Source: a virus
Taxonomy: Duplodnaviria > Caudoviricetes
IMG/VR virus record: IMGVR_UViG_3300031999_000023
Coordinates: 1 to 59,782 of that record
Reading direction: 5' to 3' (one strand)
Length of the DNA stretch: 59,782 bases
In this document: piece after piece, positions 1 through 59,782 of the stretch
Layout of the letters: every line of letters starts with the position of its first letter
Numbering within the stretch: position 1 is the first letter of the stretch
Notes under the pieces: model-generated
The model's database searches: none
Seen by the model: only the letters and a program-made list of their open reading frames with translations
Told to the model about the DNA's origin: nothing
Program-made: the position numbers and the translations under genes

Positions 1-127
1 TATGGTGGACGTAATGATCATAATCTCGCTTTTAGCATTGGCGGCAGCAGACCTATGGCAATATCTGGCAAACCATCGATAGGCAGAGACATCAGGGTCG
101 CATCAGGGTCGCATCACCAGACGAAAC
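1..127. repeat. Terminal overlap (identical to 59656..59782); circular contig
   Basis: The first 127 nt match the last 127 nt exactly; 127 is a common assembler k-mer. Confidence 0.95.
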
Positions 128-140
128 ATACGAAACATAC
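90..140. repeat. Short direct repeats, candidate integrase arm-type sites of attP
   Basis: CATCAGGGTCG x2 plus CATCA (90-116) and ACGAAACAT x2 (121-138), just upstream of the tRNA fragment and integrase. Confidence 0.55.
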
Positions 141-197
141 TAATAGCTAAGCGCCGTCGCACCTTTGATTTTGGCTTAAAACCGCATTTTTAGGCTT

Positions 198-236
198 ACG
201 CCCGTGGCTCAGTAGGATAGAGCGTCGGTTTCCTAA
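198..236 (+). mobile_element. attP core: 5' half of tRNA-Arg(CCT)
   Basis: ACGCCCG-TG-GCTC-AGTAGGATA-GAGC-G-TCGGT-TTCCTAA gives the acceptor 5' strand, D-arm, anticodon 5' strand and loop; the tRNA similarity then stops. Directly upstream of the integrase. Confidence 0.8.
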
Positions 237-307
237 TCTAAAATACTTGATTGTAAGTATTGAAATAGTAACAACTTAAAAAAATGCGGGTCGTGAAAGG
301 GTGGTTT

Positions 308-1312
308 ATGAGGAAAGTACGGATATACAAACGGCAGGATCGGCTTGGCTATTATATCTCTTGGCGGGAAGATGGCCGCGAGAAGAAACGGGCCCTGCCG
401 GACAAAAAACTTGCCGAGCATTATGCGTCGATAAAATACCACGAACTGAATATGGAAGTCTTCCGGTCTCAAATCGACCTGCCGTGGCCGGACCTCGTTG
501 ACAGGTACATGCGAACCTACGATGTTCGTTGCCTGGCCTCAAGCTCGAAATACGAAGGCAATCTGACGCTAAGGCACTTCGGGGAGATGGTCGGCGAGTT
601 CAGCTCCAAAAACATATCGCAAGATATGATTGACGAATATATAATCCTGCGTGCGGAAAAATTATCCGAATGGACTCTTAATAAAGAAATCTCAAATCTC
701 AGGGCATTTATACGTTGGGGCCAGAAAAACTTCTACCTGTCAAAAGAACTTGAAATACACAAGGTCAAGGCGACGCCCCGGACGCCAAGATCGCTGACAG
801 AATCGCAGGTACATAGTTTACTCGAATCTGCCAGACAGCGTAGCGACTGTTGGTATATCCGCGTCCTGCTGGCGGTAACGACCGGGCTTCGTAGTGGGGA
901 CATTGACCGCCTGACTATCCGAGACATCGACTTTGAGACCAATTCCGTATGCACCCGGAGCAAGAAGACCAGAAAGTCAATGTCGGCCCGACCGTTACAC
1001 ACCCACATCATGCCTATACTCAGTCGGTACGTCGCCGAACTGCCGGCCGGACAAGAGAAACTGCTTACCGATACGAATACCTTCAAAAAGTGGAAAAAGA
1101 TTCGGGACCGGGCCGGATTGAAGGATTTGAGATTCCAAGATCTGCGAAGTGTGTTCTCAAACGCCCTGCAGGCGCGAGACGTGCCACTGAGCGTCGTCCA
1201 GAGCTTGCTGGAGCACAGTTCGCCGCGACTGACCGCTAATACCTATACGAATACGAATCCGATGCTGGCGCCCGCAGTGGAGCGCCTGCCGGTTAAGGAG
1301 TGGATCATTTAA
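308..1312 (+). CDS. int: Tyrosine recombinase (phage integrase)
   Basis: TGLR, QDLR (HxxR variant), LLEHS and TYT catalytic motifs; N-terminal arm-binding-like region; RBS GAAAGGG before ATG 308 (ORF open from 284). Confidence 0.92.
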   Translation: MRKVRIYKRQDRLGYYISWREDGREKKRALPDKKLAEHYASIKYHELNMEVFRSQIDLPWPDLVDRYMRTYDVRCLASSSKYEGNLTLRHFGEMVGEFSSKNISQDMIDEYIILRAEKLSEWTLNKEISNLRAFIRWGQKNFYLSKELEIHKVKATPRTPRSLTESQVHSLLESARQRSDCWYIRVLLAVTTGLRSGDIDRLTIRDIDFETNSVCTRSKKTRKSMSARPLHTHIMPILSRYVAELPAGQEKLLTDTNTFKKWKKIRDRAGLKDLRFQDLRSVFSNALQARDVPLSVVQSLLEHSSPRLTANTYTNTNPMLAPAVERLPVKEWII

Positions 1313-1477
1313 CTAACTCCGTCCGTTCGATTTCAACTGTCAAATCGTGCATATCCAGTTCGACTTCGTGCAAAGCCTTGAAGGGATACGTTATGTGTTT
1401 CTCCTCCTGCAACCTGCTAACTTCGTTCCTGAGTTTCGTCATAAGCCTCAAGAGCCTGTTCTTATGGCGTTTAGGTG

Positions 1478-1720
1478 TCATTTCTGCGCCTCCGCCTCCA
1501 TGATTTTGAGTATCTTCGCGATATCGACTTGCATCGTCGTAACCCGTTCCTCGAATTTTATCCGGTGCTCGCTATTAAGTTTAACTTCAGGTTCCATAGT
1601 ATTAACTTTTTCGCCAAGTATGCCATAAGCCACAGCCGCGCCGATGATAACGACAATGAATCCGCCAATAGTTGCTATGATCTTCCATGTTCCGTTCCTG
1701 CCGTTGCGTTCTCGTGCCAT
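1478..1720 (-). CDS. Small single-TM membrane protein (holin-like)
   Basis: One hydrophobic helix followed by a coiled-coil tail; last clear gene of the late operon. Confidence 0.5.
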   Translation of the reverse strand: MARERNGRNGTWKIIATIGGFIVVIIGAAVAYGILGEKVNTMEPEVKLNSEHRIKFEERVTTMQVDIAKILKIMEAEAQK

Positions 1721-1740
1721 TTACTCCGCTCCTATTCGCT

Positions 1741-4700
1741 TCAAATTTCTGGTGCCACTATATTGATTGCCTTTTTATAGTTTAGATTGTACTGATTCTG
1801 AATGGCTATCGCATTGCGCCGTCGTTCCGGCGTATATCCTCTTAGGAATTCGTTTCTGTCTTTAACGGCGATCTTGCCGAGAGGGGAACGAGAAGATTGG
1901 CTTTGACGGATAGCCGCAAGTGTTTCCTTTCTGTTTTTCTTGGAGTCGGCAAGAATGATTTTCAGGTATTTTGCCGCATCTTCGACATCCCCGGCAATTA
2001 CCTGTCTCGCCGCCAGTTCGTAGGCCAATGTGTTTTCGCCCACCCCGTAGTCGGGTGTACCCATAAGGACTTGGTCGGTATAGGCTTTGACCTTATCGGT
2101 TGCAGTTGGATTCTCTTTGGCGTTGTTCCATTTCCAACCTTCCGACCGCCAGTCGTAATACTCTTTTGAGATGTTCTTGGGATTGATGTACTTGCGGTCG
2201 ATCTTCTCGGCCAATCGTTTGATCTGCCGGTAGGGAGTGATCTCCTTCTCGGCCAATCGTTCAAGGGCTTGCAGGGTCAGAGACGGTTTCTTTTTGATAT
2301 GAAGAGCCGTTTCCCAGACGTTCGCCGCCGTCCGGGCCGAGACGCCCGTTGCCCAATCGTAGATGCCGTAACTGAAATCGGCCAGCATCCCAACCACTCC
2401 GCCATCAAGAAGGTCGTTCAGTATGGCCATCGCCGTTTCCCTTTCTTTCGGGTCTTTGAGATATTGGCTCAGGATGGATTCCTTCTTATCGAAGAGGAAG
2501 TCTCGCAGAATGTTGTAGAGTTCCCCGGCGATGAGCGTACCAATAAGAAAACCCAACAGACGCGTGGGATCCCCGGTCTTGACCGTGTACTTGACAACGT
2601 CTCGCCAGATCATGTTGAGTTGTTGTACGGGCCAAGTTTTGAATTGAACCAGTGCCTTTATAAAGGGCCGGTTGTCGTACCAGACAGGTTTTGTACTCAG
2701 GATCATCGGGAATGCTTTATCCCGGACGGCCTTATGAAGCATGAACTCAACTTCTTCCTGCATCAATTCTTCGCCCTTGAGGGCTTTTTCAAGTGCCTTC
2801 TCGCCTGCCGCGTCGCTGATACGGTGCTTGATCTGCGCCTCGCCGCCGCCCCAGATGTAACTGATAGGATTGAGTATCTTGCCCAGAACATCCTTCTTAC
2901 CCTTGAGATCAGCAAGGTCTTTCAGGAACTTATCGTACTGCACCATGCCTATAAAGACCTGGTTGCCGCGCTCGGATTCACTAAAGGGGGAAGTAACCAT
3001 CTCCGTCAAGATGTTGCCAGCCTCGTAACCTTCAGACAGTGATCCGTGGCCGAAGACGGCTCCACTGCGAATGAGCCATTCTTCGTGTTTCTGCGCACTC
3101 CTGATGAACTGGTTCAAGAATGGCGGGTACTTGATAAACGTCTTGATCGTACTCATCGGAGAAATGGTAAAGCCTTTCGCGATACGGTCGAACATATTGC
3201 GGGCAATGGTAATGGGGCTCATGCCCACCTTCGTAACGAATTGATAACCTCGAATCTGCCGCGAGATTTCGCGGGCCGCTTCGCTGGCAACCGAACGTAT
3301 TCCAAACGATGTCTCAATGAAGAGTTTGACGCGATAAGCGGCATCCGCACCGTAGTCCTGCCGGATTCGCTCAATACGGCTGCGGGCCAGCTCGAATTTG
3401 TCGCCCCATTCCCGGACGCCCTCGACGGTCATCCAGTTACGTTCAATCAAATGCGGAAGAACGTGCAGGCCGTCCCAATCGATATATTCATCCGGCAATT
3501 CAACCCGTTCGGCTTCGAGATAGAGGTTGATGCCGCGCATTCGCTGCTCGCGGAATCTATTCAGGGCAGTAATCGCTTCGTCCACATCTTCGTACTTGCC
3601 GGCATTAACCTGACTCTGCGCCCAGGCAAAGACGCGGGCCGAGGCTTTGCCCTGTGCCGCCGCTTCTTCCAGGAATGCGACACCTTTGGCGTTAAGAGCC
3701 TGGGGATAGGCTTTGCCCGAACCGCCGATGGGAATCTTCTCGCCTTTGACCTTGCGCTTCATGCCGAGGGCATTGGCCTCGTTCATAGCCCGGTCGAGAA
3801 CGCCACGCAGGGCTTCGGCCTTCACTCGCAGGCGGACGGGTACGGATTCCGGCGTCCTTTTCTCGTTGATAACCTTCGAGATAAGTTCGCGAGATTCCTT
3901 ACTCATACCCCTGTAGATATTGCGAATGTCCTGCAAGTCATTGTTGGTATTCTTGGTGACGCGGTAAGTGATCTGGTCGATATTATCGGCCAGTATTCGA
4001 CCGGAACCGCCCAGGAGTCTCATGTAATTGGTTGCTCGCCGGGCATTGCGATTGATCATCTGGGAGAGGGCACTGCTGAACTTGGCCGGATTGTGGTAGA
4101 GTTTGTTGCCGATGGTCTGCAACTCGGCGGCCACATCAGGCAGAACGGTTGTACCCCCGGCCTGTCGCCCGCCGGGCAGTTTGCCTTCTGGGGGTTCTTC
4201 GCCTGGTTCTTCTTTGGCGGCTTCGGCCTTTGGCTCCGGTTCTGGCTTTTCAACTTTCTTCTCCGTCGGTATACCCAGTTCCGCCTTGAGTTCTTCGCTT
4301 GGTTCACCGGGATTCACGGGCATCGTGATCGTCTGTGTAGAACCATTTTCGGCCCTTGTCAGAATCTGCCTGTCAAAATACGGGAAGTATAACTCAATCG
4401 ACTTATCCCCTCGCACGGCGTGAAAAGCCATTGCGTCGAGAAGATAATCTGGATTAACGGCCCCAAGTATCTTGCCGCCTTCCAATACGTGAATCTCCGC
4501 GTGCCCTATCTCCGGCGAACCAGTGGCAAAGCCGAGCGAACCATCCTTGTTGAGAATGACCATAACGCTTTTGGATTCTTCACTCTGCATCGCTTTGGCC
4601 TGCCAAAGCCGCCGCCAAACATCTTCCATACCGTTGACGTTGTTCTTTATGCGGGAGTCAATCTGAACTGCGTCCTCACTCCTGTAGTCCGGCATGATGT

Positions 4701-7700
4701 CCTTCCATGACGGAAATTTCTTGCCTTCCTTGTCCGCTTTGCCCAGCAAACCATTCTTGAGCGATTTGGTATCCAGATAGAGGCCATCCTTGCCCCACTT
4801 GCCTTTCGCAATGAACATCCTTCGGCCATCGGTGGCTATGAGATTCTCGCCTTCGACCAGGACGCCTTTGATGCCATATCGGCTTGGTTCTTCTTTTGCT
4901 TTGTCTGCCGCGACATAGACACCCTTGATATGCGATTCTTTATTCGGATTGGCTTTGGGCAATTGTTTCGGTCTTGGAATAGATACCTTGCCCGTCTTTG
5001 TCGGCATGGCCTTCATCTTGGCCATCTCTACCGCCAGGGCCACCATGTCTTTTTCTTTGCCCGGCATGGCAAAAAGACTCACACCGGCTTGACCGGACGG
5101 CACATCGGTCTGAACTGTCCGGTAGGCTTTATCGACCTGTTCGGAGCTATAGAGCACTTCTTCAATAAACATGGCTCTATCTTTCCAACCAAGTTTGTAA
5201 ATGCCTTCAAGACCATAAGGTTCGCGTACATCCATGCGTCTTGGACGGTCTTGCAAATACTCCTTGTGCTGCTCGATTATCTTGAGGGCGTCTTCGTGCT
5301 TTGTGGGATCGAGCGTGCCTGTTGGCTCAAGGGAAACAGTTGGCCCTGCTTGCCCCTGCTGTATCTCAGCACTTGGTTTAGGCTCAACAATGGCTTCTTC
5401 TGTGGTTTCTGGTTCATGTGTAACTCCTTCTACTTCCTGCTCCGGCGTTTCAACCTTTCCCCCACCGGCCTCGGCGGGCATCGGGGTTTCTCTTACCAAC
5501 TCAGGATATTCGGCAAGAATGTCAGGGCGCACATTTTCACCTGTACCGACTTTGTGCTTTATCAGAACCCGCCTCAGTATATCTCTTCCTTCGAGTGTTT
5601 TGGCATATTCATCTGTTCTCCATCTGTCTGTCACAAGCCAGGGTTTCTGAACCTCATTCCTGAAAGCGTCATTTTCCCAGTCAGCATTACGAAACTCCTC
5701 TTTACTCATATCCCAGGCGGGCATCGGGGCGGGCTGGGCTAAGGCTTCGGGGTTGACTCTTTCCCAAGCACCGCCCTCAATTAAACGCCTCACGTCTGCA
5801 CGAGCCATTCCTGCATATTCAACACCTTTGGCATCGGTAAATTTTAAGGTGTTTCCTTTTATTTCTCTTATTGTTACAGGGGGCGACATATTTGACCGAC
5901 CCTTTGTGTCTATAACATCCCCAATCTTAAATTCGGACTTGGCTGGTGTTTTTGAACGGGCGGACTGCTTGACTGCCTTCTCCGCCTCGGCGGGGGCTAA
6001 CTTGCTCTTAATATACTCCTTCGAAGCAGGTATCAAATAATTATCATGCAGGTCTTTTGCTAATTCACCACCACCTTCAAATCCTGTTTCATCAATACCG
6101 GTAAATGCTGAATGGACTACATCACGTTTTTGTTCCGGTGTAAGTTCTGGATGTTTGCTGATAAATTCATCCGTTGCTTTTTGCCATTTTGCCGCCCATT
6201 CATCGGCTTTTAAGTCTAATCCTTCAATCTGTTCGGCTGGAACATTCTCTTTAACTACTAAAAGTCGTGATTTGTCTTCTACATGACCTTCGGCCTCAGT
6301 CTTGATAATAGAAGTTATTTCCCCCTTCTCCGCCTCGGCGGGGGCCAAGGAAGATATTGCTTCCTGTGCCCACGGTTCGGATTTGAACTCTTCCAAAACT
6401 TTAATGGGAATAGTTTCCCCTCTGGCTTGAGCGGCAACAATGGACATTTTATGTGCATCCCTATCAAAATATACCCAGTTCCATTGCTCTCCATCTTCAT
6501 CCTTAAATTTAGCTAAATGTCCGTCTTTTAATCCATGTCTTTTCGCCCAATTCTCCGCTTCCTCTCTGGTTTTATAAGTCGGGGAAGCGAACTCATTCTT
6601 TTTGTTGGCATATTGTGTTATTTGTCCGTCAGGAGATTTTCTGAATTCTTCCCTCGTCATCTTCCACGATGGTTTCTCCACCAGTGCCTCGCCAGCGGCT
6701 TTGACTTCGGGGACTGGCGCTATTGGCTCGGAAGGGGCTTCTTGGATTTTCAATTTCCGAGTTTCGATTTGCGATTTATCTTCTGGCAAAATTACATCAT
6801 TCCCTGCATCATAAGAGTAATATTTACCATCTAATTCATATATGACTCTTCCTTGTTTGGTGTAACCTACGTCTTTGGCCTTATTAAAGAAATCTTCCTT
6901 TGCCGGAACTTCGGTCTCTACACGACCCATTTCCTGCCCTTGCTGCTTTGCTGGACCTAATATCTGTTCTTTGCCGAGCATCTGGTCGGAAGTGGGTGGT
7001 TTTAATGCCCCTACGGGCGTCTCGATTATCGGTTTTTGCGTCGTAACCGCTTGCGTTATAGGGATTTGTGGCGGTTTTTCAGTTGGTACAGGTTGGTTAT
7101 ATAAAGGTGGTTTCTCTGGAATTCCCGCCTTCTGCACGGTTTTTACCGGATGTAAAACCGCCTTTCCTACCTCTTTGGCAGATTCAATGGCTTCACCTAC
7201 GCGGGTAGTAGGCATTTGAATAGCCGGTTTCGTTTCTCCGAGTCCTATCTTGAGACTATCGATGGCCCGCCGTGCCGCCATGTCGGGCTTTTCGATAAGT
7301 TCCTGGCCCCTCTTGTAGAGGTCGGCGGCCTTCATGTGGCGCAATTGCGCTTCGCGAACGGCGACTTCTTTGTCGATTCGCTTGAGGTCCCTGTTTTTCT
7401 GAGAGCCGAGAGAGGACGTAGCATTTTTGAGCCTGTGGAGTTCCTGGGCTCTGAACTGTGCATTTTCCGGCGTATCCGGCAATGCCTGTATCTGGCGGAT
7501 TTGATTGTCTATCTGCGTGATAGCGTTGTCGAATTTCGCCCTGTGAGCATCAAGTCTCACTTGACGATATTGCTTGGTCCATGTTCTCGTATCATACTCG
7601 CTGGCAAAAGCGAATACGCTTGCGACTCCGCCCATGATCGCGGCTTCTTTGCTGATATGCTTGATAGCATCCCCGGCGGGCAGTTCTTCGCCCAGGACTT

Positions 7701-8571
7701 CCGGCAATGCCGTTACCGTCCCGACCGTTGCACCTTTCGTGAAAGACTTGATTGCGTTCTCGGCCACATTGACGAGTCGGGGATACTTCTCGGCGATTTT
7801 CTCAATGCCCCCCATCACCTTGAGAGCTTCTGTTGCTTTTGCTACCTGCGGTATTTTACTAATCGCCTTGCCGGTAGTTCCTACTGCCGCAAATAATTTA
7901 GGGTAGATATAGCCCCATTCGATGGCCATCGATATCGTATCTGCCGCAGCCGGTGCCAGTGCAGGGGCAAGTCCGCTCGTGATCCCTTCTCTTGCATCTT
8001 CATCAATAGCCGCCCTGAGTTGGCTGGGTTTCAATCCCATCAACGGCCCTGCCAATCCTCCTAATGTAAGAACGCGAACGCCGATATTCTCCAACGCTCT
8101 CGGAATCTCTTTGAAGGCTTGACGGGTTTCTTTCTCGGTATAAGGTGTTGTCGGGGCAACCATCTCTCGAAAAGATTTGCCAATTTCGGAAAGGCCGATA
8201 TTATCAATGATGTCCTGATATTTATTTTTTGGTGCAACGGCGAATCCTTCTGTATCAAGTTCTTTCCCGGGCGCAAATCCATAAGACGGCCTTGTGGAAA
8301 CTGTCGGCGCGGTAGTCGCTGGCTGGCCAGGCAATCCCCTGACATTCTGCGGAGCCCCCATTAACGGTTGCTGATCGAAGAATGGCCGGGCGTAAACCTC
8401 GCCGGTCAATGGCGGGCCTTCTTCCGGGGCCGAAATGGTTATGCCTTGACTCCGTATCTGCTGTGGCACATCTTCCTCAAGTGGAATAGCCTCGCTTCGC
8501 CATTTGGGAGTCGATACTGTCACGGGTTCATCTTCAATCAGGATTGCTTCTTCTCTCCATTTAGCCATCAC
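1741..8571 (-). CDS. Giant internal virion/ejection (polyvalent) protein with a beta-clamp-like domain
   Basis: 2276 aa at the end of a podovirus-type structural operon; modular middle with WxM[T/S]xEEF repeats and an ATDGRR...FPSWKDIMP...VNPDYLLDA segment. Confidence 0.75.
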   Translation of the reverse strand: MMAKWREEAILIEDEPVTVSTPKWRSEAIPLEEDVPQQIRSQGITISAPEEGPPLTGEVYARPFFDQQPLMGAPQNVRGLPGQPATTAPTVSTRPSYGFAPGKELDTEGFAVAPKNKYQDIIDNIGLSEIGKSFREMVAPTTPYTEKETRQAFKEIPRALENIGVRVLTLGGLAGPLMGLKPSQLRAAIDEDAREGITSGLAPALAPAAADTISMAIEWGYIYPKLFAAVGTTGKAISKIPQVAKATEALKVMGGIEKIAEKYPRLVNVAENAIKSFTKGATVGTVTALPEVLGEELPAGDAIKHISKEAAIMGGVASVFAFASEYDTRTWTKQYRQVRLDAHRAKFDNAITQIDNQIRQIQALPDTPENAQFRAQELHRLKNATSSLGSQKNRDLKRIDKEVAVREAQLRHMKAADLYKRGQELIEKPDMAARRAIDSLKIGLGETKPAIQMPTTRVGEAIESAKEVGKAVLHPVKTVQKAGIPEKPPLYNQPVPTEKPPQIPITQAVTTQKPIIETPVGALKPPTSDQMLGKEQILGPAKQQGQEMGRVETEVPAKEDFFNKAKDVGYTKQGRVIYELDGKYYSYDAGNDVILPEDKSQIETRKLKIQEAPSEPIAPVPEVKAAGEALVEKPSWKMTREEFRKSPDGQITQYANKKNEFASPTYKTREEAENWAKRHGLKDGHLAKFKDEDGEQWNWVYFDRDAHKMSIVAAQARGETIPIKVLEEFKSEPWAQEAISSLAPAEAEKGEITSIIKTEAEGHVEDKSRLLVVKENVPAEQIEGLDLKADEWAAKWQKATDEFISKHPELTPEQKRDVVHSAFTGIDETGFEGGGELAKDLHDNYLIPASKEYIKSKLAPAEAEKAVKQSARSKTPAKSEFKIGDVIDTKGRSNMSPPVTIREIKGNTLKFTDAKGVEYAGMARADVRRLIEGGAWERVNPEALAQPAPMPAWDMSKEEFRNADWENDAFRNEVQKPWLVTDRWRTDEYAKTLEGRDILRRVLIKHKVGTGENVRPDILAEYPELVRETPMPAEAGGGKVETPEQEVEGVTHEPETTEEAIVEPKPSAEIQQGQAGPTVSLEPTGTLDPTKHEDALKIIEQHKEYLQDRPRRMDVREPYGLEGIYKLGWKDRAMFIEEVLYSSEQVDKAYRTVQTDVPSGQAGVSLFAMPGKEKDMVALAVEMAKMKAMPTKTGKVSIPRPKQLPKANPNKESHIKGVYVAADKAKEEPSRYGIKGVLVEGENLIATDGRRMFIAKGKWGKDGLYLDTKSLKNGLLGKADKEGKKFPSWKDIMPDYRSEDAVQIDSRIKNNVNGMEDVWRRLWQAKAMQSEESKSVMVILNKDGSLGFATGSPEIGHAEIHVLEGGKILGAVNPDYLLDAMAFHAVRGDKSIELYFPYFDRQILTRAENGSTQTITMPVNPGEPSEELKAELGIPTEKKVEKPEPEPKAEAAKEEPGEEPPEGKLPGGRQAGGTTVLPDVAAELQTIGNKLYHNPAKFSSALSQMINRNARRATNYMRLLGGSGRILADNIDQITYRVTKNTNNDLQDIRNIYRGMSKESRELISKVINEKRTPESVPVRLRVKAEALRGVLDRAMNEANALGMKRKVKGEKIPIGGSGKAYPQALNAKGVAFLEEAAAQGKASARVFAWAQSQVNAGKYEDVDEAITALNRFREQRMRGINLYLEAERVELPDEYIDWDGLHVLPHLIERNWMTVEGVREWGDKFELARSRIERIRQDYGADAAYRVKLFIETSFGIRSVASEAAREISRQIRGYQFVTKVGMSPITIARNMFDRIAKGFTISPMSTIKTFIKYPPFLNQFIRSAQKHEEWLIRSGAVFGHGSLSEGYEAGNILTEMVTSPFSESERGNQVFIGMVQYDKFLKDLADLKGKKDVLGKILNPISYIWGGGEAQIKHRISDAAGEKALEKALKGEELMQEEVEFMLHKAVRDKAFPMILSTKPVWYDNRPFIKALVQFKTWPVQQLNMIWRDVVKYTVKTGDPTRLLGFLIGTLIAGELYNILRDFLFDKKESILSQYLKDPKERETAMAILNDLLDGGVVGMLADFSYGIYDWATGVSARTAANVWETALHIKKKPSLTLQALERLAEKEITPYRQIKRLAEKIDRKYINPKNISKEYYDWRSEGWKWNNAKENPTATDKVKAYTDQVLMGTPDYGVGENTLAYELAARQVIAGDVEDAAKYLKIILADSKKNRKETLAAIRQSQSSRSPLGKIAVKDRNEFLRGYTPERRRNAIAIQNQYNLNYKKAINIVAPEI

Positions 8572-9512
8572 GGTTTCCTGTATTTCTTGCCAGTTTCAGC
8601 GTCTATGAACTCCGCACCGGAAGGAAGTTTGTCATAATCTTCGTCTGAACTGACCTTTGGTATTTCCGTCCCTTGTGCTATCGTCACATCGGCCTTTGCC
8701 TGTTGAGGAACCGGTTGCGGCGTTGAAACCGGCACATATCCGCCGCCAAAACTGCCCCCGCTCTTGAATTGAAGATTGCTGGGTGTCTTCGTTCGAGCAG
8801 GACTTGGTTGTTGCGTTTGAACGGATTCGCCCGTCGGCTCAAGGAACTGTTCCGCTTGCAGGGCCATGTTACCCATTGTTGGTGACGGTTGTTGCGATTG
8901 AGGTGGCAGGCCCGTTACAGGAGCCGCCATAGTTACGGCGTCCACGTTTACCGCTGCCGGTGCCGATTTCGGCATTAGTGCATCCATTTGCTTATCAAGA
9001 TTTTCTACCTGGGATTTTAATTTCGCCCTTCTGTCTTCATCTTCAATCTCATTTTCATATTGCGTGGCAAGATAATCTCTTTTCGTCTTGAGGTCGCGGA
9101 ATTGTTTCATGGGGTCAACTTTACCGGAAGCCCCGCCACCTTTATAATATGCCGCCTGTGACTCTATTAGTTTACGCCTTGCCTCCTTGAGTGCCTTATC
9201 CTCCGGCGACATTAACATACCGGCAAGAGATTGACGGGCAAGCATATTGCCCATCACACCGCCGCCGTATTGGGCTATGTTCAGTATCTTGACCCTCTTG
9301 TCTTCCTCAGTCATTCCCTGCATTCCCATCGCTTTCTGCTCATCCGAAATGAGGGGTGTTTTCATAACGTCGAGAACGGCATTGGTCTGATTGCGCTGCG
9401 TGCGAAGTTCCTTTATCTGGCCGATGGTCTGAAACAAGTCCCTAAGAATCTCACCCACCTTACCTGCGTATGGGTCAACCATCGGTCTTGGTGCGAATAC
9501 TATATTCGGCAT
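8568..9512 (-). CDS. Putative internal virion/ejection protein
   Basis: Helical, Q/P-rich protein between two ejection-type genes; overlaps the next start. Confidence 0.55.
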   Translation of the reverse strand: MPNIVFAPRPMVDPYAGKVGEILRDLFQTIGQIKELRTQRNQTNAVLDVMKTPLISDEQKAMGMQGMTEEDKRVKILNIAQYGGGVMGNMLARQSLAGMLMSPEDKALKEARRKLIESQAAYYKGGGASGKVDPMKQFRDLKTKRDYLATQYENEIEDEDRRAKLKSQVENLDKQMDALMPKSAPAAVNVDAVTMAAPVTGLPPQSQQPSPTMGNMALQAEQFLEPTGESVQTQQPSPARTKTPSNLQFKSGGSFGGGYVPVSTPQPVPQQAKADVTIAQGTEIPKVSSDEDYDKLPSGAEFIDAETGKKYRKP

Positions 9513-9523
9513 AATTAAGCCCC

Positions 9524-10582
9524 TTACCCTACTTTACTTTTGACGAGTTCGTGCAGTTCGTTTACTGCGTTTACGAGCAGGGCCGCTATAGCATCTAATT
9601 TGACAAATTTAATACCATCCCGCTCAATCACCCCCTCCGGTAAGACGGACTCCAAATCCTGCGCCATAACACCTGCGTCTCTTTCGTTGGAAGGCCGGAA
9701 AGTATAATTGTAAGTTTTGCCCTTCAAACTCTCCAACTTCTTCAGCGCATCTTTAATTGGAACGATGTTTTCCTTAACACGTTCATCGCAAGCAACCGCT
9801 GCTCCAATACCAGCTCCTATTGCGGGAGCAAACTGCTGAAATATGCTCGGCGTCATCATACCTGGATTATACATAGACGTTGTTTCTCCGAGCAGGTTTC
9901 CGGCGGCTCCGTATTTAGCCTGTAAATCGGTCATTATCTTTTGAAATTCAGCATCGGATTTTGCCTGTTCGATAGTTCTCGGCAGCGAACCGTAAGATGT
10001 GGCCGCTCCTATCTTGTTCATTGCCGATGATTCCCCGCCGCTGACAAGAGAGTTTATCAGGTTGGCGGCCGTAAGCTGATTGCCGCGCACCTGCGACAGG
10101 TAAGGCGCCAGTGCCGCTACCATTGAAGTCTGGCCTCTTGCAAGCTCGCGGCCCACGGCAGAGCCCTGCGGGCCGGAAGTGCCCATGCCCGCCAACTGCG
10201 TGCGCCTCATTGCGGAATTGACGAGATTCCCGGTTTCGTTTTCTATCGAACTCATCAAAGCCTTTATCTCCGGCAACTGAGTTACATCGACGGGCTGGTC
10301 CAAAAGTCCCGTTAGAAAACTTAAAGCCGACTGCCTTTCGGTCGAAGCAGGCTGGCCGAGAAATTGATTGAGCAGCTCCATTCCTTTTGTCTCGGCACCG
10401 GACATGCCGGCAATAGTTCTCGTAGGAGAGGTGTTGCCCTGCATCACAGTCATATAATAGTTTCTTGCCGCATCCTGCTCCGACGTTGAGGGTATTGACT
10501 TAAAACCTTCACCTTCAATTTTACTTCCAAATATTTCATCGGGGTATAAAACTGAAGTTATATCATCTAAACCGAATCCCAT
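9524..10582 (-). CDS. Ejection-type protein with C-terminal peptidase S74 (intramolecular chaperone) domain
   Basis: G/A/S/Q-rich helical N-terminal part; C-terminal CDERVKENI...GVMAQDLESVLPEGV...LLVNAVNEL. Confidence 0.75.
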   Translation of the reverse strand: MGFGLDDITSVLYPDEIFGSKIEGEGFKSIPSTSEQDAARNYYMTVMQGNTSPTRTIAGMSGAETKGMELLNQFLGQPASTERQSALSFLTGLLDQPVDVTQLPEIKALMSSIENETGNLVNSAMRRTQLAGMGTSGPQGSAVGRELARGQTSMVAALAPYLSQVRGNQLTAANLINSLVSGGESSAMNKIGAATSYGSLPRTIEQAKSDAEFQKIMTDLQAKYGAAGNLLGETTSMYNPGMMTPSIFQQFAPAIGAGIGAAVACDERVKENIVPIKDALKKLESLKGKTYNYTFRPSNERDAGVMAQDLESVLPEGVIERDGIKFVKLDAIAALLVNAVNELHELVKSKVG

Positions 10583-10690
10583 TGTGTTACCTCACTTTCT
10601 TTCTGCACCTTTCGCATTTCCACACTTTATTCCTTTACGGGTAAGCCCAGATACGTTTTAACCGTTCTATAATTACAATTGCAAATCTTT

Positions 10691-11710
10691 TTATAACTCA
10701 CCTATCATGATAACTTGGCCGCCTGAGACGCCGGGTATTACTATTCCACCCATCAAATACAAATCAAAAGATGTGAGTGTGGGAGCTGACCTGCCTCTTG
10801 TGACACTTACCGTCCATCCCCTTTTTATTAATATCGCTTTACTTATTAAACCGTTGATTGTTGGTGGGGCGTTAGTACCGCCGACATCGAGTGCATTAGT
10901 TAGTGACTGGCTTATTACGCAATCGTTCAGGACATTATCAACCTGGTCACAAGTCAACTCGCAATTATCAAAGTCAACTTTAGTGAGAGTGGTTGTTAAA
11001 TAAGTGAAAGCACCACGACATCTCTTTCGGCTAAGATTGGAAGAATCATACCTTATATTTGTTGAATAGACATATAAATTAACCAGGCTTGCCGGAAGTA
11101 CCCAGCTGGAGATGTCACCGGAAACACTGGTTCCATAGACATAGAAAGTAACCAGGCTTGCTGGAAGTATCCAGCCAGATATGTCACCGGAAACACTGGT
11201 ATTATCGAGACGGAAAGTAACCAGGTCCGCTGGAAGTACCCAACCAGATATGTCACCGGAAACACCGTTAGTATTGACATAGAAAATAGTCAGGACTGCT
11301 GGAAGTACCCAGCCTGATATGTCGCCAGAAACACTGGTTGAATTGACAGAGAAATAAGTCAGGCTTGCCGGAAGTACCAAGCCGGAGATGTCACCGGAAA
11401 CTTTATCAGCATTTATATCTATTTTAGTAATGGCATCCCAGGCACTGCAAACGTACTGTAGTTTCTCGCCCACAGCAAGGGCAATGCTATCCTCGACGTT
11501 GGTAGTCAGGTCTTTTACATAGACATCTTCTACGTAGACCTTGACAGTTCCGCTTGGGAATACAAATAAAGGTGTAACCGTCGATACACCAGTCGCTCCA
11601 TATAATGTAATAGTCGTATCAACTGCTCGAAGTTGTGGACAGAAACAAAAATAACTTAACCCAATTAAAGCAGTTAGAATCCAATGAAATTTTAATTGTT
11701 TTTTTACCAT
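10691..11710 (-). CDS. Exported leucine-rich-repeat protein
   Basis: N-terminal signal-like segment; about 5 tandem 23-aa repeats VSGDISGWVLPASLxxFxVxxT. Confidence 0.75.
   Translation of the reverse strand: MVKKQLKFHWILTALIGLSYFCFCPQLRAVDTTITLYGATGVSTVTPLFVFPSGTVKVYVEDVYVKDLTTNVEDSIALAVGEKLQYVCSAWDAITKIDINADKVSGDISGLVLPASLTYFSVNSTSVSGDISGWVLPAVLTIFYVNTNGVSGDISGWVLPADLVTFRLDNTSVSGDISGWILPASLVTFYVYGTSVSGDISSWVLPASLVNLYVYSTNIRYDSSNLSRKRCRGAFTYLTTTLTKVDFDNCELTCDQVDNVLNDCVISQSLTNALDVGGTNAPPTINGLISKAILIKRGWTVSVTRGRSAPTLTSFDLYLMGGIVIPGVSGGQVIMIGEL
11060..11405 (-). repeat. 69-bp coding tandem repeats (LRR units)
   Basis: Recurring ATGTCACCGGAAACAC and GGAAGTACC at 69-nt period. Confidence 0.85.
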
Positions 11711-11720
11711 TTGATAATCT

Positions 11721-12704
11721 TTACAAACCTGTTACTTTGGTTACACGAACACGGGCGATTACAGTTGACGCCGTACCGTCGTCATCGTAAAAGTTATTAA
11801 AGATCACCTGAACCTGACTGGCCGTTATAGGAATATCCATCGCCCACGTATCAACGGCACTGGTTCCGGTGGCATCGACCGTATAGACATCCGTATCCAC
11901 AGTCAATGCGTGCTCGATACCGGCAATACCCGTAATCGTATCACCGGCGTCGCCACTGTTATCGATTTGATATACAATCTCACAGTTGGCAACATTGGCG
12001 TCATCGACCGGGTAGAGAAAAACCAATTTACCGTCGTGATCCAACTTTCCCGTTGCCGGGTCCGTCACATCAAGAACGGTTTGCCCTATCGCTTCATTGG
12101 CTTTGACATCGGATTTAACCGCCGTATTCGGTGTACTAAGCAAACGAGCATATTCAGACCATGAATCATCGACACCCGATTCGCTTGCAGTCATAATGAT
12201 GATTTCAGTACCTTCATGCGCCGTTGTGCTCGCCAGGCAAACATCGATATGAAGTGTTGCGGCATAACACGCGCTCACATTGATAGACCCCGTACTCTTG
12301 ATACCGGCGCTATCACCAGTAGCCGTTATCTTCGTCCATTCCATTGCCTGCGTGTTCTCAGTCTTTGTAAGAGCCGCCTGAGATATGCAGGGCCATAACA
12401 TGAACAGAAGAAAAATCAACAGTATCAAACCGGCGTCAATCTGAGTGCGCATTGTTTCATAGGCTGCCGAGACAAATTTAGCCCGCCGTTTCTTGTAATT
12501 ATCGATGGCCTCCTGTGCCTGATTGCCAATGGAAATTTTCACCGGTGCAGTCGCGTCCCCGCCCGTGAAATTCTCCATGAAGTCCTGGTCGATAACCGTC
12601 TGAGGGCCTACACCTAAATCGGCTCGATCGTCATCGGTGACTTTCACATGAACACCGACCATATTCTCGCTTGGAAATGCTTTTGTTACTGTTTTTGATA
12701 ACAT
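11721..12704 (-). CDS. Putative virion-associated protein with internal signal/TM segment
   Basis: About 90-aa soluble N-terminal domain, then LILLIFLLFMLWPCISQA, then a beta-rich acidic domain. Confidence 0.55.
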   Translation of the reverse strand: MLSKTVTKAFPSENMVGVHVKVTDDDRADLGVGPQTVIDQDFMENFTGGDATAPVKISIGNQAQEAIDNYKKRRAKFVSAAYETMRTQIDAGLILLIFLLFMLWPCISQAALTKTENTQAMEWTKITATGDSAGIKSTGSINVSACYAATLHIDVCLASTTAHEGTEIIIMTASESGVDDSWSEYARLLSTPNTAVKSDVKANEAIGQTVLDVTDPATGKLDHDGKLVFLYPVDDANVANCEIVYQIDNSGDAGDTITGIAGIEHALTVDTDVYTVDATGTSAVDTWAMDIPITASQVQVIFNNFYDDDGTASTVIARVRVTKVTGL

Positions 12705-12715
12705 TATTTTTCTCC

Positions 12716-14590
12716 TTAATCAACATTTGATAAAAAGTATCCACAAATTGAAACTTTGACCCAACTGGGATCGTCGGTATCGTCAAAGTCGAGGAATATC
12801 ATCCTGTTCGCCGCTATTGTTGCCGCAGTGATAGTAGTTTCCGTCACTGTATATGGCCCAGCCCCGGTTGCAATTTCAAGAGCATCTACAGTGGCATTAT
12901 TTCCGGCCCCGTCAGCATCGACAACTTCCACATTTAATGTCGTATCGTCAGTGCTTGACCATGCCTCAATCTTCGTAATTACAAACGACATGCCCGTTTC
13001 GTTCGACCATATTGGAAGGGCGTCGCGGGTAGCATCGGCAAGATCGTTTGGTTTTATAATCGTGCATTGGATAGATTTTTGCTGTTGTGCCAGGGCTATT
13101 TGTAAAGGTGTGTTCCCGCCGTCGATGGAACGCAAAACAACATCGTTAGGCTCATTGCCGCCGTCTGTATCGACCGATAGCTCACCCATAGCATCAACGT
13201 CGGGGTCGGCACTTGCAACCGGCATGACGGCCTCAGTGACAATACGGGTAACATCCGCCAAATGACCGGTTAGCTCGGAAAGAGAATCGACCTCGGCGGT
13301 AGCACCGCCCGTTATAGCCACAAGGCCGGTATAAGCCGAGATATTGGCTTCAAGTCCACCGTATTCATGCTCGATAGTCCCCGCGCCAAAGAATGCCGTC
13401 GCCGAGTCTCCGGTAGTAGCAACTGTGTTGTCGCCGGTGTTCGCACCTGAAACCGAAACCGCTCCAGCGCCAATGGTTAAAACGGAGTTGTTCGCGGCGG
13501 CCGCTGTAAGTGTAAGGGTTCCCGTATTGACCGTCAGCGCTGTAGTGAGCGTTGCATTAGTTACTCCACTTGCCGTAGTGGCTGTATCTGCATTGCCAGT
13601 CAACGCCCCGGTTATATCCGCATCTATCGTTATCGCTCCGAAGTCGAATTTGGTAATTCCTGTAGTCGTGGAGACGACCGCCGTGTTTTCAGTATCGTCG
13701 ATATTGATTGTGAATGACTCATCGAAACCGTCGCCTTTGCCTAAGAATGTTATATCACCGTCGCTGCCGGTTATCAAAACGCCGGCGGCGGCGAGAAGAA
13801 TATCATCATCGAAGGTAGGACTATTACTGAAAACGATAGAACCCGCCGTGCCTGTTTCATCATCAATAATCGCCGCCAATTCAGATGAAGCGTCCATCTC
13901 ATCATTATTCAGGATGGCAACTCCGCCTTCCTGCAATGCTCCCGTCGAGATATTGACTACCCCGTTACCAAATGTGATTGCCGGATCGCCCGCCGAAAGG
14001 TTCCACGACCATATAACCGATCCCTCGCCGCCATCGTCCCAGGTAGTACCGCCTGTAATCTCGGTCGGATCGACTGCTAAAGTAATCGCTCCCGCCGCGT
14101 TAGTTACGTCAATAGCCAGTCCTTCTGTCAGTGTCGCCAATACCGGGTCAGTCGCACCATCGCCGATGGGTATCTGGCCATTCGTTGCCACACCTAATGC
14201 GTGAATAGCCGAAGCACCAGTACCTAAAAGTATGCCGCCATCCGTCAATGTGGAAGCACCCGTCCCTCCTTCCGTTACGGCCAAGTCCGTTGTCAGAGTG
14301 AGGGCTTGCAGACCGATAGAGCCACTATTAAATGTAATTGTAGGGTCTGTTCCGGTGTCCCTGTTCCACGTCCAGACAATAACATCCGTCGAGGCGTCTC
14401 CCCATGTACGACTGCCAAAAAGCTCGGTTATATCAAAACTGATTGTCATATCCGTTCCTGCCCCGGCACTCGATAAGTCTATTGCCAGACCCTCAGTAGC
14501 CGTCAGGTCGGCGTAAACCTTGATACTGAACATCAGAATTATCAGAACCAAAACAATGAATGGGTTTTTATGCTGTTTTATGAATCTCAT
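12716..14590 (-). CDS. Tail fibre-like protein with signal peptide
   Basis: G/T/A/D-rich with a GGTGASTLTDGGILLG fibre module; N-terminus MRFIKQHKNPFIVLVLIILMFSIKVYA. Confidence 0.7.
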   Translation of the reverse strand: MRFIKQHKNPFIVLVLIILMFSIKVYADLTATEGLAIDLSSAGAGTDMTISFDITELFGSRTWGDASTDVIVWTWNRDTGTDPTITFNSGSIGLQALTLTTDLAVTEGGTGASTLTDGGILLGTGASAIHALGVATNGQIPIGDGATDPVLATLTEGLAIDVTNAAGAITLAVDPTEITGGTTWDDGGEGSVIWSWNLSAGDPAITFGNGVVNISTGALQEGGVAILNNDEMDASSELAAIIDDETGTAGSIVFSNSPTFDDDILLAAAGVLITGSDGDITFLGKGDGFDESFTINIDDTENTAVVSTTTGITKFDFGAITIDADITGALTGNADTATTASGVTNATLTTALTVNTGTLTLTAAAANNSVLTIGAGAVSVSGANTGDNTVATTGDSATAFFGAGTIEHEYGGLEANISAYTGLVAITGGATAEVDSLSELTGHLADVTRIVTEAVMPVASADPDVDAMGELSVDTDGGNEPNDVVLRSIDGGNTPLQIALAQQQKSIQCTIIKPNDLADATRDALPIWSNETGMSFVITKIEAWSSTDDTTLNVEVVDADGAGNNATVDALEIATGAGPYTVTETTITAATIAANRMIFLDFDDTDDPSWVKVSICGYFLSNVD

Positions 14591-14599
14591 TTTTACTCC

Positions 14600-17542
14600 T
14601 TATGGATATACAACCTGTTCGGCTGCATAAATCACGTTTTCTCCCGCGTAAGTAACATTCTCCTGTGGAAGTCCCCATGAAGTAAGAGCAGACCTTTTCC
14701 ACGTATTATCCGCCACGCAGACATAGACATAACCGGAATCCCAGGCAATATCGCCTTGTGTACCAGCGGCGGCAGCACTCGCCGGTGTCTGCGCCGTCGC
14801 TATATTGATTTCATTGCCTGTCAACGTAGTTTTAACAAACGTCGGAGAATCGCCCGTGCCAAGCCCTAAAGATGTTCGTGCCGTATTCCCGGATTCGGCA
14901 ACGGGATCGGTTGTGCCGTCCCCTACGATAAATTCGCCATCCGCTAAAACCGCCATCGGCGTAAAGGCGGATGTGCCGGATCCGAGCAATACCCCGCCAT
15001 CGGTAAATGTCGCCGCTCCCGTTCCACCCTTGCCGACAATTACGGGATCGACAATGCCGATAGTAATCGTACCGTCGCCATCGTCGGCAATATCCGTCTC
15101 ATCCGCAACGCCAGTTACCCATAAATTCAAGTTTGTGGACGCCAGAACCTTGCTCGCGTTAGTGGAAACAAGACGTGATGCCGTGAGGTCGTTGATTGTC
15201 AAGTCATCAACGGTCAGACTATTGACATCGACATCCTGCGGCATATTCACATCGGCGTTGATAATCAGCCATTGGTCGTTCGGGTCTTCGGCGAAGTAGC
15301 CGTACATCATGCCGTGGCCCTTCTCGCCCAAGTAAGTGCCCCTGTCCAGATTGTCCAGGAAGAACCTGTTCGGATCGGTAGTATTGTGCGCGCCCGAGTA
15401 CGTGCCCAGGTAAAGGCCGTCGTCGGCGCCTCCTGTTACAAGTGTTGCCGCGTAAGCGCCTAAAGCCGTGACACGATGGACATCTGGCCCCCCCGGAACC
15501 TCTAATACACCGTTGAAAACTACATCGCCCTGCAAAAAACTACTACCTGCAGGTGAAGACCACGTTGCTAACATCGCACCCGCCATATTGTTAATTTTAG
15601 TTATATAATTACCGTCCGTATCATAATAATATAAAATATCTATCTGGCCACCCGTTGAATCCTGGTTTACAACAACCAGATTATTCCAAAGGTCAAAATA
15701 CAAACCAGTGCCATAGGCAGGCCCGGCAAAAGAAAGAATGCTATTCAGAGTTGTACCATCCCATTGTAGTTTATATATTGTGCTTGCAGCAGCTTGTGGT
15801 ACAATCACATAGATATAACCATCATAAATGGCAATATTGCCAGTACCAACATCTCTTGTATAAGTCATTCCTGATTTAGTATAAAGGTCGCCAAGGCGCA
15901 CAGTCGCACCTTTGCTGTTATCCAGTGTTCTGACACCCAGATTATACATAGTTGCTTTGGTGGCCTCACTTGCAGTTGCCAGACAAGCCATGTAACCACC
16001 GCCGATGACAATATCTAAATCATCATCAACGATAACATCATAAACTAAACCACCGAGTACTGTTGGATATAAAGTAGGTATACCCATCGAAGTTAAAACT
16101 GTAGCCGTTCCATCGGCGGCATCCAATTTAGTTATACTGCCCGGACTACCTTTACTTACGTAAAGATTATCATCTGCATCAATAGCAATTTCGTAATCGA
16201 CCGAATTTCCTGTTACTGTCCATTCACTAATACCTGTTGCCAAATCAAATTTGATAATAGTAGTACCGGTACTGAGAAAATATAAATATTTGTCATCGGG
16301 TGTAATAATTAAAGATAAACAATTAACACTTGTTATCGGCCAAGTCAGAGAATCATATACAAGAGTACCATCCGGTTTAATTTTTATAATACTTGTGCCA
16401 TTCACTTTGTCCCAGTCTATGCCATAATAAATATTACCGGTTGAATCCATAGCCATACGTCCACAACCGGAATGAGAATCTGTAATCTGTTTAATAATTG
16501 TTTCAGTCCCATCGAACGTCTCCGCAACATAAGCCGCCGTAATTTGTAATTCATCCTCTGTTGTACCGGCCAGTAAAACTTCGTCTGCGTTATAATTTCC
16601 CGTGCCCGATATATCAACAGTATCACCCACCAAAAAAGGATGATCGGCAAATGGAAGTCCGACAACGCCGCCGCCAACATTTCTCGCCACTCCGCCAACA
16701 TCTAAAGAAGTTATCGTACCATCGTTTAGAGGAACACCATAAATATATTGAGACTCACTGAAATAAGTCATTGTGTAGGTTCCTACTACATCAGGTATAA
16801 GCGTAGCGTTTCCCCCGATAACCTTATATCCCCACCCGGTATTATCGTTGGAATCGATGAGATACGTCCCTGCGTCCTTGCCGCCAAGAGTGTTTTCGTA
16901 GCCCTCATCGAGCGCATCTCCGGCCCCGTGGCCTATTCTTACATTGTTCGGTCCCGTCGTAACATCGTCGCTGCCCATGCCTATCGTGGTGTTGAAAAGA
17001 GTCGGGTGGAAGTCCAGAAGCGTATAGACCTGGATATAATTATTCGCATACGTACCCTCGGCGATATTGTCGAGCCCGACGCCAAAGGCCGTGTTGGGCT
17101 CGTAGTACGTGAAGTTGTTGGGATCGTCCGTAAGAGGGTAGCCGTTGGCATCAACAAAGATTACGCACCACGGCGTCTTTGTCGGAAATGTGAACTCATT
17201 GCCGTCGTGAACGATCCAGTTGGCATCAAAAGTATCCCATCTCAACTGTGCATTTTGGATCCCTTCCGTAGTTAATACCGAATTAGGATCGCCCCAGTTT
17301 ACCGGCAATCTCATATAGTACGTGACATTCATCGACTCCGAGGCGCGAAAACTTACAGTATTGGCATCATTGCCATCGTCAACGTAAACGGTATCGAGGT
17401 TGTAAAATACCAATTCTTTCTCATCATCAGATAAAAGTATATTACCCTTTTTATTCTCGTAATCTCCGCGAATCTTGTAAGAGCCGTGACCATAAACTAT
17501 GGTCGCTATGGAAAGTAGAATTATTATAGCTTTTTTAATCAT
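14600..17542 (-). CDS. Tail fibre/receptor-binding protein with beta-propeller-like insert and signal peptide
   Basis: Starts MIKKAIIILLSIATIVYG; AT-rich central propeller-like module; GGTGAATFTDGGVLLG module; C-terminal GTQGDIAWDSGYVYVC. Confidence 0.72.
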   Translation of the reverse strand: MIKKAIIILLSIATIVYGHGSYKIRGDYENKKGNILLSDDEKELVFYNLDTVYVDDGNDANTVSFRASESMNVTYYMRLPVNWGDPNSVLTTEGIQNAQLRWDTFDANWIVHDGNEFTFPTKTPWCVIFVDANGYPLTDDPNNFTYYEPNTAFGVGLDNIAEGTYANNYIQVYTLLDFHPTLFNTTIGMGSDDVTTGPNNVRIGHGAGDALDEGYENTLGGKDAGTYLIDSNDNTGWGYKVIGGNATLIPDVVGTYTMTYFSESQYIYGVPLNDGTITSLDVGGVARNVGGGVVGLPFADHPFLVGDTVDISGTGNYNADEVLLAGTTEDELQITAAYVAETFDGTETIIKQITDSHSGCGRMAMDSTGNIYYGIDWDKVNGTSIIKIKPDGTLVYDSLTWPITSVNCLSLIITPDDKYLYFLSTGTTIIKFDLATGISEWTVTGNSVDYEIAIDADDNLYVSKGSPGSITKLDAADGTATVLTSMGIPTLYPTVLGGLVYDVIVDDDLDIVIGGGYMACLATASEATKATMYNLGVRTLDNSKGATVRLGDLYTKSGMTYTRDVGTGNIAIYDGYIYVIVPQAAASTIYKLQWDGTTLNSILSFAGPAYGTGLYFDLWNNLVVVNQDSTGGQIDILYYYDTDGNYITKINNMAGAMLATWSSPAGSSFLQGDVVFNGVLEVPGGPDVHRVTALGAYAATLVTGGADDGLYLGTYSGAHNTTDPNRFFLDNLDRGTYLGEKGHGMMYGYFAEDPNDQWLIINADVNMPQDVDVNSLTVDDLTINDLTASRLVSTNASKVLASTNLNLWVTGVADETDIADDGDGTITIGIVDPVIVGKGGTGAATFTDGGVLLGSGTSAFTPMAVLADGEFIVGDGTTDPVAESGNTARTSLGLGTGDSPTFVKTTLTGNEINIATAQTPASAAAAGTQGDIAWDSGYVYVCVADNTWKRSALTSWGLPQENVTYAGENVIYAAEQVVYP

Positions 17543-17543
17543 T

Positions 17544-17873
17544 TTACTCGGAGTCTCGAATCCCACCCCAAAATACATGCTGAGTAGTCCAATGAGAGTT
17601 ATTTTTCCAATCCGTGCCGGTTAGCTCCTGAATAACGAAGTTGACCGCAGCTCTCCTTTCCTTGCCCGGATGGTAGCCTACTTCAGGTCCTATCCGCCAG
17701 CGTTTCATGCCTGCCGAAAAGTAAAGCCATTCTTTGAACAGAATCGCATCGCTTATATTCCTGTACGCATCCTGCAAACGCCTGTTGTTCTCGTTGAGAA
17801 TCTGCTTTATCTCTTCGAGACCGTTGGCGTCCGAGAAACTCAGCAAGTCTAATTGTTTTGTCATTTTTGCCAT
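17544..17873 (-). CDS. Hypothetical tail-associated protein
   Basis: 109-aa ORF tightly packed after the nozzle gene. Confidence 0.55.
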   Translation of the reverse strand: MAKMTKQLDLLSFSDANGLEEIKQILNENNRRLQDAYRNISDAILFKEWLYFSAGMKRWRIGPEVGYHPGKERRAAVNFVIQELTGTDWKNNSHWTTQHVFWGGIRDSE

Positions 17874-17879
17874 AATAAA

Positions 17880-19496
17880 TCAACGATCACTGTCTGCCTC
17901 GTAATCGAACAGAATGCCTATAAAGTCGAACAGTACGGTAGATGTCCCCTTGATAAGGAAATGCCTCGCCCGAATATCCGGCGACAATTCGACAATCGTA
18001 AATTTGTTTGCGCTCTCAAGGGAAATATCGCCTAACGATTGCCAGTCGGCTTCGTTATCTTTTTTTGTGAACAGCGATATCACGCCTTCACTGCTTCTGC
18101 CTGCAATATATACGTATATTTTGCCGATTCTCTTGAAGTAACCTAAAGCCAGCCCATTCTCCATGTCACTTGAAATAACAAATTCCCGCGTTACGGAACT
18201 GCCTTTCTCGGTTTCCGAGGTATGAAGAATGTACGTATAGCCGGAGTAATCGCTGCATATATCGAGAGGGAAGCCCGCGATATTGCTCACGTAGTCGATA
18301 AAAGGAAGCTCGGCATCGAGTCCGTCGATAGTAGTCGAGAGGGCATCGAGCCCGTCGATAGTATAGGATTCCTGCCGGGTCCAGTCGCCGAACGCCCTTA
18401 TTGACCACGGGTATTCGTGCCAGATGTTGTAATCGAGATTGAGCGCTATGACCTTATCGTTGCCCGTCGAACTCAGGGAAGACGGTATCGACCACCATAT
18501 CTGGTTGTACGAATCTATGAACGCCGATTCGATGTGGTCCTGATACGTGACATTTAGGCCGCGAATGGTAACATCTTTCCCCATTGATATTATACCGCCC
18601 CTGAACTTCCTGACCGTGTAGTCCGAGGCGAAGTAGTAGAGATTGCCTTCCTTATCGTTGCAAACGGAATGAGTTGCCAGGAGTCCTACATTGCCGGCAA
18701 GCCTGTCGATATTCCAGACATCAAGGCTCTCGACAAGCCATTGCGCGTAAATACTTTCTCCCTTAAAAACGACAAGGTAATTCGTGCCGCCGTAGGAATA
18801 GTTGCCGAACCCCTTCAGAACGTCGGAGCCTACGGGAAAATCTTTGAAGTACGTATCTCCTTCGCCGTTAACGTTAAAACTGGAAACATCGTTATAATCC
18901 GACCATCTTTCACGGCGCGCGTGCAATTCCCCGTTTTCCGTAGTGGCGCCGAGTATGAGATAGCCCTCGCACGTCGCACAGTATCTCGCCTTCTGGAGTA
19001 AATTCGTTCCTGCGCCGTCGAGATCGATCCCGGCAGCCGAGCCCAGGGGCACGAATATCGTTCCGGGCGTAGTTTCGTCCCAGACCAGGACGAAGTCCAC
19101 GCCATTAGTGGCAATTATCTTGCCGTCGATAGATACAGTGTCCCACAACGTGCAGTCGCCGGTACAGGTCCAGAATGTGCTGTAGAGTTTGGTTGTTTCA
19201 TCCCACTTGTAGATATGGGCTTTTGTAAAGACAAATTCATACTCGATTTCGGCGGCGGAAACATGCCGCCAAATCCGTATTATCGGATTGCCGTCGGTAG
19301 TCTGTACTTTAGTTGGAACAGCATCGACAAAGGCCCCGGTATTTGCTCCCGGCATCGACCTTAGCAGGCCGCGCTGAAGGAAAACGCCCGAACTGCTCGG
19401 CATGAACGCGCTGGACATCTTGATATTCGGGACGTCCTCGCGATCTCCCATGAAGTCGGAAAGTATACCGTATTTTTGCTCTGTTACCTGTGGCAT
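17880..19496 (-). CDS. Tail nozzle/head-stabilisation protein (P22 gp10 / T7 gp12-like)
   Basis: 538-aa beta-propeller-like protein in the position typical of podoviruses, after the adaptor. Confidence 0.65.
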   Translation of the reverse strand: MPQVTEQKYGILSDFMGDREDVPNIKMSSAFMPSSSGVFLQRGLLRSMPGANTGAFVDAVPTKVQTTDGNPIIRIWRHVSAAEIEYEFVFTKAHIYKWDETTKLYSTFWTCTGDCTLWDTVSIDGKIIATNGVDFVLVWDETTPGTIFVPLGSAAGIDLDGAGTNLLQKARYCATCEGYLILGATTENGELHARRERWSDYNDVSSFNVNGEGDTYFKDFPVGSDVLKGFGNYSYGGTNYLVVFKGESIYAQWLVESLDVWNIDRLAGNVGLLATHSVCNDKEGNLYYFASDYTVRKFRGGIISMGKDVTIRGLNVTYQDHIESAFIDSYNQIWWSIPSSLSSTGNDKVIALNLDYNIWHEYPWSIRAFGDWTRQESYTIDGLDALSTTIDGLDAELPFIDYVSNIAGFPLDICSDYSGYTYILHTSETEKGSSVTREFVISSDMENGLALGYFKRIGKIYVYIAGRSSEGVISLFTKKDNEADWQSLGDISLESANKFTIVELSPDIRARHFLIKGTSTVLFDFIGILFDYEADSDR

Positions 19497-19502
19497 TGTT
19501 TA

Positions 19503-20354
19503 TCAATATCCTATGGCGATCCAGTCGATGCTTCTGCTCGTTCCATTGCCCTGACTAACAACAAAGTTAGTCTTGCTTTTTGAAATTAGTACACAACTGT
19601 AAGCTGTTCCCCACGATGTCATTGAAAGGCTGGTTGTCACTCTTGTGCACGCCGTAGGAAACGGAGTGGAAAATGTAACTGTCAAGTCCGAACCTGAATA
19701 AGCATTGTTACCCTGCTTTATGATCATACCGTTAGGGAATGTAGCACTTTCGCCGCCGGTATAACTTGCGGGACTATATCCCGGGTAAGAATCGACATAA
19801 GCCTTAATACTCTGCTGAGAAGCAAGTTTGGTAGCAGAATTGGAAGCCATATCGTCTTCGTCAAGGAAGGCCGTACCGGATACCCCGGTATTGATTACAG
19901 GGCTTGTAAGGGTAGGTGTAGTCAGGGTAGGCGTGACTATCGTCGTAGAGGTCAGTAAACCGATATTGAAAACTCCGCCGGAAGTCAGTTGCACTTCGTC
20001 CCCATCTTCATCTTCCCAGTGAAGCTCGGTCTTGGCACTAACATCTTTGGCGTATAGCCAACTTTTGTTCGCAGCTGAAGTCGGCTTGGTAATAGGCCCG
20101 TAGAATTCAATTTGTCTATGTTGTCCGGTCGCGGCGTCACTGACCTGCGTTCCTGTAAGGGCAAAATAATGCTCAACATTTAGTCTTTCCTGCCAACCGT
20201 ATTTGTCATTTCTTGCGTAGTCATCGAGTACTGACGGAGCCATCGTGCCTACAGGGTTGGCGCAGTCTAATGTGTACGTAAAACCATACAGATACAAACA
20301 AGTCAGAACCAGTAGCCAAATACTCAATAACGCAATTAACTTATTATTTTTCAC
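19503..20354 (-). CDS. Fibre-like protein with signal peptide and gp53-like C-terminal domain
   Basis: N-terminus MKNNKLIALLSIWLLVLTCLYLYG; DEDDMASNSATKLASQQSIKAYVD; C-terminus FPNGMIIKQG...FSTPFPTAC...WIAIGY. Confidence 0.7.
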   Translation of the reverse strand: MKNNKLIALLSIWLLVLTCLYLYGFTYTLDCANPVGTMAPSVLDDYARNDKYGWQERLNVEHYFALTGTQVSDAATGQHRQIEFYGPITKPTSAANKSWLYAKDVSAKTELHWEDEDGDEVQLTSGGVFNIGLLTSTTIVTPTLTTPTLTSPVINTGVSGTAFLDEDDMASNSATKLASQQSIKAYVDSYPGYSPASYTGGESATFPNGMIIKQGNNAYSGSDLTVTFSTPFPTACTRVTTSLSMTSWGTAYSCVLISKSKTNFVVSQGNGTSRSIDWIAIGY

Positions 20355-20628
20355 TTTCAGTCTCCTTGATTTTCATAAGAGGTTTCCTGGCAACGGCCCT
20401 GCCATAGGCCGCATAGGCAAGTCCTGTAAATTCCAGAAAATGTGTGATTGATTCAAATGGACTCGCCTGCCCCTGCGGTACTTGTTCCCAGGAGGGTCCC
20501 AAGTCATCAATCGTCTGGGCAACTTCCTGTGGTGCGATAACAAATAATTGCATAGTAATGCCAATCAGGACAATGAGAATCCCTCGAATCGTTTTGGATT
20601 TAAGCGCGCTAATAATATCAAGTTTCAT
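20344..20628 (-). CDS. Holin-like membrane protein
   Basis: LKSKTI then a TM helix; C-terminal AAYGRAVARKPL, a pattern seen in phage holins. Confidence 0.55.
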   Translation of the reverse strand: MKLDIISALKSKTIRGILIVLIGITMQLFVIAPQEVAQTIDDLGPSWEQVPQGQASPFESITHFLEFTGLAYAAYGRAVARKPLMKIKETESEK

Positions 20629-20632
20629 AATC

Positions 20633-21226
20633 TTAATGTCCTCCAGCAAATCGGGGCTGGCCGGGGTTCGCTAAAATTAACGTCTGTATCTGCGCCCTAT
20701 AAGGCCCTTCCCATATTGCTATGTACCGCGACAGGCCCTTCTTTAAGGCCGTGTAGTACGTGGCCCCGAAGTTGAAGCAGTTCGTCAAATCGTCGCCGAA
20801 TTCAATATCATCCGGATCGAGGTCGTGCTTCTTGTAGTAGTCCAAAGTAATCGTATAAGCCTGGTCCGCCGTCGGGTACACGTATATCTTGCCGTTGAAC
20901 CTTGCGTAATACAGGGGCGTGGATTCGTCGCCGGAAGAATAGCCATCCATCGCTTCCTTATAACCTTTATAGCCGCCCGGCATTGGCAGTAACGGCTCAA
21001 GGTCGTCACTGCCGTCGTTTAGAACTATGGAAATCGGGTCTTTGAAATCCGAGGGCTGGTCAAAAGACGTACTGCCGTCGCTGAGAGTCAGGCTCGTACT
21101 CTGGGCTTCGAGTATGCTCAAAAACCGCAAATCGTTGATGACGGATTTTATCTGTTCGTCAATATCCGTTTCCGTTCTTGACAACTGGCCATTAACAAAA
21201 ATCAGGATGTCACTTTTCTCAATCAT
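20633..21226 (-). CDS. Head-tail adaptor protein
   Basis: PSDFKD...PLYYARFNGKIYVYPTADQAYTITLDYY pattern; position after the capsid module. Confidence 0.7.
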   Translation of the reverse strand: MIEKSDILIFVNGQLSRTETDIDEQIKSVINDLRFLSILEAQSTSLTLSDGSTSFDQPSDFKDPISIVLNDGSDDLEPLLPMPGGYKGYKEAMDGYSSGDESTPLYYARFNGKIYVYPTADQAYTITLDYYKKHDLDPDDIEFGDDLTNCFNFGATYYTALKKGLSRYIAIWEGPYRAQIQTLILANPGQPRFAGGH

Positions 21227-21354
21227 ATTCTTTTTTTGCTTCTATACTGGAGATTGCCATTTTACCCTTCACGCAAAACCGGGAGGGGCGGTATGTTGCC
21301 CCTTAGCCCGGTTAATGAGGAAAGCCATTGCGTACGCAAGGTTCCCTGTCTTGT

Positions 21355-21684
21355 TTATTTCATATCTTTCGGTAATTGGTCTAACGGGACAAACTCGCCT
21401 TCGACGCCGAGTTCCGGCACGGCTACCTTTTGCTTTGCCGGCTGGGCCGGTGGAGTATTGGCCGCCCGTATCTTTGCAACTTCAACCTTCAATAACAGGA
21501 TGTCTCGCATCAACAGCGTTTCTTCCTGGACGATCTTCATCGTCCTTATGCGTTCGAGCGTATCCGTTTCGGCTTTCTTCGCCTGTGCCTTGGCCGCCTT
21601 CTGCGGGTCGGTCGGCGTCATTGTCACCGTACAACCCGTTACTGCCACGAGCAGTATCAACATTGCAATGGTCTTCCTGATCAT
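21355..21684 (-). CDS. Lipoprotein (possibly spanin-like)
   Basis: MIRKTIAMLILLVAVTG-C lipobox; RBS AGGAG; coiled-coil body. Confidence 0.65.
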   Translation of the reverse strand: MIRKTIAMLILLVAVTGCTVTMTPTDPQKAAKAQAKKAETDTLERIRTMKIVQEETLLMRDILLLKVEVAKIRAANTPPAQPAKQKVAVPELGVEGEFVPLDQLPKDMK

Positions 21685-21706
21685 TTTTGTACTCCTGAAA
21701 AAAGTT

Positions 21707-21732
21707 AAAATGGGGCCGGAACGCCCGGCCCC
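21707..21732 (-). terminator. Intrinsic terminator-like hairpin
   Basis: GGGGCCGG-gcgtt-CCGGCCCC followed by ATTTTAACTTTTTT on the minus strand. Confidence 0.6.
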
Positions 21733-21740
21733 CTTACAAT

Positions 21741-21968
21741 TTACTCCGTTGTTACACCCGCCGCGCAAGAGCAGTCCTTAAACACTATGGGTGTCCCGGT
21801 AATCGGGTATCCAAAGTCATTGAAATAATTCATGGATATGTGCTTATTGCACTTACCGAATCCAGACCATATATTGTCGTGCTTCAACTTCTCGAAAAAG
21901 TCACAGTCCTTGCACTCGCCGGAATACGGCGGGTCGTAAATCAGATGTCCATTGTCGTCAAACGGCAT
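21741..21968 (-). CDS. Small Cys-rich hypothetical protein
   Basis: CKDCDFF...GKCNKH...DCSC; RBS AGGAG. Confidence 0.55.
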   Translation of the reverse strand: MPFDDNGHLIYDPPYSGECKDCDFFEKLKHDNIWSGFGKCNKHISMNYFNDFGYPITGTPIVFKDCSCAAGVTTE

Positions 21969-21976
21969 ATAAACTC

Positions 21977-24388
21977 CTATGAACCTGCACTACTGTAAAC
22001 ATAGATGTACATGGGGTCTGTTTTACCGAGAATTTGAATCTTCAAAGCTCCCAGTTTCGAAGTAGAAGCTGAAGTATGGGTAGCATTCTCCGTATAAACA
22101 GCCGCCGCTGCATTGCCAAACGTGAACAGGTAATCAGGGGTATCGCCGGTAGCAGCACAGTTGAAGTGAATCATGGAAGAAAGTTCCGGGGCATCACCTG
22201 AATTGACCTGGTATTCAAGGTTCAATATGCGAATCTTGGAAGCCGTTAGAGTCGGTCCACCATCAGTATAAAGGCCAAAGTCAGCAGCCGCAATTAGAGA
22301 ATCCGGTCCATCCGTCATTATACCGCCGGTGATATTGAGCCATGAGCCCATTCCGTAAACTTTACTATCGGTCGCTCCGGAAATATTACCTTCGACATAA
22401 AGGCCGACACCCTCGGACGCCGTTGCCCCTGCTATACTGCCCGATACTTTAAGGGCGTACAGGCCGTCGGGAACGGCGGAAGATGTAATCGTAGTCCCGC
22501 CTACATCCGAAAGAATATCGATTGCCGTCTGGCCCGTACCCTGGTTGGCGTGGATGTGGACGGTCTCGGACGTTCCACCATTGGCCTCAATATCGATACC
22601 GGCAGCAGCCGTATCCGTCGATATGAGTGTGAACTTATCCGCTACCGTTAGCGTCATATCGCCATTAGTCGCACCGGCTGTCGTTAAGGCTATTGGTCCG
22701 TCTGTGGTGTCGACATCGAATCCACCATTCGTGCCGGTAACGTCGATATTGACTGCATCGGTAACCGCCTCGGTTGCTATAAGCCCGATTGAACCGCCGG
22801 TATTGGTAACGATAAAATCTTCGCCTGCCGCACCCGTGATATCGAAAGTCACATCGTCACCACTGACAAACGACATTACGCTTTCCGAATCAATCGTAAT
22901 ATCGCCATTAGCCGCACCGTCGGCGAGAACTGAAATCCCGCCGTTGGTGGTTTCAAGCTGAATGGCTACACCCGCAACCGTACCGACTGCATCGACCTTG
23001 AACTGGTTGGCCTCGGCGTCGTTGGTCGTAAGGGAAACGTTTCCCAGACTGCCAATGAGGGTATCATCCGCTGTGGCCCATTTGAGATATTCGGAGGATG
23101 TATCTCCGTAGAACGTCCAATCCAGGCCCGCACTATCGACACCAACGACCACGCTTCCGGTTCCGGCAACTACTTGACCGATGGTGAATACATTGGTCGC
23201 AACAGACATGGTAATATCGCCCGTACCCAGCGCATCGCCGAACTGAATCTGGTCGCCTTCGCCGATACACAGGGATATGCCGTCAACCTGGATGTCATCT
23301 GCGGTGAAGAATACTTCCGCACCCGTAGTTTCGCCATACCATGTCAGGGGAACGTCGTCAGCGTCATTACCTATCGCCATAGCTCCCGTGCCGGGCACGA
23401 CGACATCAATCAGGAGAACGTCGCTTTCATCGGACATTTTGAAATCGCCCGTGCCCAGCGTGTCGCCGAAGAGAATGGCGTCGCCGTCGCCCAAAGCGAT
23501 CTCGGCACCCGACGCCGCACCTTCAACCTGAAGCTGATCGCCGGTCATCTTGATGTAGTTGCCCGTCGTCTCGCCGTACCAGGTGAAAGGCACATCATCG
23601 GCGTCATTGCCGATAGCGATTTCGCCGGTTCCCGCTACCACAACGTCAAAAGTAAGAACGTCCGTCTCATCGCTGATCTTGAAGTCCCCGGTCCCCAGGG
23701 TATCGCCAAACAAAAGGTGGTCTCCGTCGCCCAGCGCCACACTGCCGTCGTCAACGAGAATCGAGGCGCCAACGGCCTCAAGTTGCTCATCACTGGCGTC
23801 CCAAAGGATGTAATCCCCTGTGGTGGCCGCGAAAAATTCAACGTCCATACCCTGGGTGTCCAGACCAAACCACCAGATCGGGGTCTCGTCGGTAGCGGCG
23901 GGTGTTACTGTAAAACGGTTTCCCACAGCACCGCCCACCAAGACGAAATCCGAGTCCGAGCCGAACGTCGCCGACTGGGCATCGGTATAGGCCGTCGAAC
24001 TGACCGCCGAGAGAAACGTCGGCAAGACAATACGGCCATCCGACGCCGTAGACGAGGCATGACCATAATTGGTCATGGTATTCGTGCCGTCACCGATGGT
24101 GTAATCCCAGGCGTCCGCCCCCCACCAGTAGAAAGTCCCACTGGACAACGTGGTATTCGTCGAGGATGTAGTCATCGGCTGGGTAATAGCATTAAGCTTG
24201 GCACGGTCCTTATAGATCGTGGCAGCACTGGTTGTCCCGGACAACCTTATCGTAACGGTGCTTATGTTCGTTACCGGCCTGCCGTGCTCATCGACGACCT
24301 GTACTTCATGGTAGACTAAGCCGGTCTGGGCATAGGCCGCAACTCCCATTGCCAGGAGTGCAATCGTTGTAAATAGTAACTTCTTCAT
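21977..24388 (-). CDS. Exported beta-repeat protein after the MCP (head decoration/fibre candidate)
   Basis: Classic signal peptide MKKLLFTTIALLAMGVAAYA; three GDGD..FGDTLGTGD..WYGETTG repeats. Confidence 0.7.
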   Translation of the reverse strand: MKKLLFTTIALLAMGVAAYAQTGLVYHEVQVVDEHGRPVTNISTVTIRLSGTTSAATIYKDRAKLNAITQPMTTSSTNTTLSSGTFYWWGADAWDYTIGDGTNTMTNYGHASSTASDGRIVLPTFLSAVSSTAYTDAQSATFGSDSDFVLVGGAVGNRFTVTPAATDETPIWWFGLDTQGMDVEFFAATTGDYILWDASDEQLEAVGASILVDDGSVALGDGDHLLFGDTLGTGDFKISDETDVLTFDVVVAGTGEIAIGNDADDVPFTWYGETTGNYIKMTGDQLQVEGAASGAEIALGDGDAILFGDTLGTGDFKMSDESDVLLIDVVVPGTGAMAIGNDADDVPLTWYGETTGAEVFFTADDIQVDGISLCIGEGDQIQFGDALGTGDITMSVATNVFTIGQVVAGTGSVVVGVDSAGLDWTFYGDTSSEYLKWATADDTLIGSLGNVSLTTNDAEANQFKVDAVGTVAGVAIQLETTNGGISVLADGAANGDITIDSESVMSFVSGDDVTFDITGAAGEDFIVTNTGGSIGLIATEAVTDAVNIDVTGTNGGFDVDTTDGPIALTTAGATNGDMTLTVADKFTLISTDTAAAGIDIEANGGTSETVHIHANQGTGQTAIDILSDVGGTTITSSAVPDGLYALKVSGSIAGATASEGVGLYVEGNISGATDSKVYGMGSWLNITGGIMTDGPDSLIAAADFGLYTDGGPTLTASKIRILNLEYQVNSGDAPELSSMIHFNCAATGDTPDYLFTFGNAAAAVYTENATHTSASTSKLGALKIQILGKTDPMYIYVYSSAGS

Positions 24389-24455
24389 TGTGCTAATCCT
24401 TAAATAAGATTTACGTTTCTTTGAAATTCACGAAATACAGAGAGAAACCCGCTTT

Positions 24456-25673
24456 TTAGTCTGTGATCACCTCCGTATCGAAGCAGTAGATGGCCTCATC
24501 CTGCCCTGCCGTGGTGCCGCCGTGCGCGTTGAATATCATGCGCTTGACTCCGTAGAGCATATCGGTCTTGACTATCGGCTTGTTGACATCGTAGTAATCC
24601 TCGTACCAGCCGGGGAACTGAGCCCAGCCAAAGGCAAGGGCATTAGCACCTAACAGCATACCCCTCGCCACGCTCCTGCCGGTCGCACAGGCGTCGTTAG
24701 TTGCCGTCCTGCCTGCATTGAGCAGGAATCCCTCGGCCAGCGTAGTGCCGCCTGCTCCGGTCCTGACCGGAACCCTGTCGTACTCCCAGCAGATCATGCC
24801 GTCCCACATGAACGCGGCCCCGCTGAATATGGGATTGATATTGCCGCGCTCCTGGGCCGCGGCACACATGGCCTTCCAGCCTATAGTCCCGCTTTCGGCC
24901 TTAATCGCCTTGATTTGCAGGGGATGCAGGAATACGAAGAAGAATCTTCCGGCCTGTGGAAGCCCCTGCCCGGATCGTATGTCATTTGGCGTGGCCTTGG
25001 ACAGGTCTTTAATCCGCCCGCCTGCGAATCTCGGCTGAGCGGCTATTGCCTTGCGCTTGATAAGCTCAAGCAATAATGTGCCGCAGAGATTGTTGGCCTG
25101 TGTCCCGGCGGTAAGCAGAGCATCGGTACCGTAAGTAACTCCCGAATTACCGAGTGTGCCAGCTGCGCTTTGGCCTCCGTAATATATCCTTGAACTTGTA
25201 GGATAGGATTCGTTGATTGTTTGAATGTCCCCGGACGATGAATTCTCGTTGTAAAGACCGGCACACGAAGTCACAAGATCGTTCTCGATGGCCTCTGTAA
25301 TCCAGTCGCCTAATTCGAGCTTGGAATCTTCGCGGAACTTCGAATCCGTAAGCTGCTCTGAAAGCTTGCCGGCGGATTGAGTACGGGTCGCACGCTCGTG
25401 CACGAGCAGGGACATATTGCGTCTCTTGATCTGCTGTGCATTATTTGTCGTGTCGCCATCGTCTCCTTCGCCTGCACCTGTAAGGCGCTCGCGGGCCTTG
25501 AAAACAATTGTTCCACCCGACTTTTTCGTCAGGTCTTTATCAACGTGAATAAAATCGTTCGACGTTTGACCCATCAGCGGGCTGAGCATGATGTTCGGCA
25601 TACAGTAGTCGAACAGATTCTTAGACCATATGGTCTGCGCGCGTGGATCTGTGAAAGCATAAGATGTATCCAT
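24456..25673 (-). CDS. Major capsid protein (N4-gp56/DUF4043-like)
   Basis: WSKNLF...DLTKKSGGTIVF...HPLQIKAIK...NPIFSGA...LLGANALAFGW; follows the scaffold gene. Confidence 0.85.
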   Translation of the reverse strand: MDTSYAFTDPRAQTIWSKNLFDYCMPNIMLSPLMGQTSNDFIHVDKDLTKKSGGTIVFKARERLTGAGEGDDGDTTNNAQQIKRRNMSLLVHERATRTQSAGKLSEQLTDSKFREDSKLELGDWITEAIENDLVTSCAGLYNENSSSGDIQTINESYPTSSRIYYGGQSAAGTLGNSGVTYGTDALLTAGTQANNLCGTLLLELIKRKAIAAQPRFAGGRIKDLSKATPNDIRSGQGLPQAGRFFFVFLHPLQIKAIKAESGTIGWKAMCAAAQERGNINPIFSGAAFMWDGMICWEYDRVPVRTGAGGTTLAEGFLLNAGRTATNDACATGRSVARGMLLGANALAFGWAQFPGWYEDYYDVNKPIVKTDMLYGVKRMIFNAHGGTTAGQDEAIYCFDTEVITD

Positions 25674-25732
25674 TTTTTAAGGTCCTTTCGTTAATGGCCC
25701 CGCGTCACTTGCCGCGGGACCCCGGACGGACC

Positions 25733-26593
25733 TTATTCATCGACTCCGAACGCCGCATAAACATGAGCAAGCGTCGGATTCTTTCCCAGTTCTGGATTTG
25801 CAGGCGGAGCGGGAGTCTTTTCCTGCTTTTGTCCTGCCCTTAGTTCTGATCCGTCCGTACTTTGTTTCGATTGTTGTTTTTGGACGGATGCCTTGGCTGG
25901 CACTTTTGCCTTGAGTTCGGCCCGGAGCTGTTTGGCCCTATCACCCCCGGCTTCGAGAGTCTTGTAAATGCAGCGTTTATACAGGAATTCCGCACCATCC
26001 TTGCCTTCCTCAATGGCCCTTCTGAGATCAACCTGGTCGCCTTCCGTAAGAACGTCCTGGGCATTGGAAAGAATCTTGTCGAAATCACTGTACTTCCTGC
26101 GAGCCTCGACGGAAGAAATTTTCGCCCTGTTGTTAATGGTCGATTCTTCCTGTCTTTTACGGTCCTTCTCCGCCTGCTCTTTCTCAAATTTCCTCTGGGC
26201 CATTTGAACTTTTGCAGGAAAGGGTGTCGTATCCGGGTCGAAAATTTCCTTATTCTCTTCGACGTACTTTTCTTCCGGCGACTTCTCGGGCGGCAGGACC
26301 GGCCTTTCGGCCTCCATGCGTTCCGCCGTCTTCTTGTCGAGTTCGCGCAGCAAATGCCTTCTTGCCGTTATTGAATTCAGCAACTGGTCATTCACGCTTT
26401 TGAGAGACTCTATCTCCGGCGATTCCCCGGCCGGCTCATCCGTAGCCGCAAGAGCTTCGGCCGCAAGTTTGGCCTCGTCACTCATCATATTATCATCAGT
26501 GACTGCCGCCTGTTCCTGCTGCTCGCTACTAACCTTCTCTTCTGTCGCGGCCACCGGACTCTCAGTTTGTTGTGTCTCTACCGTAGCATCCAT
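25733..26593 (-). CDS. Capsid scaffolding protein
   Basis: Acidic, helical, low-complexity protein immediately upstream of the MCP. Confidence 0.7.
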   Translation of the reverse strand: MDATVETQQTESPVAATEEKVSSEQQEQAAVTDDNMMSDEAKLAAEALAATDEPAGESPEIESLKSVNDQLLNSITARRHLLRELDKKTAERMEAERPVLPPEKSPEEKYVEENKEIFDPDTTPFPAKVQMAQRKFEKEQAEKDRKRQEESTINNRAKISSVEARRKYSDFDKILSNAQDVLTEGDQVDLRRAIEEGKDGAEFLYKRCIYKTLEAGGDRAKQLRAELKAKVPAKASVQKQQSKQSTDGSELRAGQKQEKTPAPPANPELGKNPTLAHVYAAFGVDE

Positions 26594-26742
26594 AACTATA
26601 AACCTCACTTTCCTGTTAACCGGCCAGGAACGCCGAACTCGCGAATCCCCGCGATAAGGTCTTGGTCTTTAACTGTCTCCAAGATGACAGAACGCCTGAA
26701 CCGTCAGGCTGGCAGAACTCGGTTTGCCGCCCACCGATAGGG

Positions 26743-26919
26743 CTAAGTTGTCTTTAACGCCTTTTGGCTGTCCGCTATTTCTGTTTTTAGTTGCTCGCGT
26801 GCAGCCTTTAATAGCGGTTTATCTCTCAGGAGTTTTGCATAGCTTCGGAGTGTTGATGCAGCCGACTCTATAGCCCATCGTTTCTCGTCTCCTTTTAGTT
26901 TTCCGAACTCTTTATCCAT
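26743..26919 (-). CDS. 58-aa hypothetical protein (below the ORF-track cutoff)
   Basis: GGAG RBS then MDKEFGKLKGDEKRWAIESAASTLRSYAKLLRDKPLLKAAREQLKTEIADSQKALKTT. Confidence 0.6.
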   Translation of the reverse strand: MDKEFGKLKGDEKRWAIESAASTLRSYAKLLRDKPLLKAAREQLKTEIADSQKALKTT

Positions 26920-26931
26920 TTTTTCTCCAAT

Positions 26932-26974
26932 AAAAAAACCCTTGCCAATCCCGATTTAAGGGACTAACAAGGGT
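26932..26974 (-). terminator. Hairpin plus U-tract
   Basis: ACCCTTGTTAGTCCC-ttaaatc-GGGATTGGCAAGGGT followed by TTTTTT; the G-U pairs favour the minus strand. Confidence 0.6.
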
Positions 26975-27156
26975 ATAATTACATTGCCCACGTATTCAGT
27001 TTTTTACTTCAAAGAGCGTTTTTACGATTGTCTCTAATTGTTGACGGCAAGGATTAACATAGCTACTTCCCCCTGCCTATGGGGGCTTCGACGGTTCTAT
27101 ACGCCTGGCAATTTCACTAAATGCCTTGTCGTCAACGGTACGTATTCAGTTTTTAA

Positions 27157-27230
27157 TAGCGGGGGCCGGATTTGAACCGGCGACCTCCGGCTTATGAGGC
27201 CGAATTTCTACCAGACTGAATTACCCCGCG
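27157..27230 (-). tRNA. tRNA-Met(CAT), initiator-like, no encoded CCA
   Basis: CGCGGGG acceptor with 1:72 mismatch, anticodon loop CTCATAA, T-arm GCCGG-TTCAAAT-CCGGC. Confidence 0.88.
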
Positions 27231-27257
27231 ATCATTTTCTCTTCGTTTCATGTAAAA

Positions 27258-27692
27258 TCAATCTCTTGGGAATGCGAAACCAATCCCATCCCATTGAACA
27301 TCCCCACCCATGAATATTGGATTTACTACGCTTACGTGCCCTCTTGGCCTGTCTTCGTCCGGGTATATAGGTGAAACCCACACGGGAATTCCCAGCAAAC
27401 CGCCAGACAATCCCGTATAGTATGGAGATTTTTTAGCCCATGATTCAAAGAGATTCCAACCTTTTTTGTTAACAAAGATGTGGCTTATTTCGTTTCCTTT
27501 TTTTCGATACATAAGAACTGTTTCTATAATATTATCTACAAAATTCAGTTCCTCTATATCCTCTATAAAATTATCTATGGAATCCGGTTTCTCTTTTTGC
27601 TGAACCGGAAACTTGCAGTCAGGTTCCTTTACCAATGCCGCCGGGGTAACCTGTACTAACCCAATCAATTTTAGAAAGCCTCTAAGTTTCAT
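27258..27692 (-). CDS. Hypothetical protein
   Basis: 144-aa AT-rich ORF in operon orientation. Confidence 0.5.
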   Translation of the reverse strand: MKLRGFLKLIGLVQVTPAALVKEPDCKFPVQQKEKPDSIDNFIEDIEELNFVDNIIETVLMYRKKGNEISHIFVNKKGWNLFESWAKKSPYYTGLSGGLLGIPVWVSPIYPDEDRPRGHVSVVNPIFMGGDVQWDGIGFAFPRD

Positions 27693-27733
27693 AAGTTTAA
27701 TTTCATATCGGCTATTCGCAGCCTATTTCTGTA

Positions 27734-27943
27734 TCACTGAATATTTACCACATTCACTTCGTTTCCATTATCCACGTCAAAATCATCCAGTTTCAACGCC
27801 GGCATGAACATATCGATAGGCACGTTATTAGCACCAAATTTTGAACTATCAAGCCTGAAGATGATTTTGCCCGTCATTGACGGGAAGGCCCGCCATATCA
27901 TCGACCTGCACCTCGACAAGACCTTTTTTTGCTCGTTTGTCAT
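27734..27943 (-). CDS. Hypothetical protein
   Basis: 69-aa ORF in operon orientation. Confidence 0.5.
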   Translation of the reverse strand: MTNEQKKVLSRCRSMIWRAFPSMTGKIIFRLDSSKFGANNVPIDMFMPALKLDDFDVDNGNEVNVVNIQ

Positions 27944-27982
27944 CCTATTTCTTTTCCATTGCCCCTTACGGGGTTTGAAGGC

Positions 27983-28327
27983 TTACGCCTTCGCCGGAAT
28001 AGCCTGGGCCACCGCCGCCGTGACAATGGCCTTCATCGCCTCGGCCCACGGGGAATTGATAATATCCCGTGCCGCGTAGTCCGTCTCATTAATGCCTATG
28101 ATGTTCTCGGCGTTCTTGCCACTCGTGGTAGCTCCCTGCTCGACACTTCGGGCTATCTGGGCATTGATAGCACCCATCGAGACAACCATGTTGGTTGCCA
28201 TCGCATCGAACAGCACCCGGTTGCGACCGGCGATATCTGCCGCATTCTCGACCAACTGCTTGAGGTTCACAATGTAAGCCTCATCCTGCCCAATGTCCTG
28301 TTTTTCTCTTGTTTCTGCCTCTGCCAT
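27983..28327 (-). CDS. Ala-rich helical hypothetical protein
   Basis: AAGGAG RBS; followed by a small hairpin. Confidence 0.65.
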   Translation of the reverse strand: MAEAETREKQDIGQDEAYIVNLKQLVENAADIAGRNRVLFDAMATNMVVSMGAINAQIARSVEQGATTSGKNAENIIGINETDYAARDIINSPWAEAMKAIVTAAVAQAIPAKA

Positions 28328-28367
28328 TTTCGTAACTCCTTTAATAATTATTAGTGTTTCATTGCCA

Positions 28368-28562
28368 TTACTCGACTACCTTCATGTACCTTCTTTTTTG
28401 ACCCGTCGAACGATTGTCACGATAAGCCTGCAACTGAATCTTACCATCATGCAACCTGAAATTTATCCTGTGAACAAGACCACAGTCACAACAGGACATC
28501 TTGTACCCCTTTCTTATGGGCTGTATCCATTGACCACTCTTCACTTTTGGGTACTTTGTCAT
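28368..28562 (-). CDS. Small Cys-containing phage protein
   Basis: WIQP...CCDCGLVH motif. Confidence 0.6.
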   Translation of the reverse strand: MTKYPKVKSGQWIQPIRKGYKMSCCDCGLVHRINFRLHDGKIQLQAYRDNRSTGQKRRYMKVVE

Positions 28563-28864
28563 TACATGCCCGCCCTGGCGCGAAGCCTGCCGAGTTCCAG
28601 CATTTCGCCCGGCGTCGGCTGGTCTATCTTCCGGCCCATGTTCGCCATTCCCTCAAGTTCCTTGAACCTTACTCTTTCATCGTCTGATAACGGCTGAAGG
28701 TTTTCCGGCTGCGGTTCGGCAGGTTCCATTGCTGGTGCCGGTTTCCTGTTGCGAGTCTCTATCCTGAGAAGATCGCAAAGATTTTCGTAGCTTTCTCTCG
28801 CGTCAAACTCCACGCCCATCGCGGTCAGTTCTTCGATAACCTTATCTCTTGATTGTCTTGACAT
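28562..28864 (-). CDS. Hypothetical protein (HeH/LEM-like N-terminus)
   Basis: AGGAG RBS; LTAMGVEFDARESYENLCDLL. Confidence 0.55.
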   Translation of the reverse strand: MSRQSRDKVIEELTAMGVEFDARESYENLCDLLRIETRNRKPAPAMEPAEPQPENLQPLSDDERVRFKELEGMANMGRKIDQPTPGEMLELGRLRARAGM

Positions 28865-28876
28865 TGTAAATATCTC

Positions 28877-29194
28877 CTATGTTTTAAGCTGACTGTTCTT
28901 TACAAACTCCCTGAACATCTTTTTCCGTATCTTGCCCGGAATTGCTATAATCGCCTGCCTTGCTTTATCGGCGTCCTTATTCCTCATAATAAAAGCCTTG
29001 TTCTTCGCGTCCCACGTCACCTGCGGGCAATCTTTTTTAAAATCAAACTTCTCAAGATGCTCAAGACTGATAGCCTCAAGGCCGCCGATTCGGTACAACA
29101 TTAACGCGGCAAAGGCCCAATAGAACTCCTTTTTGAACACGGGCAGTTCTGCATCTGCCGGGATTTCCTTATTTTCGCCGTTATTACCGGTCAT
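28877..29194 (-). CDS. Hypothetical protein
   Basis: ATGA-coupled to the upstream gene. Confidence 0.6.
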   Translation of the reverse strand: MTGNNGENKEIPADAELPVFKKEFYWAFAALMLYRIGGLEAISLEHLEKFDFKKDCPQVTWDAKNKAFIMRNKDADKARQAIIAIPGKIRKKMFREFVKNSQLKT

Positions 29195-29904
29195 TGCTTA
29201 ACCTCATTCTCTGTGAAAGTAAATCTGCCCATACCATCAATCGCATCGTCCGACCCATCATTTTGCTTAACCTCGTTCGGCTCTATCTTTGAATTTAAGT
29301 ACACCTGCATCTGACTTAGTACATATTTGTCAAAATCGTTCGGATCAACAAATGTGCAATTGTCGAACCACATACCTTCATCGCCTTCCATGAGTTGAAT
29401 CGCTTTCAACTCCGCAAATTCAATCTTTACATCACCCGTTGACCTCGGCCCCTTTAGGACATTGTATATCCTTCGCCATAGCTCACTTTTGCTTACGTTG
29501 CATTTCAGGCGATTATCGCCGTTACGCTCAATTACCGCTCCGTCAATTTCAAGATTGTCCGGCTTCATAGAATCAAAATCAACAACAGCAAACGCTGCGT
29601 TATTAGAATAATCGTTGAAGTCAATAACTAAAGGTTCGTTCGGCTCAAATCCTTTAATCTCAAGGCCACCATCGTTTCTCATGAGGCGGATAAAGTCATC
29701 GTGTTGAATATAGTTATCGTTCGGTTCGTTCGGCTCGGCAAATTCGCAATCCTTTTTAAGATGTTCGATATATCTATCAGCTATACTATTGGCAAGTTTA
29801 TCATAATCTTCAATCTGTTGTCTCAATTGGGCATATCCATCTTGTTGTTTGTCCCTGCACCCAAACATCAATGATAAACCTATGACAAGTATTATATTCT
29901 TCAT
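29191..29904 (-). CDS. Lipoprotein with EPNE repeats
   Basis: MKNIILVIGLSLMFG-C lipobox; EPN/DPN x5. Confidence 0.65.
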   Translation of the reverse strand: MKNIILVIGLSLMFGCRDKQQDGYAQLRQQIEDYDKLANSIADRYIEHLKKDCEFAEPNEPNDNYIQHDDFIRLMRNDGGLEIKGFEPNEPLVIDFNDYSNNAAFAVVDFDSMKPDNLEIDGAVIERNGDNRLKCNVSKSELWRRIYNVLKGPRSTGDVKIEFAELKAIQLMEGDEGMWFDNCTFVDPNDFDKYVLSQMQVYLNSKIEPNEVKQNDGSDDAIDGMGRFTFTENEVKQ

Positions 29905-30305
29905 TGCTTAACCTCATTAGGTTCGGTTTGCCAGTCTTTATAAACATATTTCCACTTCCTGTGCGAGCCGCAATCCCCACATATTTCAGTAACATCACTT
30001 GTCAGGCTGGCATACTTTCCATCTGGTTCACACTTAGGACAATAAACGCCCACAAAAGGCAGGTTGCCCCTTTCTTTTCTGCAATTAGTACAGAACTTCG
30101 TAAAAGAATAATTGCCACAACTTGGGCATAAATTCTGTTTGGGTATTTTCCCCCAACCATTTATGTAGGTTTGTTTAATCTCAGACAGATTGCCCTCTTT
30201 CGGACCATCATCAAATGCGTAGAGGCATAATAGAATACTGCCAATAAGTATAAAAACTATACTGCTTAAAAAAATATTAAATTTCATGCCGTTTTCACTC
30301 CTCAA
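29901..30305 (-). CDS. Membrane-anchored zinc-ribbon protein
   Basis: N-terminal TM helix; four CxxC pairs. Confidence 0.6.
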   Translation of the reverse strand: MRSENGMKFNIFLSSIVFILIGSILLCLYAFDDGPKEGNLSEIKQTYINGWGKIPKQNLCPSCGNYSFTKFCTNCRKERGNLPFVGVYCPKCEPDGKYASLTSDVTEICGDCGSHRKWKYVYKDWQTEPNEVKQ

Positions 30306-30621
30306 TCTTCAATGAGTGGAACAGTATTTTCTTCATGTCGGCCAAGTGTTTTTGTACGGCCATCATCGCACCGGCACTGCCTGAGCCTTCACTCGGACGC
30401 AGACCACAATTCCAGAGATCGTCCATGAGTACCTGTGCCTGTTCTTTGTCTATTCTTGCGAAAGATGGAACCGATTCTTCGTCAACCATCTCTCGCATAC
30501 ATAGTTGATCGGCGGCGGAATATTTTTCGCCAAGTTGTTCCATATAATAAAGGTTAATCTTTCGACCGAAGCCCATTGGCGATAATTCTGCTCTAATCTT
30601 TATTGAATGATTATTTTCCAT
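30295..30621 (-). CDS. Conserved phage hypothetical protein
   Basis: AQVLMDDLWNCGLRPSEG...HLADM motif. Confidence 0.65.
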   Translation of the reverse strand: MENNHSIKIRAELSPMGFGRKINLYYMEQLGEKYSAADQLCMREMVDEESVPSFARIDKEQAQVLMDDLWNCGLRPSEGSGSAGAMMAVQKHLADMKKILFHSLKIEE

Positions 30622-30645
30622 GATTTCCTTTGTTGATATTCGCTT

Positions 30646-30852
30646 TCATATAGCTTTCTTCTTTCCAAATACCTTATCGTAATCGAAATACTTTGTTTTC
30701 CCTGGAATTGACACCTTCTCCACCCACTTCTTCTGGTAAGCAGGCTCGAAGCCGACCTGGGCCTTTTCAAAGGCTTCACGAGGCGTCACACCTCGCCCGG
30801 CATTGCGAACAATCACTGTCGGGGCTTTTGTGATTTTCTGTTTATACTTCAT
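30646..30852 (-). CDS. Hypothetical protein
   Basis: ATGA-coupled basic 68-aa ORF. Confidence 0.5.
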   Translation of the reverse strand: MKYKQKITKAPTVIVRNAGRGVTPREAFEKAQVGFEPAYQKKWVEKVSIPGKTKYFDYDKVFGKKKAI

Positions 30853-31511
30853 GTAGTTTTATTCCACGGTAAAACTTTCACTTTTACAAGCTGAAATTCA
30901 TCTTCTCTCCGCACTAATTCGTACATTTCGGACTCGTAAAAGATAAACAAGTGGCCGCCGTACTCCATTTTCTGCAAGAGAAGTTTTCCGGTAGGCTCTT
31001 CAGTAGATTCTCTGTGCCTCTTTTCCATTTCAGAAATGAATAAGTGAGCCATTGGATTTTTACACTTGACAACTTTTTTGCAACAAAAACATTGAGGCCT
31101 ATCTTTGTATATCCGGCAGTAGTAATCATCCTCGGGTTCGTATTCGGGACACTTAACATAACAATTGCTTAGAATGGTCTGCGGCTTGAAGTGGTCACAC
31201 TTTGTATTGTGAATGGGTTTTACTCCAAGACGAACCCTCATTGGTAATGCACATTCAGCACGATATGCACAAAAACAGCAAGGTTCTACTGCGTCATAAG
31301 ATATTTTCTGGAAACATTCAGTTGACCCCCGCGCCTTGGCGGCACCACGCACGAACTCGACAGTCCGCCTTTCCATTAAAGCGCGCTCAAAATTTTTTAC
31401 CCTGTCTTTAGCATCTTTTCTGCCGCAAATAGTAGCGGTGGCATAGAAAGTACAGAATAATAAAAAAAATGAGACTACACATATTATCTGAAGATTTGCG
31501 CTCATATCCAT
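30849..31511 (-). CDS. Cys-rich membrane-anchored hypothetical protein
   Basis: N-terminal TM helix, many Cys. Confidence 0.5.
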   Translation of the reverse strand: MDMSANLQIICVVSFFLLFCTFYATATICGRKDAKDRVKNFERALMERRTVEFVRGAAKARGSTECFQKISYDAVEPCCFCAYRAECALPMRVRLGVKPIHNTKCDHFKPQTILSNCYVKCPEYEPEDDYYCRIYKDRPQCFCCKKVVKCKNPMAHLFISEMEKRHRESTEEPTGKLLLQKMEYGGHLFIFYESEMYELVRREDEFQLVKVKVLPWNKTT

Positions 31512-31682
31512 TTACCCGGCCCTTCTCAATCGTTTTGCCTGATGGATTTTCTTATGAAGAATCTCAACCGCTTCGTGGCGTTTAATTGGGCCACATACGT
31601 CACATTCGTAGTCCATGCCATTCACACACAAAATCAGTCCTCTGCATTTAGGACATTTAACTATTTTGTGATAGATTGCCAC
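31512..31682 (-). CDS. Small zinc-ribbon protein
   Basis: CPKC...CDVC; probable GTG start. Confidence 0.45.
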   Translation of the reverse strand: MAIYHKIVKCPKCRGLILCVNGMDYECDVCGPIKRHEAVEILHKKIHQAKRLRRAG

Positions 31683-31701
31683 AATTGTGGATCCCCATAA
31701 T

Positions 31702-33762
31702 TTACCCGGCCTTAGCGGCAAGGAACTGCTGCGCCTGCTGCTGCTTATCTTCCATTTCCCTGATTATATTTTCCTTATCGGCTATACCCGAAGCCTCAAG
31801 CAGTCTCCTCGCCGATAACGGCGGCTGGCCGCTCTTGATGAGTATCTCGTTGATCTCAAGCCTCTCTGCCATATCGGCGATACGCATCGTCGGCGAGTAC
31901 GGGCTCATCGTCACCGTAGTATTGTACCTGCCCTTTCTCAGGTTGCTTATCTCCTCGTAGAGCATGTCCATCGCTATCGGCCGGGCAAGCTTATCGATAA
32001 TGGCGTTCTGGCGTTTCATCAATTCAAGGTCGGCGAGATAGTTCTGGGCATAGGACTGGTCTATCTGCGCGGCTTCCGGCTCCAGATTGCCGGGATGCTC
32101 GGCTAACTTCACGCCCCTTGCCTCAAGCTCTTTGACCACCTCGTTTCGCGACTGCTCCAGCAGATCGTTGTCTATCATATCGTCAGAATCGACAATTTCA
32201 AGAATCTCATCCATTGAGTAAACCTTGTTGTTTCTCAGAATCTCCACAATCAACTTATTCAGAATTGTTTGTGAATAATCGAAGTTGTGAAGGATAGGCG
32301 AATTGCCGGTCATCGACGAACGCTGCTTGGCTTCAATCGCCTTGCCGCTCAGGCTCGATTCATCATAGCTGGCATCCTCGGAGCGAACGCCGCTAATCAA
32401 GTGCAGATTGCGGATGGACAATTCTTCCTCGCGGTCGAAGCCGGCCGGGAAGGTCGTAGGCTCGATTTTCTTAATTTCGCCTCCGGCCTGTGATACATCA
32501 AGCACTATGTTATCCTCGGCCCCGTTTTCTTCCAGCCATGTTTTGAACGTGCCCAGGGGATCGCTCTTGATATACCAACCACTGTTCGGCATCTTCTTCA
32601 GGATGTTAAGCTTCTGCGAATGGCAGTAGTTGATTTCTTCCTGCGTGCCTTTCAGGTCTTCGGCCATGCCGCCCCGATAGCCGTTGTCAAAGTACGGACT
32701 GAACGGAACTATCTCGAACATATCGACGCCGTTAAGTTCATCTTCGTTGTGTTCGAGAAGCAGATCCCCCAAGATAACGGTATGGCACATTATCTGCCTG
32801 ATTACGCGATAAGCAGTTATCTTCGGCAGTCTTGAACCTTCCGGCGGAGCAAGGTAGATTTCGTCCCTAATGGAACCCTCGCCTTTGATGTAACCCTTTG
32901 CGTACAGCTCCCTGAATATCTCGGAGATATCCTTTTCTTTCGTCACAAGAATAGCATCAAGCTCGTTTTCTTCATCCTTAAAAAACATGAAACTCCGCTT
33001 CGGCATTCGCCAGAAGCAGTGTGTGATGTGAAACTGATTCTCGTGTGACTCTATGGAGTGCATTATCCTGTTGCCGGAGATCGTAGACATCGCATTCCTG
33101 AATCCACCCCATATCCTTGACCAGAAGCCCGTAGTATCGTTCATAATCGGCTCAAAGCCGTAATCTTCAAGGTCCGGTGCTTTCTTCGGGTACTGCTCTT
33201 TAATCAATTCCTTATCAACCCAGGGCTCCCAGACTATGTACTTGGCGCCGGTTGTGAAATTGTTGAGGTCGTAACTGATACAGTTGGGATCGACTGCGAC
33301 ATCATCCTCATTGAGCTTCTCGATTATAAGATTGCCGTTCTTCGGATCATCATTCCAATCGATGTAACAACGGATAAATCCCACACCCGAAGCCAAGCCG
33401 GCCTCGAACCACTGCGTCTTTTGAAATAAGGACTGGCTGATATCGTTGACGTGCTTTGCCAGCTTCGTCAGTATCCTCGCCCCGGACTCCGTGCCGCCCC
33501 GATTGGCCTCAACCTTCACATCTTTGGGATTCTGCAACTGCATACCAACCACCTGCTTGATGATTGGCTTTATCAACGGTACCTGGAGCGAGAATTTGCC
33601 CTTCCGCCTGTTCCATTCCTTAACGGCTGGGTCCCACTGGTCGCGGTACGTGAACCTCTTGCCTTCTTCCATGCGGTCGAACAGGTCCGAACCGCCCATG
33701 ACCGCAGACTCGCGCATATCCTTTACCTTCTCTACCAATTCTTCATCCGTTAACTTTTTCAT
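31702..33762 (-). CDS. Portal protein (P22-like)
   Basis: FTYRDQW...PLIKPIIKQVVG...VDPN...GMAEDLKGTQEEIN...SGKAIEAKQ; lies between terminase and head genes. Confidence 0.88.
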   Translation of the reverse strand: MKKLTDEELVEKVKDMRESAVMGGSDLFDRMEEGKRFTYRDQWDPAVKEWNRRKGKFSLQVPLIKPIIKQVVGMQLQNPKDVKVEANRGGTESGARILTKLAKHVNDISQSLFQKTQWFEAGLASGVGFIRCYIDWNDDPKNGNLIIEKLNEDDVAVDPNCISYDLNNFTTGAKYIVWEPWVDKELIKEQYPKKAPDLEDYGFEPIMNDTTGFWSRIWGGFRNAMSTISGNRIMHSIESHENQFHITHCFWRMPKRSFMFFKDEENELDAILVTKEKDISEIFRELYAKGYIKGEGSIRDEIYLAPPEGSRLPKITAYRVIRQIMCHTVILGDLLLEHNEDELNGVDMFEIVPFSPYFDNGYRGGMAEDLKGTQEEINYCHSQKLNILKKMPNSGWYIKSDPLGTFKTWLEENGAEDNIVLDVSQAGGEIKKIEPTTFPAGFDREEELSIRNLHLISGVRSEDASYDESSLSGKAIEAKQRSSMTGNSPILHNFDYSQTILNKLIVEILRNNKVYSMDEILEIVDSDDMIDNDLLEQSRNEVVKELEARGVKLAEHPGNLEPEAAQIDQSYAQNYLADLELMKRQNAIIDKLARPIAMDMLYEEISNLRKGRYNTTVTMSPYSPTMRIADMAERLEINEILIKSGQPPLSARRLLEASGIADKENIIREMEDKQQQAQQFLAAKAG

Positions 33763-33976
33763 CTGCCTGTTTCCTGAAATCTGCCACACCACAGGGATCC
33801 GGGTCTATCGCTCCTGATTCAATCGAATGAATGCGAGTGAGAATATTCCATGCCAAGAAGATTTCACCTTTCGACTTGGCCATACCGTAAAGCTCTCTTA
33901 GTTCTTTGATGTGCTCATCGTTTGTCATTGTGCTATTCTCCTTTTGTTCCTTCGGATATGAACTGTTCCAACTCAT
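33743..33976 (-). CDS. Hypothetical protein
   Basis: Short ORF; probable start is the internal MTNDE after AAGGAG. Confidence 0.4.
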   Translation of the reverse strand: MSWNSSYPKEQKENSTMTNDEHIKELRELYGMAKSKGEIFLAWNILTRIHSIESGAIDPDPCGVADFRKQADEKVNG

Positions 33977-34112
33977 CTTCTGACATAGAGTTATACATAC
34001 TCAAAGCGGCCTTATTGAGCTGTTCTTTCTTTATCTTTTTTCGCTTGCAGGCAAGTGCCACCTTTGCGGCCCCTATCTGTTTTTCCGTCCACGGCATATT
34101 AAACGTTCCTTT

Positions 34113-34781
34113 CTAACCCATAACCATCGGCGATTGAGGCCGTTTCTCTGTATGTCTATAGCCGACGCGGTCTCTTTCAATCTTCTGTTCTTCTGCCGGA
34201 TAATGGTTTTTCATTTCTATTACAGCCAAAGCCAAAGCCTCTATAGCCGGGAATTCGCCTTGTTCCAGTTCTACGATTTCCTCCTGTTCAATCAATGACA
34301 AGTAATTAACGATGTTACTGTTTTTGAGGAATAATACTCTATGCTCCGGGTCTAATAACTCCTTTAGTTTAGGCAGGATATACGAATACAGTTTGCGTAT
34401 TTCCAATATCATCGACGTCGATAGTACAATATTTCTTACTGCCGCTCCTGACCTCGCTTGATTTTTGAGTTCAACTCTCAGCTCCTGAATAAATTTGTCG
34501 GCAGTCTCGTTCTTATCGTCTCCTATCCATAAGGCGGGTTTGAACTGCGTGTCAAGCGCAGCGCATTTCCTTATAAGTTTTCTTGTGTCGAAACTTTCGT
34601 ATTCAGCCAAAAGATACATATCGTTAGTGTCGTAATGCTTCTTGTTTGTCATTGCAACGACTACGGCGCACCCCTGTCGCTTCGACGGCCAACTTACCCC
34701 ACCATAAACCACCTTGCATTGATCCACGAGTTCAATCTCTGTGTGAGGATGATTTATTGGAGTTGTTGTAATGTTTAGCAT
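34113..34781 (-). CDS. Terminase-nuclease-like (RNase H fold) accessory protein
   Basis: YGGVSWP...AVVVA...YLLAEYE pattern resembles the TerL C-terminal domain; translationally coupled to terL. Confidence 0.45.
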   Translation of the reverse strand: MLNITTTPINHPHTEIELVDQCKVVYGGVSWPSKRQGCAVVVAMTNKKHYDTNDMYLLAEYESFDTRKLIRKCAALDTQFKPALWIGDDKNETADKFIQELRVELKNQARSGAAVRNIVLSTSMILEIRKLYSYILPKLKELLDPEHRVLFLKNSNIVNYLSLIEQEEIVELEQGEFPAIEALALAVIEMKNHYPAEEQKIERDRVGYRHTEKRPQSPMVMG

Positions 34782-36082
34782 TATGCCAAGTCACCTTCAG
34801 AAAAATAAAACTTGCCTTCAATACCGTAAATTCCGTATCGAACACAATCGCAGGTATGGTCGTTGACTTTCAGCGGCTCATCTTTCGCAGCATGACTCTC
34901 TGTACCTTCAGACCACTTGTAGCCGCCGATTTCCTTAACTGTATTCTTGCATGTATTGAAGATAAATAGTCGGGGCTTGCCGTCATCCTGCACCTTCAGT
35001 GCCGCCTGAACAGCCTCGATGCCCAGGTGAACGTCTTTTTTGGCCGGCATAGTGGAAATGCCCAGGCTTTTCAGTTCGCAGCAATCCTGAGAATCGTGGT
35101 CGGCCCACGTCACCCGGTATTTCTCGGCGCTGCTGATCTGCTTGATACGCTCGGCGTGATAGGCTAATGTCTCACGGGACTGATAATGTTCGGCGTATAC
35201 ATACCATCGCTTGTCGGGGTCCCTGGCCAACCAGAGGCAGACAAACGGATTATTGAACCCCCAGTCGATAACCCTATACCGTGCCCAATCGTCCGGTATT
35301 TTGAACGGCTTAATTACATGGGTATCACGGCTAAAAGTCTTATAGACGGCTCCGGCGAATGCTGCGAAGTAACCCTTGATACGGGTCTGCTGCACTTCGG
35401 CCGGCCACTCGGCTATCATAAGATTGATCTCTTTGTCGTCGATGTAACCGCCCCGGCTCTTGCGATTATCGTTCAAGTCGGCGTAGAAGATCGCGTCCGT
35501 CTCGGGTAGGGCCTTAATACGTTCTTCGAGCCAACCCTGCGGAATGATAGGCGTCATTGACTGTGCGGAAAAGCCGTTTTTGTCCATTAGTCGGGCCTGT
35601 ATCTCCGTCCAAATTCCTTCGGCGTCGGATTTGCATTGCTCATCACCATAGAAGGCGTCAATCGCTCTGCCTTCGAAGGCTTTACGGCCTTGTTCGTAAG
35701 CCTTAAACTCGATACGATTACCATTAGTGAGGCGCAGTTCTGCGGGGATTTCATCTGCTTTGTTGTGCCAACTAATCGACTGGATTTGACTCATCAGCAA
35801 ATACGCCTGAATCTTCTCGCTCCATAACAGCTTGCCCACCAATGGCCAACTGTTTGCCGCCGCCCAGATCGTAGCCTGTTTCGGCGTCTTACGGTACGGA
35901 TGGCAGCCAAGAGCGAAAGATGATAAATCGAATCCGATACAACTCTCAGACTTGCCGGAACGATTACCACCGAAAATCCAACGGTTCTTAGCTTGGCTCT
36001 TGTGGAACTCCTTCGGCCCCGGCAGAGGCTTGTACAGAAGAATCTTCCTGCCAATACTGCGTATTTGCCTATCGGTTAGCAT
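34781..36082 (-). CDS. terL: Terminase large subunit
   Basis: Walker A GGNRSGKS, Walker B FYGDE, nuclease IDWGFNNP and NDHTCDCVRY. Confidence 0.95.
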   Translation of the reverse strand: MLTDRQIRSIGRKILLYKPLPGPKEFHKSQAKNRWIFGGNRSGKSESCIGFDLSSFALGCHPYRKTPKQATIWAAANSWPLVGKLLWSEKIQAYLLMSQIQSISWHNKADEIPAELRLTNGNRIEFKAYEQGRKAFEGRAIDAFYGDEQCKSDAEGIWTEIQARLMDKNGFSAQSMTPIIPQGWLEERIKALPETDAIFYADLNDNRKSRGGYIDDKEINLMIAEWPAEVQQTRIKGYFAAFAGAVYKTFSRDTHVIKPFKIPDDWARYRVIDWGFNNPFVCLWLARDPDKRWYVYAEHYQSRETLAYHAERIKQISSAEKYRVTWADHDSQDCCELKSLGISTMPAKKDVHLGIEAVQAALKVQDDGKPRLFIFNTCKNTVKEIGGYKWSEGTESHAAKDEPLKVNDHTCDCVRYGIYGIEGKFYFSEGDLA

Positions 36083-36453
36083 TGATTCAGAAGAACCTTT
36101 CTGATTTCTTCACATTCACTGTCCGTCAAAGTGTTCTCATTCTCGATGACAAGATGCTCTACAGCCTTGCCTTCCTCTCGGTCAATCGCATATCGGGCAA
36201 GTCTTTCAGAGCCGGAGTATCTACCTACCTTGGCGTGATCCACAAGCTTAAGTGCCGTCTGTTGGGCTTGGGTAAGTTTCTTTCTGTCTAACTTCTCAAG
36301 CTCGGCGTCGGTCATAGCCATGAATTGACAGAAATAAACCCAGAGCTGAGTGCGCCGAACGGGAGGACCTGCAGGATTGCCGCTTTGGCCGGGCTTGAAT
36401 TCGCATTCTTTCTGTTTGGCAGTACGTTCAATTTTCTTCTTCGGCTCGGCCAT
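36076..36453 (-). CDS. terS: Terminase small subunit (DUF5681-like)
   Basis: FKPGQSGNPAG motif; DREEGKA; directly upstream of terL. Confidence 0.75.
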   Translation of the reverse strand: MAEPKKKIERTAKQKECEFKPGQSGNPAGPPVRRTQLWVYFCQFMAMTDAELEKLDRKKLTQAQQTALKLVDHAKVGRYSGSERLARYAIDREEGKAVEHLVIENENTLTDSECEEIRKVLLNQC

Positions 36454-36534
36454 TATCACTTAAACTTCCTATCGATACAGGCCCTGATTGCACTTCAAGC
36501 TCCGGTCCGTAATATTCGACCAAATACCAAGATT

Positions 36535-36753
36535 CTATTGTCGTTTCTTCCATCTTCTTATTAACCAGGCAAGCGGCACGAATACAACAGCGATTATCAC
36601 CTTGCCGATTGCGTTGATTATTCTTTCGCCTGTGCCGTACTTCGGATTCTGCTGCACTTTGTAGTTGTCTGATAAACATAAATAGCAATAACCGCCAGTT
36701 GAGCGGTATGTCTTAATGGGATAGCCGCATTTTTTGCAGTTCATTTGAGGCAT
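36535..36753 (-). CDS. Small Zn-finger/TM protein
   Basis: CKKC...CYLC and a C-terminal hydrophobic helix. Confidence 0.5.
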   Translation of the reverse strand: MPQMNCKKCGYPIKTYRSTGGYCYLCLSDNYKVQQNPKYGTGERIINAIGKVIIAVVFVPLAWLIRRWKKRQ

Positions 36754-36754
36754 A

Positions 36755-37309
36755 TTAGAACGGTATTCTTATCCCAAAATATCCGTTTAATTGCCGGTCC
36801 TCGACAACTGACAGATCGCCAAAGTTGGCGTCATAACCAATCTCGAATATCAGTTCCGTATTGCTGTCGGGCGTTGTTTGGACCCTGACTCCGGCAATAC
36901 CGCCCATCATGCCGGCATCCTGGTCGATGAAATTCCAAGTGTTCTGAAAGCCTATATAAGGCCGAATCACAACATCTTCCGACAATATCATCAGAAACGC
37001 ATCGGGTATCCAGGGCAAGGTATTGTTCGGATCAACTATATCCATCGAGTGATATATCAAGCCTAAAGTCAGCACTTGCGGCGGCTCCATATCGCCTTCT
37101 TCATCCCATCGGGGCCGCCAAATAGAGCCTACAAACGGCTCAAGTCCGCCATTATCAGAGCCGAGGTAATAGCCAAGACGCAATGCTAAGGCATTCTGGC
37201 TATCAACGTTAGCCACTTGCTCCGTCATGCCCCAGATCGTCAAGCCTGCGGCCTGTACGGCATTACACATACACAATGCTATGATGATTGCTACAATAAT
37301 TCGTTTCAT
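36755..37309 (-). CDS. Outer-membrane beta-barrel protein
   Basis: Signal peptide ending AVQA; alternating amphipathic strands; C-terminal YFGIRIPF (terminal Phe). Confidence 0.65.
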   Translation of the reverse strand: MKRIIVAIIIALCMCNAVQAAGLTIWGMTEQVANVDSQNALALRLGYYLGSDNGGLEPFVGSIWRPRWDEEGDMEPPQVLTLGLIYHSMDIVDPNNTLPWIPDAFLMILSEDVVIRPYIGFQNTWNFIDQDAGMMGGIAGVRVQTTPDSNTELIFEIGYDANFGDLSVVEDRQLNGYFGIRIPF

Positions 37310-37325
37310 GTTTTGCTCCTTTTGC

Positions 37326-37484
37326 TTATTTTATTTCCGATTCATAAAGTTTTAGCCAGCAACAGTCATCATTACAAATTCTGGCTTCTTTATTGAGATA
37401 AAATACTACCCAACCCCGTTTTCTCAAGTATTTCATCATAAGGCGATGATGGCATGATTTGAGATTTCTCAACCATGTTTTCAT
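37326..37484 (-). CDS. Small hypothetical protein
   Basis: AAAGGAG RBS then MKTWLRNL...; flanked by a 19-bp direct repeat. Confidence 0.55.
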   Translation of the reverse strand: MKTWLRNLKSCHHRLMMKYLRKRGWVVFYLNKEARICNDDCCWLKLYESEIK

Positions 37485-37498
37485 GTTTTGCTCCTTTA

Positions 37499-37687
37499 CT
37501 ATTTTGGTGAATGTTTCTTTATTCCCTGACTCAATGATAAGCCGGTAACAAGCTTGATTCGTGAAAGCCAAACATCGACTTTATCGAGGATAAGATTATC
37601 CCGGCGAGTCGGCGTGAAATAAACAATTGCGCGAGCTATGATGTACAGAGCTCCGATGACGGCGAGGACTTCATCTGTGTATTCCAT
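37499..37687 (-). CDS. Holin-like small membrane protein
   Basis: AVIGALYIIARAIVYFTPTRRDN motif; AAGGAG RBS. Confidence 0.55.
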   Translation of the reverse strand: MEYTDEVLAVIGALYIIARAIVYFTPTRRDNLILDKVDVWLSRIKLVTGLSLSQGIKKHSPK

Positions 37688-37785
37688 TTGTTATACTCCT
37701 TTCTGATAGAAGCGTTAGTGTTGCCCATCGGCTTTTTGGGGTCTTAAAAAATATCATAAAATATAAAATTATTTTTATTTTTATC

Positions 37786-37814
37786 TTGACTTCCTATACC
37801 TGATATGTTAGTTT
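37786..37814 (+). promoter_or_regulatory. Sigma70-type promoter of the rightward accessory operon
   Basis: TTGACT-17-TAGTTT with extended TG and an AT-rich UP element. Confidence 0.65.
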
Positions 37815-37820
37815 GTTATT

Positions 37821-37953
37821 TGGCATGGTGATAATGACTTTACAACTTGAACTCCCTCACACACAAATCAAACAAACAATTCTGCGCAAACATAAGCTCC
37901 CCAAAGATTCCGGCTTCACTCACCATGCTGCTGGTTTCCGCGGGGGCTTTTTT
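37821..37953 (+). promoter_or_regulatory. Structured attenuator-like leader
   Basis: 5' GCATGGTGA is complementary to TCACCATGC in the loop of a hairpin ending GGGGGCTTTTTT. Confidence 0.55.
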
Positions 37954-37972
37954 AAGAAAGAAGGGTAAGAAA

Positions 37973-38635
37973 ATGAACAAGATTATAAAGTACAAATTGA
38001 CAAATCAAAATCTACAGACACATAACAATTTTCGATGGAAAGTAAGAAAATGGGTAAAAGTAAAAGGAAAACTTAAACAAAGTTTATGCACAGATGGGTG
38101 GTTGCATTGTTATGATAGCCCGCTGTTGGCTGTGCTGCATAATCCAATACACGCAGCTATCGAAAATCCCCGACTGTGGGAAGTAGAAGTCGATGGGGAA
38201 TGTAAAAATGACCGGGGATTAAAGTGTGGGTATCGGAGGATGCGATTGTTTCGAGAAATTCCCGTCCCGAATATGAGTATAATACAAAGAAAGGCGTATG
38301 GAATACTCTGTGCTAAAGAAGTTGTAACCGATAATAAATGGAATCTCTGGGCGGATAATTGGTTATCGGGCAAAGATAGAACTGCCAATGCCGCCTATGC
38401 CGCCGCCAATGCCGCCGCCGATGCCGCCTATGCCGCCGCCGATGCCGCCTATGCCGCCGATGCCGCCGCCTATGCCGTCAATGCCGCCAATGCCGCCTAT
38501 GCCGTCAATGCCGCCAATGCCGCCTATGCCGCCGCCTATGCCGCCTATGCCGCCGCCTATGCCGCCGATGCCGCCCGTCCTAAAACTATTAATTTTGTGA
38601 AATTGGCTAAACAGGCCATGAGCTTTGAATACTAA
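37973..38635 (+). CDS. Phage protein with C-terminal Ala/Tyr-rich repeats
   Basis: LCTDGWLHCY...WADNWLSGKDR then (AAY/AAD/AAN)n. Confidence 0.7.
   Translation: MNKIIKYKLTNQNLQTHNNFRWKVRKWVKVKGKLKQSLCTDGWLHCYDSPLLAVLHNPIHAAIENPRLWEVEVDGECKNDRGLKCGYRRMRLFREIPVPNMSIIQRKAYGILCAKEVVTDNKWNLWADNWLSGKDRTANAAYAAANAAADAAYAAADAAYAADAAAYAVNAANAAYAVNAANAAYAAAYAAYAAAYAADAARPKTINFVKLAKQAMSFEY
38383..38576 (+). repeat. Low-complexity coding repeat (GCC)n-[T/G/A]AT
   Basis: Visible tandem GCCGCCTAT/GCCGCCGAT/GCCGCCAAT units. Confidence 0.9.
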
Positions 38636-38678
38636 TTAACTACTAAAACATTAAAAAATAGTATGAAAGGGTAGGAAA

Positions 38679-39326
38679 ATGGCAACACAATTATATCTAA
38701 GAGATTTGAGCGAAGAAGCTCAAGAATATTACAAGAAAGAAATTCAGTCAAATCCAAAATTGACAAAGCTACGCGAAGCACTTCATAATGGCGATGATAT
38801 TGTAGTTGGTACGTTATTCGATACAAAAAAGGGTTTTACGCACGAACCATCGAACAGCCAGAATAAAGATTGGTACACTCCGCCAGAAGTCTTTGAGCTT
38901 TTGAAGTTTCCAGAATTTGACCTTGACCCTGCAAGTCCGGGCAAATCTAAAGTCAAGTGGATACCGGCAAAAGAACATTACACGGAAAACGGCTTGCTTA
39001 AAGAATGGCATGGCCGCGTCTGGCTCAATCCGCCTTATGGTCAAGAAACAGGCGACTGGCTTAATAAGTTGGCTCTGCATGGCAACGGTATTGCTTTGGT
39101 CTTTGCCCGAACAGATACTCTTTGGTTTCATACTATTGCTTGCAAGGCCGATGTGATATGTTTTCTCAATGGCCGTATTCGGTTCATTGATGAGAATGGC
39201 AAACAAGGCGGTTCTTCTGGTTGTGGCTCTATGCTTTTGGCGTGGGGCAATGAATGTGCCGAGATACTTGTTGGCTCAGGTGCTGGCTGGTGCGTTGATA
39301 ACCGTAAACCAATTTTGGAAGGGTAA
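38679..39326 (+). CDS. Phage N6-adenine DNA methyltransferase with ~50-aa N-terminal extension
   Basis: DWYTPPE, FDLDPAS, VWLNPPYG, LVFARTDT, GRIRF motifs. Confidence 0.85.
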   Translation: MATQLYLRDLSEEAQEYYKKEIQSNPKLTKLREALHNGDDIVVGTLFDTKKGFTHEPSNSQNKDWYTPPEVFELLKFPEFDLDPASPGKSKVKWIPAKEHYTENGLLKEWHGRVWLNPPYGQETGDWLNKLALHGNGIALVFARTDTLWFHTIACKADVICFLNGRIRFIDENGKQGGSSGCGSMLLAWGNECAEILVGSGAGWCVDNRKPILEG

Positions 39327-39330
39327 GAAG

Positions 39331-39645
39331 ATGAATGAAAGCAAACATACGCGAACGCCTTGGCATTTCAAAAAGCCTCCGGCAGATAGTTTGATGGGAA
39401 CAAAGATATATGGCCCCCTACATAGGGATGGTACTGATTACGCTGCCTTATGTGAACTTCAAGATATGGAAGATGCTCGGTTCATCGTCAAGGCATGTAA
39501 CAGCTATGATGCTCTGCTGGCTGCGTGCAATACTATTAAACATCACGAAGAAGGGTGTTTGCGTCAAGGTTGTGGTTATGACTCTATCGTTCATCAAATG
39601 GCCAATACCGCCCTTGCTCTGGCTCAGAAAGAAGGTGGAAAATGA
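39331..39645 (+). CDS. Conserved phage hypothetical protein
   Basis: KHTRTPW...DARFIVKACN motif. Confidence 0.65.
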   Translation: MNESKHTRTPWHFKKPPADSLMGTKIYGPLHRDGTDYAALCELQDMEDARFIVKACNSYDALLAACNTIKHHEEGCLRQGCGYDSIVHQMANTALALAQKEGGK

Positions 39646-39788
39646 AAACTTGCACGAACTGTACAGGCTACAGGAGTTGTGCCAAATTACTCAAGCGATT
39701 AAGCATTGACCCGGACAATCCAAATAATGAAGCCATTATGATTTGCGCTCGTTATCGCGACAAAAATATCAAGGCTCGGAAGTCTTAG
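39642..39788 (+). CDS. 48-aa Cys-containing protein
   Basis: ATGA-coupled; CTNC...C...C. Confidence 0.45.
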   Translation: MKTCTNCTGYRSCAKLLKRLSIDPDNPNNEAIMICARYRDKNIKARKS

Positions 39789-39802
39789 AAGCATTTTCTT
39801 AC

Positions 39803-39838
39803 CGCCCCTCGCGCTCGTTGCCGGGGGGCATTTTATTT
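39803..39838 (+). terminator. Terminator-like hairpin between convergent operons
   Basis: GCCCCTC.../...GGGGGGC followed by ATTTTATTT. Confidence 0.45.
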
Positions 39839-39893
39839 GCGCTCGTATATGCGAGATTTGGGGCGTGCCAACCATGCCTCGGAGCGAGATCGT

Positions 39894-40118
39894 TCATTGT
39901 GGGTCATGTGGTCGAATCGATTCGGCTATCAAGCATACCAAATCAATCGCTTCGTTTTCATTCTTGCACAACTTGATTCTGTGCCATCTATTTTTATATT
40001 TTCCTTGCACCCAGACCGGCGCGTTGATATCGATGGGTATTTGCGAACCCTTCTTCTGCGTCCGTTTGATTCTGACCGAGAGGTAAGGGCCGTTATGATT
40101 CAGGTGACGACGTGACAT
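39894..40118 (-). CDS. Hypothetical protein
   Basis: GGAG RBS; 74 aa. Confidence 0.45.
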   Translation of the reverse strand: MSRRHLNHNGPYLSVRIKRTQKKGSQIPIDINAPVWVQGKYKNRWHRIKLCKNENEAIDLVCLIAESIRPHDPQ

Positions 40119-40434
40119 CTACCGTCTCCAGTGCGCAGGTCAGGGCTTCGAGAATTTCATCAAGGAAAAAATTGCACCTTTGAAAAAGTGTGTCAATTAT
40201 CATCGCTGAGAGAATTTCCACTTCTTTCTGATTCAAAAAGAAAAGGTGAACTGAACCGTATAGATAAAACGTATGTGCCGGTATTTCTCTTGCAACTTTC
40301 TGCACTATGGTTAATCGCCCAATATTATCTCTGTTGCAATTATCAAGAAGACATTCGCAAAGACTCGATATGTGCGAACTGTTCATCCCGATTATGTGTA
40401 TGCACTTCCTTGTGTCGTCTACTATTTCTATCAT
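40093..40434 (-). CDS. Hypothetical protein
   Basis: GGAG RBS; 113 aa. Confidence 0.45.
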   Translation of the reverse strand: MIEIVDDTRKCIHIIGMNSSHISSLCECLLDNCNRDNIGRLTIVQKVAREIPAHTFYLYGSVHLFFLNQKEVEILSAMIIDTLFQRCNFFLDEILEALTCALETVDVTSSPES

Positions 40435-40445
40435 TTTGTTTCTCC

Positions 40446-42008
40446 CTAAACTTTCCGCATACAGAGCACAGTTTCATAGTCAATACGGACATCGTCGTTC
40501 CAATCCCAATGCACTTCGCCGGAATCCATAAAAGCAAGTTCCTGGGCCTTTTGTAGAATCCTGCATAGTTTGGCTTTAGTGAGTTTCTCTGTGGCCTTAG
40601 TAATCCATATCTCGTGTGATTCTTGAGGTAGCGTTTTCCAATAGTTTCTCCAAGCCGCTTTATTGTTGGCATTTCGGCGGAAGAATGATACCCGTTCTTT
40701 ACGTTGTTTTTTGGCCCAGTCCATAATCATTGTTGCCGGCTCTTTGTAAAGCATGGCGTGGTGTAGGCATACCGTTTGGAAGCCCTGGGACTCGCACAGG
40801 CGTTGCCAGTCGCCGGGGAAGTCTACGAGCTTGCCTTTGCGGACAAATGCCTTGACGACCCATATAGCGAATCCCTGGGGCTTTAGGATTTTGTAGCATT
40901 CGGAAATTATAATTTTCGCTGCGGACCAGAATGTTTCGCCCTGCTGTTGACCAAGTTGACCTTGTGCATCGCCATATTTGCGTTCGTATCGCTTTGTGGA
41001 ATCGTGTGGGCATAAGTCATTTGATTTATTGGGCGTAGTCATACTTCCTTCATACGGTGGGCTCGAAATGATTGCCGAGACTTCGCCGGGCGGCAGAGAG
41101 GCTATGTTGCCGGGAGTATTCATATCTGCATAATCTTGTTTAACTCTGGCCGCACTATCGACTCCACCTGCCCATTGAGCCTTTCCTGCCGTCATATCTT
41201 TTGGATTATTATTTACCTGAGTCGATTGAGAGAATGGCGGCGAACTAACCACCGCATCGACGCTGCCGGGCTTCATGGCGCCCAACTGGCCGGGAGTCTG
41301 ACCGTGATTCTCTGGCATATATGAACGTTTGCCTACTAAGTCGAATACTCCTTTGCGTTGTGATTCGTTGTGATATCCTTTCTTCGCAATCCCCCCGCCA
41401 GTTTGTGCTTCGGCGAAAGGCGGACTCCCCACGATACACTCCGCCCGTCCGATGATTTCGGACAACTGGCGGCTGTCGCCCTGGATCATTACCGGCTGGT
41501 AGCTGTGGCCGAAGTGGCCGCACTCGAAAGCCTTGCGGTTGCGCTCGAAGTTGCCGACGTAGTGATGCGGCTCGGAGCATGGAATTATGCCCGTGTGCTG
41601 TTTATACCATCCTTGAGCCTGACCATGACATTCAGGGCATATATCGGGATTCTTGCGGAACCTGTTAAACCATCGCAACCATTCAGGCTTGCTCATGCCT
41701 GGGCAATCGTAGCTGTTTGCCATGCGATAAAATTCAGACTCTAATTCCACACAGACCACACGCAGGCCCAGAGAAGCGCCGACGAGTCCCGTCGAACCTA
41801 TCCCGCCGAACGGATCGACTACGACGTCGCCGGGCTTAATCCATCCTTCGCCCATGGCGTGCTTGAATATCCGCTTTGTAAGAGCGTAGCTCATCTTGGC
41901 AAGTCATGGGTGGGCAAACGCTTCAGGCACAATAATACCTTGCCACGATTCATCGTAACAGTTGTGCCATTTGCTAATGCCCACCGGTTCCTTTTTGTTT
42001 TGATTCAT
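40446..42008 (-). CDS. Amino (N4C/N6A-type) DNA methyltransferase interrupted by an in-frame TGA at 41904-41906
   Basis: AFAHP*LAKMSY, then DPFGGIGST (SAM binding) and three SPP[F/Y] motifs; main ORF 40446..41894. Confidence 0.75.
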
Positions 42009-42009
42009 A

Positions 42010-42549
42010 TTAACCCTTGTGATTGGTTGTTCTTCCTAATTTCTCAACTATGCCATGACAACTACGACACAGAATAACAATATTGTCTGGCCCAAATGCT
42101 TCTTCATGGTTTTCACATTCAGAATATGGTTTTTTATGATGCGGAATAGCATTAAACCCCTTAACGTAAACATTACATCTATCGCATTTATTTTTTGCTC
42201 TTTGAAGTGCCCACAACCTCATAACCTTCCATGCCGTACTCCTACTTCCAAACCGAGTGCTTGTGCCACCTTTCCACTTTGAAGATTTTGTTCCAGTAAG
42301 TGTTTTCTGAAATTCGTTCGCACATTCTCGACTACAAAAACGTCCCCTACCTTGTTTAATTCTCCATTCAGGAACTGAAAAAAAACCCATGCATTGTGGA
42401 CATATCGTATCAACAAACCGTCTTTGTTTTTTACTTCCACTACCTTTGCCTGCACAATAACAACATGTTTTGCTTTTTGTACTTTTTGCCTTGCCACACT
42501 TTGGGCATGCCTGGAAGTTCTTTTGATATTTTCTATTCAGCAATAACAT
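42010..42549 (-). CDS. HNH endonuclease with zinc-finger repeats
   Basis: CPQC...FCSREC; CDRC...HHKK...DNIVILCRSCH. Confidence 0.85.
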   Translation of the reverse strand: MLLLNRKYQKNFQACPKCGKAKSTKSKTCCYCAGKGSGSKKQRRFVDTICPQCMGFFSVPEWRIKQGRGRFCSRECANEFQKTLTGTKSSKWKGGTSTRFGSRSTAWKVMRLWALQRAKNKCDRCNVYVKGFNAIPHHKKPYSECENHEEAFGPDNIVILCRSCHGIVEKLGRTTNHKG

Positions 42550-42620
42550 ATTATCCCCTGCCAGCCATCATCGTAGCATCCGTGCCATTCGTTACAGATT
42601 ATTTCGTTCTCAAAGTTCAT
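42537..42620 (-). pseudogene. Displaced original N-terminus of the methyltransferase
   Basis: GAGAGG RBS then MNFENEIICNEWHGCYDDGWQGII, homologous to KWHNCYDESWQGII downstream of the HNH gene. Confidence 0.75.
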
Positions 42621-42821
42621 TCGACCTCTCTAAATACGGAAATTAAAGGCTCTTGCAGGCGCCTGAACTGGTCCTTCATAGCCGCCTTCTCGAACGGCGT
42701 GAACTTCTCTTTGCGCTCGCGCTGGCGGTCTCGTATCATCTTTTTCAGTTGAGCGGTTTTTCGTTCTTTCCAGTCCATCTTTTACTCCGTTCTGAATCTT
42801 GCCCGATACCGGGTTAAAATA

Positions 42822-42888
42822 GGCGGCGGGGACATAGGCAACGAGCCTATCCGTGAAAAACGCTTATTCATAAGCCGCCCCCGCCACC
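42822..42888 (-). ncRNA. Small multi-stem RNA candidate
   Basis: 10-bp closing stem GGTGGCGGGG/CCCCGCCGCC enclosing the hairpins GCTTAT/ATAAGC and ATAGGC/GCCTAT. Confidence 0.4.
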
Positions 42889-42926
42889 AAGTTCTCAATA
42901 CTTCATAGGCGATCCACCTCCTTTCG

Positions 42927-43319
42927 TTAGGCGGCCTTTTCGTTGCCGTCGAAGCCCATATTCGATTGCCTTTCTTCGGCCATCATCTTCCGCTCGGTGA
43001 CAATCTCATGGGTATCGTCCCGCGTCACAATAACTTTGCCTTCGGTGTAGTTCAGTTCCATCGTGCAGGCCGTGTTGCGATAATCGTATTTGTTGCGGAC
43101 AAGATTGCGTTGCACTTTGGCTGCGGCTTCCTTGGCTTCGATCTGTGCCTTGAAGTCGGCCACAACCTCCTTTCGCTTGTCGTCAAGGGCTTCGAGTTCG
43201 TCGAGATTGCGAGCTAATTCCTGAGCGGCAACTCTGACCTCTTCCACGGTAAGCTCGCATTTCAGAAGCCTTGTTTCATGCGTGGTTTTGATGCTTGGTA
43301 AATCATTTTTCTTTGCCAT
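42927..43319 (-). CDS. Conserved phage coiled-coil protein
   Basis: LKCELTVEE...RDDTHEIVTERKM; AAGGA RBS. Confidence 0.7.
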   Translation of the reverse strand: MAKKNDLPSIKTTHETRLLKCELTVEEVRVAAQELARNLDELEALDDKRKEVVADFKAQIEAKEAAAKVQRNLVRNKYDYRNTACTMELNYTEGKVIVTRDDTHEIVTERKMMAEERQSNMGFDGNEKAA

Positions 43320-43344
43320 AGTGACATTCCTTTCTTTTCGATTA

Positions 43345-43848
43345 TTATGTATTGCATTCCTGCAGCAACATTTGCTGGGACTCTTTTTCTCGTTCGTTAC
43401 TTAGTGCGGTTATGTATATTTCCGTGCGCGGGTTTTCAGAATATCGTTTTATAATCCGCCCATCGCAAACCTGCGAATCGTTTCGGAAGAACACGCCCGT
43501 CAGGGCATCAAGAACAAGTTTATCGCAGTTATCACGGTCTTTGCCCGTATCCTTCCAGATCGATGCGGAGTCCTTGAGCTTACCCGCGTTCCGACCGGAG
43601 CCGTAATCGGTCTTTCGGTACGCATAGAAGAAAAAACAATCGACGCGCAACGGCCCGATCAGGGGCTTGTCCGGCGCCTGGGCTTGGACTATGGACCGCA
43701 GAGACTGTTTATCAACGGCGGACGGGTCGTATGCTCGCACGAACTTCAACGGCTTGCCGTTACGGTCCTTGCCTGTGTACCTGTGCCGCTTTTGGGCTTG
43801 TGGCTCGCCGAGTATTACGAGCTTATAGTCGTAGGGCTGCTTAGCCAT
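43345..43848 (-). CDS. rusA: RusA-family Holliday junction resolvase
   Basis: GEPQAQKRHR...KDRDNCDKLVLDALTG..FRNDSQV...KRYS. Confidence 0.85.
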   Translation of the reverse strand: MAKQPYDYKLVILGEPQAQKRHRYTGKDRNGKPLKFVRAYDPSAVDKQSLRSIVQAQAPDKPLIGPLRVDCFFFYAYRKTDYGSGRNAGKLKDSASIWKDTGKDRDNCDKLVLDALTGVFFRNDSQVCDGRIIKRYSENPRTEIYITALSNEREKESQQMLLQECNT

Positions 43849-44090
43849 CAGTCAGTTCCTTTGCACTTAAAATATTTCTTCCGCGTCATACCAAAATGTT
43901 CTTCTGCCATGCTCTGATTAAAATATTCACCGCAATATAGACATCGAAATGCCATCCAAACAGGTATAGTTCCAGTACGTATATCACCACAATTACGAAG
44001 TGTTACATAGCCCATCTTCGCTTCCTGCATTTGTTTTGCTACAAATTTACGTTTGGCTTCAACTGTTTTTCTCGTATCCGAACATTTCAT
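43848..44090 (-). CDS. Small Zn-finger protein
   Basis: FRCLYCGEYF...AEEHFG. Confidence 0.6.
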   Translation of the reverse strand: MKCSDTRKTVEAKRKFVAKQMQEAKMGYVTLRNCGDIRTGTIPVWMAFRCLYCGEYFNQSMAEEHFGMTRKKYFKCKGTD

Positions 44091-44350
44091 TATTCACCAC
44101 CCTTCTTGTGAGTTCTCGAAAATCCCAATTTTGAAGCTCCTGAAATTACATCGGCCCGCAGCGACATGACGTCTTTGTACTGATCACCAGTCAGTCGCGG
44201 CAGATTAAGGGCCTCGGTAATCTGGTAGTCCTTGCCGCACCATCCACACCGGAATAAATTGCGCCAAGGTTGCCAGAGTAAGTTGGGTTTACCGCAATTC
44301 TTACCGTCGCACGTCGCCCGTTCTGCTATGATTTCGAGTTCATTTTCCAT
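44090..44350 (-). CDS. Small Zn-ribbon protein
   Basis: CDGKNC...CGWC; translationally coupled. Confidence 0.55.
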   Translation of the reverse strand: MENELEIIAERATCDGKNCGKPNLLWQPWRNLFRCGWCGKDYQITEALNLPRLTGDQYKDVMSLRADVISGASKLGFSRTHKKGGE

Positions 44351-44577
44351 TAGTCACCTCTTTTCTTGTTATGGCCTGCTTTTATCCGGCGTGTTCTCAA
44401 AAAAGCCTTTGCACGGTCTATGACAATATCTCTCATCTCATAAAGTAAAAACCAGCAGTTCGTTGTCGATAAATTACGGCATTCCCCGATGAGCTTTCTT
44501 AACTCGTCGCTGGATAACTTGCTGATTGAATTATCAAATGCTTCACTGATTTTGCTGATTCGTTTGAAATTAGACAT
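44350..44577 (-). CDS. Hypothetical protein
   Basis: STTNCWF motif; coupled. Confidence 0.55.
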   Translation of the reverse strand: MSNFKRISKISEAFDNSISKLSSDELRKLIGECRNLSTTNCWFLLYEMRDIVIDRAKAFLRTRRIKAGHNKKRGD

Positions 44578-44581
44578 CGGT

Positions 44582-44998
44582 TCATCCTGTTAATAGTTTT
44601 GGCATTTCTGATTTTTGAAGTCTTGCAATATTCTCCGGCATTCGCATGAAGTCGCCTACTGTCGTGCCGTCAGGCAGCGCCATCATCGCAAGGAATTGAT
44701 CTTCAAACGTTATTCCGCCGGACTGGATTTCTTCCAGTTTCATTTTGAGGCTCATATAGAATATCCGCCATCGCTGCCGGACGGCCTGTTTGTATCCGCT
44801 GTCGGTCCTGTAATCGTTCGGACTGGGCATTGGGACGTTATGCTTAAAAACCTTGCCCTTGTATTTGAATCCTATGCCATCGCCTCGGGGACTCGTGCCG
44901 AAAAAGAATTCATCGATCCCGTAATTTATCAGAAGGTCTTGGACTTGAACTTTAGTCCTGCTTACCTCTACTGTTGTATTTTTGGCGTATTTAGACAT
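44582..44998 (-). CDS. Conserved phage hypothetical protein
   Basis: YAKNTTVEVSRT...RQRWR...KMKLE...FEDQFLA...LPDGTTVGD. Confidence 0.7.
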   Translation of the reverse strand: MSKYAKNTTVEVSRTKVQVQDLLINYGIDEFFFGTSPRGDGIGFKYKGKVFKHNVPMPSPNDYRTDSGYKQAVRQRWRIFYMSLKMKLEEIQSGGITFEDQFLAMMALPDGTTVGDFMRMPENIARLQKSEMPKLLTG

Positions 44999-45710
44999 TA
45001 TCCCCCTCCGCCTCATTGAAAGACGTACCATGACAACCAAGACACTCCGTTGGCTTGCTCTGGAATTCAAGCCCGCACTTTTTGTTTTTGCATATCCAGA
45101 TTTTCTTTTTGACATGCCCCTGCCGGTCCGGGTTATTCTCTGCCTGCTCGGCCATGTCGGAGTTCTGCCGCCCGGCCAAGGCACGCAGCCTTGCAGCCTC
45201 TGCGTGGTTGCCTTCATGCTCGGCATAAGCGGCCGCGGCCAGCTCCTCAATTTCGAACTGGCCCAGAGAAACAGCTTTCCCATTTCCCCAATATTGAGCC
45301 CGCCACATCAGCGTGCCGTCCTGCCTCTGCTTGGCGGCTGAGACACCTTTGTATTGCGATGACTTTTTCCTCGGCCCGCGTAAGCCCGGGATGTGTTTGG
45401 GTTTGTCCTCCTTGACCGCCTTTTTGTATTTGCCGCGCAGCTTTTTCCCGGCCTTTGTTTTCGGTGCAGCCGCCGGCTTTTCTGCCGCAACCTGATTCAG
45501 ACTATCTGTTTGTATGAATGGCTCAAAAGTCGCTTGGGCCGGTGTAAACTGCGAACATACATCATCGCCGAGCAAAAGGTCTGATTCTGATCCGTCCCCG
45601 GTGCAGACCAAAGAGACTATTTTAACGGTCCGCGCGTCCCTGAGTAAATAACACTCTCCATCAGCCCCCACATAAAACCTGGTTTGTTTAATCGTTTCTT
45701 CCGTGATCAT
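44991..45710 (-). CDS. AP2-domain DNA-binding protein with C-terminal Zn ribbon
   Basis: SSQYKGVS...WRAQ...LGQFEIEELAAAAY; CKNKKC...CLGC. Confidence 0.7.
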   Translation of the reverse strand: MITEETIKQTRFYVGADGECYLLRDARTVKIVSLVCTGDGSESDLLLGDDVCSQFTPAQATFEPFIQTDSLNQVAAEKPAAAPKTKAGKKLRGKYKKAVKEDKPKHIPGLRGPRKKSSQYKGVSAAKQRQDGTLMWRAQYWGNGKAVSLGQFEIEELAAAAYAEHEGNHAEAARLRALAGRQNSDMAEQAENNPDRQGHVKKKIWICKNKKCGLEFQSKPTECLGCHGTSFNEAEGDNV

Positions 45711-45739
45711 TTTTGTTTCTCCTTTCACCTTTACGGGAT

Positions 45740-46132
45740 CTACGCCGTCGTTTCGTTTTCGTGGATGTTTCCGATGACTTCGACAGCTCTGCCTAAATAA
45801 AATCTTGGCTCTGTTTGTTGGTCTCGCAAAAAAGGCATCCAGCCACAACTACACCAAGCCACCATACTGCAAGGTTCGTGGGGAGTTAGTAATAAATCCC
45901 CCTCGTATATCTCTTGCCCTTCTGGGAACTCTTCTGTTCGCTTGCAGTCCTTGAGGCTGGTGAACTCGCCTATGGTTTCGGGAAGGACTGAATAAAATTC
46001 TTCAAACTCTTTTCCGTTAATACCCGTATGAATATAATACTCCACACCATCGGCCAACCGTTCCCAATCGAGTGACCCGTAAACCCATTCCCCATTATCT
46101 ATACGCTTGCCTCTGAACTTTATCTCTCTCAT
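45740..46132 (-). CDS. YopX-family protein
   Basis: MREIKFRGKR..NGEWVYG...IYEGD...EVIGNIHEN. Confidence 0.88.
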   Translation of the reverse strand: MREIKFRGKRIDNGEWVYGSLDWERLADGVEYYIHTGINGKEFEEFYSVLPETIGEFTSLKDCKRTEEFPEGQEIYEGDLLLTPHEPCSMVAWCSCGWMPFLRDQQTEPRFYLGRAVEVIGNIHENETTA

Positions 46133-46135
46133 TGT

Positions 46136-46930
46136 TTACTCCTTTGTTTTTTGTTTAGCCACACTTGCCCTGTAGCCAATTTCTTTATCGAGTCTGGAGA
46201 AGAACACCGCCATTGGGATTCTTCCTGATTTTGAATCTTTTGCTATCACGAGAATCTTTTGATAAATAGTTTCATTCAAAAGTTTTTCTTCGATTTGGAA
46301 CTTCACCCATTGAATGAGGTTCAACAATGCTTGTCTCTGTGATTTCGAGTTAGGTTTGAGCGATTTGTCCAAGTCTTCCGCGAACCGTAACAAATCCATA
46401 GACAAAGATGCGCGAGCTTTAGCCATATCATGGTTCTTACGATTAGAAAAATCGTTACTATGTTCTTCTTCTTCTTCTTTATCTGCTTCTGCTTCTGCTT
46501 CTGCTTCTGCTTGGGCTGACTTTTGCTGACATCCTGCTGACATTGCCTGTTTTAACATTCCTTTTTTGTCTCGCTCTCTTTGATTCCTTTTGGCTATGCG
46601 GTTCTGTTCACGCCGTTTTTCTAAATCACGGTTTCTGCGATACTTATCATAATTTATCAAATGCCAGCCGCCTTGAATCCGCTCGATTCGACGTCCTTCT
46701 TTGTCGGGAGTTTTGCTATACATATCAGGACTTTGCAGCTTTTCAATTGCTGACTCATATTGACATTTGCTGACGTTAGCTGACGTCATCAACCGTCGCG
46801 GATCGCCTATGACATTTCCATCCACGTCAGCCATAGCTAAAAAAGTTATCCAAACAATTCGTGTTGCGGTGTCCTCTTCCCAAATACTACTGTTGATTAT
46901 GCCGCTGTAGAGCTTCGTGAATCCGTTCAT
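46136..46930 (-). CDS. Phage replication initiator protein
   Basis: FTKLYSGIINSSIW...AMADVDG...WHLINYDKYR, AEAEAEAE linker, internal iteron-like repeats. Confidence 0.75.
   Translation of the reverse strand: MNGFTKLYSGIINSSIWEEDTATRIVWITFLAMADVDGNVIGDPRRLMTSANVSKCQYESAIEKLQSPDMYSKTPDKEGRRIERIQGGWHLINYDKYRRNRDLEKRREQNRIAKRNQRERDKKGMLKQAMSAGCQQKSAQAEAEAEAEADKEEEEEHSNDFSNRKNHDMAKARASLSMDLLRFAEDLDKSLKPNSKSQRQALLNLIQWVKFQIEEKLLNETIYQKILVIAKDSKSGRIPMAVFFSRLDKEIGYRASVAKQKTKE
46515..46784. repeat. Iteron-like GCTGAC repeats (candidate origin)
   Basis: TGAC at 46517, 46527, 46538 and 46751, 46761, 46771, 46781 (10-11 bp phase). Confidence 0.55.
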
Positions 46931-46941
46931 AGTAGAATCCT

Positions 46942-46998
46942 AAAAATAAACCCCAGGCTGACCGCAAGATCAACAAAGTTGAAATGCACCTGGGGTTT
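46942..46998 (-). terminator. Hairpin plus U-rich tract just upstream of the initiator gene
   Basis: AAACCCCAGG...CCTGGGGTTT followed by ATTTTT. Confidence 0.45.
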
Positions 46999-47077
46999 TG
47001 TATATAATCGTTCAATCCATTCGGTTATGATATACATAGCTTCCCTGCTTATGCTTCCTTGCTCTTTTAACGCCTTA

Positions 47078-47803
47078 TTATTTCGGATATTCCTTAAACT
47101 CAATTCTAAATACCCACCAGTTACCATCCCACGGATAGCCGCGATTGGAATTGATGGAGTCCCAGAGGCATTCATAGGCTTCTTTTGCTGTACTAAATCC
47201 ACCACCTTTTTCAGGAAATGCTGGATATATCATTACTGGATTAAAATGTGTTCCTCCGCCATGTGCCGAGTAACCACTTATGCCTTCCCTTATCGCATCT
47301 TCCTCGGTAATATCCCACAACTGCTCTATTCGTACATTTACAACCTCAAGCCATTTCCGGGCCGCCCACTTCGGCATGAACATAGGTGAACGCTTTCGCC
47401 AAGTGCCTCTAAGGGGGTTGGTTTGTTTCCAATGAATTTTCGTCGGCTCGATTCCACCAATACCCTCAACAAATGGGTCGGGACAGTCTGCTACATATCG
47501 CGGCTTAACTGTATGGCTTTGTGTCAGACTTTGCCATTTTCCGTTCTCCATGTGGCCTATGTCCCACCATGCTTCTTTTATCCAAAGCAAATCACCGACG
47601 TTATAATGCGAATAAATTGTCTTGGTTCCGCAGTCGCCGTAGATAATAAATTCCTCGGCACCATTTGGATTATTCTCAAACGCTGTATATCTTCGATGCC
47701 ATTTTTCGGGCATATTCTTAATTATCCGCCGGGTAACAGTCTTGCGCCCTTCAAGTATTGCCTTAACCATTTCGGCTGTGAATGATATTGGTTTTTCAAT
47801 CAT
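47078..47803 (-). CDS. ASCH/PUA-like phage protein
   Basis: PISFTAEMVKAILEGRKTVTRR...SPMFMPKWAAR...ITEEDAIREG. Confidence 0.8.
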   Translation of the reverse strand: MIEKPISFTAEMVKAILEGRKTVTRRIIKNMPEKWHRRYTAFENNPNGAEEFIIYGDCGTKTIYSHYNVGDLLWIKEAWWDIGHMENGKWQSLTQSHTVKPRYVADCPDPFVEGIGGIEPTKIHWKQTNPLRGTWRKRSPMFMPKWAARKWLEVVNVRIEQLWDITEEDAIREGISGYSAHGGGTHFNPVMIYPAFPEKGGGFSTAKEAYECLWDSINSNRGYPWDGNWWVFRIEFKEYPK

Positions 47804-48723
47804 TTCGGATACTCCTGCCTCTGTGCCCATAAGGGCCATTCTGCCGGTTTATTACTGCACTTGCCGTTAATGGGAACCTGCTTTACAAAACAGGCCACAC
47901 CAGACTCTCGGTATTGATTAACAGCATTGCGTACATCCTCGATACTGCATAACCTTGCGTTCAGACCGCTTTCGCAACCGATGATTACCCAGTCAATTTT
48001 GTTTAAGCCTCTACTTACATCAATTATATATTTGCCCCCACAAGCGTTGATATGTCTGAAATCTATCCTTTCCAGCATCGGCTCAAGGCTGATAAACCGC
48101 ACGGAGGCGGGAATTTGCAGCAATATCGGGATGTTCTTATCTGCGTCGGCCTGTGTGGAAATTGATGTTCCGAGCCAGAGATTTGGCAAGGGCTTATCAT
48201 TGAAGTCTGTTTGCTCTGCCGCCTTCTCAAACCTGTCCCAATTCCTGCCAAGATAGCCCTTGTGTCCCTCATCAAGCCAGCCCGTTAAAACATTGTACCA
48301 TTGAGGCATGCGGTCAACCCGATATGAATCATCAATTGACGTTCGTGTCATGTAGTATTCCATCGCCCGTTCAATCCGTTTCGTCAGAACCTGGAATGTA
48401 TGTTGGGGACATAAGGCTATTATCGCGTGAGCCCGGTCGATATACTCGAACGGCACGTCCTCGTGAAAAATATCCGTCATCGACCCGAGAAATATCATTC
48501 TCGGCTTCCTGAGTCGCAATATCATATCGAGTTCGTGCATCTGATACCCGATTTTGCCTGTCCATTTTCCATGTGGTCCTACTACGTCGGCGTAAGCCTT
48601 GTGTCCCATAGCCCTTAACCGCCTTGCCATTTGCTCTGCGTAGCAATGAAGGCATCCGGTGGCACATTTTGTACAGCCAACCCAGGGATTAACCGTTATT
48701 TCCGTCCAGGGAATTTTTGTCAT
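47800..48723 (-). CDS. Gp37/Gp68 (DUF5131) radical-SAM-like protein
   Basis: NPWVGCTKCATGCLHCYAE, SMTDIFHE, FQVLTKR, SLEPML, DWVIIGCESG, FVKQ. Confidence 0.9.
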   Translation of the reverse strand: MTKIPWTEITVNPWVGCTKCATGCLHCYAEQMARRLRAMGHKAYADVVGPHGKWTGKIGYQMHELDMILRLRKPRMIFLGSMTDIFHEDVPFEYIDRAHAIIALCPQHTFQVLTKRIERAMEYYMTRTSIDDSYRVDRMPQWYNVLTGWLDEGHKGYLGRNWDRFEKAAEQTDFNDKPLPNLWLGTSISTQADADKNIPILLQIPASVRFISLEPMLERIDFRHINACGGKYIIDVSRGLNKIDWVIIGCESGLNARLCSIEDVRNAVNQYRESGVACFVKQVPINGKCSNKPAEWPLWAQRQEYPK

Positions 48724-48861
48724 CGTCTTTTTCCTCAAGTATTCTCCATGCCGCCAAAAGCGAATATTCCTTTGCCCTGCCTGTAGGAGTATAGATTACC
48801 GACATAGGTTCATCCCTGAATATTTTAAGCCCTCTTTTTCGACGGCTGTTTCATCAAACCC

Positions 48862-50022
48862 TCAATCAGTATTTCCCTGACAGCCTGTTCGACCAAATAA
48901 CGCTCCTAAGACTCTAATTGCTTTTTCTGCACATTGAGGCACGACGCCGTTTCCGAGGAGTCTAAGTCTGTCCACCCGGCAGGAAGTCCCATTAGTTGCT
49001 CCACCCACGCCGGATTGAGTTTGCCCTTGCCGTATTTCGTTATTGCCTTTTGAAATTCTCCCTGTCCCTGTCCCTGATCTGCGCTTAACCCGTATGGCGT
49101 GGGCCACAACTCTCGGCTCTTCCCATTCGTACTGGGGCTGTCCGGGCCGGGCAGGCCATCTTGTACCGCCACATTCAACGGGTATGTATTCCTGTCGAAT
49201 TGGCTCGGCCCTGCGTTGTTCTTCGCATCCTGTGCCGTTACTGTCAGCCAGTTGACTTCCGTCTGGTCTTCCAGTTTCCTCAATCCCCCGCCCGGCGTAT
49301 TTCTCGGACAACCTCCACCGCTCGGTTGTTTTGGTGTTATCCAGTTGACCTGATCCCTCAATTTGTAATGCCCGTCCTTGCCCGGCAGGTTCTCCATTAC
49401 CCCGCCCTCGGCATCGTCGCTTGGACTTCGCCATGATAAACAATCGTTGCCGTTTGTGGGGAGCGCCAACCTCTGCCGCTGTAAACAGTCCCGCCTCAAC
49501 TGAGTAACCCATATTTCGCAGGCTGCAATAAACTTCGGGGAATCCGAGGCTAAGGTGTCCGGCAACGTTCTCGAAGATGCACCAAACAGGTCTAATTGTC
49601 TCGACGATTCGAGCAATATACGGCCAAACCCATCGAGGGTCTTTTGTTCCGAGACGTTTTCCGGCAACGGAAAAACTCTGGCAAGGGTATCCCCCATGAA
49701 TGATATGTACCATTCCTTTATACGGTTCCGGGTCAAAGGTTGCGAGGTCATCCCAGATAGGAGCGTCATCCAAGAGTTTCTTTTGAATCTTTGCAACCAG
49801 ATTGCAGACCGCGTAAACTTCCCTCTCCACGTAGCAGACTGTTCTAACATTCGGGATTGCTCGTTTAAGTCCAAGGCCGAGCCCTTCATATCCTGAACAT
49901 AAAGAAATTGCGGTAAATACATCCATGCCATTATCTTGCCTTTCTTTCGCGTTCGTCGGGACGATCTGATCGAGTGGGATCAACTGGAAATTTGTGTTAC
50001 TTGCCTGGTTCGTGTTGCTCAT
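48862..50022 (-). CDS. C5-cytosine DNA methyltransferase, large polypeptide
   Basis: SLCSGYEG, GGYPCQSFS, FENV, PHKRQRLF and motif X RLRLLGNGVVP. Confidence 0.9.
   Translation of the reverse strand: MSNTNQASNTNFQLIPLDQIVPTNAKERQDNGMDVFTAISLCSGYEGLGLGLKRAIPNVRTVCYVEREVYAVCNLVAKIQKKLLDDAPIWDDLATFDPEPYKGMVHIIHGGYPCQSFSVAGKRLGTKDPRWVWPYIARIVETIRPVWCIFENVAGHLSLGFPEVYCSLRNMGYSVEAGLFTAAEVGAPHKRQRLFIMAKSKRRCRGRGNGEPAGQGRALQIEGSGQLDNTKTTERWRLSEKYAGRGIEETGRPDGSQLADSNGTGCEEQRRAEPIRQEYIPVECGGTRWPARPGQPQYEWEEPRVVAHAIRVKRRSGTGTGRISKGNNEIRQGQTQSGVGGATNGTSCRVDRLRLLGNGVVPQCAEKAIRVLGALFGRTGCQGNTD
48906..49931 (-). CDS. Overlapping alternative-frame MTase partner polypeptide (WxTP repeats and motif IX)
   Basis: 341 codons open inside the MTase gene; WRSP/WITP/WLTV/WPTP repeats and LNPAWVEQLMGLPAGWT. 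Confidence 0.75.
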   Translation of the reverse strand: MAWMYLPQFLYVQDMKGSALDLNEQSRMLEQSATWRGKFTRSAIWLQRFKRNSWMTLLSGMTSQPLTRNRIKEWYISFMGDTLARVFPLPENVSEQKTLDGFGRILLESSRQLDLFGASSRTLPDTLASDSPKFIAACEIWVTQLRRDCLQRQRLALPTNGNDCLSWRSPSDDAEGGVMENLPGKDGHYKLRDQVNWITPKQPSGGGCPRNTPGGGLRKLEDQTEVNWLTVTAQDAKNNAGPSQFDRNTYPLNVAVQDGLPGPDSPSTNGKSRELWPTPYGLSADQGQGQGEFQKAITKYGKGKLNPAWVEQLMGLPAGWTDLDSSETASCLNVQKKQLES

Positions 50023-50057
50023 GATTTTCTCCTTTCTTTATATGTTTTCCTTAAAAA

Positions 50058-50164
50058 CCAGCTTGGGGCGGGCAGGATTATATTTTATAGTTGAACTCAT
50101 CCGACTATTGCCGGTTTCCTGCTGGTCAACTCATTTCACGGCTTCCGCCGCCGCCCCATGCCGG
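50058..50164 (-). ncRNA. Structured small RNA candidate (GGGGCGG-stem family)
   Basis: CCGGCATGGGGCGGCGGCG...TGCCCGCCCCAAGCTGG-TTTTT; termini shared with 56410..56524. Confidence 0.5.
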
Positions 50165-50288
50165 CCTCAATACGGGCGGAATCCTTTCCGCTTATTGGAA
50201 CTTACAAGGCTCATCAATTATTTACTTGTCAAAAATAAGGGCGGGGCGGCCACAAGGATGAAAAAACCGCCCGCCTTGAAGGAAAAAA

Positions 50289-50777
50289 TCATAACAAGTT
50301 AATACACGCAAATTCTCCAAAATAAATTTTCGCCGATTCGTCGTAGGCTTTTACGGCTTCGATTTCGGAATTGAAATATCCGAGATGTTTTTGTTTGCCG
50401 TCAACTCCAATAAGTGCCCGCCATTTGTTTCTGGACTTCCTCCAGGAAACGCCTTTGAAGGCCGACGAATGATTTCTCCTCAAACATTCATTTTGATGAT
50501 TTTGTGAGTTATTACATATTCTCAGGTTATCTCGCCGATTATCGAGGCCGGTATGGTTTTTATGGTCACACAGTTGTGGATCGCCCGGTTCCAGGCCCAG
50601 GATGACTCGGTGCATTAGTATAAGCGTCTGTTTCCCACCTGGTTTTGTAATATTTCTCACGGCATAAAACGTATTGTAACTTTTGACAGCGTACCACTTC
50701 CACTGGCTAAGCCACTCGTAATCTTCATCGTCGACAATGGCAACCTTGCCCTGTGTTAATTGAATTTCCTTGCTCAT
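50289..50777 (-). CDS. HNH-AP2 endonuclease
   Basis: IQLTQGKVAIVDDED...DHKNHTGLDNRRDNLR...SAFKGV...LGYF. Confidence 0.9.
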   Translation of the reverse strand: MSKEIQLTQGKVAIVDDEDYEWLSQWKWYAVKSYNTFYAVRNITKPGGKQTLILMHRVILGLEPGDPQLCDHKNHTGLDNRRDNLRICNNSQNHQNECLRRNHSSAFKGVSWRKSRNKWRALIGVDGKQKHLGYFNSEIEAVKAYDESAKIYFGEFACINLL

Positions 50778-52432
50778 TATAGCCTCGTAACAACCCCTTC
50801 TTTTACTTTGTAAACAGCCAACCATTCCGGAATATCGATCTCTGAATAGTCCTTGTCGCTGCTGGCAAAAACCAGCACGTTCTTGATGTGGCACTCATTC
50901 ACCGCCTGAAAGAAAGCATTTGCATTATCACTAACAAGAATCTCGAAGCCGTCCAATGCGACAATGCCTATACCAGACACCTCCGCTAAAGCCAGGCCCA
51001 TGATACACGCCGCTCGATATTGCTCACTTGATGAACAGAATTCAATAGGAATGCCTCGTAAATCAATTTCGCCGTTATCAGACCAAGTAAGTTCATCCAT
51101 GCCCCACAAAGCCAGGATTCCCTTATTGATTGGAAGTTGGCGTCCGCCGGCGGCTATTGCCGATTTGACAGGCCCGCCGTCCTTCAGTGCCTCATCGATG
51201 CGGTCGCATTCTGCAATAAGGGCATCGAGCTTCGCTGAATTCTTTTCGGCCTTTTCAAACTCAGCTTCGGCTTCTTTGAACCTTCGGTAGTTTGCGATAT
51301 TGGCCTGCAGGACGTCCCGTTGCTCCGTGAGACCCTTGAGCAGATCTTCCGAGCCTTTCGGCAGGGCCACCGGCTTAAACTTCTCATTCAATTCCTTGCG
51401 TTTTTCTTCGAGCTTAACCAGCTCGGATTCACAGCCCGCGTTCTGCCTTATGATCTCATCGCGCTCGAGCAGCTTGCCCTGGTAACTTTTGAGCCATTCT
51501 TCAAGATTCTTTTGTCGAATTGTTAATGAGTCCCGTTTTGGCGTGCATTCACATAACGGGCACTTGATGTTTGCGGTTTTATTTTCTTTGAGAAGATCGC
51601 CGATCAGGCTGCAATATACGCTCGCCATCCTGATCTCGTCGGCCGATATCCCAGGGGGCAGGTTTGGCACCTTCCCGATCTCGCCTTTGGCTTTCGTTGT
51701 GCGATTCTCGATATCGAGCAGCTCGGCTTTGATTTCCATATTACGCCTGGCCTCGGCTATGATCTCGCCGCCCTTTGCTATTCTATTGCCGAGTTCTTTG
51801 ATTGCCTTTTCGTCCGGGGCAACATCGTAGTTTACCGGCAGTTCAAAATCTCCAATCAGCGGCGGCTTGCCGGGCAGCTCATTCTTCGTCCTTTTGAGCG
51901 CCCTTCTGATCTCGACAACCTCATTCTTAAATACGTCCACGTCGAGAATGTTAATCCCGCTCGACTTAATTTCTTTCAGAAGTGTTTCGTTGATGTTGCC
52001 GACGTGCTCTGCGATTGCCGCCTTGATAACATCGCTCAAACCGCCGCCAAGAACCTCGGCAAGGACTTTGCCCCTTTCCCTGGCGGGCAATGCGATGAAT
52101 TCGTGGGGACTAAGGCAGTATCGAAGGACGGACTTTGCATCAGACCCCCCCGGTGTGCCGACTGTACGCCTGATCGAATTGATTTCCCCCGTTTCCTTGT
52201 CAACAGTATCAAGCTCGACAAACATGCTATTGTCGCCATTAACAAGGTTGCGTGACTCATTGAACTTGCTCATTGCCCTGGCCTTGCCCGTCAATGCGAA
52301 AAGAATAGCGTCTAAGATTGTACTCTTACCTTGATTGTTCTTGCCCACAAATAGACTTACCGGCCTGTCAAATTCAATGTCGGCTGCCGGCACGCCGACG
52401 AAGTGGTTAATCTTTAATCGTTTCAACTGCAT
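50777..52432 (-). CDS. SbcC/Rad50-like AAA ATPase
   Basis: GKNNQGKST, coiled coil with CPLC hook, SSSEQ signature, ALDGFE. Confidence 0.85.
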   Translation of the reverse strand: MQLKRLKINHFVGVPAADIEFDRPVSLFVGKNNQGKSTILDAILFALTGKARAMSKFNESRNLVNGDNSMFVELDTVDKETGEINSIRRTVGTPGGSDAKSVLRYCLSPHEFIALPARERGKVLAEVLGGGLSDVIKAAIAEHVGNINETLLKEIKSSGINILDVDVFKNEVVEIRRALKRTKNELPGKPPLIGDFELPVNYDVAPDEKAIKELGNRIAKGGEIIAEARRNMEIKAELLDIENRTTKAKGEIGKVPNLPPGISADEIRMASVYCSLIGDLLKENKTANIKCPLCECTPKRDSLTIRQKNLEEWLKSYQGKLLERDEIIRQNAGCESELVKLEEKRKELNEKFKPVALPKGSEDLLKGLTEQRDVLQANIANYRRFKEAEAEFEKAEKNSAKLDALIAECDRIDEALKDGGPVKSAIAAGGRQLPINKGILALWGMDELTWSDNGEIDLRGIPIEFCSSSEQYRAACIMGLALAEVSGIGIVALDGFEILVSDNANAFFQAVNECHIKNVLVFASSDKDYSEIDIPEWLAVYKVKEGVVTRL

Positions 52433-52466
52433 TTTGATTTTCTCCTTTCAATTATTCTTAGCCTGC

Positions 52467-53093
52467 TTAGTTTGCTTTTTCCTCAAGCGTTGCAATCTCA
52501 TCGCAGAAATACATGACCTTGACTACCGGGTTGTGATACCAGGCGTTTGCCAGCGACTTGCCTCGGCGTTCTTCTTTGCTCTTTGATTCATCGCCCCTCA
52601 GCGGGAATTCGCCCGATTGCCAATCATCTTCTTTGTAAAATTCATTCAGGCCGTAAACGCCCATGTGGTACGTGATTATCAGCTCCTCGATCTCCGTCAG
52701 CTCGATATACTCTTTGATGCGGGCGATGGACAGCAGGGCGTGACCCTTGGGCTGGCCCCGGTTCCACTTGTACGGTTTCTTGATGCCGATAGCCCCGATC
52801 TTGCAAACATCGTGCAGCAGGGCAGCTATGGTGATGTTCTCCTGCGTTAATGGCAGTGGCTCTTGCCCGGAACCCGTGCCTGTGCCGAGCATGAGCATGT
52901 TGTTAAATCCCGTAAGCAACTCATAAACTCTAAGGCTGTGATTTGCCAGCCCGCCCGGATATGCTCCGTGAAATTTGGTCGATGCAGGTGCCTCGAAAAA
53001 GCCCTCCGCTTTCAGGTAACCGATCATCGCGTCCATGCCTTTGCGATTCGTACTTGTAAGCAACTGTATGATTTTTTCTTCCGTGTTATTCAT
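52467..53093 (-). CDS. HD-domain hydrolase
   Basis: APASTKFHG...GGLANHS...LLHDVCK...HMG. Confidence 0.88.
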   Translation of the reverse strand: MNNTEEKIIQLLTSTNRKGMDAMIGYLKAEGFFEAPASTKFHGAYPGGLANHSLRVYELLTGFNNMLMLGTGTGSGQEPLPLTQENITIAALLHDVCKIGAIGIKKPYKWNRGQPKGHALLSIARIKEYIELTEIEELIITYHMGVYGLNEFYKEDDWQSGEFPLRGDESKSKEERRGKSLANAWYHNPVVKVMYFCDEIATLEEKAN

Positions 53094-53120
53094 TTTGTTT
53101 TTCTCCTTTTTTTAAAAAAG

Positions 53121-53239
53121 GCCGGCGGGCCTATCCCACTTTCTTCGCAGGTTCGCTTCGGGTCAGAAAAAACCGCCTGCTCTCGCGTGCAATGGATAAG
53201 GTGCCAATAGCGCTTCAGCAACATTCCGTCACCGCCGGC
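53121..53239 (-). ncRNA. Structured small RNA candidate (same family)
   Basis: GCCGGCGG-TGACGGAA...GC-CCGCCGGC followed by a U-tract. Confidence 0.45.
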
Positions 53240-53291
53240 ATATCACGTTGGCCTTTATCGGCCGTTGTGTTCGTATTCACTTGTCAATTAA

Positions 53292-53357
53292 GTCAGGCAA
53301 AACGGGTCGCTACCCCGCACGTTCCTTATTGGCCAGCGCAGTTCTTTATTGCCTGAC
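53292..53357 (-). ncRNA. Small stem-closed RNA with a T-arm-like hairpin
   Basis: GTCAGGCAA/TTGCCTGAC closing stem; CGGG-GTAGCGA-CCCG near the 3' end. Confidence 0.35.
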
Positions 53358-53362
53358 GCATT

Positions 53363-53926
53363 TTAGAATAGATTGGATTTTAGAGCTCCGGCGGGTTGGA
53401 GCTTTTGCTTTTCCTTGGTGACTTTCTTGTTAGTCTCTTCGTCAAAATTCAAACAGGCAAATTCACCAAACAATTTTATCGCTGCCTTGTCATAGGTTCT
53501 CGCAGCGTCGATCTCGGAATCGAATTGGCCGAGATTCTTCTTCTTGCCGTCAACACAAATTTGTGCCTGCCATTTGTGTCTACGTTTATCCCAGCAAACA
53601 CCTTTATAGATTGACGAACCCGCTCTTCTATTCAGATTTCGGTTACGTTTGTTCTGTAAACTGGTGCAGATCCTCAGATTCTCTCTCCGATTATTTAATT
53701 TGTTGTGATCGATATGGTCGGTCTGTTTATCTGCGGGCACATTCAATATTTCGCGGTGCATATAAATCCATTGCTGTCGCTGTTGTTTCCGTCCACCGCC
53801 CAAGTAGATTGTTCGCATCGCGTAGCCTTTGGAATGGAAATACCACTTCCATCGGCTTAACCGTTCATAATCTTGGTCATCGACAATGGCTACCTTGCCT
53901 TGTGTGAGTGATATTGTTTTTGACAT
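53363..53926 (-). CDS. HNH-AP2 endonuclease
   Basis: LTQGKVAIVDDQD...DHIDHNKLNNRRENLR...SIYKGV...FGEFACLNF. Confidence 0.9.
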   Translation of the reverse strand: MSKTISLTQGKVAIVDDQDYERLSRWKWYFHSKGYAMRTIYLGGGRKQQRQQWIYMHREILNVPADKQTDHIDHNKLNNRRENLRICTSLQNKRNRNLNRRAGSSIYKGVCWDKRRHKWQAQICVDGKKKNLGQFDSEIDAARTYDKAAIKLFGEFACLNFDEETNKKVTKEKQKLQPAGALKSNLF

Positions 53927-53936
53927 CACAAAAACC

Positions 53937-54875
53937 TCAAAAGAGATTCGACTGTTTCTTATTTTTATCACCGACGCCGACAGCGTTAAGTTTTTCCTTT
54001 TGTTGATTGATCATCTCGTTGACTTCTTCCGGCCTCTCGTCCGGATCGACCGGCTCGGGCTCGGCTGAATTGACAATCGTATCTTCAATTTGCCGGTCAG
54101 TCACAACTTCATCTTCGCCATCGCCGCCGTTTTGTTTCTTCTCGCGTTCGGCCAGGCGTTCTTTAAGTGCCTCGACGCCGGATTCGATAACGGTGGATTC
54201 GACGTGCTTCGGTCCGATCTCAGCAGCCTCATCCGTTGTCAGCATTCCCATAGTGACTTCCGGGCAATGCCTTCTCTGGAACCATGCCGCCGATCTGAAA
54301 TGGAACATTTGTTCAGACATCGTATTCCATTTGGATTTTAGGATGCCGCCACCGTCCCTTAACTGCTTATCCTTGTTCCAGCCTTCGGCCTCGACCAAAT
54401 TCCAATCAATCCAGGGACCATAAAGAACAGTGCCGGTGCTTTTTCGTGTTGCAAAAGCGCGTATCCTGAAATTTTTCTTGTCTTTTACATCGCCGATAAC
54501 TTCGTATTCAAGCGGATCGATGAACATTCTGGATTGATTAACCAGCGATGTCACCAACGCAGCATCCATACCGATACGGCCATGAACGGAATAGACATGC
54601 TGCATTACGGCCAGCCAGGAAGCCCCAAGACGGGCCGCAAGATCCAACGCAACCAGGCAGTCACGTGGCTTGCCTCTGTACGTATCGGGGACCATTTCGG
54701 AGCCCGCAAGTGCCTCAGCAAGCCGCCAGGCCTCCTCTATAGTCGTAGGCTCGAATCCGCGTCTCGTCATAGCCAGATTAGCCTTTGGCTCCGGCATCTT
54801 TTCGGGCGGCTTTACCGGAGGTGCCGTCACTTGCCCCTTTTCAGGAGCGGTTGTTTGTGTTTGTTTCTTTGCCAT
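53937..54875 (-). CDS. RecT-like single-strand annealing protein
   Basis: SEMVPDTYRGKP...VMQHVYSVHGR...SKW...QMFHFRSA...PEVTMG; adjacent to YqaJ. Confidence 0.8.
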   Translation of the reverse strand: MAKKQTQTTAPEKGQVTAPPVKPPEKMPEPKANLAMTRRGFEPTTIEEAWRLAEALAGSEMVPDTYRGKPRDCLVALDLAARLGASWLAVMQHVYSVHGRIGMDAALVTSLVNQSRMFIDPLEYEVIGDVKDKKNFRIRAFATRKSTGTVLYGPWIDWNLVEAEGWNKDKQLRDGGGILKSKWNTMSEQMFHFRSAAWFQRRHCPEVTMGMLTTDEAAEIGPKHVESTVIESGVEALKERLAEREKKQNGGDGEDEVVTDRQIEDTIVNSAEPEPVDPDERPEEVNEMINQQKEKLNAVGVGDKNKKQSNLF

Positions 54876-54885
54876 GATTTTCTCC

Positions 54886-55830
54886 TTATAATTTGATTGA
54901 TGAAATAGTGTATTCTCTTTTAACTTTTTTCAGCCTCGTTACACGACATTTCGATGTCTTCGTGTATTTGGCTGCAATTTCCGGCAGCTCCTTTCGGAGT
55001 TTCTCTACATCAATGAGACGCGAGCATTGCTCGAAATATGTAAGCATCATTGGCTGTCTATCCAGCACGAAATTTGCAGCCTCGGCGTCGCCCAGGGCCG
55101 TCAGTATCGCAGACTGTGCATCTTCAAGAATAGCTTCGGCCCACTTGACCTTGTTTTTTGCATCCTGAAAATCTTTAATCAACTTGACCTGCTCTTCGTC
55201 AAAATCAATTACCTTTTCAGGAACACGCTTGATCCTCTTGATAAAAGCAAGGCTCGGCGTTATGTTTTCGGGCGGAGTATCGTTCTCTACGCAATCCCAG
55301 AAGTCCAACGCCTTTTCCAGAATCGTATCGACGATAATCTGTTCTCTTTTGACTTCGAACATGACGAACCCTCGACCGCCAATAAAGGCGGGAACGTGAC
55401 ACAATTCATGCTCGGAACATATCATGTGGCAGTGACATTGAATAAGGATTCCGTCCGGCAATTCATCAGATCCGGCTTCGCCCCATTCATCCACAAGCGG
55501 ACCGAACAGGCCCGCCGTCTTGGCTTCGACCGGATCCCCCGTAATGATAACCTGCGCATCAAGGTGATCTATCAAGTGGAACTCTTCAAGAAACAATTCA
55601 ACGTTTCTTCGCAATGGGCCGAGCTGCACTTCCGCCCAGTCAATCACTCCCGGCTCAAAAAGTGTCCCGGCCAGCATGGCTTCGTTCGGCTCGAAATCGT
55701 TCGTCCGGTTTGTCTTGTCTAACCAAACGTCATAGGCATTCTTGTATTTGTCAAATCCAAGAATTGCGGCCATATCGGATGAGCCAATGTATTCTTTGCG
55801 CTTCAGCCTTTCAGCTTCTGTTATCGGCAC
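54886..55830 (-). CDS. YqaJ-like viral recombinase exonuclease
   Basis: RKEYIGSSDMAAILG...GTLFEP...LDA...VEAKT...IQCHCHM. Confidence 0.9.
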   Translation of the reverse strand: MPITEAERLKRKEYIGSSDMAAILGFDKYKNAYDVWLDKTNRTNDFEPNEAMLAGTLFEPGVIDWAEVQLGPLRRNVELFLEEFHLIDHLDAQVIITGDPVEAKTAGLFGPLVDEWGEAGSDELPDGILIQCHCHMICSEHELCHVPAFIGGRGFVMFEVKREQIIVDTILEKALDFWDCVENDTPPENITPSLAFIKRIKRVPEKVIDFDEEQVKLIKDFQDAKNKVKWAEAILEDAQSAILTALGDAEAANFVLDRQPMMLTYFEQCSRLIDVEKLRKELPEIAAKYTKTSKCRVTRLKKVKREYTISSIKL

Positions 55831-56053
55831 GATCTATCTCGCTTTCCGGCAAAAAACATAATTGATCAGGAGCCGTTGCCTGTCCCGTGTAATTCTCGTA
55901 GTTGTCCCAGTCGCCGTCGCATTTATAGACCACAAAGATAAAACTTTGGTTCCAGGATTCAATGCGTCCCTGTTCTCGCTCGCCGGCCATGCCGACGTAC
56001 AAAACCCACCGGCCCTTGTCTGACTCAGTTAATTTGGAAATTGCTATCGGCAT
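55811..56053 (-). CDS. Hypothetical protein
   Basis: AAGGAG RBS; DKGRWVLY...FIFVVY. Confidence 0.6.
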   Translation of the reverse strand: MPIAISKLTESDKGRWVLYVGMAGEREQGRIESWNQSFIFVVYKCDGDWDNYENYTGQATAPDQLCFLPESEIDRADNRS

Positions 56054-56297
56054 TAGCCTTCTCCTTACAATCTTCGCAAAACAGTAGGCCGTCAATTTCA
56101 GTTAAACAGTTCTTGCACCCGACGAAACCGCAGCCGTCGCAAACCTCAGTACAGCCTTTGTGTATCTTCGCATCGCAGACGCTGCAATTCATTAGCTCGT
56201 AGTCGTAAATGGTCCCGCCGCAAACTTCGCAGCTTCCGACTTCGTCGGGGATTTTTGGCGTTACGCCGCAACTGAAACGGTCTAAATTTGAACTCAT
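56025..56297 (-). CDS. Cys-rich Zn-finger protein
   Basis: Multiple CxxC pairs. Confidence 0.6.
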   Translation of the reverse strand: MSSNLDRFSCGVTPKIPDEVGSCEVCGGTIYDYELMNCSVCDAKIHKGCTEVCDGCGFVGCKNCLTEIDGLLFCEDCKEKANADSNFQIN

Positions 56298-56409
56298 AAT
56301 TTGTCTCGCTTTCCTTCGATCTCAAGCAGGGCGGCAATGGGCCAAATTACCGCGACCATCATCCAGAATATTGCTGTTATGATTCGCATTGTTTCTCCTT
56401 TCTTAAAAA

Positions 56410-56524
56410 CCAGCAGGGGCGGGCAAATCGGTTAATTTGCAGGGCGAAAAAGGCACATCTCTTAACTTTTCTTTTTAGCCTGCGATGTAAGTCCCTGGGC
56501 CACCACGCCGCCGCCCCTTGCTGG
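56410..56524 (-). ncRNA. Structured small RNA candidate (GGGGCGG-stem family)
   Basis: CCAGCAAGGGGCGGCGGCG...TGCCCGCCCCTGCTGG-TTTTT. Confidence 0.5.
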
Positions 56525-56543
56525 CATATTCACTTGTCAAAAT

Positions 56544-56678
56544 TGACCGAGATGAGATTCGAACTCACGCAGATAAGCTACTACCCTTATCTTGGTACTG
56601 TCACAATCCATTAGTAAGATGAACTATCGTACTCGCCGCCGGCGTAAGCCGGCCGCTCTGCCGCTGAGCTACTCGGCC
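56544..56678 (-). ncRNA. tRNA-like RNA with oversized variable region
   Basis: Acceptor GGCCGAG/CTCGGTC, D-arm GCTC-AGCGGCA-GAGC, T-arm GTGAG-TTCGAAT-CTCAT; 6-nt anticodon loop and ~65-nt insert. Confidence 0.75.
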
Positions 56679-56683
56679 CATAT

Positions 56684-57066
56684 TCATTTGTAAAATAGCC
56701 CGTTAGCCGCCGGGTCGCTCATCATTCCGGCTCTTGGGTTTTCTCTTTGAACTACAACATTCTTAACACCGAAATTTAGAGCCTCAGTATGGGTCGGAAA
56801 ATAGGCATCAAGTCTGTTTCCTTTGATTGCCCCGCCTCGGTCGAGTACAGGCACCGGCTGATTGTTCGCATATCCCGGAACGATCAGCATGGTCCCGAAT
56901 GGAACATCTTTGGAAGCCGCTACAAATTTATCTCCCGGCCGGATAACGTGACCGGAAGCCGTTCGTCTCGGATATATACTTGCCCATCGGCCACAGCATT
57001 TGGTCAGGTGCAGGGACAATATGCGGTTACTCTAAATACTTGAGTAATGCACTTCTGTCCCTGCAT
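56684..57066 (-). CDS. 3D-domain (MltA-like) protein broken by a 5-nt insertion containing TGA
   Basis: FRVTAYCPCT* then, in another frame, TKCCG...TASG...PFGT...VLDRGGAIKGNRLDAYFPTHTEALNFG. Confidence 0.75.
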
Positions 57067-57595
57067 ATGCCCTTTCTTGGTTTCGTTTTCTTGAGGCAAC
57101 TCGCTTCTTAATGGATGCTGGACTGTCTTTGGGGTGCGTTCCATTGAATAAGTCATTATGATATTTGACATGAGCAGAATTACTGCCAAACAAGATAAGG
57201 TTGTCTGCCCTATTGTCCGTTCTCTTGCCGTTCTTGTGATGTACACTTTCTGTTCCTTTCAATTTACGCCCCAGGATTTGCTCCATAACCAAACGATGTT
57301 TGAGTTCGTATTTCTTAGCGGCGACTTTTATATACACATATCCATTAGAACCGACATATTCAGCGCCTATTCTGAGCCGAGCAGCATAGCAGCATTGATT
57401 CGAGCAGTATTTTTTTCGTTCCGATTTTTGGGCTGGGCGCAGAAAGCCTGTTCCGCAAAAAGCGCACTTGACTCGCACTTGCTTTGCTTTGTGATCAATC
57501 TGATAGCATGACCAACTACAATAACGAGGACGCCGACGATAATTTTCCTTCGGAATAACTGTGCCGCATATCTTGCAAAAATATATCTCAATCAT
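57032..57595 (-). CDS. HNH endonuclease with zinc-finger repeats
   Basis: YCSWSC/YCSNQC repeats; HRLVMEQILGRKL...VHHKNGKRTDNRADNL. Confidence 0.88.
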   Translation of the reverse strand: MIEIYFCKICGTVIPKENYRRRPRYCSWSCYQIDHKAKQVRVKCAFCGTGFLRPAQKSERKKYCSNQCCYAARLRIGAEYVGSNGYVYIKVAAKKYELKHRLVMEQILGRKLKGTESVHHKNGKRTDNRADNLILFGSNSAHVKYHNDLFNGTHPKDSPASIKKRVASRKRNQERAYAGTEVHYSSI

Positions 57596-57764
57596 GTGCT
57601 ATTCCTTTTGTAATAAAAGACTCCGGCGAACTGGCCACGCTGGCCGGCGGAAATGTCTCGCCGAAATCTCCGGTATGAATGTTCTCTTGATACCAGATGT
57701 GGGACGTGAAACCGATTACGGTTCCACTGATTAAAGTCAGGATGAACTCGATGACATCTTTCAT
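57588..57764 (-). CDS. 58-aa TM-plus-linker ORF, probable original N-terminus of the 3D protein
   Basis: GAGAGG RBS then MKDVIEFILTLISGTVIGFTSHIWYQ...PPASVASSPES; overlaps the HNH start. Confidence 0.55.
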   Translation of the reverse strand: MKDVIEFILTLISGTVIGFTSHIWYQENIHTGDFGETFPPASVASSPESFITKGIAHD

Positions 57765-57780
57765 GACTTACCTCTCTTTC

Positions 57781-58065
57781 TTAAAAACGGGCGCCGGGGG
57801 CCTCCACCATGTTGCCCCTTGCTTTCGCATCCAACCTGCAAGTCGGCACCTGTCGCGCGATGATGTTGATCCAGTTGACAAACTCATCGCACTTCAAAAA
57901 TATACGTCCGCCTACTCGATAGAACCTCACGCCCATTCCCGGCTGACGGCGAAAGTTGTAGATCGTCGTAACCGGCAGGCCCGTAATCTCGGCAGCCTTC
58001 TTGATAGTCAACAGTCCGCCAGGGTTAATATTTTTTGGCAACTGGATTAAATTTTTTCTTGACAT
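57781..58065 (-). CDS. Excisionase-like HTH protein
   Basis: LLTIKKAAEITGLPVTTIY...YRVGGRIF...FVNWI. Confidence 0.8.
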   Translation of the reverse strand: MSRKNLIQLPKNINPGGLLTIKKAAEITGLPVTTIYNFRRQPGMGVRFYRVGGRIFLKCDEFVNWINIIARQVPTCRLDAKARGNMVEAPGARF

Positions 58066-58131
58066 TGGTTCGCCTTTATGCTACTTTGTCCGTTATGTCA
58101 TTGATGCGTAAGAACTCGGACATGGAGGTTC

Positions 58132-58233
58132 CTACGGTTTTCTGTATACCTTGCAACAAATACATAACAACGCAACGGCGATTGTTGTATGCGCGAACAA
58201 ATTCAAAATTGCTATCCAAAATTCAACTGACAT
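58132..58233 (-). CDS. 33-aa hydrophobic peptide
   Basis: GAAAGGG RBS then MSVEFWIAILNLFAHTTIAVALLCICCKVYRKP. Confidence 0.5.
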   Translation of the reverse strand: MSVEFWIAILNLFAHTTIAVALLCICCKVYRKP

Positions 58234-58235
58234 TT

Positions 58236-58778
58236 TTAGACCCTTTCAAAAACGGTTGCGGGGCACCGTGCGCTGTGAACAACAGTGCCCCGCGTCTTAA
58301 GAGGAGAATGTGCAAAATTCAACAGGGCGAATTCGCCGAAATATTCTTTGGCCGCTGCGTCGTAGGCTTTGGCGGCTTCGACCTCAGATGTGAAAAGGCC
58401 GAGGTATTTATGTCCGATTTGTGTTTGCCACTTGTTACATCTTTTATGCCAACGAACTCCCTTAAATTGAGAAGAATGGTTTTTCTGTAAACTCTTATTT
58501 TGTTGGTTCTGTGAATGAGTACATATTCTTATATTATCTTGTCGATTATCGAGGCCGTTATGATTTTTGTGGTCTGTTTCTCGTTTATCACCTGGTTCCA
58601 AACCAAGAATAACTCGGTGCATCGAAATAGTTGTATAACTACCATTACGAGAAATACCTCGCACTGCGTACCATGTATTGTGGTCTTTTATGGCGTGCCA
58701 TTTGTATTGATTCAACCATTCATAATCGGCGTCATCAACCAGTGCAACCTTGCCCTGTGTCAGTTGTATAGTTTTCAT
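58236..58778 (-). CDS. HNH-AP2 endonuclease
   Basis: IQLTQGKVALVDDAD...DHKNHNGLDNRQDNIR...SQFKGV...FGEFALLNF. Confidence 0.9.
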   Translation of the reverse strand: MKTIQLTQGKVALVDDADYEWLNQYKWHAIKDHNTWYAVRGISRNGSYTTISMHRVILGLEPGDKRETDHKNHNGLDNRQDNIRICTHSQNQQNKSLQKNHSSQFKGVRWHKRCNKWQTQIGHKYLGLFTSEVEAAKAYDAAAKEYFGEFALLNFAHSPLKTRGTVVHSARCPATVFERV

Positions 58779-58871
58779 GTTGCGACTCCTTTCAAAAAGG
58801 TCGCGGGTCGTCTTGAGGATGTTCTGCGAGCGAGGGTGACGACCCGCAACTGGAGGAGATTTGATGCAAAA

Positions 58872-59014
58872 TTAAAAAGGCCCGTTCTGCCGACCACAAA
58901 TCTGACGCTAATCGAGATGAGCATGGCAAGCAAGGAACGGGCCGGGACAGCAATCAAGGACGGCCTTTTGGTGGAAAGCTTATTTAACAAGTTGGTATTG
59001 ATTAGCGTCATGCC
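58872..59014 (-). promoter_or_regulatory. Structured attenuator-like leader of the early operon
   Basis: 5' TGACGCTAATC is complementary to GATTAGCGTCA in the loop of the GGCCCGTTC/GAACGGGCC-TTTTT hairpin. Confidence 0.55.
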
Positions 59015-59017
59015 TAT

Positions 59018-59046
59018 ATATTACGGCTATAAATATATAGTGTCAA
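59018..59046 (-). promoter_or_regulatory. Leftward early sigma70-type promoter
   Basis: TTGACA-17-TAATAT. Confidence 0.75.
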
Positions 59047-59148
59047 TAGGCAATTATAGTTTTTATAGAAAATTCTTTTTTCAATAGCCATAACATATTA
59101 TGGAATAAGGACTTGCGGAAGTGAGTTTTTTTGTCAGAATAAAAAATT

Positions 59149-59466
59149 ATGAGTAAGAAAGATCAGACGACTGTTAATTTGTCCGAAAAGGCGCAGGCGA
59201 TTAAGGATGATTTAGCCCCCCTTTTCGGCTTGAAGAATATCCTGTCCGCCGGGTTAATCCTGTTCGGAAATCTGACGTCGGATCAGCAGAAACGGGCAAT
59301 AGCCGAGAGCAACGGCGCGGAACCTGAAACTATGCCGCCGGCAACGAATCGTGCCCAACGGATTGGACAACTTTTGGATGAATTCCGTAATCTTGCTTTA
59401 TCCGAAGAAGCTCCGGAATTGAAAGTTCCCGCCAGAAGGGGCGTAAAGAAAGTTGCAGGTCATTGA
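59149..59466 (+). CDS. Putative repressor (ribbon-helix-helix-like N-terminus)
   Basis: QTTVNLSEKAQAIKDDL; divergent from the early promoter and co-oriented with int. Confidence 0.55.
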   Translation: MSKKDQTTVNLSEKAQAIKDDLAPLFGLKNILSAGLILFGNLTSDQQKRAIAESNGAEPETMPPATNRAQRIGQLLDEFRNLALSEEAPELKVPARRGVKKVAGH

Positions 59467-59655
59467 TGATTTTTTCCTTATGCAAATCGACGATGCGAGC
59501 CCGTGCCATGAAATTTCTCCTAAAAAGTTTTTCCAGACTTCCAATTGATTCTAAGAGTATAGCGATGGCCGATGGAAATTATTACCTATAAATTTTGGAT
59601 TTTTGTAAATATTTTGAAAATACGTATTTACCGAAGTTTTCTTGAGAGGAAGAGC

Positions 59656-59782
59656 TATGGTGGACGTAATGATCATAATCTCGCTTTTAGCATTGGCGGC
59701 AGCAGACCTATGGCAATATCTGGCAAACCATCGATAGGCAGAGACATCAGGGTCGCATCAGGGTCGCATCACCAGACGAAAC
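59656..59782. repeat. Terminal overlap (identical to 1..127)
   Basis: Exact match to the window start. Confidence 0.95.
59657..59737 (+). CDS. 26-aa hydrophobic peptide (also seen at 2..82)
   Basis: GAGAGGA RBS then MVDVMIIISLLALAAADLWQYLANHR. Confidence 0.4.
   Translation: MVDVMIIISLLALAAADLWQYLANHR

Follow-up and report, generated by a model that had tools for sequence, protein, structure and literature searches.

Classic bacterial secretion signals stand at the start of the outer fibre and spike proteins, and not of the capsid and tail-core proteins, in the phage studied here and in its relatives. The stretch of DNA analysed (59,782 nt, hereafter the window) is the complete 59.8-kb genome of a temperate podovirus with a 127-bp terminal repeat, an integrase and an SU10-type adaptor, and no cultured relative was found in database comparisons. 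An earlier reading of the sequence (the original prediction) had proposed that almost all fibre and decoration genes carry export signals, that the core parts lack them, and that the outer appendages are exported and added in the periplasm or during exit. All seven of the N-terminal or internal hydrophobic signals that it named are in the sequence, with the refinements given below, and "almost all" was the right wording since a 352-aa S74 protein has no signal. All features for which coordinates are given lie on the minus strand.

Signal calling and survey of related phages

Signals were called using strict and lenient rules of our own together with alignments, rather than a trained predictor. 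Sec signals cleaved by signal peptidase I (SPase I) were defined by a positive start, an uncharged hydrophobic core of approximately 8-15 residues and small residues at positions -3 and -1, and lipoprotein signals (SPase II) by a lipobox and a Cys after the hydrophobic core. The lenient rule yields false positives, flagging 3/14 proteins of the control phage Pan3, whereas the strict rule flagged 0/14. In the window, the strict rule was passed by the 803-aa, 980-aa and 624-aa proteins and a gp53-like fibre; the first three carry textbook Sec signals and a 110-aa protein carries a textbook lipoprotein signal. Given the positive residues at their starts, the bulk of each protein is predicted to lie outside the cytoplasmic membrane, and export of the leader-bearing proteins is strongly suggested.

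A survey of related phages bore out the predicted split between core and appendages. Across 19 related loci, the strict rule flagged 0/60 core proteins against 26/37 other proteins of at least 400 aa, or 43/91 non-core proteins of at least 200 aa (Fisher p = 2e-12). In 24 more distant podophage loci it flagged 0/59 core proteins and 4/42 others of at least 400 aa. Of the non-core proteins of these distant loci, it flagged 5/151 (p = 8e-17). The split is conserved across the relatives and hundreds of metagenomic homologues, and the conservation of the signals expected under the original prediction was found in the three large families: a hydrophobic N-terminus is present in 56/56 database homologues of the 803-aa protein, a signal in 12/13 homologues of the 980-aa long fibre, and a leader of 15-33 residues in 39/39 homologues sharing the mature N-terminus of the 624-aa fibre. 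Signal-bearing fibres were also found with other head types and in further phage lineages, among them a lambda-like siphovirus in which they follow a J-like central tail fibre.

Proteins of the virion core

The core set comprised the major capsid protein (MCP), scaffold, portal, TerL, adaptor, nozzle and the 109-aa, 352-aa, 314-aa and 2276-aa proteins. None of these 10 window proteins was flagged by either rule, in agreement with the claim that core parts lack signals. The only database matches of the MCP (24456-25673) in tblastn were podophage major capsid genes, and the scaffold is encoded at 25733-26608. The head-tail adaptor (20633-21226; Pfam SU10_adaptor, E = 3.1e-13; PF24175, 51 bits against a cut-off of 27) is followed by a nozzle-type tail protein (17880-19496; phrog_3287, E = 1e-19), the arrangement of an SU10-type podovirus tail. 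Among homologues, 0/29 adaptors were flagged, as were 2/51 nozzle proteins by the lenient rule; the strict rule flags no core protein. The conserved 109-aa protein after the nozzle (17544-17873) has equivalents of 84-102 aa in loci L006, L008, L009 and L012 and of 94-96 aa in L020, L024, L026 and L041. The 314-aa and 2276-aa proteins (1741-9512) occupy the position of internal or ejection proteins, and 0/5 homologues of the latter were flagged. The 352-aa protein (9524-10582) is of the fibre or needle type, with a C-terminal intramolecular chaperone domain (Pfam Peptidase_S74, E = 1.1e-14) and matches to PHROG tail-fibre and ejection families. As it has no signal, a virion could be equipped for receptor binding even with no exported protein in it. 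A signal-less S74 fibre/needle protein of this kind is present in nearly all loci.

Spike-like protein and fibres

The 803-aa spike-like protein (21977-24388) is encoded directly after the MCP. Its signal peptide (residues 1-20, nt 24329-24388), with a positive start, a hydrophobic core and an Ala-x-Ala site, is followed by a conserved N-terminal beta-sandwich (approximately residues 24-165) and a variable, repeat-rich remainder. The ATG is preceded at 9 nt by a Shine-Dalgarno-like AAGGA, and the AlphaFold2 monomer model has a helix at residues 2-19 and pLDDT values below 60 beyond residue 215, in the putative body, where a P22-type tailspike would have a trimeric parallel beta-helix. Leader and conserved domain occur in 15/15 related loci with sequence after the MCP, and each leader-bearing start (window and 15 loci) has a ribosome-binding site. 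In 38 aligned homologues, identity is 30% in the leader, 57% in the next 140 residues and 25% in the rest, and position -1 is Ala, Gly or Ser in 38/38. As in the 980-aa and 624-aa families, the leader drifts in sequence, keeps its character and ends where the conserved mature domain starts. Receptor-binding proteins typically combine a conserved N-terminus with a C-terminus that varies, and the 803-aa protein may be one; one homologue (P0056) bears a pectate-lyase-type Pfam domain. The N-domain matched the folds of P22 gp9N, Sf6 gp14N, Pam1 and Pan3, podophage tailspike N-termini scoring Z 4.8-5.6 in VIA-align, tied with unrelated beta-sandwiches. This fold match is within the range reached by common beta-sandwiches. 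Pfam Head_binding gave no match in the 803-aa protein, and the Atlas lead for a P22-type tailspike was only 0.79. A terminator-like hairpin groups the gene in one block with the abundant MCP, and a signal-less 75-aa Cys-rich ORF between gene and hairpin (21741-21968) is conserved in L004 and L005.

The 980-aa long fibre (14600-17542; 14600-17578 in the original prediction) likely starts at the ATG at 17542, overlapping the stop of the upstream 109-aa gene. This start gives the protein an 18-residue signal (residues 1-18, nt 17489-17542), followed by a propeller-like middle and a fibre-type C-terminus. The signal of the 624-aa fibre (12716-14590; residues 1-27, nt 14510-14590) terminates in Val-Tyr-Ala and precedes a highly conserved mature N-terminus. 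In this family (n=39), position -1 is Ala in 38 sequences and Gly in 1, and position -3 is Val, Ala, Thr, Leu or Ile. With this near-invariant Ala, and with Arg-Arg, as sought for a twin-arginine (Tat) signal, in the first 15 residues of 0/38 aligned 803-aa leaders, the leaders of the appendages look like cleavable Sec/SPase-I signals.

The 283-aa gp53-like tail fibre (19503-20354; Pfam Gp53-like_C, PF21882, E = 3.7e-12, 47.1 bits against a cut-off of 24.9) has its gene between those of the adaptor and the nozzle protein. A hydrophobic leader of 24 residues (nt 20283-20354) precedes its conserved fibre N-terminus, and since AAGGAG stands 7 nt upstream of the GTG start, the leader is no start-codon artefact. 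The putative cleavage site is poor (Leu at -3, Gly at -1), so the leader in the window may be an uncleaved anchor. The fibre is leader-bearing in 9 distinct loci and leader-less in 10; the leader-less forms begin at the would-be cut point of the others, with an N-terminal domain that remains closely similar. A nozzle tree of 17 rows requires at least 4-5 changes of state, the leader being gained and lost as a module. Signal-bearing and signal-less orthologues with an identical mature start occur in two families, the gp53-like and an LRR-like one.

Smaller proteins of the virion operon

The LRR-like protein of 339 aa (10691-11710), built of leucine-rich-type repeats of approximately 22 residues, has a weaker leader of 29 residues (nt 11624-11710; 12-residue hydrophobicity 2.02) that passed the lenient rule and failed the strict one; its nearest homologues begin exactly after the leader position. 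In the 327-aa protein (11721-12704), a hydrophobic segment at approximately residues 92-107, followed by Ser-Gln-Ala, is internal, and the only relative found (L024) begins with that segment. Since a ribosome-binding site is present at the first ATG and none at the internal ATG, the segment probably acts as a signal-anchor, leaving a head of 84 residues in the cytoplasm. The real start of the 110-aa lipoprotein (21355-21684) is the ATG at 21684, with AGGAG 7 nt upstream; it has a lipobox with Cys18 and a coiled-coil-like remainder, and its orthologue in L004 and L005 also has a lipobox. A small protein of approximately 94-101 aa (20344-20649) resembles a holin in appearance only, having a single transmembrane segment near its N-terminus and a charged C-terminus; its homologues are in L003, L016, L026 and L043. 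Several small membrane proteins and lipoproteins lie within the structural region.

The fibre and spike genes are tightly packed inside the tail/virion operon, with gaps of 9-130 nt or overlaps. Moron or lysogenic-conversion genes would have their own promoter and terminator apart from the late operon, which this spacing and the number of promoter-like sites around the genes (20 found, 26.3 expected) do not fit.

Discussion

The explanation that we favour, tentatively, is that the leaders are genuine Sec signal peptides, with one lipoprotein signal and one or two signal-anchors, on peripheral receptor-binding appendages that are exported and dock after export. Late in infection, capsid, adaptor, nozzle, needle and ejection proteins would assemble in the cytoplasm as usual, while the 803-aa spike-like protein and the fibres would pass through SecYEG, be cut by signal peptidase I, and reach their folded, trimeric state in the periplasm. 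The appendages would meet the fibre-less particles only once the compartments had been merged by the holin and the lysis breach, docking via their conserved mature N-terminal domains. Of the original prediction, the split itself is real and conserved; the addition of appendages to virions outside the cytoplasm is plausible, and fits with three observations: orthologous fibres share their mature N-terminus whether or not they bear a signal, the mature N-terminal domains show the degree of conservation usual for virion docking domains, and the genes are tightly packed in the virion operon.

Parts of this scheme have counterparts elsewhere. The coat proteins of filamentous phages and virion proteins of membrane-containing phages enter or cross the host membrane by host export before joining the particle. 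However, these belong to other virus realms and assemble at membranes, whereas terminase, portal and a podophage-type capsid protein mark the present phage as a head-tail phage. Part of the morphogenesis of the Acidianus two-tailed virus takes place outside the cytoplasm, but this virus is archaeal, its tails grow after release and no secretion signals are involved. T5 Llp and lambda Bor and Lom are likewise encoded by phages, carry export signals and function at the envelope; they are small, non-fibrous and often separately transcribed, unlike the large fibre-type proteins of this tail operon. P22/Sf6-type tailspikes share a small N-terminal beta-sandwich followed by a variable receptor-binding body, and P22 spikes can be added in vitro to finished spike-less heads. 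However, they have no signal peptide, are made and attached in the cytoplasm, and show no sequence match to the 803-aa protein. Sec-exported and SAR endolysins (Oenococcus phage fOg44 Lys44, P1 Lyz, phage 21 R21) are likewise late phage proteins with an N-terminal signal; they leave the cytoplasm through host Sec before lysis and then stay on the outer side of its membrane until holin triggering (PMC6116005). They are single lysis enzymes, whereas here the signals are on several large fibre and spike proteins of the virion module. Finally, Pantoea stewartii WceF is described in PMC7949094 as a tailspike-like beta-helix trimer that acts on exopolysaccharide; its N-terminal domain is P22-like, and its export signal, of the Tat type, is cleaved. 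It resembles the present proteins in being tailspike-like with an export signal, and in a weak fold match to the 803-aa N-domain, but by that account it is chromosomal, part of an exopolysaccharide cluster and non-virion, in contrast to the Sec-type leaders of this phage late operon.

WceF is also the precedent (PMC7949094) for the main rival, which we consider unlikely though a serious contender, in which the exported proteins never join virions and are free periplasmic or released tailspike-like glycan binders, depolymerases or receptor-masking proteins. They might loosen capsule, sheath or biofilm before release, or prevent progeny and superinfecting phage from adsorbing to the dying cell, and the virion itself would have only signal-less parts, for which the S74 fibre/needle protein of nearly all loci would serve. 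The fold match of the 803-aa N-domain to WceF (Z 4.9) and the pectate-lyase-type domain of P0056 are consistent with such roles, the block shared with the abundant MCP suits bulk production, and signal-bearing and signal-less forms could both serve if released at lysis anyway. However, the gp53-like N-domain, encoded between adaptor and nozzle, is equally conserved with or without a leader, a pattern not easily reconciled with a loss of the leader-bearing forms from the virion. Furthermore, approximately 3,000 codons (15% of the genome) would be spent on non-virion proteins in the middle of the tail module, and N-terminal domains that are 57% conserved while the C-termini differ are as expected for docking on a phage partner.

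The remaining alternatives dispense with export, cleavage or an ordinary particle. Leaders that were ignored, masked or removed in the cytoplasm, for instance as transient assembly or solubility elements, would leave assembly wholly cytoplasmic, the default for all tailed phages studied, and, as the leader-less orthologues demonstrate, the mature proteins are able to function with no leader. This is improbable: the positive start, hydrophobic core and -3/-1 rule are kept over hundreds of sequences despite drift of the letters, as is characteristic of leaders under selection to be recognised by Sec and signal peptidase; the lipobox protein and the other signal or membrane proteins of the operon show that the phage uses host export; and leaders are very rare on the large structural proteins of distant podophages and absent in Pan3. 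We give still less credence to uncleaved, SAR-like signal-anchors from which the appendages would hang on the outer face of the cytoplasmic membrane until freed by holin depolarisation. SAR endolysins act in this way (PMC6116005), and the poor site of the gp53-like fibre and the internal anchor of the 327-aa protein would fit, but Ala-x-Ala-type sites abutting the conserved mature N-terminus are almost invariant in the 803-aa, 980-aa and 624-aa families, and the cores are strongly hydrophobic rather than Gly/Ala-rich. The membrane-associated particle and the decoration of the lysogen surface, both raised in the original prediction, found no support and are highly improbable, whether as an enveloped virion or as conversion factors. 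The phage is temperate, and small membrane proteins and lipoproteins do occur in its structural region; however, head, adaptor and nozzle genes match ordinary tailed-phage families (tblastn, PHROG, Pfam), no C-terminal surface anchor and no outer-membrane domain or signal was found in the proteins, and the genes show short intergenic gaps and no promoter enrichment.

A literature search found no report of tailed phages with secretion signals on fibres or spikes. The signals suggest that this virus obtains its receptor-binding appendages from outside the cytoplasm, a route that would be undescribed for tailed phages.

Genome organisation and late operon

The window is the whole of its 59,782-base record and carries an exact 127-base direct repeat at both ends (1-127 and 59656-59782), and is therefore a complete phage genome from assembly, one that is terminally redundant or was assembled as a circle. 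The minus strand carries nearly all of the genes, and a tyrosine integrase (Pfam E = 1.1e-19) and a single tRNA-Met were identified. The late operon (minus strand) runs from the small and large terminase subunits through the portal, a block of small proteins, the scaffold and the major capsid protein (MCP) to the 803-aa protein (21977-24388). A 75-aa ORF, a lipoprotein (21355-21684), an SU10-type adaptor (PF24175, E = 3.1e-13), a small membrane protein, the gp53-like fibre (19503-20354; PF21882, E = 3.7e-12), a nozzle-type protein (phrog_3287, E = 1e-19) and a 109-aa protein follow. Four appendage genes come next, and then a 352-aa protein that has a chaperone domain (Peptidase_S74) and 314-aa and 2276-aa proteins; the last of these (1741-8571), at the end of the virion module, gave no Pfam match at E <= 0.01. 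Similar-sized proteins occupy the same position in many related loci.

The MCP shares at most about 25% identity with podophage capsid genes, and no cultured phage is close to this one. No tblastn match to the 803-aa protein or to the N-terminus of the 624-aa fibre was found in 50,697 phage records, and comparison of the gp53-like fibre with isolated phages gave short motif or C-terminal matches only.

The region's two strongest terminator-like hairpins (26974-26938 and 21732-21712, minus strand; overall terminator count not above chance, 20 found vs 18.9 expected) flank the scaffold, MCP and 803-aa genes and the 75-aa ORF as one block, the second hairpin closing its downstream end. The 803-aa protein may be made at capsid-like levels. 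The small protein between adaptor and fibre (20344-20649, minus strand) combines a single membrane segment with a charged C-terminus, is holin-like by appearance, and is conserved in four related loci (L003, L016, L026 and L043). A 111-aa protein (56684-57019) is a candidate endolysin by its match (E = 1e-10) to the C-terminal portion of L-alanyl-D-glutamate peptidase families; near it lies a 190-aa protein with two membrane segments (58515-59087, plus strand).

Signal-like leaders in the window

N-terminal signal-peptide-like segments (leaders) were called using hydrophobicity scans and two home-made rule sets, one strict and one lenient. The original prediction had placed such segments on the 803-aa protein, the gp53-like fibre, both long fibres and the LRR-like protein, with an internal one in the 327-aa protein and a lipobox in the lipoprotein; all were recovered, some with corrected starts. 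The strict rule passed the 803-aa protein, the lipoprotein, the gp53-like fibre, the 980-aa fibre (14600-17542) and the 624-aa fibre (12716-14590). The LRR-like protein (10691-11710) passed the lenient rule only, the signal-anchor of the 327-aa protein (11721-12704) is internal rather than N-terminal, and the small 101-aa protein between adaptor and fibre has a membrane segment. The accompanying claim that core parts lack signals also held, all ten core proteins being clean (MCP, scaffold, portal, TerL, adaptor, nozzle, and the 109-, 352-, 314- and 2276-aa proteins).

The most likely start of the 980-aa fibre is an ATG at 17542 that overlaps the stop of the preceding gene, and the lipoprotein starts at 21684 with AGGAG in front. 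The leader of the gp53-like fibre is taken as real because AAGGAG lies 7 nt upstream of its GTG start. A start-codon artefact was rejected for this leader, as no Shine-Dalgarno-like sequence precedes the in-frame TTG further downstream and eight relatives carry a leader of the same type. In the 327-aa ORF, the signal-like segment is preceded by 84 extra N-terminal residues, whose start has a good ribosome-binding site; the sole relative found, a 231-aa protein in locus L024, begins with the signal itself.

Among the 49 minus-strand ORFs of at least 100 aa, 12 were flagged by the lenient rule, two of them at doubtful internal starts. Further signal or membrane proteins lie beyond the appendage region, at 29191 (lipobox), 29901, 30849, 36755 and 58515. 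Between portal and scaffold (29191-31511, minus strand) these comprise a 237-aa lipoprotein and 134-aa and 220-aa proteins with N-terminal membrane segments; family searches with the 29191 and 30849 proteins gave no match. A lipoprotein occupies the same portal-scaffold place in L006, L008, L009, L012 and L016. Just upstream of the small terminase gene, a 184-aa protein (36755-37309, minus strand) has a strong signal peptide and no Pfam or PHROG match. By comparison, a published account of five rumen phage genomes gives 2, 1, 0, 0 and 0 signal peptides (PMC5723332).

Core and appendage proteins in related loci

Related loci were collected by an MCP scan (13 from viral and 3 from genome collections) and by an alignment-based scan for nozzle relatives, which added 40 loci where a single-sequence scan gave none. 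Duplicates (L001, L003, L005, L011, L022, L023, L025, L027, L030, L038, L039 and L052) and also L056 were dropped before counting. The split between core and appendages expected in related phages was borne out under the strict rule in the 19 loci with an 803-aa homologue, where signals were called in 0/60 core proteins, 43/91 other proteins of at least 200 aa and 26/37 of at least 400 aa. The corresponding counts were 0/59, 5/151 and 4/42 in 24 loci without an 803-aa homologue in the fetched stretch, mostly more distant podophages, with L013 and L031 placed there only because their fetched stretch ends early. Fisher tests gave p = 2e-12 for core vs other proteins and p = 8e-17 for near vs distant loci. 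None of the 14 proteins of the control phage Pan3, whose tail structure is solved, was flagged by the strict rule. The lenient rule gave the same picture with more noise, and its single calls are not trustworthy, since it flagged 3/14 Pan3 proteins.

Conservation of the leaders and fold of the 803-aa protein

The gene next to the MCP carries a leader of the same type in the window and in 15/15 loci holding post-MCP sequence, each with a ribosome-binding site in front and the same conserved motif within a few residues after it. A database search returned 56 homologues of the 803-aa protein, all metagenomic and all with a hydrophobic N-terminus. Across 38 aligned non-redundant members, mean identity was 30% in the leader, 57% in residues 24-165 and 25% in the remainder, and the residue before the leader/domain junction was Ala (21), Gly (16) or Ser (1). 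Export by the Tat route was rejected, the twin arginine being absent from all 38 leaders. A conserved N-terminus followed by a variable remainder, as in this family, is the usual build of receptor-binding proteins. In locus L019 the N-domain stands nearly alone in a 253-aa leader-bearing protein (2161-2922); an 866-aa ORF without a leader and then an 889-aa ORF with one follow it.

AlphaFold2 (38 sequences) modelled the leader as a helix and residues 25-125 as a confident beta-sandwich (pLDDT about 88), the only confident part of the whole protein; the poor model beyond it is as expected for the monomer of a probably trimeric fibre. Foldseek gave no match in the PDB at E <= 1e-3. An exhaustive VIA-align search gave Z values of 4.8-6.2, a range common for unrelated sandwiches, to many transthyretin-like and pilin-type sandwiches. 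WceF, the exported tailspike-like protein of Pantoea stewartii, was among the matches, and the tailspikes of P22, Sf6, Pam1 and Pan3 matched through their N-terminal tail-binding domains, filling six of the first 28 rows. Because of that Z range, the likeness of the modelled fold to tailspike domains is treated as a lead only. Atlas look-alikes were all viral; they comprise CarboxypepD_reg-type domains and, at 0.79, a cluster of head-binding domains. Prediction of a complex between residues 21-170 of the 803-aa protein, the nozzle and the adaptor scored 0.00 without controls and is evidence for neither side.

A leader is present in 12/13 homologues of the 980-aa fibre. The 624-aa fibre family comprises 506 matches, and 73 of the 120 listed were flagged; every listed member with the same mature N-terminus (39/39) has a leader of 15-33 residues, with Ala (38) or Gly (1) at position -1 and Val (25), Ala (7), Thr (4), Leu (2) or Ile (1) at position -3. 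AlphaFold2 modelled this mature N-terminus mainly as coil (mean pLDDT 57.6). Judged by their sequences, in which the letters drift, the pattern is fixed and the end falls exactly at the onset of conservation, the leaders have the look of functional signal peptides.

Presence and absence of the leader on the same proteins

The gp53-like fibre always has the adaptor on one side and the nozzle on the other; a hydrophobic leader is present in 9 distinct loci, the window included, and absent in 10. After Met and one or two residues, the leader-less forms begin at the expected cleavage point of the others, and the first forty mature residues are highly similar across both groups. Mapped onto a maximum-likelihood tree built from 17 nozzle proteins, from which L005 and L016 (no full nozzle gene) and duplicates were left out, the trait requires 5 changes, at least 4 of them forced by well-supported branches; some could stem from exchange of the fibre gene. 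In the LRR-like family, considering the best 150 of 1204 matches, 137 begin with Met and 29 of these were flagged; the nearest homologues start exactly at the predicted mature end of the window protein, and others have leaders ahead of that same start. These patterns indicate that the leader behaves as a removable N-terminal module on otherwise unchanged proteins.

Other phage lineages and host assignment

Scanning with the 624-aa family's conserved start identified 12 loci, some of them window relatives and others with different heads and tails. In L064 (5419-11428), a lambda-like siphovirus, the central fibre is 1235 aa long and of the lambda J type (phrog_31, E = 7.2e-95); directly after it comes a 701-aa leader-bearing fibre, at the place where lambda carries lom and stf. 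The terminase, portal and capsid differ in L061, and in L059 eight leader-bearing proteins in a row follow a protease and capsid pair. The trait thus moves with fibre modules between phage types, a pattern that points to some property of the hosts. Three relatives of the window phage (L014, L015 and L016) lie in MAGs titled with disagreeing groups, namely Planctomycetota, Ignavibacteria and Thermodesulfovibrionales. An MCP search of 401, 390 and 285 genomes of these groups returned the seed genomes only and none of about 1,070 others, and the three labels probably reflect binning, not hosts.

Discussion

The leaders are a robust observation; the mechanism set out here is a proposal. Fibre-less cores would be built in the cytoplasm, and the receptor-binding spikes and fibres would be exported by Sec and mature in the periplasm. 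A positive start and hydrophobic core predict that the proteins insert into the cytoplasmic membrane with most of their length on its outer side, and from the Ala-x-Ala-type sites release by signal peptidase I is expected; retention of the leaders as uncleaved anchors is less likely. Because the C-termini of the window appendage proteins showed no anchor, whether of outer-membrane, sortase or other type, the exported proteins would gather in the periplasm of a diderm host. Spikes and fibres would be picked up only once lysis merges the compartments. Holin lesions are large and would allow particles and periplasmic fibres to mingle while the outer membrane still stands. By analogy, docking at a late stage is mechanically plausible, since P22 spikes and T4 long fibres are the last parts to attach and can be added in vitro. 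In diderm hosts, phage lysis proceeds through holin, endolysin and spanin in turn (PMC6116005). Oxidative or ion-dependent folding, masking or destruction of receptors on the infected cell, and separation of sticky fibres from assembling cores are possible gains. The signal would be a portable N-terminal module, gained and lost by fibre genes and tied to some property of the host envelope.

Real export of the appendage proteins is very probable from their sequences, and the absence of any export is a less likely reading. The strongest rival accepts export and holds that the proteins stay free, as WceF does (PMC7949094). A signal-less S74 fibre or needle protein in nearly all loci fits such free proteins, and the hairpin closing the scaffold/MCP/803-aa/75-aa block would suit their bulk production. 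However, the position of the gp53-like fibre and its conserved docking end in leader-bearing forms speak for a virion part. Later incorporation into virions is about half as probable as export itself. An enveloped particle or display on the lysogen is less likely; conversion genes (morons) were rejected, the genes being tightly packed and promoter-like sites not in excess. The reading as a whole, in which virions of uncultured phages of several lineages are finished outside the cytoplasm as Sec-exported spikes and fibres with a portable signal join cytoplasm-built cores at lysis, is put forward tentatively, at somewhat below an even chance.

To our knowledge, tailed phages are taken to assemble wholly in the cytoplasm. 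Full-text literature searches, with few subscription journals covered, gave no report of secretion signals on tailed-phage fibres and no account of appendage addition in the periplasm or elsewhere outside the cytoplasm. Exported phage endolysins (PMC6116005) and an exported bacterial tailspike-like enzyme, WceF (PMC7949094), are already known. If the proposal is true, conserved appendage-specific secretion signals would define a second route for receptor-binding proteins, with bearing on fibre folding (periplasmic chaperones, disulfides and calcium), on the coupling of lysis timing to infectivity and on receptor masking by infected cells. It would also bear on the annotation of fibre genes and their expression for engineering, where leaders would have to be removed or kept. 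A leader on fibre genes is a simple sequence marker for a large unexplored group of environmental phages.

What the first reader, a model, noticed from the sequence alone, without database searches (positions are those of the whole stretch)
41890..57764. Candidate new homing element: Zn-finger HNH plus replacement start plus a UGAC micro-insertion in the host gene's conserved motif (two independent copies)
Seen: both zinc-finger HNH genes (42010-42549 and 57032-57595) sit inside the 5' part of another gene and leave an orphan N-terminus upstream (42537-42620 and 57588-57764). Each is followed by a new start. About 30-100 nt past the HNH stop, the resumed gene has a tiny insertion beginning TGAC in a conserved motif: CAC CCA [TGACTT] GCC AAG in the MTase and TGC ACC [TGACC] AAA TGC TGT in the 3D protein. 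Deleting exactly these 6 and 5 nt restores the family-like HPAK and CPCxKCC. I saw no such break in other long genes. Inference: the insert destroys the nuclease target (self-immunity, as an intron would) and is skipped during translation or RNA processing, acting as a minimal intron substitute. Programmed bypassing is established for T4 gene 60.
Basis: partly seen in the sequence, partly recalled or inferred. Interest (0 to 1): 0.88.

Follow-up and report, generated by a model that had tools for sequence, protein, structure and literature searches.

The report
Tiny stop-codon inserts travelling with homing nucleases
Two selfish nuclease genes in a phage each carry a 5-6 base TGAC insert that breaks the most conserved motif of the gene they invaded, and the same insert recurs in unrelated phages, so ribosomes may simply hop over it.

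Summary
Two HNH genes sit in the 5' parts of a DNA methyltransferase gene and a 3D-domain gene. Each is followed by a replacement 5' coding segment, which ends in a micro-insert: TGACTT at 41901-41906 and TGACC at 57002-57006. Removing exactly these bases restores the family motifs HPAK and CxCxxCC.

It is not chance or an artefact:
- Independent contigs of two sequencing runs carry the inserts.
- A sister strain has the 3D gene uninterrupted, with neither the HNH nor the insert.
- The same TGAC(N)1-2 insert sits at the same HP|AK codon junction in 6 scattered methyltransferase lineages (7 of 55 distinct rows).
- It also sits at the same site in two further 3D genes that carry a 90%-identical HNH cassette.
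- No HNH family was found upstream of 46 intact alleles.
- Sequence similarity between strains breaks exactly at the insert.

Best reading: this is a T4 MobA/gene-60-like mobile cassette with a minimal coding gap. The insert probably disrupts the nuclease target, and ribosomes probably bypass it by a 5-6 nt stop-hop at the weak UGA-C stop. In the 3D gene the take-off and landing codons match (ACC/ACC, ACC/ACU).

Mobility and co-inheritance are shown. Immunity and hopping are inferred and untested.

The parts
42537..42620 (-). Orphan 5' fragment of the resident methyltransferase (MTase) gene: 24 family-like codons followed by a 3-codon tail. Its stop overlaps the HNH-1 start.
   Evidence: It resembles the N-termini of relatives such as P0020 and L093.
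42010..42549 (-). HNH-1, a zinc-ribbon HNH endonuclease gene (P0001).
   Evidence: The gene is identical in run X2 while the flank at 42623-42706 differs.
41907..42008 (-). Replacement MTase 5' segment carried by the cassette: its own ATG plus 34 codons ending ...EAFAHP. The take-off codon is CCA at 41909-41907.
41901..41906 (-). Micro-insert TGACTT: an in-frame UGA followed by C, between the Pro and Ala codons of HPAK.
   Evidence: The same insert at the same site occurs in L111, L130, L140 and L124.
40446..41900 (-). MTase body, from AK-M... to the stop. It carries N6_N4_Mtase motif I and the family C-terminus, uninterrupted.
57588..57764 (-). Orphan 5' part of the 3D gene: the hydrophobic N-terminus and linker, followed by a short foreign tail.
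   Evidence: fused in frame to the 3D domain in the HNH-less X2 allele; same layout in L191 and L192.
57032..57595 (-). HNH-2, a zinc-finger plus HNH_3 endonuclease gene (P0002).
   Evidence: It is absent from an X2 contig. Homologues 86% identical in protein lie in L191 and L192.
57007..57066 (-). Replacement 3D 5' segment: an ATG that overlaps the HNH-2 3' end, then ...VFRVTAYCPCT. The take-off codon is ACC at 57009-57007.
   Evidence: It matches L191 and L192 30/30 over 57045-57016.
57002..57006 (-). Micro-insert TGACC. UGA is in the A site after ACC, and the last A of UGA plus CC form a second ACC directly before the resume codon AAA.
   Evidence: absent in the empty allele; TGACT in L191 and L192.
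56684..57001 (-). 3D-domain body (KCCGRW... to the stop).
53363..53971 (-). Third free-standing HNH (HNH_3 + AP2), behind the RecT-like gene. It is absent in X2. Its right junction, near 53287-53300, is non-coding and also contains TGACTT.

Best explanation
Each locus is a homing-endonuclease cassette built like the MobA/gene-60 element of phage T4, but with a minimal coding gap.

A cassette consists of:
- an HNH gene;
- a donor-derived replacement copy of the invaded gene's 5' coding segment, with its own start codon;
- at its very 3' edge, a 5-6 nt insert TGAC(N)1-2, placed inside the most conserved DNA of the target gene.

Shown:
- The cassette is mobile and the insert travels with it.
- The insert marks the point where similarity between strains breaks.

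Inferred, step 1: in naive alleles the nuclease acts at or near this point, and the insert disrupts the site, so the carrier genome is immune.

Inferred, step 2: the gene stays usable. Ribosomes pause with UGA-C, a poor terminator, in the A site. A fraction of peptidyl-tRNAs un-pair and re-pair 5-6 nt downstream, on the codon formed by the end of the insert. Translation resumes exactly at the next family codon and gives HPAK and CPCTKCC.
For: Mobility:
- An X2 contig joins 57615 to 57003 through 37 other letters. It reads as one open 3D gene with CPCAKCCG, without the HNH and without the insert.
- The methyltransferase (MTase) cassette (41856-42622) is identical in X2, while 10 substitutions cluster at 42623-42706.
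- L191 and L192 are 30/30 identical in every 30-column bin from 57780 to 57016, that is through the cassette, and diverge from the bin just past the insert.

Recurrence:
- A TGAC(N)1-2 insert sits at HP|AK in 7 of 55 distinct MTase rows: WIN, L111, L130, L140, L042, L038 and L079.
- On a quick tree of 50 rows, the 7 insert rows need 6 changes, and at least 5 are forced by well-supported branches.

Association with nucleases:
- An HNH lies upstream in WIN/L124 and in L038 (NUMOD4+HNH_3), and an HNH C-terminal remnant plus an orphan N-terminus lies upstream in L111. That is 3 of 6 lineages.
- 0 of 46 upstream ORFs of intact loci hit an HNH family. Fisher p = 9e-4.
- All 3 insert-bearing 3D genes have the HNH.

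Signs of recoding:
- All 9 inserts start with TGA-C.
- Only 1 of 48 ends of ORFs of at least 180 aa in the window is TGAC, and TGA ends 14 of these ORFs, so TGA is a real stop here.
- Removing the whole insert, whether 5 or 6 nt, always restores the exact family motif.
- Take-off and landing codons: ACC/ACC (window 3D), ACC/ACU (L191, L192), CCG/CCG (L042), CCG/ACG (L038), UCU/ACU (L079). The third base matches in 5 of 7 lineages, binomial p = 0.013.
- The empty 3D allele has GCC where the cassette has ACC.
- The bodies downstream of the insert are complete in 7 of 7 MTase rows and 3 of 3 3D genes.
- The segments upstream of the insert keep the family residues, with pN/pS of about 0.04-0.5.

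Literature:
- Synthetic stop-hops with matched codons flanking a stop are established, and natural ones were unknown in 2016 (PMC5009743, passages).
- The MobA/bypass parallels include loss or swapping of the nuclease while the bypass stays (bioRxiv 2022.08.31.505936, sections 12, 15 and 16).
Against: - No protein or RNA data exist. Bypassing and immunity are untested.
- The commonest insert, TGACTT (window, L111, L130/L140), gives the landing codon CUU against take-off CCA or CCU, which is a poor match.
- L079 has HS|VK instead of HP|AK, as if constraint were relaxed.
- The insert occurs with no HNH seen upstream (L042, L140). It also occurs with two unrelated HNH types at the identical site, which is odd if it only serves one enzyme's target.
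- No significant RNA structure (z from -1.35 to +0.06) and no Shine-Dalgarno-like stimulator was seen.
- The third HNH cassette ends with TGACTT in non-coding DNA, which hints at a DNA-level meaning of the motif.
- Divergence of the N-terminal segments may predate the inserts, so the pN/pS values do not prove selection after insertion.
- The L111 remnant was judged by eye.
Confidence: 0.45

Rival explanations
1. Tolerated damage. The insert is only a selfish immunity mark or a repair scar. The invaded gene is dead, or is expressed without its 5' segment, for example by re-initiation at the ATG 9 nt behind the UGA in the methyltransferase (MTase) gene. No recoding takes place.
For: - In 6 of 7 MTase insert rows an ATG follows the insert by two codons.
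- Gene callers start proteins there (P0008, P0013, P0019, P0039, P0058, P0102).
- L079 has lost the P and the A of HPAK.
- Methyltransferases and 3D proteins may be dispensable to a phage.
- Cassettes look recent: they are identical between X2 and the window.
Against: - L042 has no ATG there (AKF...).
- The 3D body has no in-frame start before the catalytic core except an unsupported TTG.
- The cassettes carry complete, family-like 5' segments with their own starts.
- All 10 bodies are intact.
- The constant TGA-C and the co-varying last bases have no reason under this view.
- The MTase is intact in L111 although its HNH has decayed to a remnant.
Confidence: 0.3
2. Local recoding that keeps two extra residues: UGA readthrough for the 6-nt inserts, a -1 shift for the 5-nt inserts, and a +1 shift for a possible 7-nt insert. 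The products would be HP-xx-AK and CPCT-LT-KCC.
For: - NNN_UGA_C is a classical shift site; GCG_UGA_C and CCG_UGA_C occur in yeast antizyme genes (PMC5009743, passages).
- The 5-, 6- and possibly 7-nt inserts all amount to about two codons. The 7-nt case is inferred from the gene call P0087 only.
Against: - It needs three different mechanisms for one element.
- No family member has a two-residue insertion at either motif, among 48 intact MTase rows and 18 3D loci.
- A +1 shift does not restore the frame at either window site (read from the sequence).
Confidence: 0.1
3. TGAC(TT) is a DNA-level element of the cassettes: a boundary, a recombination or nuclease-binding signal, or a templated product of the invasion reaction. 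Its effect on translation is incidental.
For: - The non-coding right junction of the third HNH cassette also contains TGACTT, behind a copy of the 6 nt that precede the junction in the empty allele.
- The codon before His is GCC in 7 of 7 insert rows against 3 of 48 intact rows (Fisher p = 3e-6 on lineages). So a short 5' flank travels with the insert, or is required with it.
- Similarity between strains breaks exactly at the insert.
Against: - The HNH proteins involved belong to different families.
- The fourth HNH insertion, in the RusA-like gene of L124, has no TGAC at its junctions.
- In coding DNA the insert always puts TGA in the incoming frame.
Confidence: 0.1
4. Assembly or sequencing artefact, or a reassigned UGA codon.
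For: None, beyond the fact that the window is a metagenome-derived record.
Against: - Contigs built independently from two runs agree.
- The same inserts occur in other assemblies.
- TGA ends 14 of 48 long ORFs.
- The 5-nt inserts shift the frame, so a reassigned codon cannot explain them.
Confidence: 0.01

Closest known systems
Phage T4 MobA homing endonuclease plus the gene 60 50-nt translational bypass cassette (Bonocora et al. 2011, as cited in PMC5009743; Manning and Atkins, bioRxiv 2022.08.31.505936, sections 12, 15 and 16 read)
   Same: - An endonuclease gene is inserted in a host gene.
- An orphan upstream part carries a short foreign tail.
- There is a donor-derived homologous replacement segment.
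- A non-coding insert in a highly conserved site starts with a stop codon after the take-off codon.
[quoted passage not shown]
- The insert is retained after loss of the nuclease, or with a different nuclease.
- The distribution is patchy and looks recent.
   Different: - The gap is 5-6 nt, not 50 nt.
- No take-off stem-loop, gap Shine-Dalgarno sequence or recognisable nascent-peptide signal was found.
- The stop is UGA-C rather than mostly UAG.
- The host genes differ (methyltransferase, 3D protein), as do the nuclease families (zinc-ribbon HNH, NUMOD4/HNH_3).
- Bypass and immunity are unproven here.
Synthetic 'stop-hops' in E. coli (Weiss et al. 1987, as described in PMC5009743, passages)
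   Same: Matched codons flank a stop, so that 9 nt specify one amino acid. CCG UGA CCG in L042 is exactly this form, and ACC UG ACC is the +5 version.
   Different: Those were artificial constructs. The review states that no natural in-frame stop-hop was known. Here the sites are natural, recurrent and linked to mobile DNA. Several of them have only partial landing matches.
Collaborative homing: a free-standing endonuclease plus an ORF-less group I intron that splits its target (cyanophage S-PM2 F-CphI/psbA). Recalled; PMC6083498 was seen only in a search listing.
   Same: A nuclease gene beside the target gene, with a separate insertion in the target that would give immunity.
   Different: There is no intron here: Rfam gave no intron match even at E up to 10. 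A 5-6 nt piece cannot self-splice.
prfB-type +1 programmed frameshift at CUU_UGA_C, and antizyme sites NNN_UGA_C (PMC5009743, passages)
   Same: A sense codon is followed by an in-frame UGA with C next. This context favours recoding over termination.
   Different: A +1 shift does not restore the frame at either site, and there is no upstream Shine-Dalgarno stimulator.
Mitochondrial 'byp' bypass elements of Magnusiomyces capitatus (as described in PMC5009743, passages)
   Same: Short mobile inserts in coding sequence that are skipped by ribosomes, with latitude in landing-site pairing.
   Different: Those are 27-55 nt, GC-rich and mitochondrial, use an unused A-site codon, and are not linked to nucleases (lengths and GC content recalled).

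Membership tests
HNH homing endonuclease gene (free-standing) | HNH catalytic domain | tested here: met
   - P0002 hits Pfam HNH_3 at 1.3e-9.
- P0001 hits PHROG HNH families at 3e-14, with Pfam HNH just under its cut-off.
- The L038 ORF has NUMOD4 plus HNH_3.
HNH homing endonuclease gene (free-standing) | Presence/absence polymorphism between close relatives at one site, with flanking gene conversion | tested here: met
   - An X2 contig lacks HNH-2.
- The HNH-1 cassette is identical in X2 while its flank has diverged.
- L191 and L192 are identical through the cassette and diverge behind it.
HNH homing endonuclease gene (free-standing) | Cleaves the empty allele and spares its own genome | not testable with these tools
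   This needs purified enzyme and both kinds of target.
MobA/gene-60-type mobile bypass cassette | An insert in a conserved host codon position that is co-inherited with the nuclease | tested here: met
   The insert is also retained without a nuclease in L042 and L140, as reported for gene 60 relatives.
MobA/gene-60-type mobile bypass cassette | Stop or hungry codon directly after the take-off codon | tested here: met
   UGA follows the take-off codon in 9 of 9 insert-bearing lineages.
MobA/gene-60-type mobile bypass cassette | Matched take-off and landing codons | tested here: inconclusive
   - Perfect or wobble match in the window 3D gene, L191/L192 and L042.
- Two of three bases match in L038, L079 and L130.
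- One of three bases matches in the window methyltransferase and L111.
MobA/gene-60-type mobile bypass cassette | Take-off stem-loop, Shine-Dalgarno sequence in the gap, nascent-peptide signal | tested here: not met
   The folds are not better than shuffles. A 5-6 nt gap cannot hold a Shine-Dalgarno sequence. The peptides upstream of the two sites are not similar to each other.
MobA/gene-60-type mobile bypass cassette | Ribosomes demonstrably bypass the gap | not testable with these tools
   No RNA or protein data exist. No run that holds the stretch is on record as RNA.
Group I intron carrying an HNH ORF | Ribozyme core flanking the ORF | tested here: not met
   Rfam gave no intron family at gathering score for the whole window, nor at E up to 10 around either HNH.
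Stop-codon reassignment (UGA read as a sense codon) | UGA is not used as a terminator, and in-frame UGAs occur across genes | tested here: not met
   TGA ends 14 of 48 ORFs of at least 180 aa. Long ORFs are open under table 11. The 5-nt inserts shift the frame.
prfB-like +1 programmed frameshift | A +1 shift at NNN_UGA_C restores the frame | tested here: not met
   Reading the sequence shows that a +1 shift leads to early stops at both sites.

The most novel reading that the evidence does not exclude
A natural stop-hop. A portable 5-6 nt UGA-C insert acts as the smallest known intron substitute. It is co-mobilised with varied homing nucleases into the most conserved codons of phage genes. It blocks re-cutting, while ribosomes hop over it to make the exact wild-type protein. 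If so, this is a general strategy among uncultured phages that gene callers currently report as truncated genes.
Probability: 0.4. Interest if true: 0.9.

Novelty: new variant of a known kind. Interest (0 to 1): 0.8.

Why it matters
- Efficient programmed bypassing has rested almost entirely on T4 gene 60 and its homologues. A 2016 review (PMC5009743, passages read) states that natural in-frame stop-hops were unknown.
- A recurrent 5-6 nt gap, found in two unrelated genes and several phage lineages, would give the recoding field a minimal natural system that is easy to test.
- It would also show that homing cassettes can protect themselves with an insert far smaller than an intron, an intein or the 50-nt gap.
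- Genes split at a TGAC insert may be whole genes; this matters for phage annotation.
- Even if hopping fails, the exact coincidence of a conserved micro-insert with the boundary of genetic exchange is a new marker of nuclease-driven recombination in phages.

Tried and rejected
- Cultured-phage collection: no DNA match to either locus and no tblastn match to the methyltransferase (MTase) at 1e-20.
- A single-protein MTase scan of viral contigs found nothing. The alignment A1 was needed.
- Degenerate DNA patterns for the broken motifs:
  - viral contigs gave 3 hits, of which only the L038 contig was real;
  - Genome contigs gave 33 hits, all chance and none an MTase;
  - the 3D pattern gave 5 hits, of which only the L191 and L192 contigs were real.
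- P0001 has no relative in viral contigs.
- The scan for frames that reopen 4-9 nt behind a stop gave 1229 trivial rows and was useless.
- RNA folds around five inserts were not distinguishable from shuffles.
- No RNA holder was listed for the stretch, so expression is unaddressed.
- Only Logan contigs could be laid, not raw reads, so minority insert-free variants cannot be excluded.
- The careful tree search did not finish; the quick tree is reported.
- pN/pS of the upstream segments cannot date selection relative to the insert.
The DNA behind the gene calls P0046, P0080, P0087, P0008, P0013, P0039, P0058 and P0102, which look like further broken alleles, was therefore not seen.
- Supplements of the papers were not opened.
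- Rejected explanations: group I intron, intein, UGA reassignment, +1 frameshift, and a suppressor role for the odd tRNA-like gene. Its anticodon loop, read by eye, does not show UCA.

Full report
**Setting**

The window is a complete virus record of 59,782 bases with direct terminal repeats. Almost all genes of the region lie on the minus strand. Neither locus has a DNA match among cultured phages, and the methyltransferase (MTase) has no tblastn match there.

HNH-1 (42010-42549) and HNH-2 (57032-57595) are HNH endonuclease genes.

Methyltransferase locus:
- Upstream of HNH-1 lies a 27-codon orphan whose first 24 codons are a typical N-terminus of this MTase family.
- Downstream, a second and different N-terminus starts at ATG 42008 and runs 34 codons to ...EAFAHP.
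- Then come TGA (41906-41904), CTT, and GCC AAG ATG... in the same frame.
- Among the 120 best protein homologues, every gene call that reaches this region reads HPAK without a gap, apart from three odd calls. So six bases are extra.

3D locus:
- Upstream of HNH-2 lies the hydrophobic N-terminus of a 3D-domain protein.
- Downstream, an ATG at 57066 opens ...VFRVTAYCPCT, followed by TGA (57006-57004). The 3D body, KCCGRW..., continues five bases later in another frame.
- In 20 related viral loci the frame is never broken, and 18 of them read CxCxxCC.

**It is real DNA, and the HNH and the insert come and go together**

- Contigs built independently from run X1 (possibly the source sample) match with no difference across both sites.
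- Run X2, from another sample and study, carries a close strain.
- One X2 contig (41609-43421, no gaps) keeps HNH-1 and TGACTT. It has no substitution between 41856 and 42622, but ten within 42623-42706.
- Another X2 contig joins 57615 to 57003 through 37 other letters, skipping the 611 bases that hold HNH-2.
- Read by hand in the gene's frame, this allele is one open 3D gene: N-terminus, linker and ...AFCPCAKCCG... It has no five-base insert, and it has GCC where the cassette has ACC.
- So the empty site exists in nature and is intact, and the right edge of the foreign segment is the micro-insert itself.

**The same insert recurs elsewhere**

Methyltransferase family:
- With an alignment of MTase homologues I fetched 41 viral and 80 metagenomic loci.
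- Among those whose N-terminal region is present, 48 distinct rows read HP-AK without a break.
- Seven rows carry an insert exactly between the P and A codons:
  - TGACTT in the window, L111, L130 and L140;
  - TGACCG in L042;
  - TGACG in L038 (also held as L105);
  - TGACT in L079, where the flanking residues are HS|VK.
- L124 is a 98-99% identical twin of the window.
- On a quick maximum-likelihood tree of 50 MTase bodies, the seven insert rows need six changes of state, at least five of them forced by well-supported branches (the careful search did not finish). The insert is patchy, as a mobile trait would be.

3D family:
- Two further phages, L191 and L192, hold an HNH 86% identical to HNH-2, inserted in the same way: orphan N-terminus, HNH...VTAYCPCT, and then TGACT before AAA TGC TG.
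- The 30 bases before the insert match the window 30/30, the HNH about 90%, and the 3D body behind the insert about 60-70%.
- L191 and L192 are identical to each other up to the insert and diverge right behind it.

**Association with nucleases**

- The ORF directly upstream of the MTase in L038 is a NUMOD4/HNH_3 endonuclease, unrelated to HNH-1.
- L111 holds an orphan MTase N-terminus fused to what looks like the last ~14 codons of that same HNH type, then a new N-terminus with TGACTT (similarity judged by eye).
- L130 has a PD-(D/E)XK-like endonuclease upstream (PHROG endonuclease family, 6e-6).
- L140 and L042 show no nuclease in what is held.
- L079 has too little upstream sequence to tell.
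- None of 46 upstream ORFs of intact loci hits an HNH family; 5 are NinG and 1 is DUF1064.
- An HNH or its remnant is found in 3 of 6 insert lineages against 0 of 46 intact loci (Fisher p = 9e-4).

**What the insert looks like as a recoding site**

- All nine insert-bearing lineages place UGA in the incoming frame with C next.
- At the ends of the window's own long ORFs, TGAC is rare (1 of 48), while TGA itself ends 14 of them. UGA is therefore a normal stop in this phage.
- That UGA-C is the weakest bacterial terminator is my recollection (Poole, Brown and Tate 1995). The review passages I read list NNN_UGA_C as shift sites.
- Skipping the whole insert, whether 5 or 6 nt, gives the exact family motif in every case.
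- The codon that would sit in the P site on landing resembles the take-off codon:

| Lineage | Take-off | Landing |
|---|---|---|
| Window 3D | ACC | ACC |
| L191, L192 (3D) | ACC | ACU (read by the same tRNA-Thr by wobble) |
| L042 | CCG | CCG (the classical stop-hop form) |
| L038 | CCG | ACG |
| L079 | UCU | ACU |
| L130 | CCU | CUU |
| Window MTase, L111 | CCA | CUU (poor) |

- The third base agrees in 5 of 7 lineages (p = 0.013; the lineages are not fully independent).
- The review by Atkins and colleagues describes synthetic stop-hops with matched codons flanking a stop, and says no natural case was known.
- Manning and Atkins report identical or U/C, G/A wobble-matched take-off and landing codons for gene-60-type cassettes.

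**Is the broken gene still used?**

For:
- All seven MTase bodies and all three 3D bodies behind inserts are complete to their conserved C-termini.
- The cassette-borne 5' segments keep the family residues, and they differ from one another mostly at synonymous sites (pS 0.4-1.1, pN 0.04-0.27). This divergence may, however, predate the inserts.
- In L111 the HNH has decayed while the new N-terminus, the insert and the MTase remain open.

Against:
- L079 has changed both residues next to the insert.
- In most MTase cases an ATG two codons behind the insert could allow re-initiation. This does not apply to L042 or to the 3D gene.

**A DNA-level side**

- The codon before His is GCC in 7 of 7 insert rows against 3 of 48 intact rows. 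About ten bases 5' of the insert therefore belong to the unit.
- A third HNH (HNH_3+AP2, 53363-53971), behind the RecT-like gene, is absent in X2. Its right junction is non-coding and also contains TGACTT. I cannot tell whether this is chance.
- A fourth HNH, present in L124 but not in the window, sits in the RusA-like gene (empty site near 43418-43428). It has 11-14 nt repeats at its junctions and no TGAC.

**Other readings tested**

- No group I intron was found.
- No significant RNA fold surrounds the inserts.
- A +1 frameshift does not restore either frame.
- UGA is not reassigned.

**Comparison with what is known**

The layout matches the MobA/gene-60 element as described in section 12 of the 2022 preprint:
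- a host gene split by an endonuclease;
- short foreign tails;
- a donor-derived homologous region;
- an insert that disrupts the nuclease site;
- the insert kept after loss of the endonuclease;
- the endonuclease swapped for other kinds.

The differences are the size of the gap (5-6 nt instead of 50 nt), the absence of the known stimulators, and new host genes and nuclease families. I therefore call it a new variant of a known kind, not a member of the gene-60 family.

**Verdict**

- Observation: confirmed.
- Mobile cassette with a co-inherited micro-insert at the exchange boundary: about 0.85.
- Target-site immunity: about 0.5.
- Translational stop-hop: about 0.4.
- Whole composite explanation: 0.45.

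Noticed in passing
window 56544-56678 (-): A tRNA-like gene lies directly behind the 3D gene. Rfam tRNA scores 41.3 bits, with about 64 extra bases in the variable region and an unusual anticodon arm. ARAGORN does not call it. The fold has a z-score of -2.56.
   Followed up: partly
window 53363-53971 (-), junction near 53287-53300: A third free-standing HNH (HNH_3+AP2) lies behind the RecT-like gene. It is missing in run X2, where the joint runs from 53287 to 53989. Its non-coding right junction contains TGACTT, and the last codons of the RecT-like gene differ between the two alleles.
   Followed up: partly
L124:343-966 against window 43418-43428: The 98-99% identical twin contig carries a fourth zinc-ribbon HNH, inserted in the C-terminal part of the RusA-like gene (window 43345-43848 is the empty allele). 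A repeat of 11-14 nt flanks the insertion, and there is no TGAC insert.
   Followed up: partly
L130:117-584 and L140:1-157: In L130 a PD-(D/E)XK-like endonuclease ORF sits where L140 has the end of a NinG-like gene. Both carry TGACTT in the methyltransferase gene, so different nucleases occupy the slot upstream of the same insert.
   Followed up: partly
L192: about 2455-3060: An AP2/HNH_3-type HNH, resembling the window's third HNH in protein, sits directly behind the 3D gene of L192. There is no similarity at the DNA level.
   Followed up: partly
window 46454-46521, 47958-48071, 54187-54855: Run X2 shows further joints, replacements and a skipped repeat in the replication/recombination module. 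This is strain-level mosaicism beyond the HNH sites.
   Followed up: no
proteins P0046, P0080, P0087: These gene calls begin in shifted frames across the HP|AK site. P0046 and P0080 fit 5-nt TGAC-type inserts. P0087 fits a 7-nt insert one codon earlier, between H and P. Their DNA could not be fetched.
   Followed up: no
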